NCBI RefSeq assembly: GCF_963676685.1
Contig: NC_092356.1
Span: 29,388,001 to 29,452,000 of the forward strand
DNA from: Mytilus edulis
Taxonomy: Eukaryota
Direction: 5' to 3'
Length of the DNA stretch: 64,000 bases
The notes below the pieces were generated by a model that was given only the letters and a program-made list of their open reading frames with translations, did no database searches and was not told the DNA's origin. Of this stretch, positions 1 to 64,000 are shown in pieces. A program made the position numbers and the translations under genes. Within the stretch, counting starts at the first letter, position 1; each line of letters begins with the position of its first letter.

Positions 1-744
1 GAAGACTTAAAAATCACGATTTAAAATTCCTATGGAGATTTGCATTGAAAAAGGGAGATAACTCTGTCAAAAAAGTAGAAATATCAATAAAAATTGATAC
101 AAAAGTATAACTTTATCGCTTCTATATAACACAATGTATTGATTCTTGATATTCTAGCTGTCTTTAGAGTATAACAAACAACTCTAATGGTGTTTTCATA
201 TCTTTTATCAAGCTACAATCTAGATTTCTTAATTTATTAGTTGACCATTTATTGAATTTTTCAGCACATCAAGGTATAGAATCTCAAATTTAATAAAAAT
301 AATTGAGCATATATTCTTCTTTATGTGCTTTAAAGTTTCTTTTAACAAGGTTGATGCTGAACAAATATAATATACAGATAAAAAAACATGCCATACCAAA
401 TTTTCACATTATTTTTTCACAATGTTCACAAAGCCACAAATTTGCAATTTGTTTAATGAACACTGCACAAAAAAAATAAAAATACACATAATACTTCGGT
501 TTTGTACATTTCATGAGCAGAATATTATATAATATAGTCAAATACGAACTTATAAACCCCATCAAAGTATCATACTTTACATAAATTTTAAGAAAATCAA
601 TCAAAAACTGACAAAAAAAGATTCAATTTTGCAGAGTTATCTCCCCTTCCAATGTAATTTCCATAGGAAATGAAAAATGCTGATTTTGAGTTTTCCTCAA
701 GTAAGATTTTACCGGACTTTTTCCTGTGTATATTTAGGGCTTAA

Positions 745-1145
745 GGATGTACTTTGGTGATCTAAGGTAAAATTAAATAAATCAAGAATTCAAAATTGTA
801 ACTTTAAGCTGGAAGAGTATAAGTTGAGGATCAAAATAAGCTAAAAATATTCATAGGTCATGGAGCTCCTTTTCAAGATATTTGATTTATAAAATATGGC
901 GAGGAAAAAGCTGACTCGGACTTTTACCTTATATTTGCATTGGTATTATTTGGGTCTCAAATCAAAAGAAAGAAAATCAAGAATCTGCTTAAATTTTGTC
1001 AAATGAACTGTTATGTGCTATTAAGTCTTATGTAAAAATATAAATAGGTGTTATGGGGCCAAATATTTTACCGTGTTTCATATGGAAAAACACCAAGGAG
1101 TCCGAACTTTTGACATTTATTCCAAAACCTCACCTAAGTACATCC
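745..1145. mobile_element. Non-autonomous TIR element (MITE) with TTAA target duplication, Kolobok-like
   Basis: TTAA at 741-744 and 1146-1149. TIRs GGATGTACTTTGGTGA / TCACCTAAGTACATCC match at 15 of 16 positions. GG..CC termini. Confidence 0.7.
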
Positions 1146-2079
1146 TTAATGGTATAGATAAGAACTTAAACATTTTCTGTTGCAATTAGTTTGAGGTTAA
1201 AACTTAGTTTGACTGGACTATAAAATTAATGAAATAATTTTAAACCAGGAAAATTTCCTTAAGCTGAAGTCCAGTAATCATGAACTCAACGGGTAGCTAT
1301 GTCAAAACAGACACTCCATTTGGTAGTCAAATCTTTACCACAAAACTTTTACTAATTTTTGACAGATTACTATACTCTGTGATATTGAAAGCAATAAAAT
1401 AGATTCCAAAAAACTTACCTTCTTTTTCAACACATTTTTTATAAATTATTATGTACATTATATCCGGAAATTATCATGTCAGGTTTTGTTTGAGTCATGT
1501 ATGTATATTGGTCAATTTAATTCTTTGCTGTTCATTATTTGTGTTTCATGACCTTGAACAATGAATTAAAATGAATAGAAGTATAGTTTTATTTTGCAGT
1601 AAAATGTCTACAGCTGAATAGAAACTATTTGACAAATTTAAACAATTATTGGATTCACATACAATACTAAAATAAAATGCTCTGCAAGTCATAGCTTGAT
1701 ACGACCGCAGAGGTCGAACTCTGAACAATTGGGGCCAGTATGGACACAATATTCAAGCTTGTTACAGCTCTGAATTTGGATTGTGATTAAATATTTGACA
1801 CAGCATAGGTTTCTGACACAGAATGAATGTGGTCTAATGAACTCAAAAAATTTAAATTTACCAAAATCTAAATACATGGATTGATTCAGCATATCAAAGA
1901 ATCCCAAGAATTTTTTATGAAATCAAACAAAGTTTAATTTTGGACTCTTTTGATCTCAATGTGGACCAATTTGATAACAGGGATGGACGAAGACGACAAC
2001 GTGATACCAATATATGGCCGCAAATTTTTTTTTGAGGTCAAATACAAATCTTAGTCTGTCTTATTCTAAGGAAACCTAC

Positions 2080-5000
2080 CTGTCGATCTGCAGAGCAAGA
2101 AACACCTATTCCTACAGGACAAGAGGCACCATGTCTTGGCAGCCGAATGACCCTTACATCATGGCAAAAATATTTCCCACCAAATTGAGCACCTATTCCA
2201 GCTCTCTGTGTCAATTTGTGGATTTCTTCCTCTAATTTTCTATCTCTAAATCCTCTTCCATGTTCATTTCCTAAGTAATGTACAAATATAAAATCTTTTA
2301 ACGTATTTACACTTTTAATATTTAGCTGAAATTTGTCTAAGATGACTTTGGATTTGCTCCAAATAACCTTCTGACAACAAGCTTAAAAATAATCACTTTC
2401 TTATTGTGGTGTCAAAGTTAACGGGCACATGTTTGATTTTGCGTAATGGTAGAAAAATTTGCATACAAGTGTATTTAGGGCTATTGAAGAGACTTGTTTT
2501 GTAATAATCTATATTTTGGTATGTGTGATTTTTTTAAAGTATTTCTATGCTTTTCATTATTTTCACAGTGTCAAAAATCTACCTGTCATGGTACATGTAT
2601 ATTGGTAGATATTTAGCAAAGACAAGTTTGACATACACTATTTTAACAACCTTCTGATAGAAAATAGGCCACTTCACAGTAAGTTCTGCTGTATTGAATA
2701 GGGGGCAGATTTTTTGGATAGAGGTGAAAATAGTATGAAACAAGTGAAACTGCGAGCTACTGCTCACTGATGATACCCCCGCCGCAAGTGGATAATATTA
2801 ATAGTGTAAAAATATGCAAGTGTTCGGTAAACAGGAAGTTGTCGAGTGATGAATCTGAAAACGCATCACACGGTATAGCTGACTTATAAAAATCCTGAAA
2901 CCAAATTTCAGAAATCCTTGTATTGTAGTTCCTGAGAAAAATGTGACGAAAATTTTCAACTTGGCTATCATGTGTAAAATCATACAAGTGTTCGGTAAAC
3001 AGGAAGTTGTCGAGTGATGAATCTGAAAACGTATCACACGGTATGGCTGACATATATAAATGTTGATACCAAATTACAGAAAGGGTGGATGTGTAGTTCC
3101 TGAGAAAAATGTGACGAAAGTTTCATGGGACGGACTGACTGACGGACTGATGGACGGACGGACGGACTGACAGACAGAGGTAAAACAGTATACCCCCCCT
3201 TTTTTAAAGCGGGGGTATAAATATGGGAAATCCTATGCATGTTTTTAAGCAACTGTTCTGTTTTAATGATTTCCTGTATTTTTCAAACGGTTTTTAACCC
3301 CGTTATGACAATCTGCTCCCTATTCAACATGGCTACACTATTTGAAGGGGTCTATTATCTTAACATTTAGCAGAGGGAATTTTCACATACAATTTCTACT
3401 TACCTTCACATGGTAAATTATCTAAATATTTAGCAGAGGCAAGTTTGACAGTCTTCAGATTAAATTCTGCCGATGTTCCACCAATAACAACTGCCAAATG
3501 ATAAGGCGGGCAGGCTGCAGTACCTAGCGTCTGAAAACAAAACATTACTAACAATCTCAATTGATTGATTATTTGGTGTTTAATGACACTTTCAACAATA
3601 TTGTCATGATTGTGCTATTTTGGAATAATAGGTATGAAATTATTTGCCTTTCTTAATTCATTCTACATTTTTTTTCCATGTGTAAGATGAACCAACTGTG
3701 CTAAAATTTAATTGAAAGTACTTTCAAAGCATTTTTCTTTCAATAGAAAAAAAATAATGAAAGACTAGTATTCTGACATATTAAACATAACAACACATCA
3801 TCCTCTAATTAAAATCTATCACCTTTGCTTTCTCATCCACAAATTTCAGAAGTTTCTCTGGATTCAGTAAAGCTTTAGTCTGTTGATACAGAAATGTTTT
3901 ATTGGCAGACCCGCCTCCTTTTGCTATAAACAGGAAGTCATACTGACTTGAATCTGTCGAATAGATTTCAATCTGTGCAGGAAGATTTGTCTTTGTGTTT
4001 ACTTCTGTGTACATATCCAAGGGCGCAACCTGAAAAATAAATTGTAAGTTCAGAAGTGATTATGGATAGAATATATTGAATATAAATTAGTGAATACTAT
4101 AATTCTAGTCACAGGGCAAACGCACCATGAACCTCAACTGCCGGCCGGATTATACCTTTTAATCTTTAAAAACCTAAACTGTACAACTTTTGATCTTATA
4201 ATTCTCATAAAAAAATTATTTTTGATCGATGAAAGTCAGATTCCCCGTATTCAATATACGGCGTATTGGTATGCTATGATAAAGTGTTCATTTTATATCC
4301 TCATAATTCTCGTATGGGAAATAATAATTTCATGGTGGGCTTGCTTTTGATGAGAATTATTTTACCATTCAAGATAGGTTTATATGTTTATAGAATTTGT
4401 TTATGTAACTGTTTACATAAACAGATAGTAGCTACGATTTTCATTAAAATTATTTTTTTAATGTTTATGCCGGATTTTGTATAAAAAGTTTAATAAGTAT
4501 GATTGAAACAATTACTGGTTACTTTCCATTTAGCATTTAGAAGCTTTCTAACGTTTTAACACCTTAATTTATTTCTTGTCTATAGATAATAATTCCATGT
4601 TAAGCCAACCCTTATTCATATGACCTATGTTGATCTATGTTGACCTTAACTCAATGCGCAAGGAAAAATTGTCGAACAGGGGAATGTTATCACGGAAATG
4701 GCACATGAATTTACAGTTTCTGCAAGAAAAGAAACAAAAAAGAGATGCAGACAAGTTATTGTAAATTAAAAATAAAAAACGGCTATGAGATCGGTCATTA
4801 AAATCATACAAAAAACCTGTGACGCAGGCAAAGTCAAACAGAAGAAGCCGACGGTATGCGTAATGTTTATGTTTCTTAATTATTCCAGATCACATGAAAA
4901 TAAATCGCAACGTGTTCATTTTTGTCAAAACTATGTTTATAAATTTACAGGCAGTGATCTCCCACCTTAGAAGAAACTAGAAAATAACTTCCTACAATTT

Positions 5001-8000
5001 AGTATTATTCTTCCAGTGTATCCTTCATGGAGGCCCCGATCCAACACACAAACACGTGTATACATGATTATCGGCATGGTTTGGTCATACAAATTTAATA
5101 ACAAGTGTATAATATTGCCATTGTTGGAGAATCTTGGGTTGGAATAATATGCGGGTTTTTGTTATATTTTTTATTTACATAATTTGATAAATGGCGTCAA
5201 ATATGTAAGTTTAATATGAAGTAATTATCAAATACGTAAGAAAACAAAAAGCACATGTTCATATCTATTTATATCTTGGTTAGCTCACTCGCTATGTTGG
5301 CAAAGTTTGGGAAGTAAATCTGATGCATAATTAATGAGATGAATAGGCACGCAACACAATATGAATTATCAATTATTAACACATCTGTAGTTTATGAAAA
5401 CATTCTAGCGATCTTATTGCTTATTTTTAGTACTAATCTTTGATTTTAGCAGCTTCAAAACTGGTTCATAATTTTGTCAAAATCGTAGCTACTATCCCTT
5501 TAAGGTGACATGTTTATGGCCTAATCAACACCTTTGATTGTCTTTTATCTGTTGATCACTTTATCTTGGGTTGATAAGTGTGATCACTACGATTTACACG
5601 GGTCAATGTTTACTTTGCAATTTCCTTCATCCAGACAATTTGTAAACTTCGATTCTAATGGCTCAATTTTATGATTTCTTTTTAGAAAACTTTAAATCCA
5701 CGAATTTAAAAACCCACGAACTCGTAAATGTTGCTCAAACCACGAAAATTGATACCCATGAATTAAAGTACTTTCACAGTATAACTGTGTATAAGAGAAA
5801 ATAAATTCATGAATCAAATTGATGCCCTTTAATTTAAAGAGCTTAAATTTAGCTTTTCATGTTAAATTCTACAAACCAAAGCTATGTAAACTACATAGTG
5901 TGGAGTTGATATGTAACTGTTTTAAAAAGGTAGCTGAAGCTTGCCTGTGGGTGCAGGATTTTCTCACTGTGTTAAAGACCCATTGGTGGCCTTTGGCCGT
6001 TTGCTGCTTTTGGTTTGGTAGTTGTCTTTATGACACATTCCCAGTTTCCATTTTCCATTTTCCATTTACATATATACTCAGTAAATTACCTGTGAATACC
6101 TCAGATTTTTCTGCGTATAAGTGTTATAAACACCTTTAGATAAAGCTGCAGCATCGTTGCCCTCTGTCCATACATACTGACCCTTCTTTCCTGAAAAATA
6201 AAATTATTTTGATATGTATGTGTCTACAGTCAATGGAAACATTGATTTTTCATTGGTTTCAGTTTTTACATATTGAGGAAAATATGTATTTGTTTTGGAT
6301 ATTTGATGTTTTGGTTTTGCCTAAGTTTGCATACAAGCCTATAGAAAATGTGTACTTCATTTAGCATTTGAATTCATGTTTTACCTATACACATGCAATC
6401 AAGGCCTGATTTCTGACAGAAAAAAATCTGTTTTTAAATATTATTTATCTGAATGTTTTTACTTTATTTTTTAATAATATCTCTGAGCTGCGTCCATACT
6501 CCTTGAAAAATTGATATCAAAGTCTCCAAAAACTCAGTCAGTAAGTCATGCAGTTGAATCCACTTTAAATTTGAAGGGCGATGGGGTCTGTACTACTGTA
6601 GAAAACTTTTCTGTTCATTCTTAAAAGATTCAATGTAAAACTTAAATTTACAAAGTGAAACAAGCATTTAACACTTTATTTACATAATGTGGATTCATTT
6701 ATTTTCATGGATACCAATTTTCATGGTTTGAGAAAAACATGCATATTCAGGGATATTTAATTTCCTGGTTTTGGCAAAGACTGCATACATTCCTTTATAA
6801 AATTTGCAATTCGTTGAACATTTAAATTTGCAGTATTTATCATTTAACCTACCCATACAAATAGCAGTTCCTGTATCTTGACATCCTGGCAGAACCATGG
6901 CTGATGCTATATTGGCATTCTTCAGAAGTTCTAATGCTACAAACTTGTCGTTCTCTGAAGACTCTGTGTCCTTAAGGATATTTGCCAGTTGCTGTCAGAT
7001 AAAAAGAATCAGGTTAATTCTACATTTAGTGGTATATTTTATAGGTGAGGAAATAGATAGAGGGCACAAAACACCTCTTTTATCAGATCTTTTTGTTAAA
7101 TATTAAAAAAAACAGGTGCCTCCCTACACTCAATGGTATTTTTACCTTGACAAAAAAGCGACAATCATGCCCCCTTTTCTTGAATCCTTAATCTGTACCT
7201 GAATGATCCTTTGTGGCAGCCATACAATATCAGTATTATCCCCCCAGTATGGATAGAATATTATTAAATGAAATGGTTCATGCAAGATGTTTTCTAACAA
7301 ACATAACCGACATATGTTGCTGTCAAGCATACTCATAATACTGTATTGAATGTGCTGGCTGTGCCATGAACATTTTTGTTTAAACAATAACCAATTCTAT
7401 GTACTTGTACATATCAGGGTTATAGATTAGACCAACAAGGATGCATGTATATCACCAATAACTAGTTTGAAAAAAAGTCAAAATTCAGTTGATGTTCCAT
7501 AGTTTAATGAACATTACCTGCAAGTGTCCAGGTCTAAGAAGATGTGCAATATCTATCATTGCCTGTTCAGCCAGCAATGTTAAAGCTTGTGGTTCTACTT
7601 TCAGAACTTTCTTCCCCATAACATCAAAAGTTGACACATAGTCACCTGCAAATTACATGATATACACTGCCAATAACATCAAATGTTGACACATATTCAC
7701 ATGTAAAACACATGATCTACACGTACACATAACATAATTTTTCTGAACAGTTTTCAGTCAGATATATAACTCTATAGGGTTATTACAGAAAATAACATAC
7801 ATTTGTTACTGTGGACTAAAAAATCAAAGAACTGTGATAACATATGTATGTTACATGTTTCAAAGGGACAATATACATCATTAGTTTAGTAAAAATGTAT
7901 ACAAGTTCAATTGATATTACTATTGTCTTTATGTAAACTTAACTACAGAAAGATATAACAGTTCATAAATTGTCAATTATGCATAGTACACCTATGTTAT

Positions 8001-8894
8001 TACAGAAAAAATATGCCTATAATAACTAAAGGGTGTTATCACATCTACTCCAAAGCATTTGCTCAGACATAGATCATGCTTTACCTTAATTACAATGTAT
8101 TTTAATTCATTGTAAGAAATAATGACCAGAGCATGTAATGAGGTTCTGCACAAGTGTCTCATATAATAAGTTACATTCCTTTAATAACTAAGCCTTGTTA
8201 TTACAGCTAAGTCTATCTCTAAAAAGCCTTGTCTCATTGATTTACCATGGTTAATCAAAAATGTATTAATCTAATTTAAAAAATAGTTATCAAGGCTATG
8301 CATTCAGTTTCTGCGCAAAGTCTGAAGAGTTCCCTAGAGCCCACTATATATTAAAATATTTTACAAACAATAAACATATGTTATTACAGATTTAGAAAAT
8401 TTAAGGAATAAAGAGTAGACAACTCATGAAAGTATCTGTAATAACACATGCAAGTTATTTCCTGTAATAACCCTATAGAGTTATATCCCTGACTGGTTTT
8501 AAATCCTTTTAGCCTTGCTCAATTTATCACTACATGTAGATCTAGTATTAGGATCTTTTATCTGAATTTTATGTATCATGTGTATTGCAGTTTTGCTAGT
8601 CAAATAAATAAATCAACTGTGTAACCCTCCAAAATGAGTGCCAAGGGAAATAACTTGAATTCAAATCATTTCTGACAGGAGAAATCCTCTTCAAGGAGGA
8701 ATGGAATGATTACCTTCATTGTAACAGTACATACCAGTTAGTTTTTTCCATGGTGTGTCCAACGGTTTTTCTGATTCCAGTATATCCTGGAAATAAAACG
8801 GTTTGATGGCAGCTGCTGCTTGTGCACTTTGGTGTCTTGTACTGACTGAGTAGATCTTAGCACAGATTCTTCTTACACATTTAGATGACTGCAT
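2080..8894 (-). CDS. fumA: Class I (Fe-S dependent, FumA/FumB-type) fumarate hydratase, probably mitochondrial; 3' part lies beyond the left window edge
   Basis: Coding exons in transcript order: 8894-8735, 7645-7518, 6991-6853, 6190-6090, 4029-3823, 3530-3404, 2270-2080. All junctions GT-AG with consistent phases, giving 351 aa. Motifs: [64 protein letters not shown]. The N-terminal ~35 aa are Arg/Lys/Ser/Ala-rich with no acidic residue. The symbol denotes the homologous bacterial family. Confidence 0.95.
2739..3221 (-). mobile_element. Helentron/HINE-like non-autonomous element with 168-bp internal repeats
   Basis: Terminal palindrome TATACCCCCGC..GGGGGGTATA, a (GACG/GACT)n microsatellite, two 168-bp repeats (2821, 2989), a subterminal inverted copy ATACCCCCGC and a short hairpin near the other end. 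Confidence 0.65.
7755..8495. mobile_element. MITE in a fumarase intron; ~34-bp TIRs, 5-bp TSD
   Basis: CAGTCAGATATATAACTCTATAGGGTTATTACAG versus the reverse complement of 8462-8495 (2 mismatches). GTTTT flanks both sides (7750-7754, 8496-8500). Confidence 0.7.
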
Positions 8895-9707
8895 TATACC
8901 TAGAGACAGAAAACGCAAAAATTGAAAGCTGTAAACAATTATACACCATTATCCAGAATTGATGAACTATAATAATATATCAACATGAACATGCATGATG
9001 GAGGTGAAACAAACCCAATACACAAAGTAACACATTGTCTTGGTTTTCAACATTGATCTGTTTGTTTCGATTTTTCTAAATAAACATGAATAAAGTAAAA
9101 GAATATTTTGTCAAAGCAAAAAAATAAAATAGCCTTTCAAGACGCCATAATTATTTGGGCTAGTATACAGACTGCTGCTGTAAATGTAAAACTTAGGCAC
9201 CAGTTTGAGGTACGGGGTATCTGCCACTTTTACAATGCTATACCAATTATAAAATAGATTGTTTTGAATTGTGGACAAAAGTGCTGTTTTAAAATTTCCA
9301 ATTGAGAGCCTCCATGAACCCCCCCTCTAAATAGTGACAGATGGAAACTGCTATGCCTTGCACCCTTTGAAAGAGGGAATTCCTTATACAGATACATGCA
9401 TGGTAAGGCTGTTGCAAATGTTTGTCAATATTTTCCCAAATAGACTTCATAGAGCTTGATAAGGGATTCTGAGCCGGCCAAATCAGATAGTCGCTCCAGA
9501 CTAAGAATCCTAAAAGAAATTAGTATATATTAATAAAATCAGAATCTGAGGAAAATATATCATGAGCCCCGACTTCAATCAAAATACGTTGAAAATGTAT
9601 TTAGAACATAATCTAGATTGCTATAGACTCTAATGTTTGCAGTCATTCATTAAATCTACTGAGGACCTGAAACCCAATGTTTTTCAAACGAACAAATGTC
9701 AAATAAC

Positions 9708-9901
9708 CTTCTGAAACAGAATCCTGCTCCAATAAATGGGTCAAAGAGGTTCCGAAAATAAAAGTACTCTGTCTCGGAAAGACGCTTTGAAGTAATATTT
9801 CCCCCAATTATCTAAACGCTCAGGTGACGTTTGTTACTTTCACTTTCATAATTCGATCAACAAAAGAGGAAGCTAACTATCTTAAAAAAGATTTTATCAA
9901 T
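9708..9901. promoter_or_regulatory. Putative bidirectional promoter / 5' UTR region shared by the fumarase and membrane-protein genes
   Basis: The fumarase ATG exon starts with an acceptor (tttctgtctctag|g, exon from 8899), so a non-coding first exon is needed. A minus-strand donor AAG|GTTATT lies at 9708/9707. The plus-strand ATG is at 9902. Confidence 0.5.
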
Positions 9902-12900
9902 ATGTCTAAAGAAATGGATAATCAAGATGCCCCAATAACATTTGCGGATATTGGAATAACTAAAACACCACAGCTTGCCGATACTCGTTTAGGCAAGGTA
10001 TAACTATGCTTTAAAACAAAGGAAAATACTATCATATGTTGATATTGATTCTTCCTACTTCTGTTGAAAGCATGATATTTTCTATTTTGATAAAAAAAAG
10101 TATATAACAATCTAAAGAACAAAATCAAAGGTCTTTCCACCTTATCAAAAATCAAAATTCAATCATTTTTTTCTTGATGAAAGCCGCCTTATGTTTGAAA
10201 TTATTTGAAAAATTACAGAGCATGCAAAATAAGCATTTGAAAATCACGATGCATGTTAAATAAAATAAGCAGAACACGTTGAACGGAGCACTTGTCTTGC
10301 ATGACTGAATGTCAAATAAAAAGTAAAAACATGTTGAACGTCAAATTAAAAACAGCGATCATGGCGATCATGTTGCACAAAAATAACCTTTTACAGTGTT
10401 CATATAAGAAATTCAAACTATAACAAACTATAAAAACAACAAACCCTTCAAACTCATTAGTCGAAATAAGTATGTGTATAGTGAGAAAGTAAGAACTTAA
10501 TATACACATCCATGGTGGAAAACATTCAACTGATAATTCATGTATAAAAACTAAAAATAACAAAAGCATATAAACAACACTGAACAGTATACAAAACACA
10601 CACCCAATTTAAAACTGGGCAACATGAACTCTTCTCTACACAATCTCAATTGTTGATGTCGTTCTGTGTAATTGTATCTCATTCTATAGATATAGGAAGA
10701 TGTGGTATGAGTGCCAATGAGACAACTCTCCATCCAAATAACAATTTATAAAAGTAAACCATTATCATGATTATAGGTCAATGTACTGCCTTCATCGAGG
10801 GGTGGCAATACGATTTCATGTTAGCCTGTTTTTAGCATTTTTCAAGCTGTTGTTAACTGTTATCTGATATCAATTTAAACTGTTATCTGTTTTCAACCCA
10901 CCTTGTTAACTGTTATCAGTATTTTTGAATTTTTTGTTAACTGTTTTGGCCAAAATCGAGGTGTTGTTAACCTATTAACAGACCCCCTATTGCCCCTTCT
11001 CTTTAACAAAGAGCCTGGGCCCACAACAATTTTGTAATAGTATTTCATTAAAAGTTGAACTAATGTTTTGTAACAATACACTTTGATCTTATTTAGGCAG
11101 GTAACGTTCTCAAGAAACTATAAATCTTTGAATATGATTTATCTGGTACAAACATTGATTATTGACATAATGCCTACATGGTTCACGAAATTAGCACAGA
11201 ACCGTCAGGACATGTCCTGTAAAAATATTTTCGGTCCTGTCAATTCTTGTTTATTTTATTTTTCTGTAATACATTTCTAAAATATTTTTGGTCCTGTCGA
11301 TTCTTGTTTATTTTGTAATACATTTCTAAAATATTTTTGGTCCTGTCGATTCTTGTTTATTTTGTAATAAAAAGAATTTTTGGAAGAATCATTGATTCGG
11401 TCCTGTAAATGCCAAACGCCAATTTCTATTAATTACTGAGTGTGTAGGATCTTCATACAGTGGATTCACTATTATTTGTGGCATACCAATTTTCATGTGA
11501 ACACGGTGAACAGGTGAACCAAGAATTCAAATTTGTAATGAAGTATAAATTATATATTGGCTAATATTATAATGCAGATATTTGTAAAATCACAAAATAA
11601 TATGAAAATGAGATATCCAAGAAAAACATTTATTGTGACCTTAATCCACAAAATTGGTACCCTTGAAAAGAAATAAAGTCACTGTATTTCATGTTCAAAT
11701 GAAAATTTACATTTTTGTTTTAAATTAAAACAAATGTCTGTCAAAGATGTTTGAAGATAAACAAAATTTGAACAAACAAACTTATACTGTTTATATTTTC
11801 AGAGACGAGTTTTCAAGGATATCAACAAGCAAGAGATAGGGTTTTCTACTGTGGCATGTGTATCTTTAGTGGCAGCATTAGTCTTGGCTATTGTCAAAAT
11901 AGTTGAACTTGCAAAAGATCAAAATACTAAAGATCCAGATTTTACATTTGCTTTGATTGTCATTATAAATACAAGTAAGTACCTGTATATTTCATAAAAT
12001 GAATTTGCATGCAAAAAAAAAGGGGGAGGGGAGGGGAGGGGGATAACTTAAGGTACAATTGAAAACTATAAATCAAAGTCAACAGCAGACAACAGTCCTC
12101 AACACATCATAGACTGTATTATGGCTGTTTCAATTTTATATTTTCTTATATATAAAAAGAAGATGTGGTATGATTGCCAATATGAGACAACACAAGAGAC
12201 CAAAATAACACAGAAATTAATAACTATAGGTCACGGTACAGCCTTCAACAATGAGCAAAGATATGACTGTTCTTGATTTTGTTACATTGTTTATGTACTT
12301 CCAATGAGATGTGATGCATAGGTGCTACTTTTCCAATAGCTTTGTTGATGTTACAAAATTGTATCAGAATGAAGAATACCAACATCACTTATCATGCTAA
12401 TGTAGGCTGTAGGGTGACCTTCGGTTGTTAATTTGTGTCGTCTAGTCCCTGGTGGAGAGTTGTCTAATTGGCAATCATACCACATCTTCTTATTTTGTAT
12501 TGATATTCCAAGTGGCCATTGTACATGTTGTATGTTATTGTAGAACATATAGACTGTCAAAACATCTTGGACATGTTTTTTTTCACATTTTTCATTTCTA
12601 CATTTTTATACAAATTTTAAAATAGTCATGTTAATGTAATTTTGTTTCTCAAAAAAAAATATGATGCAAGTTTCTTAACAATATTTGATTTCAGTATTTT
12701 GTTTGTACTATGTGTTGAATGGGATACTTGCTGAAAGACCATATGAGATTCTAGTTTTTGTCTTAGCAAACATAATAGTGTGGATATATGTCATTGCTAA
12801 TTATGCTATTAGTCCGGGAGATATCAAATTGGTAAGGAATTGTTTAACATTAAGACATCTTTAATTTAAATGTTTCAGCAAAAACAAATACTTCTTTATA

Positions 12901-15900
12901 CTAAATTTGTTTGGATGTGTACTAATTGCTATTTGGTAAGAAATTGTTAAACATTCATTGAGACATCTTTTATTTAAATTTTTTAACAACAACAACAACA
13001 AAAAATCTTTCTTTATACTAAATCTGTTGGATGTGTACTGATTGATAGCTTAGCATTGGATATCAAATTGGTAGGAACTTGTTTTATATTTAATATATAA
13101 AGTCTACTAAGGGGTACATCTTTTACTTATGAGTTGAATTTTGGCTTTTAACTAGCTTTTAGATCAGTACTGTCATGACTGTGTGTCTTTTGTTTTTGTT
13201 TTGTGCTTAGGACTGATTTGAGACAACATATTTCAATTTTTATATGACCGCCAAATTTTTGGGGGGTATATTGGTATCACGTTGTCGTGATAAAAAAAAT
13301 CTAAGTTCATTAGACCACATTCAGTCTTTGTCAGAAACCTTTACTGTGTCAACTGTTTAATCACAATTCAAATTCAGAGCTGTATCAAGCTTGAATGTTG
13401 TGTCCATACTTGCCCCAACTGTTCAGGATTCGACCTCTGCTGTCGTGTAAAGCTGCGCCCTGCGGAGCATCTGGTTACAATTAGGTGCATGGTTTATCTT
13501 CAACTGTAGTTTTTATTAGTTTATGAAAGAAAGATGTGGGTGTAGTACAGCAACACAACAACAACAAAATTTTAAAATATGCATTTATGCATGCATTATT
13601 ATATCATTGGTATTTTACCTTCAATATATTTGTGCCATGTTCAGTTTATTTAAGAAAAAAACGTTGAACTTTCTTACAGTTTTTGAATATTCTGATACAT
13701 TTCAGAAATTAAAGAAACCTACATGTTTTCACTCAGTTTGAAATATTATAATTCTTATACATTTCAGGTAAGACTTGTACTAGCCTGTATTTTAAGTCCA
13801 ATATTGATAGTACTTGGAGTACTGATTGCTAAGCTGTATAATGATTCAGGAAAACTTATTTTTAGAACAGTTGGAGCAAATACTGAGCAGCAAGCAATGT
13901 GTAAAACAATGTTTGCATTTTTTGGACTCTTAAAATTTGACCTACAATTAGGGGTAGGTATAATTCTGTTATTTCTACAGAATATATATGTTTTATATTC
14001 TTAATGTTTTTAATTTTTAACCGGATTTTTTTGACAAATGTCGGTTATTGATTTGGGGATATACGGCAGGTGGTTGGGTGGTCGGGCGGGCGGCAACCAA
14101 ATGTTGTCCGTTCATTTACTCATGAACCATTCAACCAAAGCTTTTCAAATTTTAATATGTTGTTACAGACAACAAAATGAAGGTCAAGTTCAATAATGAC
14201 GATTTTGACTTTTACCGTTCAGGAGTTATGGTTCTTGAAAGATTGAAAAATGGCATTTCCAGTCGTGTCCGTGCATTTACGCATGAACCATTTAACCAAA
14301 GCTTTTCAAATTTTAATATGTTGTTACAGACAACAAAATGAAGGTCAAGTTCAATAATGACGATTTTGACTTTTACCGTTCAGGAGTTATGGTTCTTGAA
14401 AGATTGAAAAATGGCTTTTCCAGTCGTGTCCATGCATTTACTGATGAACCATTCAACCTAAGCTTTTCAAATTTTAATATGTTGATACTGATGACAAAAT
14501 GGAGGTCAAATTTGATATTGACGATTTTCACTTTCACCGTTCATCAGTTATGGTTCTTGAAAGATTGAAAAATGGCTTTTCCAGTCGTGTCCGTGCATTT
14601 ACTCCCGATGAACCATTCAACCTAAGCTTTTCAAATTTTAATATGTTGATACTGATGACAAAATGGAGGTCAAATTTGATATTGACGATTTTCACTTTCA
14701 CCGTTCATCAGTTATGGTTCTTGTGATATTGGCAGGACACAAATAAATGTTAATAAATCCAGTTTGCTGTCCTTGTGACAGCTTCTTGTTGTCATTAGAA
14801 TGCTTTTCCCAACTGAAGATATTTTTAATTCTTATACCCATGTGCGATAGCAGATTTTGTTTTATAATCAGATGCATGTTCAGTTTACATACACTGTGAG
14901 CTTCAATTAGTTAAGAAATTCCATAGCTTATCTCATTTAAAACATAATTTCACTTAAGACAGGCCCCAGTTAAAACAGAGTTTGGTATAAATAAGTCTTG
15001 TATTTTGTGTATTGCTGTTGCATTTCATTTAAGAAAAGTTTTTTTTATTGACAAATGTATGTAATGAAATCAATAGAATAAATGTCCGTTGCTCTTTATA
15101 TTTAGTCAACATGGTAGCAGTACACTCTAGACATTCTAAGATTAAAGAATACCCACAACAATGTGTGTAGTCCCATCAATATTAACATACAAAGGATAAG
15201 TTAAATTGGTGACATGTAGACATATAAATATTTATTAATATGTTATAATAGATGTAATTGACAATTTAATGCATTAAATTGCAAAAGTTAATTTGTTTAT
15301 TTGAGAATAATTTAATTTTGGATGTAACACGTCTTCTGATTGGCTGACGTTATTTTGTTATCAGCCCATAGACATAATTAAGTCATGTGACCGTGACGTC
15401 ATCAACTTTTTTTCATTGTTTTCTACGGTTTAAAATGGAATTTAGAATTAAATTATAAGAAATGACTGTAATATTTTTTTCTGTCTATTCGAAATAACAT
15501 AAAAAATGTGGTGCACACTGTTAAATAACCCGCTACGCGCGTTATTCAGTGTGCACCAAATTTTGTTTGTTATTTCTTCATAGACAGAAAAAATATTAAA
15601 CTCATTCCTTAATGAAAACAAAAAAGTTTTAATCGTTTTATTTTGTTTACAGTTAAGTATGGTGGTATTGATCCTTACAAATGGAACCAAGACAGATACC
15701 CAAGACATTGTCATTTTATCAGTGGGACCTGTTTATACTGTTATTTGTTTTTTACTTGGATATCTCAGTGTAAGTTTATTCGGTTGTTCCTTTTTCATTC
15801 TGTTCCTTGTTCATTCATCCATTCAATCATTCTTTTATTTTGACTTTAAGATTTATTATTTATTTATATATTGCCTTCTTCATTCATTCATTTCATAATC

Positions 15901-18900
15901 TATTTCATTGATATATTCATTCATTCGTTCATTCATTCATTTGTGCATTCATTCATTCATTCATTCATTTGTTCATTTATTCATTTGTTTTTTCTTCAAC
16001 ACTTATTCCTTTATGTATTCATTGTGGATATTTATGATTTGATTTTGACTCATTCATGTTTTACATTATAATCTGATGCTCCTTTAAAACAGCTAGTCTA
16101 AGACCGAATTCAACTACAATTAACACATATTCTTCATCAGGACATGAAGTTGTGTACCTGCTTTAACCAGAGTGTTATTGTTTATTTTATTTTGAAATGG
16201 CAGGTGACACACATATTTCCTTTAAGACTCACATTGGTCTGAATCAGGGATTGATTGATTGATTGATTTATTGGTGTTCAACACCATTTTGGTACTATTG
16301 GCTATTATGTGATAATCAGTTTTTTATTGGTTTGGAGGAAGACAGAGTGTCTGGAGAGACCCACAGACATGCTTTAGGAAAACTAACAATCCTAGCTAGT
16401 CCATTAAGTTTAGAGTGGAACACACCTGCTGTTTGTGGGATTTGAACTTAAACCTTCAGTGTTGACAGACTAGTGATTCAGTAGGTCGCCTAGTTCAGCC
16501 TTGACGGCCCAGAAGACTGATTTGTTGCAACAGTTGACATAATTTACTCTTTAACTCTAAGTCAATGTATAAATTAATAGGTTACTGGATTATTTATCCC
16601 TTGAAATATATTATACAAGTATTTTTGCCTTGTGAGATTTGTTATGAAATGAGTACCATATATTTAATCTATTTATAATTTCTTAATTCTGACATGATAT
16701 ACTTAATATATTGATTGATAAATGAAACTTTGTCATGCATGCTAACACTATATTTGAATTCTTTTTTTAAACTTTTTTTTTTACATTTTCCAGGTGCGAT
16801 GGGAAAACAGAAAACTGGCTATAGCTTTTGGGATTTCATTGTTAACTCAACCAGGCTATATTTTATACAAAATTATTCAGGTAATATAAAAAGAAGATGT
16901 GGTATGATTGCAAACGAGACAACTATCCACAAAAGACCAAAATGACACAGACATTAACAACTATAGGTCACCGTACAGCCTTCAACAATGAGCAAAGCCC
17001 ATACCACATAGTCAGCTTTAATAGGCCCCGATAAGACAACGTAAAACAATTCAAACGAGAAAACTAACGGCCTTATTTATGTAAAAAAAATGAATGAAAA
17101 ACAAATATGTAACACATAAACAAACAACAACCACTGAATTACAGGCTCCTGACTTGGGACAGGCACATACATAAATAATGTGGCGGGGTTAAACATCTTA
17201 GCGGGATTGATTGTTAAAAGTGGTTATTTCTATGAATTATTGGATACTGATTGATGTAATAGTAACTCCAATCCTACTAACTTGTTTTCAACCTTCTATT
17301 ACAACTTTATTTTGGTTCTAGAAGGAAGATGATATTTTTGAGAAGGATTTATACCTTTAAAATGCACCCAAACAGCCAAAAATTAAAATGATAATACATT
17401 GCTCAAGTAATCAAAGTAAACAATTTACACAAATACATTAGGTTTGTTTGAATTTGTATACCTTTTTATTGGCACCAATTATTATTTATTGAGAACACGT
17501 TTTTTTTGGTGGCTATTTTCTCTATTCTTTTTTTTTCCCCCATTTTTCTGGGCCACTATTCCATAAACCCCATCCACTCCCTCCAGTATCGGTACTTTAT
17601 ATTAACTTTGGGGGAAAAAACCCTTCAAACTTAACATTGTCTTTCCCTGTCTTTCTAGAAACCTTTAGAATTCCAAAGTATTCTGCCTTTAAATTTTTAG
17701 AATGATTTGTTTTGCTTTCAGACTGGTGAGAATATAAATGACGGGAACTTGGCCTTGGCAGCTACCACGTTTACATGTGCTGCACTTGCACTCATTATTC
17801 GTATTAGTGTTGCAATATTTGCAGTAAGAACATACCTGAATTTTGGATATGGTTTATCAGAAAAAGGTAAAACTCTTGATGTAGACTTTGTTTAGCATCT
17901 ATTTGAATACCTAGTTACTTCAAATTCCAAGACCTATCATGCCTTAATTGGTCAATAGCTAGATTCATATAACATCTCTTTAGTTTAAAAAGCAAAATTT
18001 TGGGATGAACTTCAATGAGACAACAACCTAATATACAATAACCAGTATATTTTCATAAAAAGTGTCCATACCTGAAGCTCTGTCTTGTCTCTAGATGTTT
18101 GAAAAAAAAATTCCTTTATGAATAGATTGCTTCTTTTGTATTTTTGAAAAGTCATAATATGGTATGATTTTAAAATGTAAGAATAAGAAGATGAGGTATG
18201 ATTTCCAATAAGAGTATTTTCCTGTAGTGACAAAATGAAGAAGATGTTAGCAACTATAAGTTGTCGTGACAGCTTTGAACAAAGGGCAAAACTCATTCTT
18301 CTTGAAATATTCCTTATTTTTTTATTATCCAATATTTGATTGGATATTGCCATCATTTGCAAATTCTTCTTGGTAGCCAACAAGAATTTCACTCACCTAG
18401 GTCATTTTGTTGGTGGTTTTCAATGCATCTGAGATTAAGAACACACACACGTAGTATAATATGTTTGGATATATTTGCAGTTGGAAATTGATAAAAATTC
18501 ATTGTTCAATTCCATGTCTTTTTTAGTTCACCTGGCCCAAAGGGCCAAGTGAGCTTTTCTCATCACTTTGCGTCTGTCGTCCGGCGTCGTCCGGCGTCGT
18601 CTGTTAACTTTTACAAAAATCTTCTCCTCTGAAACTACTGTGCCAAATTAAACCAAACTTGGCCACAATCATCATTGGGGTATCTAGTTAAAAAAATGTG
18701 TGGCCTGACCCGACCAACCAACCAAGATGGCCACCATGGCTTAAAATAGAACATAGGGGTAAAATGCAGTTTTTGGCTTATAACTCAAATACCAAAGCAT
18801 TCAGAGCAAATCTGACATTGGGTAAAATGTTATCAGTTCAAAATCTATCTGCCCTGAAATTTTCAGATGAATTGGACAACCTGTTGTTGGTTGCTGCCCC

Positions 18901-19498
18901 TAAATTGGTAATTTTAAGGAAATTTTACTGTTTTTGGTTATTATCTTGAATATTATTATAGATAGAGATAAACTGTAAACAGCAATAATGTACAGCAAAG
19001 TAAGATTTACAAATAAGTCAACATGACTGAAATGGTCAATTGACCCCCTAAGGAGTTATTGTCCTTTATAGTCAATTTTTAACAATTTTTATAAAATTTG
19101 TAAATTTTTACTAACATTTTCCACTGAAACTACTGGGCCAAGTTCATTATAGATAGAGATAACTGTCAGCAGCAAGAATGTTCAGTAAAGTAAGACGTAC
19201 AAACACATCACCATCACCAAAACACAATTTTGTCATGAATCCATCTGCTTCCTTTGTTTAATATTCACATCGACCGAGGTGAGCGACACAGGCTCTTTAG
19301 AGCCTCTAGTTTCTGTGTTTTCATGAAAATGATGTCATTTAACTAAGATCATTAACTATAACCACTAATGAATATTTATTTCTATACATTTTAGTTTTTC
19401 CAATGTCAAAACATAGAAGTGTTACCGATGGATCAAAAGACATTCAGGATTCTCCTACAAGACATTCTGAAGAAGGATTGAAACAGGATGACAGCTAA
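9902..19498 (+). CDS. Uncharacterised multi-pass (about 7-8 TM) membrane protein, 347 aa; possibly UPF0658 (Golgi membrane protein)-related
   Basis: Exons 9902-9997, 11803-11974, 12695-12831, 13768-13953, 15653-15769, 16794-16880, 17722-17866, 19395-19498(TAA). All GT-AG, phases 0,1,0,0,0,0,1 consistent, total 1044 nt. Hydrophobic helices are separated by ERPYE, LLKFDLQ, VRWEN and NFGYGLSEK. The family assignment is from remembered motif similarity only. Confidence 0.88.
11222..11370. repeat. Tandem repeat, ~3 copies of a 49-57-bp unit
   Basis: AAAATATTTTTGGTCCTGTCGATTCTTGTTTATTTTGTAATA at ~11222, 11279, 11328. Confidence 0.75.
14017..14790 (+). mobile_element. HINE-like element with ~4 x 161-bp internal tandem repeats
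   Basis: Starts AACCGGATTT, then a (GGCG)n tract and 161-bp units; ends AAATCC(A/G)GTT plus hairpin GCTGTC..GACAGC and CTTGTT. Same family as 42317-43407. Confidence 0.75.
15810..15990. repeat. Degenerate (ATTC)n microsatellite
   Basis: Repeated TTCATTCATTCA tracts in intron 5 of the membrane-protein gene. Confidence 0.7.
16884..17207 (-). mobile_element. SINE-like interspersed repeat (same family as 24464-24715)
   Basis: ATATAAAAAGAAGATGTGGTATGATTG... Further copies at ~10692-10795, 12150-12262, 12395-12495, 33405-33557 and 45100-45390 share this end and are variably truncated at the other. Confidence 0.65.
18523..19311 (+). mobile_element. Helitron/HINE-like element, one ~500-bp internal unit
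   Basis: 5' AG(C/T)TCACCTGGCCC..GGGCC..GTGAGCT palindrome and (CGTC)n tract; 3' GGTGAGCGA, hairpin AGGCTCTTTAGAGCCT and CTAGT end. Confidence 0.75.
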
Positions 19499-20448
19499 GG
19501 GAATTAACTCCGCAAGCAAAGCTTTCTGTATTATTCTCTGTTTGAATACTGTAAATTCATAAATTGATTTGTGCTTTTATCATTGCGAAATACCGATGAC
19601 TGGTAAAAATATCACATCTTGTTAGCACAAATAAAAAATATTTGTGTCAGATGAAAAATCACTGATGAAATTATAAATGCAAGTTTTTATTTTTACAAAT
19701 CTGACAATATAGAATTTTTACCATTGATAAAAACATAGCAATAATTTCTGAATTTACAATAGTGTGGATTTATTTATTTGTAGATACTAATTATATATAT
19801 ATATATATATATATAATTTTCGTGGGCTCAGGAAAAATTGTTAATTCGTGGATATTTGAATTTGTGATTTTGCCGATATTTGCAAACAAACATGTATAGA
19901 AAACTTGTACTTTGTTGAAAATCTGAATTTGTTGTTAACTTCCACTCACAAATCTACGAAAATTGGTATCCCACCAATTATTCTGAATCCACAAAATTCC
20001 ATTTTTTTTATTATCAAATGATACTAAATACTGTTATATTTTTCTAATTATTTAAAATATTATTATTTCTTGTTATTATGTTATTTGTTACTTTTATGAT
20101 AATACTACTGCAAGTTGTTGGATATAGGAAGTTTTATGACTTTTGAGACAAGATTTAACCTGTACAATAGAATACAGAACATTATCCATATCTTATATAA
20201 CATCATATTACATGATACAAACCACAAATTAAAATGCAATTTACCAAAATTCAGGGTAATCAAAGGGTTAAAGAATCCATGAATTGTGTGCTTCCATGTA
20301 TTGTTGTATTTAAACTAATTTGTATAATGACTTCTTACTTATTATATTATATTATAATATTGCATTATATTAATAGAATTGAAATTTATTCTGATAATTC
20401 ATCGTATTGTTTTTCATTAAGGGACCAATTGTCATAATTTTCTTTTTA

Positions 20449-22747
20449 TTAGCTCACCTGGCCCGAAGGGCCAAGTGAGCTTTTCTCATCACTTGGCGTC
20501 CGTCGTCCGTCGTCCGTCGTCGTCCGTCGTCCGTCGTCGTCGTCCGTCGTCGTTAACTTTTACAAAAATCTTCTCCTCTGAAACTACTGGGCCAAATCAA
20601 ACCAAACTTGGCCACAATCATCATTGGGGTATCTAGTTTAAAAAATGTGTGGCGTGACCCGGTCAACCAACCAAGATGGCCGCCACGGCTAAAAATAGAA
20701 CATAGGGGTAAAATGCAGTTTTTGGCTTATAACTCAAAAACCAAAGCATTTAGAGCAAATCTGACATGGGGTAAAAATGTTTATCAGGTCAAGATCTATC
20801 TGCCCTGAAATTTTCAGATGAATCGGTCAATCGGTTGTTGGGTTGCTGCCCCTGAATTGGTAATTTTGAGGAAATTTTGCTGTTTTTGGTTATTATCTTG
20901 AATATTATTATAGATAGAGATAAACTGTAAACAGCAATAATGTTCAGCAAAGTAAGATCTACAAATAAGTCAACATGACCAAAATGGTCAGTTGACCCGT
21001 TTAGGAGTTATTGCCCTTTATAGTCAATTTTTAACCATTTTTCGTTAATTAAAGTAATCTTTTACAAAAATCTTCTCCTCTGAAACTACTGGGCCAAATT
21101 AATCCAAACTTGGCCACAATCATCTTTGGGGTATCTAGTTTAAAAAATGTGTGGCGTGACCTGGTCAACCAACCAAGATGGCCGCCACGGCTAAAAATAG
21201 AACAAAGGGGTAAAATGCAGTTTTTGGCTTATAACTCAAAAACCAAAGCATTTTGAGGAAATCTGACGGGATAAAAATGTTTATCAGGTCAAGATCTATC
21301 TGCCCTGAAATTTTCAGATGAATCAGTCAATCGGTTGTTGGGTTGCTGCCCCTGAATTGGTAATTTTGAGGAAATTTTGCTGTTTTTGGTTATTATCTTG
21401 AATATTATTATAGATAGAGATAAACTGTAAACAGCAATAATGTTCAGCAAAGTAAGATCTACAAATAAGTCAACATGACCAAAATGGTCAGTTGACCCGT
21501 TTAGGAGTTATTGCCCTTTATAGTCAATTTTAACCATTTTTCATAAATTAAATTAATCTTTTACAAAAATCTTCTCCTCTGAAACTACTGGGCCAAATTA
21601 ATCCAAACTTGGCCACAATCATCTTTGGGGTATCTAGTTTAAAAAATGTGTGGCGTGACCTGGTCAACCAACCAAGATGGCCGCCACCGCTAAAAATAGA
21701 ACATAGGGGTAAAATGCAGTTTTTGGCTTATAACTCAAAAATCAAAGCATTTTGAGGAAATCTGACATGGGATAAAAATGTTTATCAGGTCAAGATCTAT
21801 CTGCCCTGAAATTTTCAGATGAATCGGTCAATCGGTTGTTGGGTTGCTGCCCCTGAATTGGTAATTTTGAGGAAATTTTGCTGTTTTTGGTTATTATCTT
21901 GAATATTATTATAGATAGAGATAAACTGTAAACAGCAATAATGTTCAGCAAAGTAAGATCTACAAATAAGTCAACATGACCAAAATGGTCAGTTGACCCC
22001 TTTAGGAGTTATTGCCCTTTATAGTCAATCTTTAACCATTTTTCATAAATCTAAGTAATCTTTTACAAAATCTCCACTGAAACTACTAGGCCACAATCAT
22101 CTTTGGGGTATCTAGTTTGAAAAATGTGTCCGATGACCTGGCCATTCAACTAAGATGGCCGCCACGGCTAAAAATAGAACATAGGGGTAAAATGCAGTTT
22201 TTGGCTTATAACTATGAATTCAAAGCATCTAGAGCAAATCTGACAAGAAGTTGAATTGTTAATCAAGTCAATATCTATCTGCCCTGAATTTTTCAGATGA
22301 ATTGGACAACTGGTTGTTGGGTTGCTGCCCTCCAATTGGTAATTTTTAAAGAAATTTTGCCGTTTTTGGTTATCTTGAATACTATTATAGATAGCGATAA
22401 ACTGTAAACAGCAATAATGTTCAGCAAAGTAAGATCTACAAATAAGTCAACATGACCTAAATGGTCAATTGACCCCTTAAGGAGTTATTGCCCTTTATAG
22501 TCAATTTTTAACAATTTTCATTAATTTGGTAAATATATGTAAATTTTTACCAAATATAGTTCTCTGTTACTAATGGGCAAAGTTCATTATAGATATAATT
22601 GTAAGAAGCAAAATCGTTCAGTAAAGTAAGAACTTCAAACACATCACCATCACCAAAATACAATTTTGTCATGAATCCATTTGTGTCCTTTGTTTAATAT
22701 GCACATAGACCAAGGTGAGCGACACAGGCTCTTTAGAGCCTCTAGTT
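20449..22747 (+). mobile_element. Helitron/HINE-like element, four ~500-bp internal tandem units
   Basis: Same termini as 18523-19311; internal units start at ~20561, 21063, 21562, 22064. Confidence 0.8.
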
Positions 22748-24463
22748 TAGCCTTCTTTACGCAAGTTTTTAATGAAACTACAAATCCAGAGTAAATACTG
22801 TTATAAATATCAACCTCAAGTGCCAAACATGTTTTTACACATAAAAGAGTGAGTTTTTGTTGAATTGAAATCCATTTTTAATTGAATTTATTGATTGAAA
22901 TCCAATACCGGATAATGAAGATATCCTGTTGCAGCTTAAAAGAAGTTTTAGTTGAACTTAAGGTCAAGTTATGGTAGATAATTTATGAGTTTGCATTTAA
23001 TTTGGCATTTTCAATTTGACCTAGAACTTCTCTTAAAATGGTCCGATATATTTTAATAGAATTTTAAAAGGAAGATTTAACAACCAAATTGTTTTTCTTC
23101 TCTAGAATAAATGTGATACTTGTAAAATGTATCATGGTTAACATTTATTTTGATTTCAGTTGTTTGAAAGCATTTAATATTTGTATATTTGATTAAATTT
23201 GCTTTAACAAATATTTTTTTTATTTTACTTAATATATTTTGATTAATAAGACTTCTCACTAAGAATTATAAATACTATGATTTTTTTAATTCAGTGTTTA
23301 ATTCTTTTAGAAATGTGAGATAATTTTATCATAAATGAAAAACACTTTTTAACTTAGATTTTCCTTTACTTGCCTGTTGAATTACTCAAATTTTTTTTTT
23401 AGAACATGTGTATCACTAGAATGTTTTAAGAACTGAAGATTAGAATAATGCTCCAGATTTTATAGGTAGCTTAACTTTACGTATTCCTGATGAAGCTTGT
23501 CCTGAAAATCCATTAAAAAGCAGAGATGAACATGGTTTAGATAAAGCATGAATAAAGCAATCATAATAACCTTAGTTTTCACACAGCATTTTTACTTAAG
23601 CATTATTATTTTGTTTAATATTTGGCATTTAAGTTCAGAATATTTGAAACAATTGCTGTAATTCCTGTTAGTTACCATGGCATTGTCATACATTTATACA
23701 TAATATGACATTACACACTTTTTTTTTGTTAAATATGTTGTTAAAAATAGATTTATATAACTACAATGTTATGCTTTCAATTCAAGATTATTTTAAGATT
23801 GTAGGTTAACATTCCTTCTGAATATTGATGTATTTGACTGTTTGTGCATTCTGGTTTCTTGCATTCACTTTTAAAAGACCATATATATTTTATAAATGGT
23901 TAAAAAAAATAGCTATGACATTCAATTCAAGTTTTGACGGGCAGCAATATTTATACTAAATTTATATTAAGTAAAACAAATGTTTTACTCAAAGATGTTT
24001 AATTGTGATATATGATAATCAAAAATATTTATTGACAGTAGAGCTTTGATTTCTTGTTTATTAACAATAAGTAGAACCCTATTATTAAGTACCTGAAAGG
24101 TTAATACTATACTTGAAATAATGTAGAACTGGAATTGACACATAAGAACAATTTTAAGGGGTTCTTGAATGTTCAAGAAATGGAACTTTTACTGTATACT
24201 AATGTTATAATTTTGTTAACTGTATTATTTGTTTGTAAATAGAAATCCTGTTTGTTATAGCTTATAATTATAAGGCTGTCAGTATTATTTAATATATTTA
24301 TTTAATTGTTATCTAGAAACAAATCAGTGTAACTTGCAATCCATTTCTTTGCTTTGAAAAGAACCTTTTTAGATATTTAAAAAAAGTAGTTCTGAAACAT
24401 TGTTTAGTTATATATGTAACAGCAAAATCAACCCTCCTTTAAAAGTAGACTAGTCTGACAGGT

Positions 24464-24715
24464 CAGTGGTTGTCGTTTGTTTATGTGTTACATATTTGTT
24501 TTTCGTTCATTTTTTTATATAAATAAGGCAGTTAGTTTTCTCGTTTGAATTGTTTTACATTGTCTTATCGGGGCCTTTTATAGCTGACTATGCGGTATGG
24601 GCTTTGCTCATTGTTGAAGACCGTACGGTGACCTATAGTTGTTGATGTCTGTGTAATTTTGGTCTCTTGTGGACAGTTGTCTCATTGGCAATCATACCAC
24701 ATCTTCTTTTTTATA
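24464..24715 (+). mobile_element. SINE-like interspersed repeat with 13-bp target-site duplication
   Basis: TAGTCTGACAGGT at 24451-24463 and 24716-24728. Ends in CATACCACATCTTCTTTTTTATA, the end shared by the other copies. Confidence 0.7.
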
Positions 24716-25155
24716 TAGTCTGACAGGTTACCTATCTATCTGTCTGTAGGACTAAACTACTCCGAAAGGAGGATAATTTACCTAACCTAATAATGATTCC
24801 ATGGTTCAGCTAGCTAGCAAGCTTACCTTTGCCTACACACTCAAGGCATTATGCCAGGGAAAAAAATGAAAATTTCTGTGATATATTTAGAATATTGTCA
24901 AACTTTTTTTAATTGCAAATCTAAAATTTATATTCGCAATATAAAATGTTTTGAAATTGAATTGACCTAAGAGGCCACCACGAGATTCATGACCATTTTT
25001 TTTTTACAGTAGTAAATAGTAAGTTAAATTCGTCTCAGGTTTTGTGATTTTTTGTAAGCCAATTATATAAAGCTGATATTAGTATTTTAATCCCTGTATA
25101 ATTATCTTTTAAGGGGTACAATATCAGCCAGTCTGTTCATCTGTTACTGTGTTTA

Positions 25156-25523
25156 CTTGTGTCTCTCTTGACCTTATCTTTGTCCTCTGTCCTTGTATCT
25201 CTCTTGACCTTATCTTTGTCCTCTGTCCTTGTATCTCTCTTGACCTTATCTTTGTCCTCTGTCCTTGTATCTCTCTTGACCTTATCTTTGTCCTCTGTCC
25301 TTGTATCTCTCTTGACCTTATCTTTGTCCTCTGTCCTTGTGTCTCTCTTGACCTTATCTTTGTCCTCTGTCCTTGTGTCTCTCTTGACCTTATCTTTGTC
25401 CTCTGTCCTTGTATCTCTCTTGACCTTATCTTTGTCCTCTGTCCTTGTATCTCTCTTGACCTTATCTTTGTCCTCTGTCCTTGTATCTCTCTTGACCTTA
25501 TCTTTGTCCTCTGTCCTTGTATC
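25156..25523. repeat. 36-bp minisatellite, ~10 near-perfect copies
   Basis: Unit CTTGT(A/G)TCTCTCTTGACCTTATCTTTGTCCTCTGTC. Confidence 0.95.
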
Positions 25524-26553
25524 ATGCATATTTATTTGGGAAATCAGATTTCCCACAAATAAATTCAATATGATACTTCCCCACTCTTGAGAGTTGATTT
25601 TTAAAAATTTAATACACTTTACAAGCTTCAAGTTTTAAATTTGAAAATGTAACTGTCTCACATGTAGAAATGTTGAATCAAACTTTATACTTTGGTGGAC
25701 TATACATATCTTTATATAAAATATGCAAATTAGATGCTCTGATTCCTTGTGTGATTCCAATCATACTTTTATACATAAACTGTATTTTATACATTTTGTC
25801 ATACATGTATTAGTAAGATGTTCTAGATCATTTATTTGTACCATCTTTTAAGTTAATACACATTTTGAGTACCCACCTTTATCATTCTACATGTTTTGCA
25901 ATACGTACAGGGTAGATTTCTATTATATTGATCTACATGTAGGCTGCACATTTTGGTCCATTGATGCTTTCTAGTAAAGAAAGCATATTATATTTGCTTA
26001 ATTGACCAAGTTTGAGCTAAAACTAAGTAAAACATGTAAAAGGACTTATTGTCTAATTTTTTTCATTTTTTTCATTTTCTATAAGATTATTTTCATCACT
26101 TAATTAGCATTTATTATTTAACATTTCTACATTTTCAAATGTATAAGTATTTCTTATTTAGAATTTCTATTTTTTCAAATGTATACAAATCTAAAACAAA
26201 GTAATTTCATAACAGTCATGACAGTTTGAATTTTAAAATATTTCCATTAGCACCGAAAAGAGTTGAATATGAAATGTAGATAAAGAACATTAATTTAGAT
26301 GCATTAAAATATTATTTTGATTTCTTATATGATTTTACTGCTAACTTCCACTTCTTCAGTATTTTAAACCAAGATAAAGATACATTTGAGTAGGATGATA
26401 AGATATATATATTGAAGGATGATTTTTAAAAATATTTATCTTTATATTTAAGCTCTGATTCCTTTCACGGATTTGGCTATACTTTTTGGACCTTTTGGGT
26501 TATAGCTCTTCATCTTTTATATAAGCTTTGGATTTCAAATATTTTGGCCGAGA

Positions 26554-26597
26554 GCATCACTGAAGAGACATGTATTGTCGAAATGCGCATCTGGTGC
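26554..26597 (+). ncRNA. Minimal type I hammerhead ribozyme (Penelope/retrozyme type), core intact
   Basis: GCAUCA-CUGAAGA-GACA(UGUAU)UGUC-GAAA-U(GCGC)A-UC-UGGUGC: stems I, II and III pair; core CUGANGA/GAAA; AUC triplet with predicted cleavage after 26591. Confidence 0.75.
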
Positions 26598-27131
26598 AAG
26601 AAAATTGGTACCGTTAATTTTAGTAAAATATTTGGTGTTAGGGACTCATTTCTGTGTGAAATACAATTATCTTTGTTTTAACTGGTGAATGGGTAATTTC
26701 AGTGTGTGAAATATTCTTAGTGAATGCATTGTTGAAAATATAAACTCGTTTTAACTGGGTTTGTGCAATTTATTATATGATGTAGTTAAGTTTATAAATA
26801 TTGATATTTTATGTGTGTTATGAATGATTTTAAGGGTGGAGGAGTCCATTATTATAGTTGATTGGTATTTAAACTGAGAACCTAAAAATTTTCTAAAGGC
26901 ATAGGTATCTGTATAGAAACACACAACCTCTTTTGCTGTAGAACACTTTTTGAGAAATTGATCATGTAAAAATGTTGAGCAACAAGATTTACTGCATTAA
27001 ATTCATTTTTTTTTGTTTAAGAAATAATTGATGCAAGCTATAGTGTAGTTTTAACATGGGAAGGCATTATATTTGTGAGGGCTAAAATAACATGAAATGT
27101 TAAAACTACAATAAAGTATAGCTTGCATCAA

Positions 27132-28114
27132 TTTTTATAGGACCCCAAAAAAATTTTGAGTTCGTATAATGGTATGATGTCGTCGTCTGCGTCGTCGTCG
27201 TCCGAAGACACTTTGGTTTCCGGATAATAACTTTAGTTTAAGTGAATAGATCTTAATAAATTTTTTTCAGAAGGTTCAATACCACAAAAGGAAGGTTGGG
27301 GATGATGGTCCGAACCGTTTAGGAATTAGGGGCCCAAAAGGGGCCAAAACAAGCATTTTTCTAGTTTAAGGATAATAACTTGTTTACCAGTATTTCAATT
27401 GCTCTGAAAGTATACTGCAATGTTTAAAATCACAAGTAGAAGGTTTGGATTCATTTAAGGGGTTATTGGGCCAAAGTTTAGGAATAAAGGGCCAAAAAGG
27501 GGCCAAAACAAGCATTTTTCTAGTTTCCAGACAATACCTTGTGTGTAATTGCATGGATCGCTCTGAAATTGTACCACAATGTACCATATAACAAAGGGGA
27601 GGCTGGGATTAAGTTTTGGGTTAATTGCCCAAAATATGTAGGAATTAAGGACCAAAAAGAAGCATGTTTCTAGTTTCCAAACAATCATGACAATAACTTG
27701 TGTTTAAGTGTATGGATCTCTCTGAAATCGTACTACAAGGTTCAATATTACAAAGGAAAGCATGGGATTGAGTTTAAGGGTTATTGCTCCAAAAGGGGGG
27801 GGGGGGTTTCAATAAATTGGGGGGGATCTCAGTTTACCATTTTTTGTAAGGGAATTTTTTTTTTCAACATTTTTCAAATTTCAAATTTTGAAAAGTTTCA
27901 ATAAGAAATATTCAATTGCACAGTATTGTGCAATAGATGTGTTAGATCTTGAATCACATTAATTTTTTGGCAAAAACCTATATTATGTCAAAAATTTGAT
28001 CACAATCAAAATTCAGACGGTATCAAGCTTAAATATTGTGACCAAATTTGCCCTAACTGTTCAGGGTTCGACCACTGGGGTAGTATAAAGCTGCGCCCTG
28101 TGGAGCACCTGGTT
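27132..28114 (+). mobile_element. HINE-like element with ~160-bp internal repeats containing GGGCCC
   Basis: (GTC)n tract near the 5' end, repeated CAAGCATTTTTCTAGTTT, and a 3' end AAAGCTGCGCCCTG(C/T)GGAGCA(C/T)CTGGTT shared with a deleted copy at ~13240-13476. A related inverted copy lies at ~1690-2045. Confidence 0.6.
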
Positions 28115-31100
28115 TCAATTCTGATTAGGACAATTAAGGTAATTTCTATGTCCTATGTGTATAAGTGTAAAGCGATTGTGTAAGTTCTTCCTTGAACCTT
28201 CCTTTTTTGTTTGTAAAGAAGCAAACGGCCAGCATGAACAGTTGTCGTATTTAGGTCAAATATGTCAATTTCGGAATGCAACACATTACAGTCATAATAA
28301 ATGAATTAGTAACAACATGTGCATCATTTAAGAGATAGGAAGTGTTTTAAGTTAATGAAATATATTAAATTCTTGCCAATTTGATAAAATTCATTATTCT
28401 GTAGTAGTCAATATACACATGTGCAAAATAAATTTATTGGATTAAGAGCATGGGTTCATTCACAAAGCAAAAGAAGCACGTCATATTAGAATTTATATTT
28501 AACTATTTCTACTATGATAATATATAGTCTGTTGTTAAGCTGATTGGCCAATATTAAGTTGAAGAAGGCCTGCATTCACAATTAAATGAAATGTAAGGAA
28601 TCTTGTTTGTTTGCTCTAATTGTTTTAATAAGCTTCTCGATAATCAAAATTAGGGCTATATATCTAATTAAATGTTTTCGATGAAGTGTGTGGTTCAAGA
28701 TGAAATTTTCAATTTTTTGTCAAAGGGTCAAAGTGAATATTTTGTCAATATTTTATGTAAATTAAACAAGCCCTACTGATTCAAGTCAGAGTGTTTGATA
28801 CCACATTGAGGGTTATTTTCATTTAGGAAATGGGATGGATGTGCAAAAAGAAAATGTACAAATGTGATGATATTTAAATGTTTGTGTTTATAGACAGTTG
28901 TCTCATCAATGTTAAATCTCACATTAGATTTAAGAAAAATTCTTGCAACACTTCCCACCATTCCAAAAGATGATGCCATTAAATAAATGTGAACATAACT
29001 GGAAATCTATATTTTCATTTGATTTTTAATTGTTTTTTTATGTGAACAAGAAGTGTAGATAGACCTTTTCAATTCTCAAACTATGTATACTGTGTAGTGG
29101 GAGAGAAACATGTCAAAAAAGGACAATATTAATAATAATAATCTACACCAAACACATAAAATAGAACAAATGCATTACCTATTAAAAGTGGCCATTGTAC
29201 TGACACTGACATCTACATGTATAGGTTTTAAACTGGTTTTTTTCCTAAATCTGCATTATTCTTAAAAATTACTTTTGTAAAAATTTATCATTTACATTAT
29301 TTTTTATTTTAAAGACTATAGATTACAATTAAGATGTACATAATGACACCCACCGATGAGTCTGACTCAAACAGGAACTATTTCTAAATGCTTGGTTTTT
29401 CCTCAATATAAAGTCATCAGTGCCTGTATTTAAAGGTATTCTTGTTAATGTTGAATGATGACTTTGACCCTCAAAATTAAGTTGTTGCATACTAAATGAT
29501 TAAAATGACTTGTATAAATTTTATTATTTTTCATGCATCCATGTACACTTTCTTACGTATCAGTGATACTTTGTTAAAGACTATTGTATTATAATATATA
29601 AACCTTATGTGCCATATAACATGACTTTAGAAAAATAAAGCTTTAATATATAACAAAGTTTTATGCGCAAAATTACTGTATACTCAGATTTAATGTTGCA
29701 ATATTTTAAGAATGAATAATGTGAGATTTACTATTGTGATTTTGGGCATATCTGCATACAATTATAGTATCAAATGTAATAATGCAAGTTTCTATTGCAT
29801 GGGGTTATTATCCAGACCCATTAATTGCAATGATAAAATCCTCGCAATAATTTCTGAGTTTTCAGTACATGCCTTTGTTTTTGTCTGAATGATAAACAAT
29901 TGTATCATTGAAATTAGAGTGCAATAGTTATGCAATTCAAACCTAATATTCAAGTTTCCAAATATGATATACAATCATGCAAGCAGTTGCTTAGTGTACC
30001 TTATGCATGCATGTGTTTAACAAATGTCCTTTTAACTGTCAATTCAATTTGAATTTTATCAGGAGCTATTAAAACAATTGCTTGATCTATACTTAAACAG
30101 ATTTCTTCAAGTAATTTAACTAAAGATTTAAATTTCATGAGAATACTTTTGGTATAACTTTCTAAGTCCTTTAAGAAAATATCTTTTGAGAAAATATATT
30201 TTAGAATAGATAGGTTTCGATATGCCATAACTTGAGTTGGAGTTATTCCCTTGACCGCCATTTGGAATGTTAAATGTCTGGTTTTCTTACTTAAATTAAC
30301 GTTTGGTAAAAAATCTTAACTAGATCAAAGTCACAAATCAAGCAAACCTAAAACATTAAAATTGTTCCAAAACATTCATACAAGTCAGAGGTTTAGCTAG
30401 CTAAAAAAAAAGCAGGTTTAATCAACTATTTTCAATGAGGAAAATGCCTGTACCAAGACAGGAATGTGACAGTTGTTATTAATTCATTTGATGTGTTTGA
30501 GCTTTTGATTTTCCCATTTGATTTGTGACTCTTCGTTTTAAATTTTCCTCGGGAGTTCGGTATTTACTTTGTATGAGTTCTAGACGTCTGTTTCGAATTG
30601 AATTTGGCTGATGTATGAAGGAATTTGTCGATAAAGTCCTCCAGCCTGTTGGCAAATGGGAAGTGACTCTTGATGAAATTTTGTCAATTAAAATCTATCT
30701 ATTGACCTTTTTTTTTAAAAGTCGATTTACATTTGTTAGTTTAATGTCTACGTGTAATAATCATCAGTAGTGCTGGTTTCAAAGAATCAGTCAATGTTAC
30801 AGAGGCCATTTTGTATGCAGTTTCAAATCAGTGAAGGTTTTCTATTTAAAATGAATGTTCATTCCACAACAACATATCACTATTTACATATGGTTAGTAT
30901 TTTGAGACTATTTTGTCTTGGAATAGCTATTTACTTCAATTCACATACGATTTATTCATATTGTTAAAAAACACAATTGTCTTGCTCATTTTTCATTGAG
31001 TAAAAAGTTCTTATTCGTACTTCTAAATAATAGTATGTTCTGTCAAGAACTCCCAAAAACTAAGTGGAATGTCTCAACAATAAAAGCGAGAAGGCTACAT

Positions 31101-31757
31101 CAAACTAGATGTTAGGAAAGGACAAGTTCTAAAATCCAGATAACTGATCTTATTGGGAATGTACATTTGAAAGAACTATCATAGCTCTGAAACATCTTAA
31201 GTATCTCATGAGCTAGAACATTTTGACCATCGAAAACTTGACTTCATTAACCATATCTTTTGTTCTCACTTTTTAACTTCCTTCTTGGATTGCAGTAACT
31301 GTTCTTTCTTCTTAACGCTCTCCTGGTTTTGCACATTAGTTACGCAATATGTATACGACGGTGGTTTATGATCTGTTTCCACTTACTCTTTAGAATGACC
31401 TGTACATTGGGGTCTGTGCTTTTATCGTGCTAATCTTGTTGACTGGTTGCTTAATTACCATTTATTCCTTGTGACTAAGTGATCCATGGTGATCACTTAA
31501 TGTCCGTCTATTTGACATTAGGCAGTTTACATTTTCCTCAAGATCAGCTCGTCCGAAATCATCCTGCCAAAAAGAAAGTATATCACAAAAATATAGAAAA
31601 TTCAAAACGGAAAGTCCCTCACCAAATTGCAAAATCATCAAAAGCTCAAACACACCAAACTAATGAACAACAACTGTTATATTCATGTTTAATACAATTG
31701 AAATTGCCAATTTACACTAAAATTGAAAACAAAATATATATGCAAGGATTTTTATAA

Positions 31758-31948
31758 AAGAGGGACGAAAGATACCAAAGGGACAGTCAAACTCATAAAT
31801 CTAAAACAAACTGACAACGCCATGGCTAAAAATGAAAAAGACAAACAGAAAAGCAATAGTACACATGACACAACATAGAAAACTAAAGAATAAACAACAC
31901 GAACCCCACCAAAAACTAGGGGTGATCTCAGGTGCTCCGGAAGGGTAT
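31758..31948 (-). repeat. Interspersed repeat fragment (SINE-like)
   Basis: The motif CAGGTGCTCCGGAAG recurs at ~50040-50056 (inverted) and ~61497-61512. Confidence 0.45.
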
Positions 31949-34462
31949 AACTAGCACTTTAGCAGTCGTAGATTCTAATTGGCCAATTTTAGATATCTGC
32001 TCTGAAATTACACACCAACAAGTTTGAAACATTTTAGACACCGATGATTTGAAGACCGCCTGCAAACAATGGTCATTTCATGTTGATCAGGTGGCCACGG
32101 GGGGGGGGGGGGGGTCTCTTCCTATATGAAGGTATATACAGATATACCGCTAGAATGGGCCCTATTTTGACACATCAAATATATCAAAGGGTTGCGATTT
32201 CACCGAGGTTAAGTGTCAATAGGTGAGAAATTTTCATCGTTCGATTATATTTTTAGTATAAATGCCGTTTTAATCGTTAAAAATCAAGTAAAGATAAAAT
32301 GAATTTTATATATGATAATAGAGGAATATATGAATGGATTATGATTTTGCCATGAAATATGTCTATGGGTCTGGATTCCACAAGACTACAATATATAACT
32401 TTGTTCTCATTGAAATCATATGGACAATACTATTACCATCGTTTTGTCTACTTATCATAAGCAATATAGAATTGTATTATATGTCTCTGTTATCATGTAT
32501 TAAGATGCATGAACTTATCCTTTATTACCTTTTATTCAAGTATATTATTGATCCATATTTGGTTCTTAATTGTTTTAAATTCTTCTCCGCGTGATTCACG
32601 ATTCAAAGACTGTTGTGATGTATGCTTATGTTATTATTGAACAGAAAGTTGTAATGGCAAAGGTATTTGTATTTTTCACGCCGTAACTAAGACTAAGATC
32701 ACGATTAACAAAACATAAGTAAACGCAAACCGACATAACGCAACACATTACTATACTCTCTTTCATATATTGTTGAATAGAAAGTTGTGACGTTTTTGTA
32801 TTTTTAACGCCTTAACTAAGCTTGACATCCCGATTATAAATACACAACTCAAATAGCCCATTAATCTACATTGTAGTGTTTTAGCTAATTCGCATGAGCT
32901 CCACAAGTAAACAATCAGCGCAATTATCATCTGTTGGGCAGTTAATCCTTTCACCTGTTATTGTCAATTTTCTTATTTCTTTATGTTGATTTGCTGGAAC
33001 GGTTTCATTTCTTTTGACGATTTAATCAAACTAATAGTAATTTGAATATCTCTCCACATATATATGTATATATATACATATTCTATTTTTTTTATGATTT
33101 TAAGGTGATGATTGGCGTATCTTGTCCCGATACGCGCACCCTAGTTTTAAACGTTGTATTCTAATTCGCATGAGCTACTCTGTTTTAAGTTATAATGATG
33201 ATCAATCAATTTTATGTCACTAAATAGATAACTTCATATATAGCTTTAATAAACTGGTAATTATAGTTTTTTAAAATATGAAATGAAACTGATTAAGAAA
33301 CCACGCACTTAATAAATTTGGTGCGTCTGAACTGTTTTTACTTTCCTCAAATATTAACCTTCGCAAGGAACACTAATATCCATCCTACAATAAAAAATAA
33401 TTGTCATATCGGGGCCTTTTATAGCTGACTATGCGGTATGGGCTTTGTTCATTGTTGAAGGTTGTACGGTTACCTATAGTTATTAATGTCTGTGTCATTT
33501 TGGTCTCTTGTGGACAGGTGTCTCGTTGGCAATCATACCACATCTTCTTTTATATATACACAACTAATTCATCTTGCTTCGACCTTCGACGTTTTAATTA
33601 CCTTATAAATAGTTATACGTAAAAATACAAGATGAGAAGTTTTGCTTATTATGTTATAAATATTTAACGTTTATCTCTTGTTATAAAGGTACATCTAGGT
33701 TCATTGTACATGTTACTGGCAGTGTTTACTTATGCACTGCACTTGTGTGAAAATGTGTACCTAATCTGATATTTAATCATAATTTATCTTACATCGATCA
33801 CGAGACTCTATTTTAACCTAAACATGGCTACTGTATAATCTGTAGGATATAGAGAATTGATTGCAATACTATGCGACATATATAAGGAGGAAATAGGTTA
33901 GCCTACCGTGAGAGGGCAGTTTAACCGTCAAAGTCGTTAAACACGTCCATCATTATTTAAGGTATGGGAAATAACGTTATATAAAGCAACTTGTTACTTT
34001 AAATATTTTCAAAACATATTTGACGAACAAATATAAGAAATGCAACTTTAGAATTACATGGAACGTTAATCTTTTTTCTTATTTTGTTAGAGTAAGCATA
34101 GTTATTGAGAAGACATATGACCTAAACACTCTCCAGTTTAAGCCCACTGCATTTTAAATGTAGTAGGTATAAAATAATCCAATGATTATCAAGGATACTG
34201 TCACTATTTTCTGTATGAAGAACACAGTCACGTCACTGTTTTTTTGAAAAGCAGAAGACATATTTAAATAACATTTACTGGATGTTCATTGAATTTGAAT
34301 AGTTAATCAAAATATAAGTAGTGTGTTATCAAACAATGTGCACTTAAAAATAACAAACGAAAACTGAAAATCTTTCGGACTTGGTAATGAACAACAAATT
34401 TGTGTTAAAGTGCGTTTTCTCAATGCCCGATCTGTATGTTCTTTGTCCTCTTATTTTCAGAA

Positions 34463-37400
34463 ATGGCAACTTCAATAAGTGCAGGAGAGACCTATTATCT
34501 TCGTATTGCAAATCTGCTACTAAAAGTAGCACCTTCAGCTGTCAGAGTAAAGTTTGATAAGGAATTTTATCCATCAGGATTGCAGACGGTTCTTAATCAA
34601 AAGAGACTGAAAATTCAGGGACTGACGCAGAAGAAGATAATCAATATAAAACAATGGAACTTGCTTTTTCCAAGCTCAGGTATATTTTTAAATACTTTTA
34701 ATTAAACATGTGAATTTAAGTTTGTTGTAAAGATGAATGAAGGTTCGTACAACTAACAGCAACCCAAAGAACCGAAAAAACCAATTAAGAATATATTAAA
34801 ATCTGTTTTGATAGTGATTGTCGTTTGCTACAGTTCATTATATATGTCGTGTACAAGTTGCGATTTTGTACAGGTTATAACATGTACAAAAATATTGTAC
34901 ATGTTATAACTTGTATAATGCAAAAATACAAGTTATAACATGTACAAAAGTACCTCATACATGTTATAACCTGTACAAAATATTGCTTAAAAATGGTTTT
35001 AACTTGTACAAAATCGAAAAATAAGGATATTTTTCTATTATCGCAACAGATGTTATTCCATATTGATAAAACTTTAGTAGGTGTTTCTATATGAATGGGA
35101 TTTTGAATAAATAAGCATATTCACCGCGCATAACGTCGCGTGCTTTTACCTGCACTATTTTGGTAAAAAAACGATTGATGTACAATTGGTTTTGGTTAAT
35201 AATTGCCATTACATACATTTCTCTCGGAATATGGAATAAAACAATTACTGTCTTTTGTTTCGGTAAAAATGTGGTTTAATTGACTTTTGAAAAACTGATA
35301 TTCACTTCGGCCGTTGGCCTCAGTGAATATCAGTTTTTCAAAAGTCAATAAAACTACACATTTACCTCATCAAAAGACAGTAATTGTATAATATTGACCT
35401 CAATAACATATTCATAACTTTTGTATTATTCCTTCATGTTAGTGTGTTTTCTCCTTTTTTGATACTGTAATGTCCAGGGGTCGGTATTACGAAGCATTCC
35501 TAAGACCTGTCATAAGATATATATTAGGACATGTCTTATGATCCTCTTAAGACTACCTATGGACATATCTTTATTTAATGAATTATAATTATGAGTGTCC
35601 ACTTTGAAGGCAATAGTAAAATACTTTCTTTCTAGTTGACACTAAAAGACATAAGAGGATAGCCAGGATAGATGTGTCTACAAATAAAATTGGGAATTGA
35701 AATGGGGTATGTGTCTAAAAGACAACAACCCGCCAATGGAGCAGACAACATCCAAAGGCCACCAATACATGCTTTCAAAGTAGAGGATATATATTTAAAA
35801 CATCAAAATGACATTCGCCTCATGCAATGATCTTATAGTTTATAAACAAAAATTGAGTTATAAATTTACATATGTCATGCTGAAGGCCAAAAATGTAGAA
35901 GAGTAGATCCAAAGATATTGATAATGAAGCATGGTCCAATGAAAACTATTTCAGCTCTCGCTTGCTTTTACAGAGTAAGCATATAAGACATTGTTTTAGT
36001 CTTTGCATGCTATAAAAACGAGAGGGAGGAGTATTTCCCAAAATTATTAGGAGTCGTTCTTTAATTTTATGGAAGAATTTAGTTACTATATAGTATCTAA
36101 TGTAATTGTCATTGAGGAATGCAAGCTTTTATAGTGAATAGTTTCATACGTATTTAAGCCATGATGAACTGCATGAAACATAGAATTACATGAAAACACA
36201 TTTTGCCAACATAAGTCATGAAACATATATTTCTGAAACTATGTGATCATTGTCCTCTACAGAAAAAGACACGTTCTGGCCTATTTATTGTTGTTCTTTA
36301 TGCATTGGTGAATTTAAATGTATATTTTACTTCATTAAAGTTTATTTTAAATTTTGTACAAGTTAAAACCATTTTTAAGCAATATTTTGTACAGGTTATA
36401 ACATGTATGAGGTACTTTTGTACATGTTATAACTTGTATTTTTGCATTATACAAGTTATAATATGTACAATATTTTTGTACATGTTATAACCTGTACAAA
36501 ATCGCAACTTGTACACGACATATATATGAATCCATGACAAATCGCCCCACTGGCGAATCGCCCCACACCTAATCGCCCCACTTTCTCACAAACTCGCCCC
36601 ACTTTCTAAAAAAAAAACGCCCCACTCTTGTTTACCAACTCGCACCACTTACGAAAAGGGTTAAAATCCCGCTGAAATACGGTCTATCAACTGGCCCCAC
36701 TCATGACAAATAGATAAACCACTTATAAAAAAGATTCAATCCCGTTACATTGTCACTGCCCACGTCAGTACCTTTGAAAACCTAAGTGAAGTGCTATAAA
36801 ATCAATTGCTGTTAAAAACTCTGTTTTTGCAATAAAGTTATATATATGAATGTTAATCACGCATCAATTGTATGATTATGATACAATTAACAGGTTTCTT
36901 TTCAATTGTTATACAAATAACTAAGCTTACAAGTATAAAGTTATTCTCCAATACTGATACGAAAATGTATTTGCAATTATATTTTAAGAATGTTAAAAAA
37001 GTTTAATAAATTTCGGTGTTTTTTTTTGGATTCTGTGTAGATTACAAAATTCAAAATAAGTTTTCATTTAAGTGCGGCTAGTTGGTAGACCTGAAAATTG
37101 TATATAGAAGTAGCTTTTCCTTTTTTCAATAACCAAATGAAAAGTGGCATATATATATGATTTATTTTCTATTCAAACACAAAACTTGACCTATGATTTT
37201 AATGGGATCTCGATTAAAATACTTTATTAAGGATTAGGTGCTTTCGTATTTTTCTGATAATTAAGTTGGTTTGGTGTTATATATTTTGTATTTGCTTACC
37301 TTTACGTAGCACCTGCAATCACTCTAGTAAAGTTAAAAAGGGATTAGAAAAAAATGCTTTATTTTAAGGTATAGCTATATCATCTACGTTTGATGTTACT

Positions 37401-40400
37401 CTTATGACATGCCTACTCAGGAATTTGGCAAAGATAAATATCCAAGATAACCTTCCATTATCAACTGATACGAGTGAAGAGGCAGCTTTGTCTAGAATCA
37501 AATTTTACCGAAATGAGATTGCCCATAACGAAAGTGGAACCTTGACAAAACAACTATTTCATCAGTACTGGGGAGAGATTAGTCAGGTTAGTCTTCCTTC
37601 TAAACATTAAATTACAAAAAATGAAGGTTTTGTCATTTAATAATAAACACTATGAAGTATGAATTGACACTTAAAATATGAATTATTTCTTTCACGTTAA
37701 AGGTTTTTCTGCAATGTTTATGTGTTAACTTTTACATTTCATTTAACTGCTAAACAATTGAGAAGGATAACAAAAGTAACTTAAGTAATTTTAATGTATT
37801 CGAATTTTCTGTGTGATATTAACTTAAAACTGTTCCACTAAACAATTAAAATAATTATACTTTACAGGCTATAACATTACTTGGAGGTCAAAATTACGCG
37901 CAATTTTGTGCTGATTTGAAAGTCAGAGATCTCGATGGACATGACAAGGAAGTTTTGATAGAACTTCGAAATATCAGAAGTGAAACTATCCCGAAAGGAG
38001 CAATAGGTATTTTCTTTCTATATTGCAATATGTCAAAATGTAGATAAGTTTACAGAAGTTCAAATATCATTACTTGCCTATTTAAAGACAAATTAAGGTA
38101 GCAACAAAATGTGAGGTAAACTGCCAATTAATTAAAGAATCACAATCAGAACACACATTAGAAATTCTAAACATAACTTCATATTATAGTAAAGCTGACT
38201 GTATTAAAGGGGGAAACATTGTATGTCTTTGCATATTTTATTTATTATTACTACATTATACAAACACATAAGTTTAATGGGTAAATAATCAATGCACACT
38301 ATATAATCTCGAAAATGATTTACTGATAATTCTGAAGATAAAATTGTACTTAATGGCTAAATTCAATTTTTTTTATATTTTGTTTTACATCTCTACAGTT
38401 GTACATACCAGTCTATTAGAAGAATGGTCCACTATTGATGGAAAGGTTGTTCCAACCAAAGCTTTCCAACGTATATTAGAACTTCTGGAAGAAGAACACG
38501 TGTTGACAGTTATAGGTCCACCAGGTTGTGGGAAATCGACAGCGATACACCATGCTGCTCTGCAGCTACGCGACCAAGAAGATTATGTTGTCGTTCCAGT
38601 TAATTTTCCAGGTGAAATCATACAGTACTATAATCCAGAGTGCAAACAAGTATTTGTATATGATGATATATGTGGTAAATATGCTATAAACCATCAAATG
38701 CTGGACAATTGGTGCGTACAATCTAATGCAATCCAGGTAATTTTAAGCAGCACAAAAGTGAAAATATTAAGCTCATGCAGAAGTTATATTTTCAAAGATA
38801 GATGCTTTTCTAAAATAAAACTACTTTCTGAAGTTCATTTTGACGTAACATCAGAAAATTATGCTTTGACTGAGAAAGAAAGATCTCTCATTGCAGAGGT
38901 TTACCTATCAGCATATGAAGTTACAGCATTACAGAAATCAAACGTATTTACGAAATATGACTTCTTTCCCCTTTTATGTCAGTTGTATTCATCAAGAGAA
39001 TCCACTGATGTAGTAGTATATTTTTCTGATCCTATTGATGCAATTAATGTAGAGCTAGAATCTCTAATGAACGAAAATGATCAAACAACGTTTGCTACAC
39101 TGTTTTTATTTGTTATCTACAATAACTGCATAGACGAAACCATTTTCAATCAGAAGGTAAAAATAAGAAATACTTTACTGGATTTATCAGACCATTTTGA
39201 AATTTCGTCTGTTTTGTCAATAACTGTTGTCAAATTGCAATTGAAAAAACTCATCAATAGTTTTGTAAAGAAATGTGAAAACTCTTATAGTATAATACAC
39301 GACAAAATTTTTGATATCCTGGTTTTGTTTTGCGGTAACAAATATTTTGAACTCTGTCTCGAAGTCGCACATACAGATATAATACGTGACAGATTTCATT
39401 TTGTGTCACTGAATGCGGAAGAGTCCGAAGGTATTATTCGTGTTGCTGCGAATAAAGAAGATGCATATTTTGACAGAATTTCAAATGATATTCGTCGTGG
39501 TTATATAGCCAACGTATTTACAAATAGTCAGATGAAATATATATCGTATCAACAGAAATTAATTGCACACCTGAAAACTAACGAGGGTTTGCTGAACATT
39601 GTTTTATCCTTATCAGAGAAAGAGTCTTCACCATTGCTTACTGTTGCAAATCAGGGATTCAATTATCTTGTACATTTTTTGATTGAAATTGGGTTAAGTG
39701 TTAATGTTCGCGACGAAATTGGTCGATCAACTCTCTTTCTGGCAACCGATAGTAACCATACTGAAACTGTCAATTTGTTGTTGAATAAAGCTGCTAATGC
39801 TGATCTATGTAACAAAAAACAAATATCTCCGCTCCACATGGGTTGTCTGAATGAAAACATGGAAATAGTTAAGTTGCTTTTAAACTCAAAGTGTAACATA
39901 GACATTCGGAATGATTATAATCAAACACCACTCTTCTTTGCATCGTTTGTTGGCCACAAAGAAATAGTTGAATTTCTATTAAAAAATAAGTGTAATGTCA
40001 ATATTAACAGTAAAAACAACAACACACCGTTACATGCTGCATGCTTCTTTGACAATTGTGATGTTGTGCAATTATTGCTGAATTTTAAATGTGATCCCAA
40101 CATTTCTTCTGTATATAATGAATCTCCTCTTTTTGTTGCTTGTCTACGAAACAGCGTTTTATCAACAGAACTGCTATTAGAAAAGGGGTGCAATCCTAAT
40201 GTATATACACAAGTTGATGGAAAAGTTAATCCTTGGGGTGCACTAAGAAGTGTTTCTACACTAAGTGACATAAGTCGAAATGACAAAAAAACAACAGATG
40301 CGTGCATTTCTTTTGGAGTCTGTAGAATGTTATGAACATTTTTGTGCAGAACGTGCCATGTCGTTAGGGGTCTTTATTTTTTTATTTTTGAAAGGACCCC

Positions 40401-41128
40401 CCAGTAAACCAAATTCATGTTTTGATATGACTCCAATTTTTGTAACGACATCAATTGGCGCTATTGATATTGTTGAATTGTTGTTGAAGCACAATGCTCA
40501 TCCCTGTTTAGGAAATGGTTTCAATGAAACTCCAATATTTGCTGCAGCTGAAAGAGGACTCGTAGAAATTGTAAAATTGCTTTTAAGATTTAAGGCTGAT
40601 CCAAATTTGTGTAACAATTTTAATGTTTGTCCAATGCAGCGGGCAACTGTGAACGGATTTTTGGAAGTTGTTAATGTGTTAGTAACTAATGGAGCGAATC
40701 CGAACCATTACGATTATTATACTGAGCCTCCGATGATAATTGCTACACGTCGATTCTTTTATGAAATTGTCCAAATACTGCTGGAAAACAATGGGGATCC
40801 AAACATTACCAACTTTGAAGGCAAAACCTGTTTGCATGTTGCATCAGAAAATGGAGATCTAGAGATGGTTAAAATATTGCTAGAAAATCATGCGGATCCA
40901 AACGTTATTGATAATAATTCAATATCACCTCTGTGTGTAGCTTCCAAAAGTGTACATTTCAATTTATTTGATATTTATCTAGCAAGACATGGATATCTAG
41001 ATGACGATCAAATATTGTACTCAGACCAACTGGCACTTCAAAAACAGTGCACTGAACTCGTTAATGTATTGTTAATCTATGAAGCTGATCCTTTAAGCGT
41101 TATTGAATCTGGTTTTAATATTATATAG
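34463..41128 (+). CDS. HEPN(DZIP3-like)-nSTAND3 NTPase-ankyrin repeat protein, copy 1; +1 frameshift at A7 run 40285-40291 (836 aa as assembled, 1100 aa if repaired)
   Basis: Exons 34463-34679, 37369-37586, 37868-38006, 38399-41128. HEPN_DZIP3-like motifs QWNLLFP, FDVTLM..LLRNL and RIKFYRNEIAH; Walker A GPPGCGKS (38515-38538); Walker B VFVYDD; 6+6 ankyrin repeats. Removing one A restores colinearity with copy 2. Confidence 0.88.
34841..36525. mobile_element. Foldback-like non-autonomous DNA transposon with ~173-bp TIRs, in intron 1 of HEPN-STAND copy 1
   Basis: 34841-35013 is the near-perfect reverse complement of 36351-36525. The TIRs are built of TGTACA/GTTATAAC sub-palindromes; flanks are TA-rich; absent from intron 1 of copy 2. 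Confidence 0.8.
35241..35387. repeat. ~147-bp palindrome (hairpin MITE-like) nested in the foldback element
   Basis: ACAATTACTGTCTTTTG...TTGACTTTTGAAAAACTGATATTCAC / GTGAATATCAGTTTTTCAAAAGTCAA...CAAAAGACAGTAATTGT. Confidence 0.75.
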
Positions 41129-42316
41129 AATATCAAACCTCATCGTTGTCCTAATAATTCAAATTTTATATATTAATGAGTTTCATATTGATCTTGAATC
41201 TGTATAAATTTTATGACTCTTTTATAACTTCGGTTATGTTCTTTATTGAGTATTTTGTAAATGGGTTGAAAAATCAAAATGTATGATGCCATGTCACATA
41301 TGCATGTATATATATTAAATAACTTTAGAGTGGTCTCTAAAATGAAATGGTAGTTTATGGATACTAAACATTTTAGACTGGTATATTTTTGCAAGAATAT
41401 GAAGAACAAAATATCAGATAGATTATTTCATTTTACATATTAACATCCAAAATGACGATATACATTTGAAAGGATTTAAAAAGCTACAATTCCATGATCA
41501 TTTTTATACACAGACGATTTGTTGTTGTGAACATTTTATGAATATTATATTACTGATTTTATCAATTGAGATATATAAGGATTTGTCATGTTCCGGTGAT
41601 TGTTTGTACATGCACATTAGCAGATGAATACTGTGTAAACACTCAACAGATCTCATTTCAATTGAAAAATGTGTTTTTATTTATGTTCACTGCAAAAGTT
41701 GTCTGTTTTCACTGATGTTTTTATGACACTTAAAATTTACATTCGTGCATTACTTGTATATAAAGTTTAAGTACTGACGTTTAAGTTGTAAATGAGGAAT
41801 TACACAGTAGTCATATCAAAATGAAATTGAACAGATTTTTTCCGGTTAGTTCTTTTTCATGTGAAATGCAGAGTAGTTTTAGTAAATCCAAATTAAAGTG
41901 CTCAAGTATAAATTGAAAGATAGCGATGAGGCCTAATTTTGTAGTGAGCTTTAAGAGCTACTATCGTGGTATGTGCACATTTTATAGGTGTTTGTTTTGT
42001 GTTAAAACTTAAGACTGAAACAAAGTCAATTATATGTGCCGACATATATACAAAAACACTTGTTATTCAATTGTGTATATAAAGTATCATGCGATTGTTT
42101 ATATTTCTGTTTGTCGAAATGTACAATTTTTTTTTTGCACTTTTGAAAATTAAAAAAAAATCCAAGTACTGGAAGTTCAGCAATCTAGCAAGTAGCCGCT
42201 TCATTTATATTTTGCACAGTTATTCTTGTGTTCTTATATAAATCACTTTGCACTTCAGGAAAGTGTTGTATATTTATTATTATGATTTTCATATATCAAA
42301 ATTATAGTTACAATTT

Positions 42317-43407
42317 TTAACCGGATTTTTGTGACAAAAATGTCGGTTATTGATTTGGGGATGTACGGCGGGCGGGCGGTCGGGCGGGCGGGAATCAAAT
42401 GTTGTCCGTGCATTAACTCATGAACCGTTCAACCAAAGCTTTTAAAATTTTAATATGTTGTTACTGACAACTAAATGAAGGTCAAGTTCAATAATGGCGA
42501 TTTTGACTTTTACCGTTCAGGAGTTATGGTTCTTGAAAGATTGAAAAATGGAGTTTCCAGTCGTGTCCCTGCATTTACGCATGAACTGTTCTACCTAAGC
42601 TTTCCAAATTTTAATATGTTGTTACTGATGACAAAATGGAGATCAAGTCCAATAATGGCGATTTTGACTTTTACCGTTCAGGAGTTATGGTTCTTGAAAG
42701 ATTGAAAAATGGAGTTTCCAGTCGTGTCCGTGCATTTACGCATGAACTGTTCTACCTAAGCTTCCCAAATTTTAATATGTTGTTACTGATGACAAAATGG
42801 AAGTCAAGTTTAATAATGACGATTTTGACTTTTACCGTTCAGGAGTTATGGTTCTTGAAAGATTGAAAAATGGTGTTTCCAGTCGTGTTCGTGCATTTAC
42901 GCATGAACTGTTTTACCAAAGCTTCCCAAATTTTAATATGTTGTTACTGATGACAAAATAGAGGTCAAGTTCAATAATGACGATTTTGACTTTTACCGTT
43001 CAGGAGTTATGGTTCTTGAAAGATTGAAAAATGGTGTTTCCAGTCGTGTCCGTGCATTTTCTCATGAACCATTCAACCAAAGCTTTTGAAATTTTTATAT
43101 GTTGTTACTGATGGCAAATTAGAGGTCAAGTTCAATAATGACGATTTTGACTTTTACCGTTCAGGAGTTATGGTTCTTCAAAGATTGTGAAATGGCGTTT
43201 CCATTCACGTTGTTGCATTTACTCATGAACCATTCAATCTAAGCTTTTAAAATTTTAAGATGTTGATACTGATGACAAAATGGAGGTCAAATTTGATATT
43301 GACGATTTTCACTTTCACCATTCATCAGTAATGGTTCTTGTGATATTGCCAGGACACAAATAAATATTAATAAATCCGGTTTGCTGTCGTTGTGACAGCC
43401 TCTTGTT
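42317..43407 (+). mobile_element. HINE-like element with ~6 x 161-bp internal tandem repeats
   Basis: Same termini as 14017-14790; units about every 161 bp from ~42419. Absent from the paralogous region downstream of copy 2. Confidence 0.78.
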
Positions 43408-46400
43408 TAAATATTCCACATGTAACGCAGGTTATATTTTAGCTATGTGTTTCACAGTTATTTTGTAGTTCTTCATGTATCTTCGTTTACCTTTATCGTT
43501 ATGTCGATTGCGTCGCTTATGTTACAGGCTTGTTACTAGTATAACTGTTTATTTTTATTGCAAATTAGAATTTTTGAAGACATACATGTATCAGTCAATT
43601 TGTCATAGATTTTAACAAACGTAATCAATGCATCACTGGGAAATTATTGTGTCAGTGATTTCGATGCCATAAATTACGTAAACATGCTAAAACTTTTACT
43701 AAATTCTGTCATAGATACACAGATTTGATTAGTACATTTGGCTGTATCTGTAGAAAAATTATCAAAATGATATTTAACATCCTAAATTTTACGGTAATAT
43801 TGTACTAATAGCGCGCCGTGTAAACTCATCGAACCATTTAACAAACTTATTAGTAAGGGTTATCGTACCAATACAGTAATTAGATCTCTGATTATAGTTC
43901 ACATTGGCACTAATATCGATTTTAGCAATAGCAAATTAAAACATAACTAAATTTCTTTTCTTTTGAGGCGGGGTGTATATAGACACACACACGTTAATTG
44001 TTATCTCTAAAGAAGTCGCTACTCACTATCCTACATTTCAACTACCTGTCGATACATTTATTTTTGGCATTGCACAAGTCATGTCTTCTCTGACTGTTCA
44101 TGACATTAAAATACTTAAAGACTGGGATTTGTTTTAGTCAATTGTAGTCTCTGATGCATGATTTTTTTTTATTATTACTTGTTTTGGCTTTTAACTAGCT
44201 GTCAGTAACTGCGAGTACTCTCAAATCGTACTCTCTTGTTAATTTGACCTGTTGATACTATTTGTAATGCTTTTTTGTTATTTTATATTTACATGGATCT
44301 TGTTTATATACCAGCTTTGATTATGTGAATATCTACTAAAAAGTAAAACAACGAAAATACTGAACTTGGAGGAAAATCCAATCGGAAAGTCCATAATCAC
44401 ATGGCAAAATCAAAAAACAAAACACATAAAAAACGTATAGACAAGAACTTTCATATTCCTGACTTGGTACAGGCATTTTGAAATGTAGAAAATGGTGGAT
44501 TAAACCTGGTTTTATAGCTAATTTTACTAATTTTCACTTCTTCGTACTATGATCATCAAGATTATTCTCCTTAAATCTGTATAGGGTTTTATCGAGCTCT
44601 AATTGTATAGTTTTATTGTTGATATTCACCCCATATGTATCTAGTTTTAAATAAGGTATTTACATGACAAAACCTTCTTGGTATTCCTAATTATTGGAAG
44701 ATTTTATGTACACAGAAGTAGTATACCTAAAACGACAAAGTTATTTTTCACTTACCTGTATATATTATGAGAAACCGTTTTTTTTTCAAAAATGATTATT
44801 TTCTTAGGGTTGTTAAATATTTCGGGGTAGTGTCTTGCCATACCTTTGTTTGGACTTGTTTGTTTACTTTTGGCCTTGAATGTTTGTCCCTAATATTTTG
44901 TAAACTATGTATTGGCATTCAGGTATCGGAGATCAAATTTATATTATTCGTTCATAGTGTGTTGATTTACGTTTTTTGATTGAGTTAAGCCTTCCAATTG
45001 ATATTTTATCGTGTGTTTTTCTATGTTGTGATGTTATACTATTGTTTCAGAAAAAGGGAGACGGTTTGGTACCATTAAAACTTTTAATCCCGCTGCAAAT
45101 GTTTGCACCTGTCCTAAGTCAGGAATCTGATGTACAGTAGTTGTCGTTTGTTTATGTAATTTATACGTGTTTCTCGTTTCTCGTTTTTTTTATATAGATT
45201 AGACCGTTAGTTTTACCGTTTGAATGGTTTAACACTTGTAATTGTGGAGCCCTTTATAGCTTGTTGTTCGATGTGAGCCAAGGCTCCGTGTTAAGGCCGT
45301 ACATCGACCTATAATGGTTTACTTTTAAAAAATTGTTGTTTGGATGGAGAGTTGTCTCACTGGCACTCATACCACATCTTCCTATATCTATCTACAGATT
45401 GTTTACTTTGGGATAAGAAATGCACTTTTATCGTTGAACAGTTAACTCCGTATAACTTTCTTTTTGTTCTGTATGCTATATTTTTCAAACAAACGTCTTG
45501 TACGAAACTATATTTTACGTCATATTGCTTTAGTTGGCATAAAACGATGACTGTAAATGTCATGCAATGATTTGTAGGACAAGTTTGATTTGAAATAGCT
45601 ATTCAAAAAGACTTGTACGATTTCTATAACATTAAATAATATATATTAATCATTATTTGTCTGTATTATGCATATGATATATAAGTAACTTCATGACAAT
45701 ATTAAAATGTAAAACCTTATTTTGTTACTTACAAATGATCTGCACTTTAAGTAAAATAGCGTGTCTTACAAAAATAACAAGATGTTGTAAAATTGCCTTT
45801 GCGACATCTATCCACATAAGATAACAGGACAATGAATGTTAAACCTGAAGGTTAGATTGACATCCGTTTGCAACCAAATACCATATGACAAATTATTAAA
45901 TAATAAAACAATATGAACAAATTCAAAAGTAAAATCACAAAAAACTCCGAGGAAAATTCAATCGTAAAGTCCCTACTCAAATGGAAAAATCAAATAACAA
46001 AACACACCAAACGAATGGACAACAACTGTCATATTCCTGATATTGTACAGACATTTTCAAATGCAGAGAATGGTGGATTAAACCTGGTTTTATAGCGTAA
46101 ATCTCTCACTTATATGACAGTCTCATCAAATTCCGTTATATTTACAACGATGCGTGAACAAAGCAGACATAAGTCAAAATACTGATACAGCAGTCATCAC
46201 TGTGTTAGGAGTAAATCCATAGTTTATCGCCTTGTTTTGATTTAAATAATTTACATTAAATGTAAAAATACTCGGAAGTTTAAATGCAACTCTCTACAAC
46301 AACATTACTATTCATTTCAATGTTGAGTAATCCTAACCCCACACAGTAATCATGTGTTCCAGAAGAGTCAGAATTCCTTGCTCCATTTTTGACAGAAAAA

Positions 46401-48832
46401 TTATCAACAATGTCAAATGGCAACTTACTTGACGAAGATGAGAAAATACACTTAATGTATATTAAGAAGGAACCCTACGCGTGTGCTTAGAATTGACTTA
46501 TTACCAGTCGTTCCACCCTGGGACTTGCAGTTACCTCTGTATTTCATCAACTCGGCACACATGATATAAATGAATAACAACAAAAAGACAGCATTTTATG
46601 GATAACGATTCATTTGGAAAAAGGTCATAAGGTTAGAAATTGAAAAACGTACAAATAGATCAATTATATTAAGTTTTCTCTTTTCTTATATGATTTATAA
46701 TTACTTATGCAAAAAATGTTTTCGGCCAGACATGCTTGTAATATATTCCACTAGATATAAAAGCAATCATCATTATCAATAACATGATATATATCTGATA
46801 ATACAATATGGTCATCCATTTCCATATGATTCAAAATCGTATAAAGGACCACAAGGCGACAACCCTACAATTGTTTCACAGTGGTTACAATTTGTAGTGG
46901 CATTAAAAGGTTCAATTACAATGTATTAGAAACAGTTAATAGCATGTTCATGATGACATTTGTAAGTTTTGGCAGTTATATAGTTCCGGTGAATGTATTT
47001 GTCAGCTGCAGCCGCCTAAATCACTTTCTATACTTGGCATTTGTTTTACTATGTCGGAAAACCCGTTTACAACTTTTTTAATCATGAGATTAATTGTCTT
47101 AATATGAAATAAGAAGATGGGTTATGGTTGACATAAGGAAAATTGTTATTAGGTATGGAATGTCGTCTTTTATATCAATTATGCTTATTTGGTTCCATTT
47201 AATGAAAAACATGACAACCCGAGGCAAGAACATTGATTCAGAAATCCTACTGTTTTAATATCTTACCTAAAATAAATGACTTTGAAACTTGTAGGGAATT
47301 TAATGATTGAACAACTCCCATCACACGATTGGAATCTGATATTGTTCGGGAAAGTAACTAATAAGTAAAAAGTAAAATCACAAAAATACTTAACTCTGAG
47401 AAAAAAAAATCAAAACGGAAAGTCCCTAATAAAATGATTAAACACATCAAACGAATGGACAACAACTGTCATACTCCTGATTTAGTACAGGCATTTTCCA
47501 TTGTAGAAAACGGTCGATTGAACATGGTTTTATAGCGCTAAACCTCTCATTTGTGTGACAGTCGCATCAAATACTATCATATTCATCTACAACGATGATT
47601 GACAAAACAGACATAGTACATAAATTTGTCAATAAAATAGGAATACAGCAGTCAAAGCTGTCTCCCAATCTCAATTAGAACAAAAACAAACAAATATCTA
47701 ACAAAAAAGCACAAAAAGCATCTATAATTTAACAACCGCATACATTGCTTAGTTATATATGTATTTTATATCAACCAATAAAGGATTGAAATATTTGAAG
47801 TCATGTGACTGCATTCACATCAACTCTAGTGTAGAGTCGCGTGTTTGACGTCAGAATGCTAACGTCACACAGGAAATAATATAAAATAATTTTGTCGTTC
47901 AATGTATTTTTGAAAATATAATTTCACATGGGGAATGGTGGTACACAGGGTTGAAAAATCAAAAGTTTTGTTAGAACTTATTTCAGAAAAAAGGCCGAGA
48001 TTTAAAATTATTATTTAAAAAAAATCCACATATGGTTAATTCCACTACGCGAGTAAAACAATTTTGTTGTTCAAAGGATTTTCAAAATAATATAGAACAA
48101 TAATATAATGGCATTATAATATAACAGTATCATAATGGCGGGATATTTAAAAGTACAGAGCCACGTCATATGTACCAAAGAAACACAAAAAGTCACACAA
48201 ACAAAACACATCAGCAAAATTGAAAGATTAAAGTACCGAACCACGTCAAATGGATATCACAGAAAACCGACCAAACAGTAAAAGTAATATTTATGATAGA
48301 ACAAAGACATATAAAAGAACAACATAACACGTTATTACAACGTCAGTACGCAGAATCTATACATCAAGACCATCATGTATTAGATGTAAAGTTGATACGG
48401 AATATTAACAACAAGGTCTTGGTACCTTCCGATGAACTTTTTAAGAAAATGGACGAGACGTTCTTTGACATACCCCTGGTTCATCCGTTAAAATTTACTT
48501 TTAGAAATGCTAAAGTTGTAAATATTTTAGTAATTTAGCATGACTTATTGATGGTAGTACCTGAGATATGTGCTTTTTATTATCACAAACAGCCCATATT
48601 TATGTAACGGAAGTATTCTACTATCCAATAAATAGTTAACAGATAACATTTTAACAATTTTGTAAAACTGCTATATTTTGAGGCCAAGAAGAGGTCTTAC
48701 TGGACCTACTCCTTTCACTATTCAATGAAGTAGACAAATGAAGTTCAATAACAAAAACTCAGGTAATCATTCTTGATAGATTGAAACAGTTGGAAATAAG
48801 TCACAATCGATAAACGTACGCGTACAGGTTAA

Positions 48833-49536
48833 TGTTGTTTTCAATTTTTAACATCACTAGGTCGAAACCTCTGCTGGTGGACTATCAGTCCCCGAGGGTA
48901 TCATCAGCTCAGTAGTCAGAACTTCGGTACTGACAAGGTTTAATAAACTTTATTAAAAGTGTCTGTTTATAAATTTTAAAATTAATTAGAAACTAAGGTT
49001 TCAACTCCCTCAGTCAAAGTTGGCTTTAGAAGAATTTGGCTATTTATATTAGGTATTTTTGACATATAGCTCTTCAACGGTTGCGGTACTTATACGGATT
49101 TCGGATTTCAATTGTTTGGCTTTGAGCGTTCCTGATGAAGGTAAATCCAGAAAAGCGTTTCGGACGCAAGAAACTGTAAAACGTGTTGTTTTCAATTTTT
49201 AACATCACTGGGTCGATACCTCTGCTGATGGACTTTCAGTTTCCGATGGTATCATCAGCTCAGTAACCAGTACTTCGGTACTAACATGATTTAACAAACT
49301 TTACTAAAATTGTCCGTTTATAAATTTTAAAATTATTTCGAAACTAAGGTTTCAACTCCCTCAGGCAACGTTGGCTTTAGATAAATTCGGCTATTTATAT
49401 TAGGTATATACCTCTTCAACGGTTTTGGTACTTATACATATTCGGATTTCAAATGTTTGGCTTTGAGCGTTCCTGATGAAGGTAAATCCAGAAAAGCGTT
49501 TCGGACGCAAGAAATTATTAAAAGTGTTGTTTTCAA
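48833..49536 (+). mobile_element. Tandem ~341-351-bp repeat (2 units) with a hammerhead-like motif in each unit; non-LTR retrozyme-like
   Basis: Units start at 48833, 49184 and (partial) 49525. Each contains GCGUUC-CUGAUGA-AGGUAAAUCCA-GAAA-A(GCGU)U-UC-GGACGC, at 49126-49167 and 49467-49508. Confidence 0.65.
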
Positions 49537-51526
49537 ATTATGGTTCAGTGTAACCTGCTTAATCCGACACCTGAGTATTTTAACATCCTACTTTAACCGA
49601 CACATTTTCATGGAGCCAAAATATACCTATCTTTGCAGAAAAAAAACCTGAGTATTTCGACACCCTGGTGTATCCGACATTTTTTTCAGGTCACCTAGTG
49701 TGTCGAATTATACAAGTTACACTGTATCTATAAAGATCTAAGACTGAAAAAAATATGTCGGTCGCTGGTGAGTTGAGTCACAGACATATCACATCGTTCA
49801 CATAATTTGTAATAGTGTATTTAATATTTGAACAGTATCGATTTCAATCGTTTGTTCTCATAACTCTGCCACAAAAGTTTTAGCGTAAGAAGCATATCCC
49901 CGATATTGAAGTCCGTAAGGTGTGAAAGTCAAGATGTCTAATGTATCAATTGAGATATGTATTAACTTTAAATTGTAACCGGGTTTGTACTACCATTAAC
50001 AACACAAAGGGTGCCACATGTAGAGCCTGATCTGGATACACTTCCGGAGCACCAGAGACGCTCCCTAGTTTGATATGTCTCCGGAGAAATTATTCAGAAT
50101 GGTATGAAGGCGTGTCTGAGACATGTTTTAAGATGTAAAACAAAGCTTTCTTATAACATCCTACATGTAACGCACTTCTCTAATTCTGAAAATAAGTCGA
50201 GAATTAAATGAAATGTATTTTGATATTCTCAATATTGTTTAAAGGTCGAGAAGAAATGTCTTTTATGAGAGAAAAAAAAATTAACACAAAATCAATTTTA
50301 ATGTAATACTTATGCATACATTATTATATTATACTATCTAAAATGCCAAATTTAAAAACTTTGATTCATACAAGTACCTGGACCTTTGGCTGAATGAACA
50401 TTTAAATATGAATAACATCATTTGGGAATTGGCCAAGGTAGCTAGTAGTGCACTAGGTGCTCTATACGGAAAATCAATAAGTATGACTCATCAAGCTGAA
50501 GGAATCAACAGTGGGAATTAGTATATAGCGAACATTATAATATGCTGTGATAGGAATATAAGGTCCTTTCTAATATAAGTTCTAATTGCAAGTCTTATTC
50601 TGGAATATAATTTCAATTGGAACAAATATTACAGCATTTGTTCCTTACGGATTAAAGGGTATATAATATTTGTTCCAAAAATAACCCATTAAAATATAAA
50701 TGTGTATGTGTTATGTATGTTCCATTTTTAAAGTCCGTCGGTATAATACAAACATAGGTAAATTGATTGATCGCCAGAATTAATACGACCTTGAACGTGA
50801 CTACTGTGGGCTGTAGAATATTCACTTTTACATTACAATGTAATGTGACCGTGAGTTAGAGGAAACCCTGTTTTGTTGAGGTAAGGTAGATAACACTTGA
50901 AAAATCTTGTTTTTATTGAAAACGATATGTTATTTTCGATATTTTCGAAAATCGAACCAGGAACAAGTATAAGCAGTTACTTTCATATAGGAAATCGGTG
51001 GATAGTTTATGATTTATATTTTGGATATTGAGTAAACTGGGTCAAATAGTTAAAAAAAATGTACAGACTATCCCAAATGTTTGATTTAAATGCTGTAGTA
51101 ATAGATATAACATATCGTGATGTTAAACACAGAAAATGCTATGTGTTCACATGAAGACTTCAAGTGTTGTATAATAATGACTGTAAAATCTATCTGATTT
51201 CGTGAAGTTATGTTGAATAAATGTTTACCGTTTGAAATTGATAGTGACAAGTCGAGCGTAAATTTAAGACATTTAAATTAGGGATCATCTCAAAAGTAGG
51301 AATTTAAATTTGATTGAATAGGTGTATTAATAGCTTTATTAACTATAAAAAAGTTATTAAACCATTGTAAAAGCAAACAATTGTTAATTCAGACATATTC
51401 GCCTTTTTCAAAAATGATTTGTTGGATGGTTGAAAGTATGCTCTAATTGTTTTGATAACATCGTGTACGAGGTCCTGGCACATAAGAGAAGAAAAGATAC
51501 CAAACGGACATTCAAACCCATAAAAC

Positions 51527-52865
51527 AACTAGAGGCTCTAAAGAGCCTGTGTCGCTCACCTTGGTCTATGTGAATATTAAATAAAGGAAGCAGATGGATT
51601 AATGACAAAATTGTGATTTGGTGATGGTGATGTGTTTGTACATCTTACTTTACTAAGCAGTTTTGCTGCTTACAATTATCTCTATCTATAATGAACTTGG
51701 CCCAGTAGCTTCAGAGGAAAATGTTAATAAAATTTACAAATTTTATGAAAATTGTTAAAAATTGACTATAAAGGACATTAACTCCTTAGGGGGTCAATTG
51801 ACTATTTCGGTCATGTTAACTTATTTGTAAATCTTACTTTGTTGAACTTTATTGCTGTTTACAGTTTATCTCTATCTATAATAATATTCAAGATAATAAC
51901 CCAAAAATGGCAAAATTTCCTTAAAATTGCCATTTCAGGGGCAGCAACACAACAACCAGTTGTCTGATTCGTCTGAAAATTTCAGGGCAGATAGATCTTG
52001 ACTTGATAAACAATATGACTACTTGAAAGAGTTGCTAGTAATGCTTAAGTTTCAGAGTTATAAGCCAAAATCTTCTTTTACCCTTATGTTCTATTTTTAG
52101 CCATGGCGGCAATCTTGGTTGGTTGGCAGGGTCACCGAACACATTTTTTAAACTAGATACCCCAATGATGATTGGTGACAAGTTTGGTTAAATTTGTCTT
52201 ACTAGTTTTAGAGGAGAAGTTTTTTGTAAACGATAACAAAAATTGTTAAAAAATTGTTAAAAAATGACTATAAAGGGCAATAACTCCTTAAGTGGTCAAT
52301 TGACAATTTTGGAAAGTTTACTTTTTTGTAGATCTTACTTTGCTGAACATTATTGCTGTTTACAGTTTATCTCTATCTATAATAATACTCAAGATAATAA
52401 CCAAAAAATGGCAAAATTTCCTTAAAATTGCAAATTCAGGGGCAGCAACCCAACAACCAACTGTCCGATTCATCTGAAAATTTCAGGGTAGATAGATCTT
52501 GACTTGATAAACAATTGACTCCCTTTTAAGATTTGCTCTAAATGCTTTGCTTTCAGAGTTATAAGCCAAAATCTTCATTTTACCCCCTATGTTCTATTTT
52601 TAGCCATGGCGGCCATCTTGGTTGGTTGGCCGGGTCACCGAACACATTTTTTAAACTAGATACCCTAATGATGATAGTGGTCAAATATGGTTAAATTTGG
52701 CCCAGTAGTTTCAGAGGAAAATATTTTTGTAAAACTTAACGACGCCGGACGACGGACGACGACAGACGACGGACGACGGACGACGGACAACGGACGACGG
52801 ACGATGGACGACGGACGCCAAGTGATGAGAAATGCTCACTTGGCCCTATGGGCCAGGTGAGCTAA
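51527..52865 (-). mobile_element. Helitron/HINE-like element, two ~500-bp internal units, inverted
   Basis: Reverse-complement termini AACTAGAGGCTCTAAAGAGCCT ... GGCCAGGTGAGCTAA; (GACG)n tract at ~52741-52817. Confidence 0.78.
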
Positions 52866-53617
52866 AAATAAACAGACAACACAAATATTCAATACTTTAC
52901 TTCAAGAAACAAGTTAGAAATCAAAGAAAAAACAAGGACTAGTCCCTTTATTACACATACAGAACTTTGTTTCTGGAAATAAACACGAAACAAAATACAA
53001 GGGAATTTTAAGCTCCAAACATTGTTAGAAAAGTACAATTTTATAACACAAAAGCATAGATCCAGATTTAAATCAACTGAAAAAACCAAATGCATTCATA
53101 ACGATGATAGAGTCATAAAATTCGGGGTCCCTAGAAAATCAATTATACAGGAAGATGCAGGTAAACATTTTGGTCAGGGTGGTAAAATCAATGTTTGTTC
53201 CTATTTGATAAAGGAGATATAATTTCTTAATGCTTGTAGATTAAGATTGTGATAAGTTTGCTTTCTTTCAGGCGGAGTTTAATCCGTATACATTAAACTA
53301 ACATTTGATTGGATGGTATATTGGAGATTAGGATTATCCATTGGCAATTGAACATGTGAACATACGGGACAAATATTTTTCAAACATATTTGATAAACTG
53401 GATTTTATAACATTACATAAACCATTCGAAATATTTCTAAATAAGCAAATTGTAAACCTTGATTTCAGTATTTAAAAAAAGTCACATATGAGTGATCATT
53501 TGCTTGTCTTTATAGTTCTATTAATGATAAATGTACCAGATATTTGGATGATAAATCGTTTGTTTATGATGATTTTATTAAACAACTCGAGGGAGGTCTT
53601 TTTTCTTTCTTTCAGAA

Positions 53618-56600
53618 ATGGCAACTTCAATAAGTGAAGAAGAGACCTATTATCTACGTATTGCAAATTTGTTGCTCAAAGTAGCACCTACAGCTGTCAG
53701 AGTAAAGTTTGATAAGGAATTTTGTCCATCAGGATTGCAGACGTTTCTTAATCAAAAGAGAGCGAAAATCCAGGGACTGACGCAGAAAAGGATAATCAAT
53801 CAAAAACAATGGAACCTACTTTTTCCAAACTCGGGTAAATATTTGATTAGTTACGGAACTGAACTTTCAGTTTGTTATAAGTATGATTGGTCATAAAACA
53901 TGTAACAAATCATACGACAGCAAAAACAGTTTTTTTCCAAATTATTTCAAAACAGTTTCGATCATGAAAAAAGCATTTAACACATACATAGATAAGATTT
54001 TTTCGATCTATATCTTACACTAAACATGACTTCTGGCTTTAAATGGGAGCTCGATTAAAATATTCAATTGGAGATTGGGTTGGGAAATGCTTTTGCTTTG
54101 CCTGCAGGTATGTAAATTGTCCTCGTTATATGTTTTTTGAGAAGCTATATGTGTATATTTATAAAGTTCTGACTGCTAGATCTTCGTTTTGTCTAACTAA
54201 CAAATTATGTGTGTTTGGATTGCTCACACATTTCCCCCAACATAACAAAACTGTAAAATGTTTTCATACAAACGGGAGGTTTGGCTAGCTATGAAATATT
54301 TGTATCAAGTAACGAAAATGGCAGGGTTTCCACTTATTCCGTTGCTCGACGAAATTCCCACTTTTGAGGCTAATAATTTTGTCAATACTAGTTCTATTGA
54401 TATATTCAGTACTTTATACTTCATCTGTTATTTACGTCGATACATGTAATGAAAATCGATACTATGTATTTTGCTAATTTATGAAAAGTAAATATTTTAC
54501 TGTTCATTTTCTATACTCCCAGACTTTTCAAATCAAATTTGTTTGTGGCGATTGTTTCTTTATACGATTCACTTTACCTTAATATTAATTTGATCTGCAT
54601 ACTGTTTGATTAGATGCGGCTGATGAATCTAATGGAGACAAACCGATTAAGTGTACTGAATAAACGGATATTGATGTTTTATTTATTGCCATAAAATTGT
54701 GAATGGAAATGGGGAATATGTCAATGCAGAAACAACCGGACAAAAGAGCAGATAACAGCCGAATGCCACCAAAAGGTTTTCACCACAGCGAGAAAAAACT
54801 GCACCCGGAGAAGGTCCTCATTTGGCCCCTAAAAGAAATTGTGTGTCTGTTCAACAAATGACATATATGCTTGAAATTGATAATTTTAGACAAAGGAACA
54901 AGAACAATATAAACCATCTCACTAACTATTTTTAAGGTTTGATTATAAACTAGATATACTTAGTATTCAATCATGGGTTTTTAGAATGTATAAAAACATA
55001 AGGGACAAACATTGATTGACAAACATATCTTATATACCTCAAGTTACTAAAAGGTGTCATAAACGGGACCATTGTTTACCTAGCTTCAAGCTGATAAAAG
55101 ACACGCATAAATAATAATATACTTTCAGGTACAGCCGACTCGTCTACTTTTGATGTAACTCTTATGATATGCCTACTCAGGAATCTGGCTAAAATGAATA
55201 TCCGAGACAACCTTCCAGTATCTACTGATACAACTGAAGGGGCAGCTATGTCAAGGATTAAATTTTACCGAAATGAAATTGCTCATAATGATAGTGGAAC
55301 ATTGACAGAAAAACAATTTCATCAATTTTGGGAAGAAGCTAGTCAGGTTAGTTTGACTTCTAAGCATTAAGTTACAACAAATGAAAGTTTTGTCATTTTA
55401 TATATAAAAGACTATTATGCAACTGTCATAAAATGAGATGTTTTGCTAGCTTTAGTCAGGTTTTATCCACCGTTTTCTACATATGAAAATGCCTGTACCA
55501 CGTCAGGAATATGATAGTTTTTATTCATTCCTTTGATGTTTTGGGTTTTTAATTTTGCCATTTGATTAGCAACTATCCTTTTTGAACTTTCTTCGATGTT
55601 CAGTATTTTTGTGATTATACTTTTTAAGTATGAGTTGACACTAACAATGCATGTTTTTTCTTTAATGTCAAATGTTACTACTAGAGTTTTAAGGCTTTAT
55701 CTGCAGTGAATATGTGTTAAGTTAAGCAATCGGTTTAACTACATAACAATTGAGAAGGGAATTCAAAGGGATTTTTTTTAATTTTTCAGGTAATCGCATT
55801 TTCTGTATTATGTTAACTTACAAATTTTCCAAAGGACGAAATACTTATATATTATAGGCTATTACTCTCTTTGGAGGACACAATTACATGCAACGGTGTG
55901 CTGATTTGAAAGTCTGTAGTCTTGATAGTCATGACAGGGAGATTTTGATAGAAATTAGAAATATGAGAAGTGAAAATATACCAAAAGGAGCAACAGGTAT
56001 GCTTTGTAATTGCAACATGCAACAATTAAAGCACCACTTTCAAATGTCATGAACCAATGATACAAATGAAGATAACAAACAGAAACTTCTCAGAGAAGAA
56101 AAGTAAGACTGTACCAAGAACCGAATATATGTACACATTTATGACATCTTTTAAACAATTATTGTTGAACAATAAATTAGTAGTCACATTTCTATCTTAC
56201 AAATACATAGGTAATACAGTCTTTTAACCGAGAAAATGAAATACAGATAATTCATAATATCAAGTTATAAATGATTACTAAATTAATCTATTTTAATATT
56301 GTTTTACATGGGTGCAGTTGTACATAACAGTCTAGTAGAAGAATGGTTCCGTATTGATGAAAAGGTTGTTTCAACTAAAGCTTTCCAAGGTGTATTAGAA
56401 ATTCTCCACGACGAACAAGTTTTGACAGTTATTGGTCCGCCAGGATGTGGAAAATCGACAGCGATCCACCATGCTGCTCTGCAGCTACGCGATCAAGAGG
56501 ATTATGTTATCGTTCCAGTTAATTTTCCAGGTGAAATTATACAGTACTATAATCCAGAGTGCAAACAAGTATTTGTTTATGATGATATATGTGGTAAATA

Positions 56601-59049
56601 TGCAATAAACCTTCAAATGCTGGACAATTGGTGTACACTATCAAATGCGATCCAAGTCATTCTAAGCAGCAGCAAAAACGTGAAAATATTAAGCTCATGC
56701 AGAAATTATATTTTTAAAGATAGATTATTTTCTAAAGTTAGATTTCTGTCTGAAGTTCATTTTGACATAACATCTGGAAATAATGCTTTGTCTCAGAAAG
56801 AAAGATCTCTCATTGCAGAGGTTTACCTATTAAGAAATGACGTTGACTTGTTAATGAGATCAAACATAGTAATGAAATATGACTTCTTTCCATTATTATG
56901 TCAATTGTACTCATCAAAAGAGTCCAGTGATGTAGAAAAATATTTTACAGATCCTATGGAAGCAATAAATGTAGAGCTAGAATCTCTAATGAACGAAACT
57001 GATCAAACAACTTTTGCAACACTATTTTTATTTGTTATCTACAATAACTGCATAGATGAAAACATTTTCAATCAGAGGGCAGAAATAAGGAATATTTTAC
57101 TAAATTTATCTGATCATTTTATTATTTCGTCCGTTTTGTCAATAAATGTTGTCAAATTACAATTAAATAAGCTAATCAATAGTTTTGTAAAAAAATGTGC
57201 AAATTCTTATACCACTATACACGACAAAATTTTTGACATCTTGTTTTTTTTCTGCGGAGACAGGTATTTTGATCTCTGTCTCGAAGTCGCACATACCGAT
57301 TTAATACGTGATCGATTCCAGTTATCGTCACTCCATGCAAAAACTTCTGACGGTATCGTTATTGTTGCTGTGGGTAAAGAAGACGCATATTTTGACAGAA
57401 TTTCAAATGATATTCGTAATGGTCATATAGCTAACGTTTTTATAAATAGTCAGATGAAATATTTATCTTATCAACAGAAAATAATTGCAAACCTGAAAAA
57501 GAACAAGGAGTTGCAGAAAATTATTTTATTCTTATCAGATAAAGAATCTTCACCATTGCTTACTGTTGCAAATCAGGGATTCAATTATCTCGTACACTCA
57601 TTGATTGAAATTGGGTTAAGTGTAAATGTTCGCGACGAAACTGGTCGATCACCTCTCTTTCTGGCAACAGATAGTAACCATACTGATACTGCCGATTTGT
57701 TGCTGAATAAAGGTGCTAATCCTGATCTATGTAACAACAGACAAATATCTCCGCTCCACATGGCATGTCTGAATGAAAACATTGAAATTGTTAAATTATT
57801 GGTAAACTCAAAGTGTAACATAGACATTCGTAATGTTTATGACCAAACACCACTCTTCTTTGCATCATTTGTTGGTCAAAAAGAGATAGTTAAATTTTTA
57901 CTAGAAAATAAGTGTGATGTTAATATTAATAGTAAACACAACAATACACCGTTACATGCTGCATGTTACTTTGACAATGTGGAGGTTGTTCAATTATTGC
58001 TGGATTTTAAATGTGATCCCAATATTTCATCTGTATATAATGAATCGCCCCTTTTTGTTGCTTGTATGAGAAACAGCATTTTATCAGCAGAACTTTTGTT
58101 GGAAACGGGATGCAATCCTAATGTGTGTACGCAGTTGGAAGGAAAGATCAATCGGGTTTTTGCGTTTAGAAATATTCACATATTAATCAATATATCTCAA
58201 AAAGACAAAAATCATCAGAAACGTGCAATTCTTTTGGAGTTTGCAAACTCTTATGAAAACGTTTGTGCAGAGCATGCAATGGGTATGAGTATCCTTTGTA
58301 TTTTAGCTTTTAATGGACCCCTAAGTAAACCCGATTCAGCATTCAATATGACTCCACTTTACATTGCGTCAATAAATGGTTTCACTAATGTAGTTAAATT
58401 GTTGTTGATTTACAAAGCTAATCCCTGTTTAGGAACTGGTTTCAATGAAACTCCAATATTTTCTGCAGCTGAAAAAGGTCGCGTCGAAATTGTAAAATTG
58501 CTTTTAAAATTTAAGGCCGATCCAAATTTGTGTAACAAACATAATGTTTGTCCATTGCAACGGGCATCTTTGAACGGATTTTCGGAAGTTGTATATATGT
58601 TAGTGATTCATGGAGCGAATCCGAATCATTACGATGGTTACACAGAGCCTGCGGTCAATCTTGCTACACGTCAATCTTTTTATGAAACTGTTCAAAAACT
58701 GCTGCAATTAAATGGGAATCCAAATATTCCCAACTTTGAAGGAAAAACATGTTTGCATATAGCTTCAGAAAATGGAGATGTGGAAATGGTTAAAATATTG
58801 TTAGAAAATCACGCAGATCCAAACATTCTTGATAATGATTTAATATCACCTCTGTTTCTGGCTTCTAAAAGTGTACACGTTGAGCTGTTTTATAACTATT
58901 TGGTTAAAAATGCTTATCTGGATGACGATCCAATCTTGTACCAAGACCAACTGGCTCTTCCAATACAATGGACCGCAATTGTTAAGTTATTGTTGCGTTA
59001 TAAAGCTGATCCATTGAGCGTTTTTGAATCTGGTTTCAATTGTCTTTGA
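53618..59049 (+). CDS. HEPN(DZIP3-like)-nSTAND3 NTPase-ankyrin repeat protein, copy 2 (intact, 1101 aa)
   Basis: Exons 53618-53834, 55129-55346, 55858-55996, 56318-59049. Exons 1-3 have the same lengths as in copy 1 (217/218/139). RNEIAH at 55269-55286, GPPGCGKS at 56434-56457, VFVYDD, 12 ankyrin repeats. Confidence 0.92.
55430..55625 (+). repeat. Unclassified interspersed repeat
   Basis: AAAATGCCTGTACCAAGTCAGGAATATGACAGTT-like core recurs at ~30440 (+) and inverted at ~44450, 46030, 47470 and 62115. Confidence 0.55.
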
Positions 59050-59589
59050 ATATCAAAATTCGTCGCTGAATATCAATTCCAATTTTATATATTAATGAGT
59101 TTTACATATTAAACATGAACCTGCATAATTATTATGACACTGTGATTCCGGTTATGTTATTTGATGTTTTTTTTTTTATCTGGGTTTAAAAATCAAAACC
59201 TATCATGACATGTCGCATATACATATATATAAATAACATTAGAATGTTGTCTTTGATAAAATGGTAGTTTTAAGGCCATCAATCTATTAGTCTGCTATAT
59301 TTTTGCAAGACAAAGTAGAACAAAATATCGGATACTTTATTCAATTCTACATAATTACATTCAAAATAACGTTATACATTAGAAATGATATAAAAAGCTT
59401 AAATTCCATGATCACTTTTATTTGTTGTTTTGAAATTTTTATTAATATAGTATTAATGATTTATTAATTGAGATATATGATCTTATTTTAATTGTTTGAG
59501 TTCTAATTAATAGAGTTATGACATTTTAGCTAATAGACTCATCATGTAGACTATGTCAGATTGACAATTTGCAGGATTTGTTATGTTCC

Positions 59590-59745
59590 TAACTTTTGGG
59601 AATTTTGTATCCTCAATGCTCTTCATTTTAATACTTGTTTGGCTTTATTACTGTTTTGATCTGAGCGTCACTGATAAGTCTTATGTAGATGAAACGCACG
59701 TCTGGCGTATTAAACCATAAGTCTGGTACCTTTGATAACTATTTC
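59590..59745 (+). mobile_element. Retrozyme/Penelope-type fragment with mutated hammerhead (CUGAUAA) at 59665-59708
   Basis: GCGUCA-CUGAUAA-GUCU(UAUGU)AGAU-GAAAC(GCAC)GUC-UGGCGU. The insertion is absent at the paralogous position downstream of copy 1. Confidence 0.6.
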
Positions 59746-60318
59746 CAATTATAATTTGATGCAACTTTAGAACCGTTAATTGTTGGTATGCATGTACAAC
59801 ATGAGATGCATGATGTCTGGACACTACAGCTCTCATTCGAATTGAAAAAAATGTAATTCCGATTTATGTTAACTGCAAAAGTTGTCTTTTTTCATTGATA
59901 TATTTATGACACTTGAAATAAATAATCGTTCATTACTATTAAGTATGAATGAGTACTGACGTTGTACTTATAATTAGTCGCAGATAAACGAAAAACGATA
60001 CATCAATCATATAGTAAAATTAAACAGATTGTTTTTACAGTTAGTTCTCTCTCATGTGTAGAGCATTGTAGTACTTTAAAATCAAAGTTTATAAGTATGT
60101 ATGGAAATGTTGCGATGTGAACCATTTTTGTAATAACAGCTACTATCATATAGTCTATGTATACATTTTGATTTTTTTTTTGTATCAAATTTTAAGACTT
60201 AAGCAAAGTCAAATATATGTGCAGATAGATATACCTATACACGTATTACAATGTGTTATTTAAGTGTTTATATACAAATTTCATGTGATGGTTTAAATTT
60301 CTGCTTGTTGAATTTCAT

Positions 60319-60464
60319 CTAATTAGTTTGCTTCTTTTAAATAAAATTGCCCTTTTAAACATTTTTGGATTCGAGTGAACTGATAAGTCTTTTGTAGACG
60401 AAACGCGCGTCTGGTGTAAATACAAAATGTTATCCTTGTATCTATGATGAGTTTATTAGCTTGT
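60319..60464 (+). mobile_element. Retrozyme/Penelope-type fragment with mutated hammerhead (CUGAUAA) at 60374-60417
   Basis: CUGAUAA-GUCU(UUUGU)AGAC-GAAAC(GCGC)GUC-UGGUGU with degenerate stem I. Absent at the paralogous position downstream of copy 1. Confidence 0.55.
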
Positions 60465-63400
60465 AATGTACAATTTTATATTTGCACTTTTGAAATAAAA
60501 ATCGATCCGAGTACTGAATGGTCAGTACCTAGTTTTTTATATGTGTTGCACAGTTATACATATGTTTTCATAGAATTCAGTTTGCACTTCCGGAATGTGC
60601 TGTAAAGTTATTGTCATGTTTTTCACATATTAAAATTGAAATTTAAGTTAGATGTTACACAATTTATTTTAGAGATTTCTCTTGTAACGCAGTTTATATA
60701 TTTAGATATGTGTTACACAGTTATTCTGATATTTTTATTGTTTTTCGTGTAACTCAGTTTTCTTGTAACCTTTGTTTATGTCGAATGCACCATTGCAGTA
60801 GCAGGCTTGTTATAACTGTCGATGAGTTAACCTCGTGTAACTTGCATTTTTCTTCTCTATTCTTAAAAGCAAGTCAAGTATTGGATGATGTAATTTTATC
60901 ACAAGTTGGTAGAGTATGCATTTAACAATGTTTCGAAATCAGTTAAAAGCCTTTTCATGCCATTATGTGTGGGGCAAGTCTGATTTGCTACTGCTATTTA
61001 ACAAATATTTGTACAAATTTAATAGCATTATATAATAAATATTTATCATCATTTGTCTGTATTATTTGTATAAAATATTAGTAACGTCATGACAATATTA
61101 AAATCTAGAAGGGTATTCTGTTTATCATAAATGATTTTTTGCACCTTAAGTAGAATAGCCTATATAAAATAAAAATGATAGGATGTTGTAACATTGCCAA
61201 TGTGACAACTATACCCCAAAGAGGGGATCATCAAAGATGACTGGACAATGAATGTAAATCCTAAAGGTGCGATAATCATGTATTTAGAAACAAGTACAAT
61301 AGGGCAAATTATAAAATGCACCTGTTCATTTACATTTAAAGAACGAAACATATTAATTTGAATTGAAAACACATTCATCGTTTTGTTAAAGGCCATTCAA
61401 GATGTAAAAACACGTGGGGTTTAAACTCGCCATAACAAAATGACTATTAATTTCAAAAATGATCAACCCGAACATCACAAAATACTGGATTGTAATCAGG
61501 TGCTCCTGAGGAATCAGGATGTTCTGCTCTACTTTTGACAGACATATTAGCAACACTATCCAATGTCAACTTTACTTGATGAAGATGAGAAAACATATAT
61601 AACGCGTGCTTTGAATTAACAATCGAGCAGTAGTTCTTCCCGGGGGCTTTGAATTGACCCAGCATTTTATCAACACGTTAGAAGCGATATATAAGAGACA
61701 AAAACACATTTTTCAAGTCACAAATAATGCATATAAAGAAAATTTGCGGGTAAAAAATTATCCGGACAAATAAATAAAGGCAACAGTAGTATACCGCTGT
61801 TCAAAACTCATAAATCCATGGACAAAAAACAAAATCGGGGTAACAAACTAAAACCGAGGGAAACGCATTAAATATAAGAGGAGAACAACGACACAACACT
61901 AAAATGTAACACACACAGAAACGGACCAAGCATCAGACGAAAATCCTACGAGAATAACAAATATAACATCAAAACCAAATACATGAATTTGGGATAGACA
62001 AGTGCCGTGACACGTCTTATCGCAATGTGAAATTACACTCAAAAATAAGAGAAAACAAACGACGCAAATTTAAAATGTAACACACACAGAAACGAACAAT
62101 AGTATAACAATGACCATATTCCTGACTTGGTACAGGACATTTTTAAAGGAAAAAATGGAGGGTTGAACCTGGTTTTGTGGCATGCCAAACCTCGCACTTT
62201 AATTGCTATGTTAAATATAACATTGAAATGACAACATAATATTACTGGACTACAATACAAATAAATAGGAGAACGTATTAGACAAAGAAACACATGATTA
62301 ATGGATGACAAAAAACATCAGGTTTACATTCATTACGCCAAAAACGCGCCTCGTCCACACAAGACTTACCAGTGACGCCCAGATATAAAAGATCGAAAGT
62401 GAAAAAAAAGTACAAAGTTGTACAGCACTGAAGATCAAAAGTTGAAAAAGTTTGTGTCAAATACGGCTATGTTTTTATGCTTGGGATAAAAATATCCTTA
62501 TAATTTAGAACAATTAATGCTATTGCAAACAGTAAATTTTATCAAATGAATATAACAGATATACATAATGAAGATGAAGTATTAACTCATTACAGAAAAC
62601 AAACACGAATACCTAATGTAAAGACCAACACAGAATAGACACACCCGGCCTCAACGCAGTTAATCATAAAAATGACGTCACATACGATGGCGAAAAGGCA
62701 CAAAAATGACGTCACATTTGAATTTATGAAATTTCTGAAACAGCAGAAAAATGACGTCACATATGAACAACTATATCTCAAAAGTAAGATAGAATTAGGA
62801 TTGATTAAAGATTATAATAGAACTAAATACTGATATTGCATTTAAACACAATGCATATTGCAATACTTATTATTAGCAATTAACTATAGTATATATATGT
62901 CCAGTTTGTTATGAATCCAACTTCAAACGTAAATTATCGTACAGATTACGTTGACCAAAATTAAATCTAATAAATGAAGGCGGTGATTATTTTTTCTTTC
63001 CATAACACATACATATAATAGAAAAGACGTCAACGCATTTGACAAAATCCTATGAGAATTACAAATATAACATTAAACATTTAAACTAAATACATGAATT
63101 TGGGATAGACAAGTACCGTAACACGTCTTATAGTAATGCGAATTTACACTCAATAAAACAGTCACAATCGGGAATAAGTCACGTTTGGTAATTAAAAGAT
63201 TAGACGACATAAGTCGAAATAAGTCAGAAGCTTTATAAAATTTTCGAGTAAATGTTATAGTAATCCATCTTTATTACCTATGCAATTCACAGTGGTTACA
63301 ATGTGTGGTTAAATTGCAAATGGAAAAGTGGAATAAGTCAACACGAAAACAACCCGATCAAAGAGCAGAAACAGCCTGAGACTGCCATTGGTTCTTAAAA

Positions 63401-64000
63401 TCAGCGAGAAAATCCCGCACCCGTAGGCGGGCTTCAGCTAGCATTACACGGATCAATTCATTGTATCAAAGAGAACAGCATGTTTGTAATAGAAATAAGT
63501 AAGTTGTGGTAGTGATATAGTTCCGAGGTCGCATAAATCACTATCAAGTCTGATCATTAATTTTACTATGTGGAAAAACCCTTAAACACTAACGTCTTTC
63601 AAGACATATAAGGAATAGCAAACGAAGACCGAATGTTTTTAACTCTTTTTACTATAGTTCCTTTAAAAACAAATTCAAAATAAGTGTAATGTAATTGCTG
63701 TATTTACGAGAAATTAATTGCTGTATTTTCGAGAAATTAACGTCTTTATTCGACAAAGATATATGTAGGATAAGAAACAATCTCGCACCTCTGCCATTTT
63801 GTTCCCGAAATTAAAAGTTCGTACCGAACATTTACCATTGTGTACCCATACACCTTATCACTATTTAGTCCAATCCGGGAAAAACAGACATTTATGCAAC
63901 TTCCTGTTTGGGTCAGGCCGCCGAAAATAGAGGTCACCAGTAGTGAGCTGAGGGAGGAAAAACTTTAGAAAGCGATCCTTAAGAAATTTTGATAGAATAT

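What the first reader, a model, noticed from the sequence alone, without database searches (positions are those of the whole stretch)
2080..8894. Intron-containing class I Fe-S fumarase in an animal genome
Seen: seven spliced exons encode a FumA/B-type enzyme with Cys133 (CQDTG), Cys252 (CPPYH) and Cys346 (SCSADR), a C-x118-C-x93-C spacing. As I recall, this is the [4Fe-4S] ligand spacing of Leishmania class I FH. There is a mitochondrial-type leader. Established: vertebrates and the main model animals use only class II FH; class I is typical of bacteria and parasitic protists and is reported in flatworms. The introns exclude bacterial contamination. Inference: an oxygen-labile fumarase could serve the malate-dismutation/fumarate-reduction pathway that intertidal bivalves use in anoxia.
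Basis: partly seen in the sequence, partly recalled or inferred. Interest (0 to 1): 0.72.

Follow-up and report, generated by a model that had tools for sequence, protein, structure and literature searches.

The report
Iron-sulfur fumarase: mussel's mitochondrial Krebs enzyme
This mussel gene is an intact, spliced iron-sulfur (bacterial-type) fumarase shared by many invertebrate groups, and it is likely the mussel's everyday mitochondrial Krebs-cycle fumarase, because the only human-type fumarase gene found in the genome starts with a predicted transposon-type DNA-binding domain instead of a mitochondrial address.

Summary
Observation confirmed. Seven exons lie in the window and five more just outside it. 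They give a stop-free 569-aa class I Fe-S fumarase, identical to an already annotated Mytilus edulis protein, with all 13 Leishmania active-site residues. All six window introns are spliced in RNA.

It is not a bivalve anoxia novelty. Named orthologues occur in ten animal phyla, including land snails, octopus, sea stars, amphioxus and Trichoplax. The 31 animal rows form one clade (SH-aLRT 98), though an AU test did not reject a mollusc-only transfer. A 2026 survey already lists class I in 81 of 1,277 animal proteomes.

The new point lies on another contig. The only class II fumarase locus found begins with an acidic 363-codon CENP-B/Tc5 helix-turn-helix exon, spliced in frame in RNA-type contigs of two runs and in gene models of five Mytilus species; no raw read crossed that joint. 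Class I is therefore likely the main or sole mitochondrial fumarase, for aerobic and anaerobic flux alike, and class II may be a DNA-tethered enzyme. Localisation is untested.

The scan had not noted this gene; it noted a parallel fumarase-DNA-binding fusion in archaea.

The parts
8735..8894 (-). Coding exon 1 (aa 1-53): basic, acid-free leader and start of the mature protein. An AG acceptor 5 nt before the ATG suggests an upstream non-coding exon.
   Evidence: RNA joint 7643-8733; a run X5 contig carries 20 extra nt beyond 8901
7518..7645 (-). Coding exon 2 (aa 54-96)
6853..6991 (-). Coding exon 3 (aa 97-142): Cys133 ligand, Gln134, catalytic Asp135
6090..6190 (-). Coding exon 4 (aa 143-176): Arg173
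3823..4029 (-). Coding exon 5 (aa 177-245): Gly216
3404..3530 (-). Coding exon 6 (aa 246-287): Cys252 ligand
2080..2270 (-). Coding exon 7 (aa 288-351): His334, Cys346 ligand
1..2079 (-). Window part of intron 7. Coding exons 8-12 (aa 352-569; Arg421, Thr467, Thr468, Arg471, Lys491 and the stop) follow left of the window in L001, G000:C13:29387569 down to 29380715.

Best explanation
This is an intact, spliced class I [4Fe-4S] fumarate hydratase gene, likely inherited from early animals, whose product is predicted to enter mitochondria and is likely the mussel's main or only mitochondrial fumarase. Shown: gene structure, splicing, all catalytic residues, one locus found, wide animal distribution. 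From the Leishmania enzyme: three cysteines hold the cluster, the Thr467/Arg421/Arg471 group acts as base, and Asp135 with His334 acts as acid, interconverting fumarate and L-malate. Inferred: it runs fumarate to malate in the aerobic Krebs cycle and malate to fumarate in anoxia, because the only class II locus found has an acidic CENP-B-type DNA-binding first exon in place of a presequence and so would stay in the cytosol or nucleus.
For: 569-aa open frame over 12 exons, identical to P0305. The related protein P0001 (88% identical, no gaps) matches Leishmania FH 5L2R at E 1.7e-225. 13 of 13 active-site residues listed in bioRxiv 2022.09.03.506457 are present, and 65 of 67 tree rows keep all 13. 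One locus for both Pfam domains. 58 of 59 named animal class I proteins have at least 3 R/K and at most 1 D/E in the first 25 aa. 31 of 31 animal rows form one clade, SH-aLRT 98; 13 molluscs 97. One class II locus in three searches. Its first exon scores CENP-B_N 6e-10 and HTH_Tnp_Tc5 1e-13, has 8 D/E in the first 25 aa and joins exon 2 by GT..AG in contigs of runs X1 and X5. All 8 named members of its cluster, from five Mytilus species, carry the fused junction. No presequence-like exon in class II intron 1; 2 candidates in 23.7 kb upstream against 3 on the control strand; the intron 1 acceptor is an in-frame stop. Patella and Mactra class II models also lack a leader. bioRxiv 158956 notes that where both classes occur, class I is often the one predicted mitochondrial.
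Against: No localisation or activity data, and no true targeting predictor was run. 0 raw reads crossed the HTH-fumarase joint in either raw run; the other three class II joints had only 0-6 reads. Contigs drop rare variants, so a rare presequence-bearing class II isoform, or a first exon more than 23 kb upstream, is not excluded; 7 unnamed members of the 22-member cluster were not listed. A stand-alone 365-aa HTH form also exists (P0295-P0297, P0299). Amphioxus has class I and also a class II with a 48-aa leader, so the split is not general; Oculina and Actinostola class II models lack full leaders too, so leaderless models are weak evidence. The AU test did not reject molluscs grouped with bacteria (lnL 43.5 lower, p 0.129). 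Tree rows were picked as best hits to animal queries. PMC13655608 reads eukaryotic class I as several transfers from bacteria.
Confidence: 0.72

Rival explanations
1. One reading: the enzyme is a dedicated anaerobic fumarase for malate dismutation during emersion, while another fumarase serves the aerobic Krebs cycle.
For: Class I enzymes are oxygen sensitive. An unspecified 'FH' transcript clusters with MDH1 as up in hypoxia in M. chilensis gills (PMC11203016 section 3.10). Malate dismutation in mussels is recalled knowledge.
Against: Orthologues occur in land snails, octopus, cuttlefish, echinoderms, amphioxus and Trichoplax. No presequence-bearing class II was found to do the aerobic job. 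Class I joints are seen in 4 of 4 runs laid, from four studies of unknown conditions, and are better covered than class II joints (means 5.7 against 1.8 and 14.8 against 2.0 reads; thresholds differed, 90 against 96 likeness, which biases class II low).
Confidence: 0.12
2. Mitochondria hold both classes through an undetected class II isoform, and class I is kept for a side reaction such as mesaconate or tartrate hydration.
For: Class I enzymes also interconvert mesaconate/citramalate and tartrate/oxaloacetate. Amphioxus class II keeps a leader beside a class I gene. Class II RNA coverage was too thin to see rare isoforms.
Against: No such isoform among 8 named Mytilus models or in two RNA-type contigs; exon scan at control level. 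The active site is identical to the Leishmania fumarase at 13 of 13 residues.
Confidence: 0.11
3. The gene came from bacteria into molluscs or spiralians separately from other animals and gained introns later.
For: PMC13655608 argues for several transfers into eukaryotes. AU p 0.129 for molluscs plus bacteria. Bacterial proteins are 65-74% identical to P0001. No cnidarian, sponge, arthropod, nematode, tunicate or vertebrate name among the 2 x 120 rows listed.
Against: Animals are one clade at 98, and 44 rows of animals, algae and unnamed proteins group at 98 apart from the bacteria. Trichoplax, deuterostome and priapulid proteins are 72-79% identical to the mussel or Trichoplax protein. Gaps or starts of partial models from Mya, Tegillarca, Lymnaea, Clonorchis and Opisthorchis fall on mussel exon borders, hinting at shared introns; the amphioxus insertion does not.
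Confidence: 0.05

Closest known systems
Leishmania major class I fumarate hydratase 2 (PDB 5L2R) and the 585-residue fumarate hydratase chain of PDB 6MSO
   Same: Single-chain two-domain class I enzyme; P0001 aligns at E 1.7e-225 with no gaps from residue 131 to 564, so mussel and Leishmania numbering coincide; 13 of 13 active-site residues kept.
   Different: Twelve-exon animal gene; kinetoplastids have only class I, in two copies, whereas the mussel has one class I and one class II locus.
E. coli FumA/FumB long-type class I fumarase (PF05681 + PF05683; NCBIfam NF011919, NF011920)
   Same: Both Pfam domains above cut-off; NF011919 E 2e-265 over nearly the whole length.
   Different: Scores 881 and 864 are below those models' cut-offs of 1105 and 1094; it carries an N-terminal leader and introns.
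Annotated invertebrate 'fumarate hydratase class I, aerobic-like' proteins (RefSeq; 81 of 1,277 animal proteomes in PMC13655608)
   Same: This gene is one of them: identical to XP_071146197.1.
   Different: No experimental study of an animal class I enzyme turned up in my searches. The survey's text never mentions molluscs and favours repeated transfer; my tree favours one animal origin with losses.
Dual-targeted class II fumarase of humans, rat, yeast and Arabidopsis (PMC13655608 Table 4; PMC6068284)
   Same: One fumarase in mitochondria and one outside; nuclear class II makes fumarate locally at DNA breaks in human cells.
   Different: In Mytilus the two compartments would be served by two unrelated enzyme classes, and class II carries its own predicted DNA-binding domain.
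SETMAR-type host-transposase fusions and CENP-B/pogo domestications (general kind recalled; SETMAR named)
   Same: A transposase-type DNA-binding domain spliced in frame to a host enzyme.
   Different: Here the partner is a core metabolic enzyme; no transposase catalytic domain was detected in the exon. This concerns the class II locus, not the window.

Membership tests
Class I (Fe-S) fumarate hydratase, single-subunit type | Fumerase (PF05681) and Fumerase_C (PF05683) in one chain | tested here: met
   272 and 294 bits against cut-offs of 25 and 22
Class I (Fe-S) fumarate hydratase, single-subunit type | Three cluster-binding cysteines (Leishmania Cys133, Cys252, Cys346) | tested here: met
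Class I (Fe-S) fumarate hydratase, single-subunit type | Catalytic and substrate residues Gln134, Asp135, Arg173, Gly216, His334, Arg421, Thr467, Thr468, Arg471, Lys491 | tested here: met
   10 of 10 identical
Class I (Fe-S) fumarate hydratase, single-subunit type | Closer to fumarases than to tartrate dehydratase | tested here: met
   Class I fumarase models 764-881 bits; tartrate dehydratase subunit models 53 and 85 bits
Class I (Fe-S) fumarate hydratase, single-subunit type | Bound [4Fe-4S] cluster, oxygen-labile fumarase activity, homodimer | not testable with these tools
   Needs anaerobic reconstitution and assay
Mitochondrial matrix protein | Cleavable basic amphipathic presequence and import | tested here: inconclusive
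   Composition proxy met (5 R/K, 0 D/E, moment 0.73); no predictor or localisation available
Anoxia-specific enzyme of intertidal bivalves | Restricted to anoxia-tolerant lineages | tested here: not met
   Named hits in ten phyla, including land snails and cephalopods
Anoxia-specific enzyme of intertidal bivalves | Induced by hypoxia or emersion | not testable with these tools
   Run conditions are not given; the M. chilensis 'FH' is of unstated class
Class II fumarase (partner locus G000:C3:42.702-42.710 Mb) | TIGR00979 above cut-off and the signature motifs TGSGTQxN, GRTHxQDA, GSSIMPGKxNPxQxE | tested here: met
   753.8 bits against 664.75; motifs present
CENP-B/pogo-type DNA-binding protein (first exon of the class II locus) | CENP-B_N followed by HTH_Tnp_Tc5 | tested here: met
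   39 and 51 bits against cut-offs of 21 and 22
CENP-B/pogo-type DNA-binding protein (first exon of the class II locus) | DNA binding and nuclear location | not testable with these tools
   Basic clusters at 144, 185, 202 and 264 lie in or next to the HTH domains; no binding data

The most novel reading that the evidence does not exclude
Mytilus has swapped the textbook animal arrangement. An oxygen-labile Fe-S fumarase is the only mitochondrial Krebs-cycle fumarase, and the human-type class II enzyme has been fused to a domesticated pogo/CENP-B DNA-binding domain and sits on chromatin, where it makes or removes fumarate locally to tune demethylases or DNA repair.
Probability: 0.4. Interest if true: 0.78.

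Novelty: new variant of a known kind. Interest (0 to 1): 0.5.

Why it matters
The gene in the window is a known kind and is already annotated; alone it would score about 0.3. It matters for two reasons. First, a single animal clade across ten phyla suggests that early animals had both fumarase classes and that the class-II-only state of vertebrates is a loss, against the repeated-transfer reading in print. Second, if class I is the mussel's only mitochondrial fumarase, the Krebs cycle of an animal that cycles daily between anoxia and reoxygenation depends on an oxidant-sensitive cluster at this step, which is directly testable. The class II fusion would be a natural DNA-tethered fumarase, a test case for local fumarate signalling on chromatin, where human fumarase is recruited through phosphorylation.

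Tried and rejected
Bacterial contamination: rejected (six spliced introns, 75-Mb contig). Missing or broken C-terminal exons: rejected. The exon 1 peptide found no solved structure. No indexed RNA holder was on record as RNA; raw-read runs were laid instead. ESM Atlas with an oyster homologue returned only fumarate hydratase clusters, nothing new. The first FastTree run held 7 bacterial rows read in the wrong frame; it was discarded and the frames fixed, which used 67 of 227 rows. A search of 1.84 billion representatives with the HTH exon gave 150 listed hits, 0 with a fumarase domain. The closest (P0333 cluster, 74% identical, organism unnamed) shows the same F-V-C pattern at the mussel splice point and ends 13 residues later, but whether it is spliced to a fumarase is unknown. 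A metagenome scan for its DNA found only distant HTH proteins or short matches among 80 loci. So the range of the fusion beyond Mytilus is untested. Two primary Leishmania papers were not held; residue numbers come. Paper searches listed no study of a mollusc class I fumarase or of the fusion; some searches showed only the top 15-25 of many hits, and most subscription papers are not held. Table 1 of bioRxiv 158956 is an image, and the figures and supplements of PMC13655608 could not be read; either may list molluscs. No structure or complex prediction was run.

Full report
Observation. They join in frame with GT donors and AG acceptors into 351 codons, with cysteines at 133, 252 and 346. Four exons tested alone each match Pfam Fumerase above its cut-off. 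The window is G000:C13:29388001-29452000. The Fumerase_C search found four matches just left of it, and five further exons complete a 1,710-nt frame of 569 codons plus stop. The product is identical to P0305, a RefSeq protein named 'fumarate hydratase class I, aerobic-like [Mytilus edulis]', and 556-567 of 569 identical to three other Mytilus species. All six window introns are spliced in two raw-read RNA runs and in contigs of two further runs whose RNA status is a guess. Both domain searches found only this locus.

What it is. P0001, an unnamed protein 88% identical without gaps, matches Leishmania major fumarate hydratase 5L2R at E 1.7e-225. After subtracting the chain's 36-residue offset, the numbering coincides from residue 131 to 564. 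bioRxiv 2022.09.03.506457 (passages read) lists three cluster cysteines and ten catalytic or substrate residues; all 13 are identical in the mussel protein, and 65 of 67 tree rows keep all 13. The mechanism is taken from that paper: Thr467 with Arg421 and Arg471 as base, Asp135 with His334 as acid. Activity was not tested here.

How widespread. Two protein searches (120 rows listed each, of about 8,000 scored) and one cluster look-up name orthologues in Mollusca (bivalves, gastropods including land snails, cephalopods, a chiton), Annelida, Nemertea, Platyhelminthes, Rotifera, Priapulida, Echinodermata, Hemichordata, Chordata (amphioxus) and Placozoa. No vertebrate, arthropod, nematode, tunicate, cnidarian or sponge name appeared in those rows; ranked lists cannot prove absence. 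In an IQ-TREE LG+G4 quick tree of 67 rows (31 animals, 14 algal or unnamed, 22 bacterial), the animals form one clade at SH-aLRT 98 and the 13 molluscs one at 97. The best bacterial matches are mostly Alphaproteobacteria, Myxococcota and Actinomycetota. An AU test of molluscs forced with bacteria cost 43.5 log units but was not rejected (p 0.129), and the rows were selected as best hits to animal queries, so vertical descent is favoured, not proven. Gaps in partial models give a weak extra hint: Mya and Tegillarca lack almost exactly mussel exon 10, Lymnaea has an insertion at intron 6, and Clonorchis and Opisthorchis fragments start at mussel exons 2 and 3; the amphioxus insertion matches no mussel intron.

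What is in print. PMC13655608 (parts 1-4 of 5 read; figures and supplements not seen) finds class I in 81 of 1,277 animal proteomes and argues for repeated transfer from bacteria, while noting that eukaryotic class I embeddings mostly cluster with Alphaproteobacteria. Its text has 0 hits for Mytilus, mollus-, bivalv-, fusion, DNA-binding or transpos-. bioRxiv 158956 (passages; its Table 1 is an image) says most multicellular eukaryotes with class I also have class II, and that in many of them class I, not class II, is predicted mitochondrial. So a class I fumarase in an invertebrate is known.

The class II partner. Three searches found one class II locus, G000:C3:42.702-42.710 Mb. It passes TIGR00979 and keeps the catalytic motifs, and its enzyme domain is 97-99% identical across Mytilus. 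Its first exon is a 363-codon frame with CENP-B_N and HTH_Tnp_Tc5 domains, and its N-terminal 170 residues match only this place in the genome. Contigs from two studies join it by GT..AG, in frame, to the first fumarase exon, and all 8 named members of the 22-member cluster, from five Mytilus species, have the same junction. The N-terminus is acidic (8 D/E in 25 residues), whereas 58 of 59 named animal class I proteins have a basic, acid-poor start. No presequence-like exon lies in intron 1, and the upstream scan gave 2 candidates against 3 on the control strand. Against this: no raw read crossed the fusion joint in either raw run, at low class II coverage (0-6 reads at the other joints); a stand-alone 365-aa HTH form is on record, and intron 1 has a poly(A)-like hexamer, so the locus may make two products. 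In Patella and Mactra class II models the enzyme core starts at residue 9 and 13, but Oculina and Actinostola models are similarly short, and amphioxus class II keeps a leader.

How it most likely works. Shown: an intact, expressed class I gene with a full active site, and a class II gene led by a DNA-binding-type exon. Inferred: class I is imported into the matrix, receives its cluster and serves as the main or sole mitochondrial fumarase. Class II would be cytosolic or nuclear. In human cells nuclear fumarase makes fumarate at DNA breaks and inhibits KDM2B (PMC6068284, passages); a built-in DNA-binding domain would do the tethering directly. That last step is speculation. PMC11203016 (passages and section 3.10) reports 'FH' up in hypoxic M. 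chilensis gills without naming the class.

Earlier scan notes. None of those shown concern this gene or an animal class I fumarase. Several unchecked notes describe a class II fumarase fused to a ribbon-helix-helix domain in Marine Group II archaea. That is a different domain in a different lineage; I did not test it and count it only as a parallel.

Verdict. The anoxia-specialist reading is unsupported. The surprising part is the apparent division of labour in Mytilus, with the Fe-S enzyme in mitochondria and a transposon-domain fusion on class II, which I did not find in the papers searched. Interest 0.5.

Noticed in passing
G000:C3:42702091-42710181 (L012:6091-7179 and downstream; L009, L010): The only class II fumarase locus found has a 363-codon CENP-B_N + HTH_Tnp_Tc5 first exon spliced in frame to the enzyme (825 aa in RefSeq models); a stand-alone 365-aa HTH form is also on record. 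Deserves its own follow-up.
   Followed up: partly
window 9902-15898, + strand: A multi-exon membrane-protein gene with DUF7789 matches in four frames (best E 2.6e-10) appears to start about 1 kb from the fumarase start codon, head to head; a shared promoter region is possible.
   Followed up: partly
window 8899-8901 and upstream: AG acceptor 5 nt before the ATG and 20 unplaced nt on an RNA-type contig point to a non-coding first exon that was not located.
   Followed up: no
window 2760-3220 and L001 about 7950-9070: The same 168-bp-unit repeat element sits in intron 6 and in intron 8 of this gene; reads from many other copies pile on the window copy (depth over 2,000 in run X21).
   Followed up: no
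window 1-384: Dispersed repeat with 40 other listed matches at 87-90% identity across the genome, a lower bound.
   Followed up: no
window 14105-14723: 161-bp tandem repeat, 3.8 copies, 94% matches, within the span of the DUF7789 gene.
   Followed up: no
P0013, P0026, P0040, P0066 (proteins): Mactra has two class I proteins, and a more divergent clade holds Mactra, Ruditapes and Mya copies, suggesting a duplication in clams.
   Followed up: no
P0167-P0286 (class II search): After the Mytilus cluster (96%) the next class II proteins are at most 77% identical, and only Patella and Mactra appear as other named molluscs, so class II may be divergent or missing in other mytilids and bivalves.
   Followed up: no

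What the first reader, a model, noticed from the sequence alone, without database searches (positions are those of the whole stretch)
34463..59049. Tandem pair of HEPN-RNase / nSTAND3 NTPase / ankyrin proteins: candidate animal NLR-like sensor-nuclease immune system
Seen: splicing joins three small ORF fragments to the large ORFs, giving ~1100-aa tripartite proteins. They have an N-terminal DZIP3-type HEPN domain with an intact R-x4-H motif (RNEIAH) in both copies, a central STAND-type NTPase (GPPGCGKS, VFVYDD) and 12 C-terminal ankyrin repeats. The ORF track hides this architecture. Established: effector-STAND-repeat is the NLR and bacterial antiviral STAND (Avs) layout. HEPN domains are RNases activated by dimerisation (Cas13, Csm6, and the related KEN domain of RNase L/Ire1), and RNase L also uses ankyrins as its sensor. 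Inference: ligand binding by the ankyrins drives NTPase oligomerisation, bringing HEPN domains together to cleave RNA. That would be an NLR with a directly fused nuclease rather than a death-fold adaptor. I know of no functional characterisation of such proteins in animals.
Basis: partly seen in the sequence, partly recalled or inferred. Interest (0 to 1): 0.9.

Follow-up and report, generated by a model that had tools for sequence, protein, structure and literature searches.

The report
Mussel HEPN-STAND-ankyrin gene array
Two neighbouring blue-mussel genes, part of a five-gene array, encode proteins that join a predicted RNA-cutting HEPN domain to an ATPase switch and ankyrin repeats; this gene type is already described by computation in bivalves and corals and has hundreds of copies in this genome, and no one has tested its function.

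Summary
The window is Mytilus edulis. Copy 2 (53618-59049) is a four-coding-exon gene of 1101 aa. It is identical to a public NCBI model. All three junctions appear in transcript contigs of two or three runs.

Its domains are HEPN_DZIP3 (E 9e-31, RNEIAH), nSTAND3 (E 1e-23, GPPGCGKS, VFVYDD) and 6+6 ankyrin repeats. Copy 1 has the same exons but carries one extra A in an A7 run (40285-40291). As assembled it ends at 836 aa after six repeats, so it is not ~1100 aa.

The pair is part of a five-gene tandem array; three members lie just outside the window. The genome holds at least 150 HEPN_DZIP3 matches above the Pfam cut-off (651 first-look candidates). It also has about 500 first-look candidates for this NTPase module.

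The sensor/switch/RNase reading is reasonable. Catalytic motifs are conserved, dN/dS is 0.30, ankyrin binding-face positions diverge faster, and modules have recombined between copies.

The reading is not new. Anantharaman 2013, Takeuchi 2022 and Noel 2023 proposed it, and SAMD9/9L is a characterised animal STAND protein with a fused RNase. This scan noted the same gene type three times elsewhere in this genome. No biochemistry exists for the family.

Verdict: a new member of a known kind, of modest interest.

The parts
50780..50880 (+). Copy 2, non-coding 5' exon. The 3' end at 50880 is firm. The 5' end was not determined.
   Evidence: Loose ends of transcript contigs in X1 and X3 before 53614 map uniquely to 50849-50878. 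The donor is GTAAGG at 50881 and the acceptor is TTTCAG at 53615.
53616..53834 (+). Copy 2 coding exon 1 (ATG at 53618). It encodes the N-terminal helices of the HEPN_DZIP3 domain.
   Evidence: Pfam HEPN_DZIP3 E 4e-7, profile positions 1-37. Residues 1-72 of P0001. Junction 53834|55129 seen in X1 and X2.
55129..55346 (+). Copy 2 coding exon 2, the HEPN core. It carries the R-x4-H motif RNEIAH at 55269-55286.
   Evidence: Pfam HEPN_DZIP3 E 2.7e-11, profile positions 50-114. R120, N121 and H125 are at least 90% conserved in 53 relatives. Junction 55346|55858 seen in X1, X2 and X3.
55858..55996 (+). Copy 2 coding exon 3, the C-terminal helices of the HEPN domain.
   Evidence: It aligns to the C-terminal third of single-exon HEPN_DZIP3 paralogues. 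Residues 146-191 of P0001. Junction 55996|56318 seen in X1, X2 and X3.
56318..59049 (+). Copy 2 coding exon 4. It holds the nSTAND3 P-loop NTPase, with Walker A GPPGCGKS at 56434-56457 and Walker B VFVYDD at 56566-56586. A helical and winged-helix region follows, with a conserved IHDK at 57217-57228. Ankyrin repeats 1-6 lie at about 57535-58128. An insert of about 80 residues follows. Ankyrin repeats 7-12 plus a cap lie at about 58336-59046, and the stop codon ends at 59049.
   Evidence: Pfam nSTAND3 E 9e-24 and ankyrin E 1e-68. Motif conservation. AlphaFold2 model with pLDDT 85.9. Repeat register.
34461..34679 (+). Copy 1 coding exon 1 (ATG at 34463).
   Evidence: Pfam HEPN_DZIP3 E 6.5e-6. 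Residues 1-72 of P0007. Canonical AG/GT splice sites.
37369..37586 (+). Copy 1 coding exon 2, with RNEIAH at 37509-37526.
   Evidence: Pfam HEPN_DZIP3 E 8.9e-14.
37868..38006 (+). Copy 1 coding exon 3.
38399..40335 (+). Copy 1 coding exon 4 as annotated. It holds nSTAND3, the helical region and ankyrin repeats 1-6, and ends at a premature stop.
   Evidence: Pfam nSTAND3 E 2.3e-25. P0007 is 836 aa and ends here.
40285..40291 (+). Copy 1: an A7 homopolymer with one A more than copy 2. This is the frameshift site, in the linker between the two ankyrin blocks.
   Evidence: Pairwise alignment and translation.
40286..41128 (+). Copy 1: ankyrin repeats 7-12 in the +1 frame, open for about 280 codons.
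   Evidence: ORF 40280-41128 with Pfam ankyrin E 2e-55. No stop in 278 codons, and dN/dS 0.46 against copy 2.

Best explanation
The region holds two members of a five-gene tandem array in Mytilus edulis. The array belongs to a family with hundreds of members, found in bivalves and other marine invertebrates. Each protein has an N-terminal DZIP3-type HEPN domain, an nSTAND3 P-loop NTPase with helical and winged-helix modules, and twelve C-terminal ankyrin repeats.

Shown here:
- Copy 2 is transcribed, spliced as predicted and intact.
- Copy 1 is frameshifted in a poly-A run as assembled.
- The HEPN R-x4-H motif, Walker A and B, and an hHD motif after the winged-helix hairpin are kept in all five copies. 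They are at least 90% conserved across 53 relatives.
- The genes evolve under purifying selection.
- The ankyrin binding-face positions diverge faster than the framework.
- The effector/switch part and the sensor part have different histories among the copies.

Inferred mechanism: this is a cytosolic STAND-type conflict sensor. The ankyrin solenoid holds the NTPase in an ADP-bound closed state. Binding of a pathogen-derived or danger ligand allows nucleotide exchange and oligomerisation. That brings HEPN domains together into composite R-x4-H active sites. These cleave RNA (host tRNA, rRNA or mRNA, or viral RNA) and shut down translation in the infected cell.
For: Gene model and expression.

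Domains: HEPN_DZIP3 E 8.7e-31 and nSTAND3 E 1.2e-23 on P0001; exon by exon.

Motif conservation: D81, R90, R115, R120, N121, H125, G234, G236, K237, D280, D281, R320 and H493-D494-K495 are at least 90% conserved in 53 relatives of 25-88% identity. All five array copies keep RNEI(A/V)H, GPPGCGKS, xFVYDD and xHDK.

Fold: the full-length AlphaFold2 model has pLDDT 85.9. It shows an all-alpha region at residues 1-190, an alpha/beta P-loop core, a helical region with a beta-hairpin, and 6+6 ankyrin repeats. A single-exon HEPN_DZIP3 paralogue was folded with an alignment that includes this gene's exons. Its best match among 48,161 PDB chains is the Csm6 HEPN domain (Z 7.9). Twelve of the top 50 matches are HEPN proteins: Swt1, Csm6 three times, 1wwp, HepS, AbiF, sacsin, Cas13, LsoA, HI0074 and HepT.

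Selection: dN/dS is 0.30 between copies 1 and 2, with dS about 0.39. Canonical target-binding positions of the ankyrin repeats have dN 0.31 against 0.19 for the framework. Only 50 of 5000 random position sets reach that value.

Modularity: copies 3 and 4 are 96-98% identical in the HEPN exons and 94% in the NTPase, but 65% in repeats 7-12. Copies 1 and 3 are 74% identical in the NTPase but 84.5% in repeats 1-6.

Family size.

Published proposals of the same function: PMC3710099, PMC9646362 and PMC10236652.
Against: No activity, ligand, oligomer or immune phenotype is known for any member of this family; nine papers that name the domain were found and the three read in part are genome surveys.

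The structural match to HEPN domains is middling (Z below 8 for a helical bundle). It was obtained on a paralogue, not on this protein, and Foldseek found nothing.

The dN/dS on the ankyrin face is 0.56, not above 1. Exposed repeat positions are less constrained in any ankyrin protein.

One raw RNA-seq run had almost no reads on the exons, and no induction data were examined.

Human DZIP3 and sacsin use HEPN domains without proven RNase activity.
Confidence: 0.6

Rival explanations
1. The HEPN domain is not a nuclease here. It acts as an RNA-binding or protein-interaction module. The proteins would then signal or scaffold, for example by recruiting other factors on oligomerisation, rather than cut RNA.
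For: Sacsin's isolated HEPN domain is reported to bind RNA (title and abstract of PMC13669270, listed). Anantharaman 2013 notes that some HEPN lineages are non-catalytic binders. No cleavage has been shown for any DZIP3-type HEPN domain; nine papers that name the domain were found and the three read in part are genome surveys.
Against: The R-N-x3-H motif is intact in all five array copies and at least 90% conserved across 53 relatives. That pattern is expected of a catalytic site and is lost in known inactive HEPN lineages. Takeuchi 2022 found the motif in 194 of 202 pearl-oyster members.
Confidence: 0.2
2. The genes act in a conflict other than antiviral defence. Candidates are control of retroelements, allorecognition, or defence against the transmissible neoplasia known in mussels. 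The same switch logic would apply with a different trigger.
For: The family is very large, arrayed and recombining, as in allorecognition and transposon-control families. Kaur 2021 (PMC8195603) raises retroelements and infectious tumour cells as triggers for comparable bivalve expansions. Takeuchi 2022 suggests transposons as targets.
Against: Nothing in the sequence tells triggers apart. This is a variant of the main explanation rather than its opposite.
Confidence: 0.12
3. For copy 1 only: it is a real, recently broken allele on its way to becoming a pseudogene, or a truncated six-repeat variant. It is not an assembly error.
For: There is one extra A in an A7 run and a premature stop at 40335. 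NCBI models it as 836 aa. Birth-and-death turnover is usual in such arrays, and an earlier follow-up in this scan found decayed copies in a sister array.
Against: The 278 codons after the shift are still open in a genome of 31% GC, with dN/dS 0.46 and the same dS as the rest. The break is therefore very recent, polymorphic, or a homopolymer error of the assembly. All splice sites and motifs are intact.
Confidence: 0.45

Closest known systems
DZIP3/hRUL138-type HEPN proteins of bivalves and cnidarians, fused to NACHT or other STAND NTPases and to repeats (Anantharaman 2013 PMC3710099; Takeuchi 2022 PMC9646362; Noel 2023 PMC10236652)
   Same: The HEPN family is the same (PF18738), with the same Rx4H motif and the same N-terminal position in a tripartite effector/NTPase/repeat protein. 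Both show lineage-specific expansion in tandem arrays, and the same RNase-in-defence function has been proposed.
   Different: The published bivalve examples emphasise NACHT with LRR, TPR or WD40 repeats. Here the NTPase matches Pfam nSTAND3 and the repeats are ankyrin. The 2013 table lists ankyrin fusions. I found no paper that spells out the nSTAND3-ankyrin combination.
Bacterial antiviral STAND proteins (Avs/AVAST) and bacterial HEPN-STAND-TPR proteins
   Same: The layout is tripartite: effector, STAND NTPase and repeat sensor. Avs5 carries the same Pfam nSTAND3 domain (bioRxiv 10.1101/2025.07.08.663546). Bacterial N-terminal HEPN plus STAND fusions are noted in PMC3710099.
   Different: No PADLOC Avs model matches P0001; the best NTPase hit is PDC-S73 at E 4e-8. 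The Avs5 effector is SIR2 and its sensors are TPR, Sel1 or PPR repeats. Common descent rather than convergence was not tested.
SAMD9/SAMD9L
   Same: It is an animal, cytosolic, Avs-like STAND protein with a directly fused RNase effector that arrests translation. It is a tRNA-Phe anticodon nuclease (PMC10246899). It is structurally similar to Avs5 (PMC12680541).
   Different: The effector is AlbA_2, not HEPN. The sensor is TPR/OB, not ankyrin. No sequence similarity to it was detected here.
RNase L
   Same: Ankyrin repeats act as the sensor, and a HEPN-superfamily (KEN) RNase is activated by dimerisation (established knowledge; KEN is listed as a HEPN family in PMC3710099).
   Different: The domain order is reversed: ankyrin at the N-terminus and KEN at the C-terminus. 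The central module is a pseudokinase, not a P-loop STAND NTPase. The ligand, 2-5A, is made by OAS.
Csm6 and Cas13 HEPN RNases
   Same: They are the best structural matches to the DZIP3-type HEPN model: Csm6 with Z 7.9, 5.9 and 5.8, and Cas13 with Z 5.0. They have an R-x4-6-H active site that needs two HEPN domains.
   Different: They are regulated by CARF/cyclic oligoadenylate or by crRNA, not by a STAND NTPase. Sequence identity is only 8-14%.

Membership tests
HEPN superfamily, DZIP3/hRUL138 family (PF18738) | Match to the family profile above the curated cut-off | tested here: met
   P0001 scores 107.1 bits and P0007 112 bits, against a cut-off of 27. By exon in copy 2, exon 1 scores 30.4 bits and exon 2 scores 43.9 bits. 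The three exons tile colinearly along single-exon paralogues.
HEPN superfamily, DZIP3/hRUL138 family (PF18738) | Conserved R-x4-6-H motif, with N after the R | tested here: met
   RNEIAH in copies 1, 2 and 5, and RNEIVH in copies 3 and 4. R120, N121 and H125 are at least 90% conserved in 53 relatives.
HEPN superfamily, DZIP3/hRUL138 family (PF18738) | All-alpha HEPN fold | tested here: met
   Residues 1-190 of the P0001 model are all helical, with pLDDT about 90. For the paralogue model, the best of 48,161 chains is the Csm6 HEPN domain (Z 7.9, rmsd 3.5, 113 residues aligned), and 12 of the top 50 are HEPN proteins. Caveats: the Z-scores are middling, the model is of a paralogue, and Foldseek found nothing.
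HEPN superfamily, DZIP3/hRUL138 family (PF18738) | Metal-independent endoRNase activity that needs two HEPN domains | not testable with these tools
   This needs biochemistry.
STAND NTPases (nSTAND3, PF20720) | Match to the family profile, with Walker A and Walker B motifs | tested here: met
   nSTAND3 scores 83.9-89.5 bits against a cut-off of 27.2. GPPGCGKS and xFVYDD are present in all five copies. G234, G236, K237, D280 and D281 are invariant or at least 90% conserved.
STAND NTPases (nSTAND3, PF20720) | Helical and winged-helix modules after the P-loop core, with a conserved histidine (MHD-like) | tested here: inconclusive
   The model shows helices at 351-476, a beta-hairpin at 482-491 and then IHDK at 492-495. 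H493, D494 and K495 are at least 90% conserved. Equivalence to the MHD histidine is my inference.
STAND NTPases (nSTAND3, PF20720) | C-terminal repeats that form a superstructure | tested here: met
   There are twelve 33-residue ankyrin repeats in two blocks. The best PDB matches are ankyrin-R, ankyrin-B and DARPins.
Canonical animal NLR (NACHT-LRR) | NACHT NTPase domain | tested here: not met
   No NACHT (PF05729) hit at E below 1. The best hit is nSTAND3, and NPHP3_N reaches only E 0.004-0.006.
Canonical animal NLR (NACHT-LRR) | Leucine-rich repeat sensor and death-fold effector | tested here: not met
   The protein has ankyrin repeats in place of LRR and HEPN in place of CARD, PYD or Death.
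Bacterial Avs (AVAST) | Match to an Avs protein model | tested here: not met
   PADLOC gives no Avs family. It reports PDC-S73 at E 4e-8 on residues 200-324, plus ankyrin models.
RNase L | KEN domain and pseudokinase, with N-terminal ankyrin repeats | tested here: not met
   There is no kinase or KEN hit, and the domain order is the reverse.

The most novel reading that the evidence does not exclude
The nSTAND3-ankyrin branch of the HEPN_DZIP3 family is a working animal counterpart of bacterial Avs5 and vertebrate SAMD9. Each array member would be a ligand-gated RNase whose ankyrin face recognises a different pathogen molecule. Recombination within the array would re-pair conserved effector/switch cassettes with diverging sensor cassettes to make new specificities.
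Probability: 0.4. Interest if true: 0.65.

Novelty: new member of a known kind. Interest (0 to 1): 0.3.

Why it matters
Bivalves lack adaptive immunity. They carry very large, variable families of intracellular sensors whose functions are almost wholly unknown. HEPN-STAND proteins are among the most expanded of these, and no member has been tested.

Copy 2 is a clean, expressed, intact gene with a confirmed model. It has four close paralogues that differ mainly in the ankyrin sensor. That makes it a practical candidate for the first biochemical test of whether animal HEPN-STAND proteins are regulated RNases.

The finding does not reveal a new kind of system. The architecture, its expansion and its proposed role are in the literature, and the gene models are in public annotation.

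Tried and rejected
- **Homodimer prediction of the HEPN part** (P0001 residues 1-195, two copies): no verdict, score 0.00. It counts neither for nor against dimerisation.
- **Foldseek of the full-length model against the PDB**: it returned only ankyrin proteins, so it says nothing about the HEPN or NTPase parts.
- **Foldseek of the HEPN paralogue model**: no match at E below 1.
- **Profile search of the HEPN alignment against PDB sequences**: only chance hits, E at least 0.4.
- **NTPase plus helical module against PDB sequences**: nothing at E up to 1.
- **PADLOC**: no Avs model matched.
- **Rfam on the whole window**: nothing.
- **Raw RNA-seq run X21**: almost no reads on the exons, so it gave no strand or start-site information.
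- **Attempt to settle the copy 1 frameshift from another M. edulis assembly**: P0005 is only 90% identical to copy 1, so it is not the same allele.
- **Kaur 2020 (PMC7159879)**: it does not mention nSTAND or these proteins.
- **Pseudogene reading for copy 2**: considered and rejected. The ORF is intact, the transcripts are spliced and dN/dS is 0.30.
- **Joined spliced model**: Searches on the window were exon by exon, by reference. For the joined protein I used only the public records P0001 and P0007 by id. Copy 1's two ankyrin-frame pieces were kept apart throughout.

Full report
**What is in the window.** The window is AT-rich (about 31% GC) and has no N runs. The large ORF of copy 2 is 100% identical to P0001, an NCBI 'uncharacterized protein [Mytilus edulis]' of 1101 aa. 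The next hits come from M. galloprovincialis, M. californianus, M. trossulus, M. coruscus and oysters. The window is contig 13, positions 29,388,001-29,452,000, of a 1.37-Gb assembly.

**Gene model of copy 2.** Reading the sequence gives four coding exons:

| Exon | Coordinates | Note |
|---|---|---|
| 1 | 53616-53834 | ATG at 53618 |
| 2 | 55129-55346 | |
| 3 | 55858-55996 | |
| 4 | 56318-59049 | |

- All introns are GT..AG, and the coding length is 3306 nt, which gives 1101 aa.
- The whole-codon translation of each exon, taken separately, sits at residues 1-72, 74-145, 146-191 and 193-1101 of P0001. Residues 73 and 192 come from split codons.
- Contigs of three public runs cover the exons and leave the unique intron sequence at zero depth, so they are transcript assemblies.
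- These contigs carry the joints 53834|55129 (two runs), 55346|55858 and 55996|56318 (three runs each).
- Loose ends in two runs show a further non-coding exon ending at 50880, spliced to 53616.
They are spliced.

**How the joined protein was handled.** Searches on the window were made exon by exon, by reference. The joined protein was used only as the public records P0001 and P0007.

**Copy 1.**
- It has the same exon lengths and canonical splice sites: 34461-34679, 37369-37586, 37868-38006 and 38399 onward.
- A codon-level alignment with copy 2 shows one extra base in a run of seven A at 40285-40291.
- The frame then stops at 40335. NCBI's model P0007 is this truncated 836-aa protein.
- The last six ankyrin repeats lie in the +1 frame, ORF 40280-41128.
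- That frame is still open for 278 codons in an AT-rich genome, with dS like the rest of the gene and dN/dS 0.46.
- The shift is therefore very recent, polymorphic or a homopolymer error.

**Domains.**
- Exon by exon in copy 2, exon 1 matches HEPN_DZIP3 profile positions 1-37 and exon 2 matches positions 50-114 (50-115 in copy 1). Exon 2 also has weak cross-hits to two other HEPN families at the R-x4-H helix. Exon 4 matches nSTAND3 and ankyrin repeats.
- On the public full-length proteins, HEPN_DZIP3 scores E 8.7e-31 (P0001) and 2.7e-32 (P0007). nSTAND3 scores E 1.2e-23 and 3.9e-25.
- The three small exons tile colinearly along single-exon HEPN_DZIP3 paralogues of the same genome.
- In 53 relatives of 25-88% identity, several positions are invariant or at least 90% conserved. 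These are the HEPN residues R120, N121 and H125; Walker A G234, G236 and K237; Walker B D280 and D281; R320; and an H493-D494-K495 motif.

**Structure.**
- AlphaFold2 on P0001 with that alignment gives pLDDT 85.9 and pTM 0.66.
- The model shows, in order, an all-helical region at 1-190 and an alpha/beta P-loop core.
- A helical region and a beta-hairpin at 482-491 follow, with IHDK directly after the hairpin.
- The model ends with six ankyrin repeats, an insert of about 80 residues that is partly disordered, and six more repeats plus a cap.
- I read the IHDK position as analogous to the MHD histidine of other STAND proteins. That is an inference.
- Foldseek on the whole model finds only ankyrin proteins.
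- The tools cannot crop a model, so I folded a single-exon HEPN_DZIP3 paralogue (L014) with an alignment that includes this gene's exons. The model has pLDDT 84 and pTM 0.80.
- Foldseek finds nothing for it. An exhaustive alignment to 48,161 PDB chains puts the Csm6 HEPN domain first (Z 7.9).
- Twelve HEPN proteins are among the top 50: Swt1, three Csm6, 1wwp, HepS, AbiF, sacsin, Cas13, LsoA, HI0074 and a HepT toxin.
- The Z-scores are middling for a helical bundle, but the enrichment is clear. No member of the family has a solved structure.

**Genomic context.**
- The pair is part of a five-gene, same-strand array with 14-18 kb spacing. Three more members lie just downstream of the window. 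Each has the same four-exon structure and an intact large ORF.
- The five genes correspond to NCBI models P0007, P0001, P0003, P0006 and P0008.
- All five keep RNEI(A/V)H, GPPGCGKS, xFVYDD and xHDK.
- Genome-wide, HEPN_DZIP3 has 651 first-look candidates. All 150 that were scored lie above the Pfam cut-off.
- The NTPase-helical module of copy 2 has 504 candidates. All 104 that were scored have E below 1e-50.
- This scan has already flagged the same gene type three times elsewhere in this genome.

**Evolution.**
- Between copies 1 and 2, dN/dS is 0.27 for HEPN, 0.32 for the NTPase, 0.38 for the helical region and 0.25 for repeats 1-6. It is 0.30 overall, with dS about 0.39. This is an old duplication under purifying selection.
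- Across the five copies, the six canonical target-binding positions of each ankyrin repeat (2, 3, 5, 13, 14, 33) have dN 0.31 and omega 0.56. The framework has dN 0.19 and omega 0.29.
- Only 1% of random position sets are as variable. This fits sensor diversification but does not prove positive selection.
- The modules have different histories, as the nucleotide identities below show:

| Pair | HEPN exons | NTPase | Repeats 1-6 | Repeats 7-12 |
|---|---|---|---|---|
| Copies 3 and 4 | 96-98% | 94% | 77% | 65% |
| Copies 2 and 5 | 92% and 90% | 86% | not quoted | 65% |
| Copies 1 and 3 | not quoted | 74% | 84.5% | not quoted |

- Recombination or gene conversion has thus re-paired effector/switch cassettes with sensor cassettes, as in plant NLR clusters.

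**Mechanism.**
- Shown: an intact, expressed gene with conserved catalytic motifs, purifying selection, a faster-evolving binding face and module shuffling.
- Inferred from established knowledge of STAND proteins and HEPN RNases: ligand binding by the ankyrin solenoid releases an ADP-locked state.
- The NTPase then oligomerises, HEPN domains pair, and RNA is cut, which stops translation.
- A prediction of HEPN homodimerisation gave no verdict and is not used as evidence.

**Comparison with what is known.**
- Anantharaman et al. 2013 defined the DZIP3/hRUL138 HEPN family. They listed fusions to ankyrin, NACHT, CARD, Death and LRR, with expansions in Nematostella, oyster and Capsaspora. They proposed an RNase L-like defensive role for animal HEPN-NACHT/Death proteins (there the CXorf38 family) and compared them with bacterial HEPN-STAND proteins.
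- Takeuchi et al. 2022 counted 202 such genes in the pearl oyster, more than 50 of them HEPN-NACHT. The Rx4-6H motif was present in 194. They suggested degradation of viral or transposon RNA.
- Noel et al. 2023 report many N-terminal DZIP3-like HEPN domains on coral NLR-type proteins.
- The Pfam nSTAND3 domain also marks bacterial Avs5, but no PADLOC Avs model matches this protein.
- SAMD9/9L is a characterised animal STAND protein with a fused RNase and a structural likeness to Avs5. So 'an NLR-like protein with a directly fused nuclease' is not without precedent in animals.
- These proteins are not NLRs in the strict sense, since they have neither NACHT nor LRR.
- I found no functional study of any DZIP3-type HEPN-STAND protein.

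**Verdict.** This is a correct and careful observation of a real, expressed gene family member. One of the two copies is frameshifted as assembled. The interpretation matches published computational proposals. It is a new member of a known kind. Interest is modest, and lies mainly in copy 2 as a well-defined candidate for a first biochemical test.

Noticed in passing
G000:C13:29453500-29494800 (loci L001, L002, L003), just downstream of the window: Three more intact paralogues lie on the same strand, with the same four-exon structure. The 'pair' is therefore a five-gene array. NCBI models them as P0003 (1033 aa), P0006 (1100 aa) and P0008 (809 aa, lacking the N-terminus).
   Followed up: yes
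window exons and L001-L003: The array members have a mosaic history. The HEPN and NTPase parts group copies (3,4) and (1,2,5). The ankyrin blocks group copies (1,2,3) apart from 4 and 5. This points to recombination or gene conversion between modules. No formal test was run.
   Followed up: partly
window 55400-55630 (intron 2 of copy 2): An interspersed repeat of about 230 bp has at least 4325 first-look candidates in the genome, at 80-84% identity. It has very high depth in the RNA contigs, so it is probably a SINE- or MITE-like element. It was not classified.
   Followed up: partly
window 54622-54808 (intron 1 of copy 2): A second short stretch has very high depth in all RNA runs, and many reads run on into unlike sequence. 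It is presumably another abundant transcribed repeat.
   Followed up: no
window 50780-50880: A non-coding leader exon of copy 2 lies 2.7 kb upstream of the start codon. No similar sequence was found upstream of copy 1 within the window, so copy 1's promoter and leader are not identified.
   Followed up: partly
window 25124-25631: Four overlapping ORFs of 133-164 aa lie on both strands, in a stretch with strong AT skew. It looks like low-complexity or repeat sequence and was not examined.
   Followed up: no
L004-L012 (single-exon HEPN_DZIP3 paralogues elsewhere in the genome): Several paralogues have K in place of the catalytic R (KNNYVSH, KNKYVSH) and an R/K-x5-H spacing. Part of the wider family may therefore be catalytically altered.
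   Followed up: no
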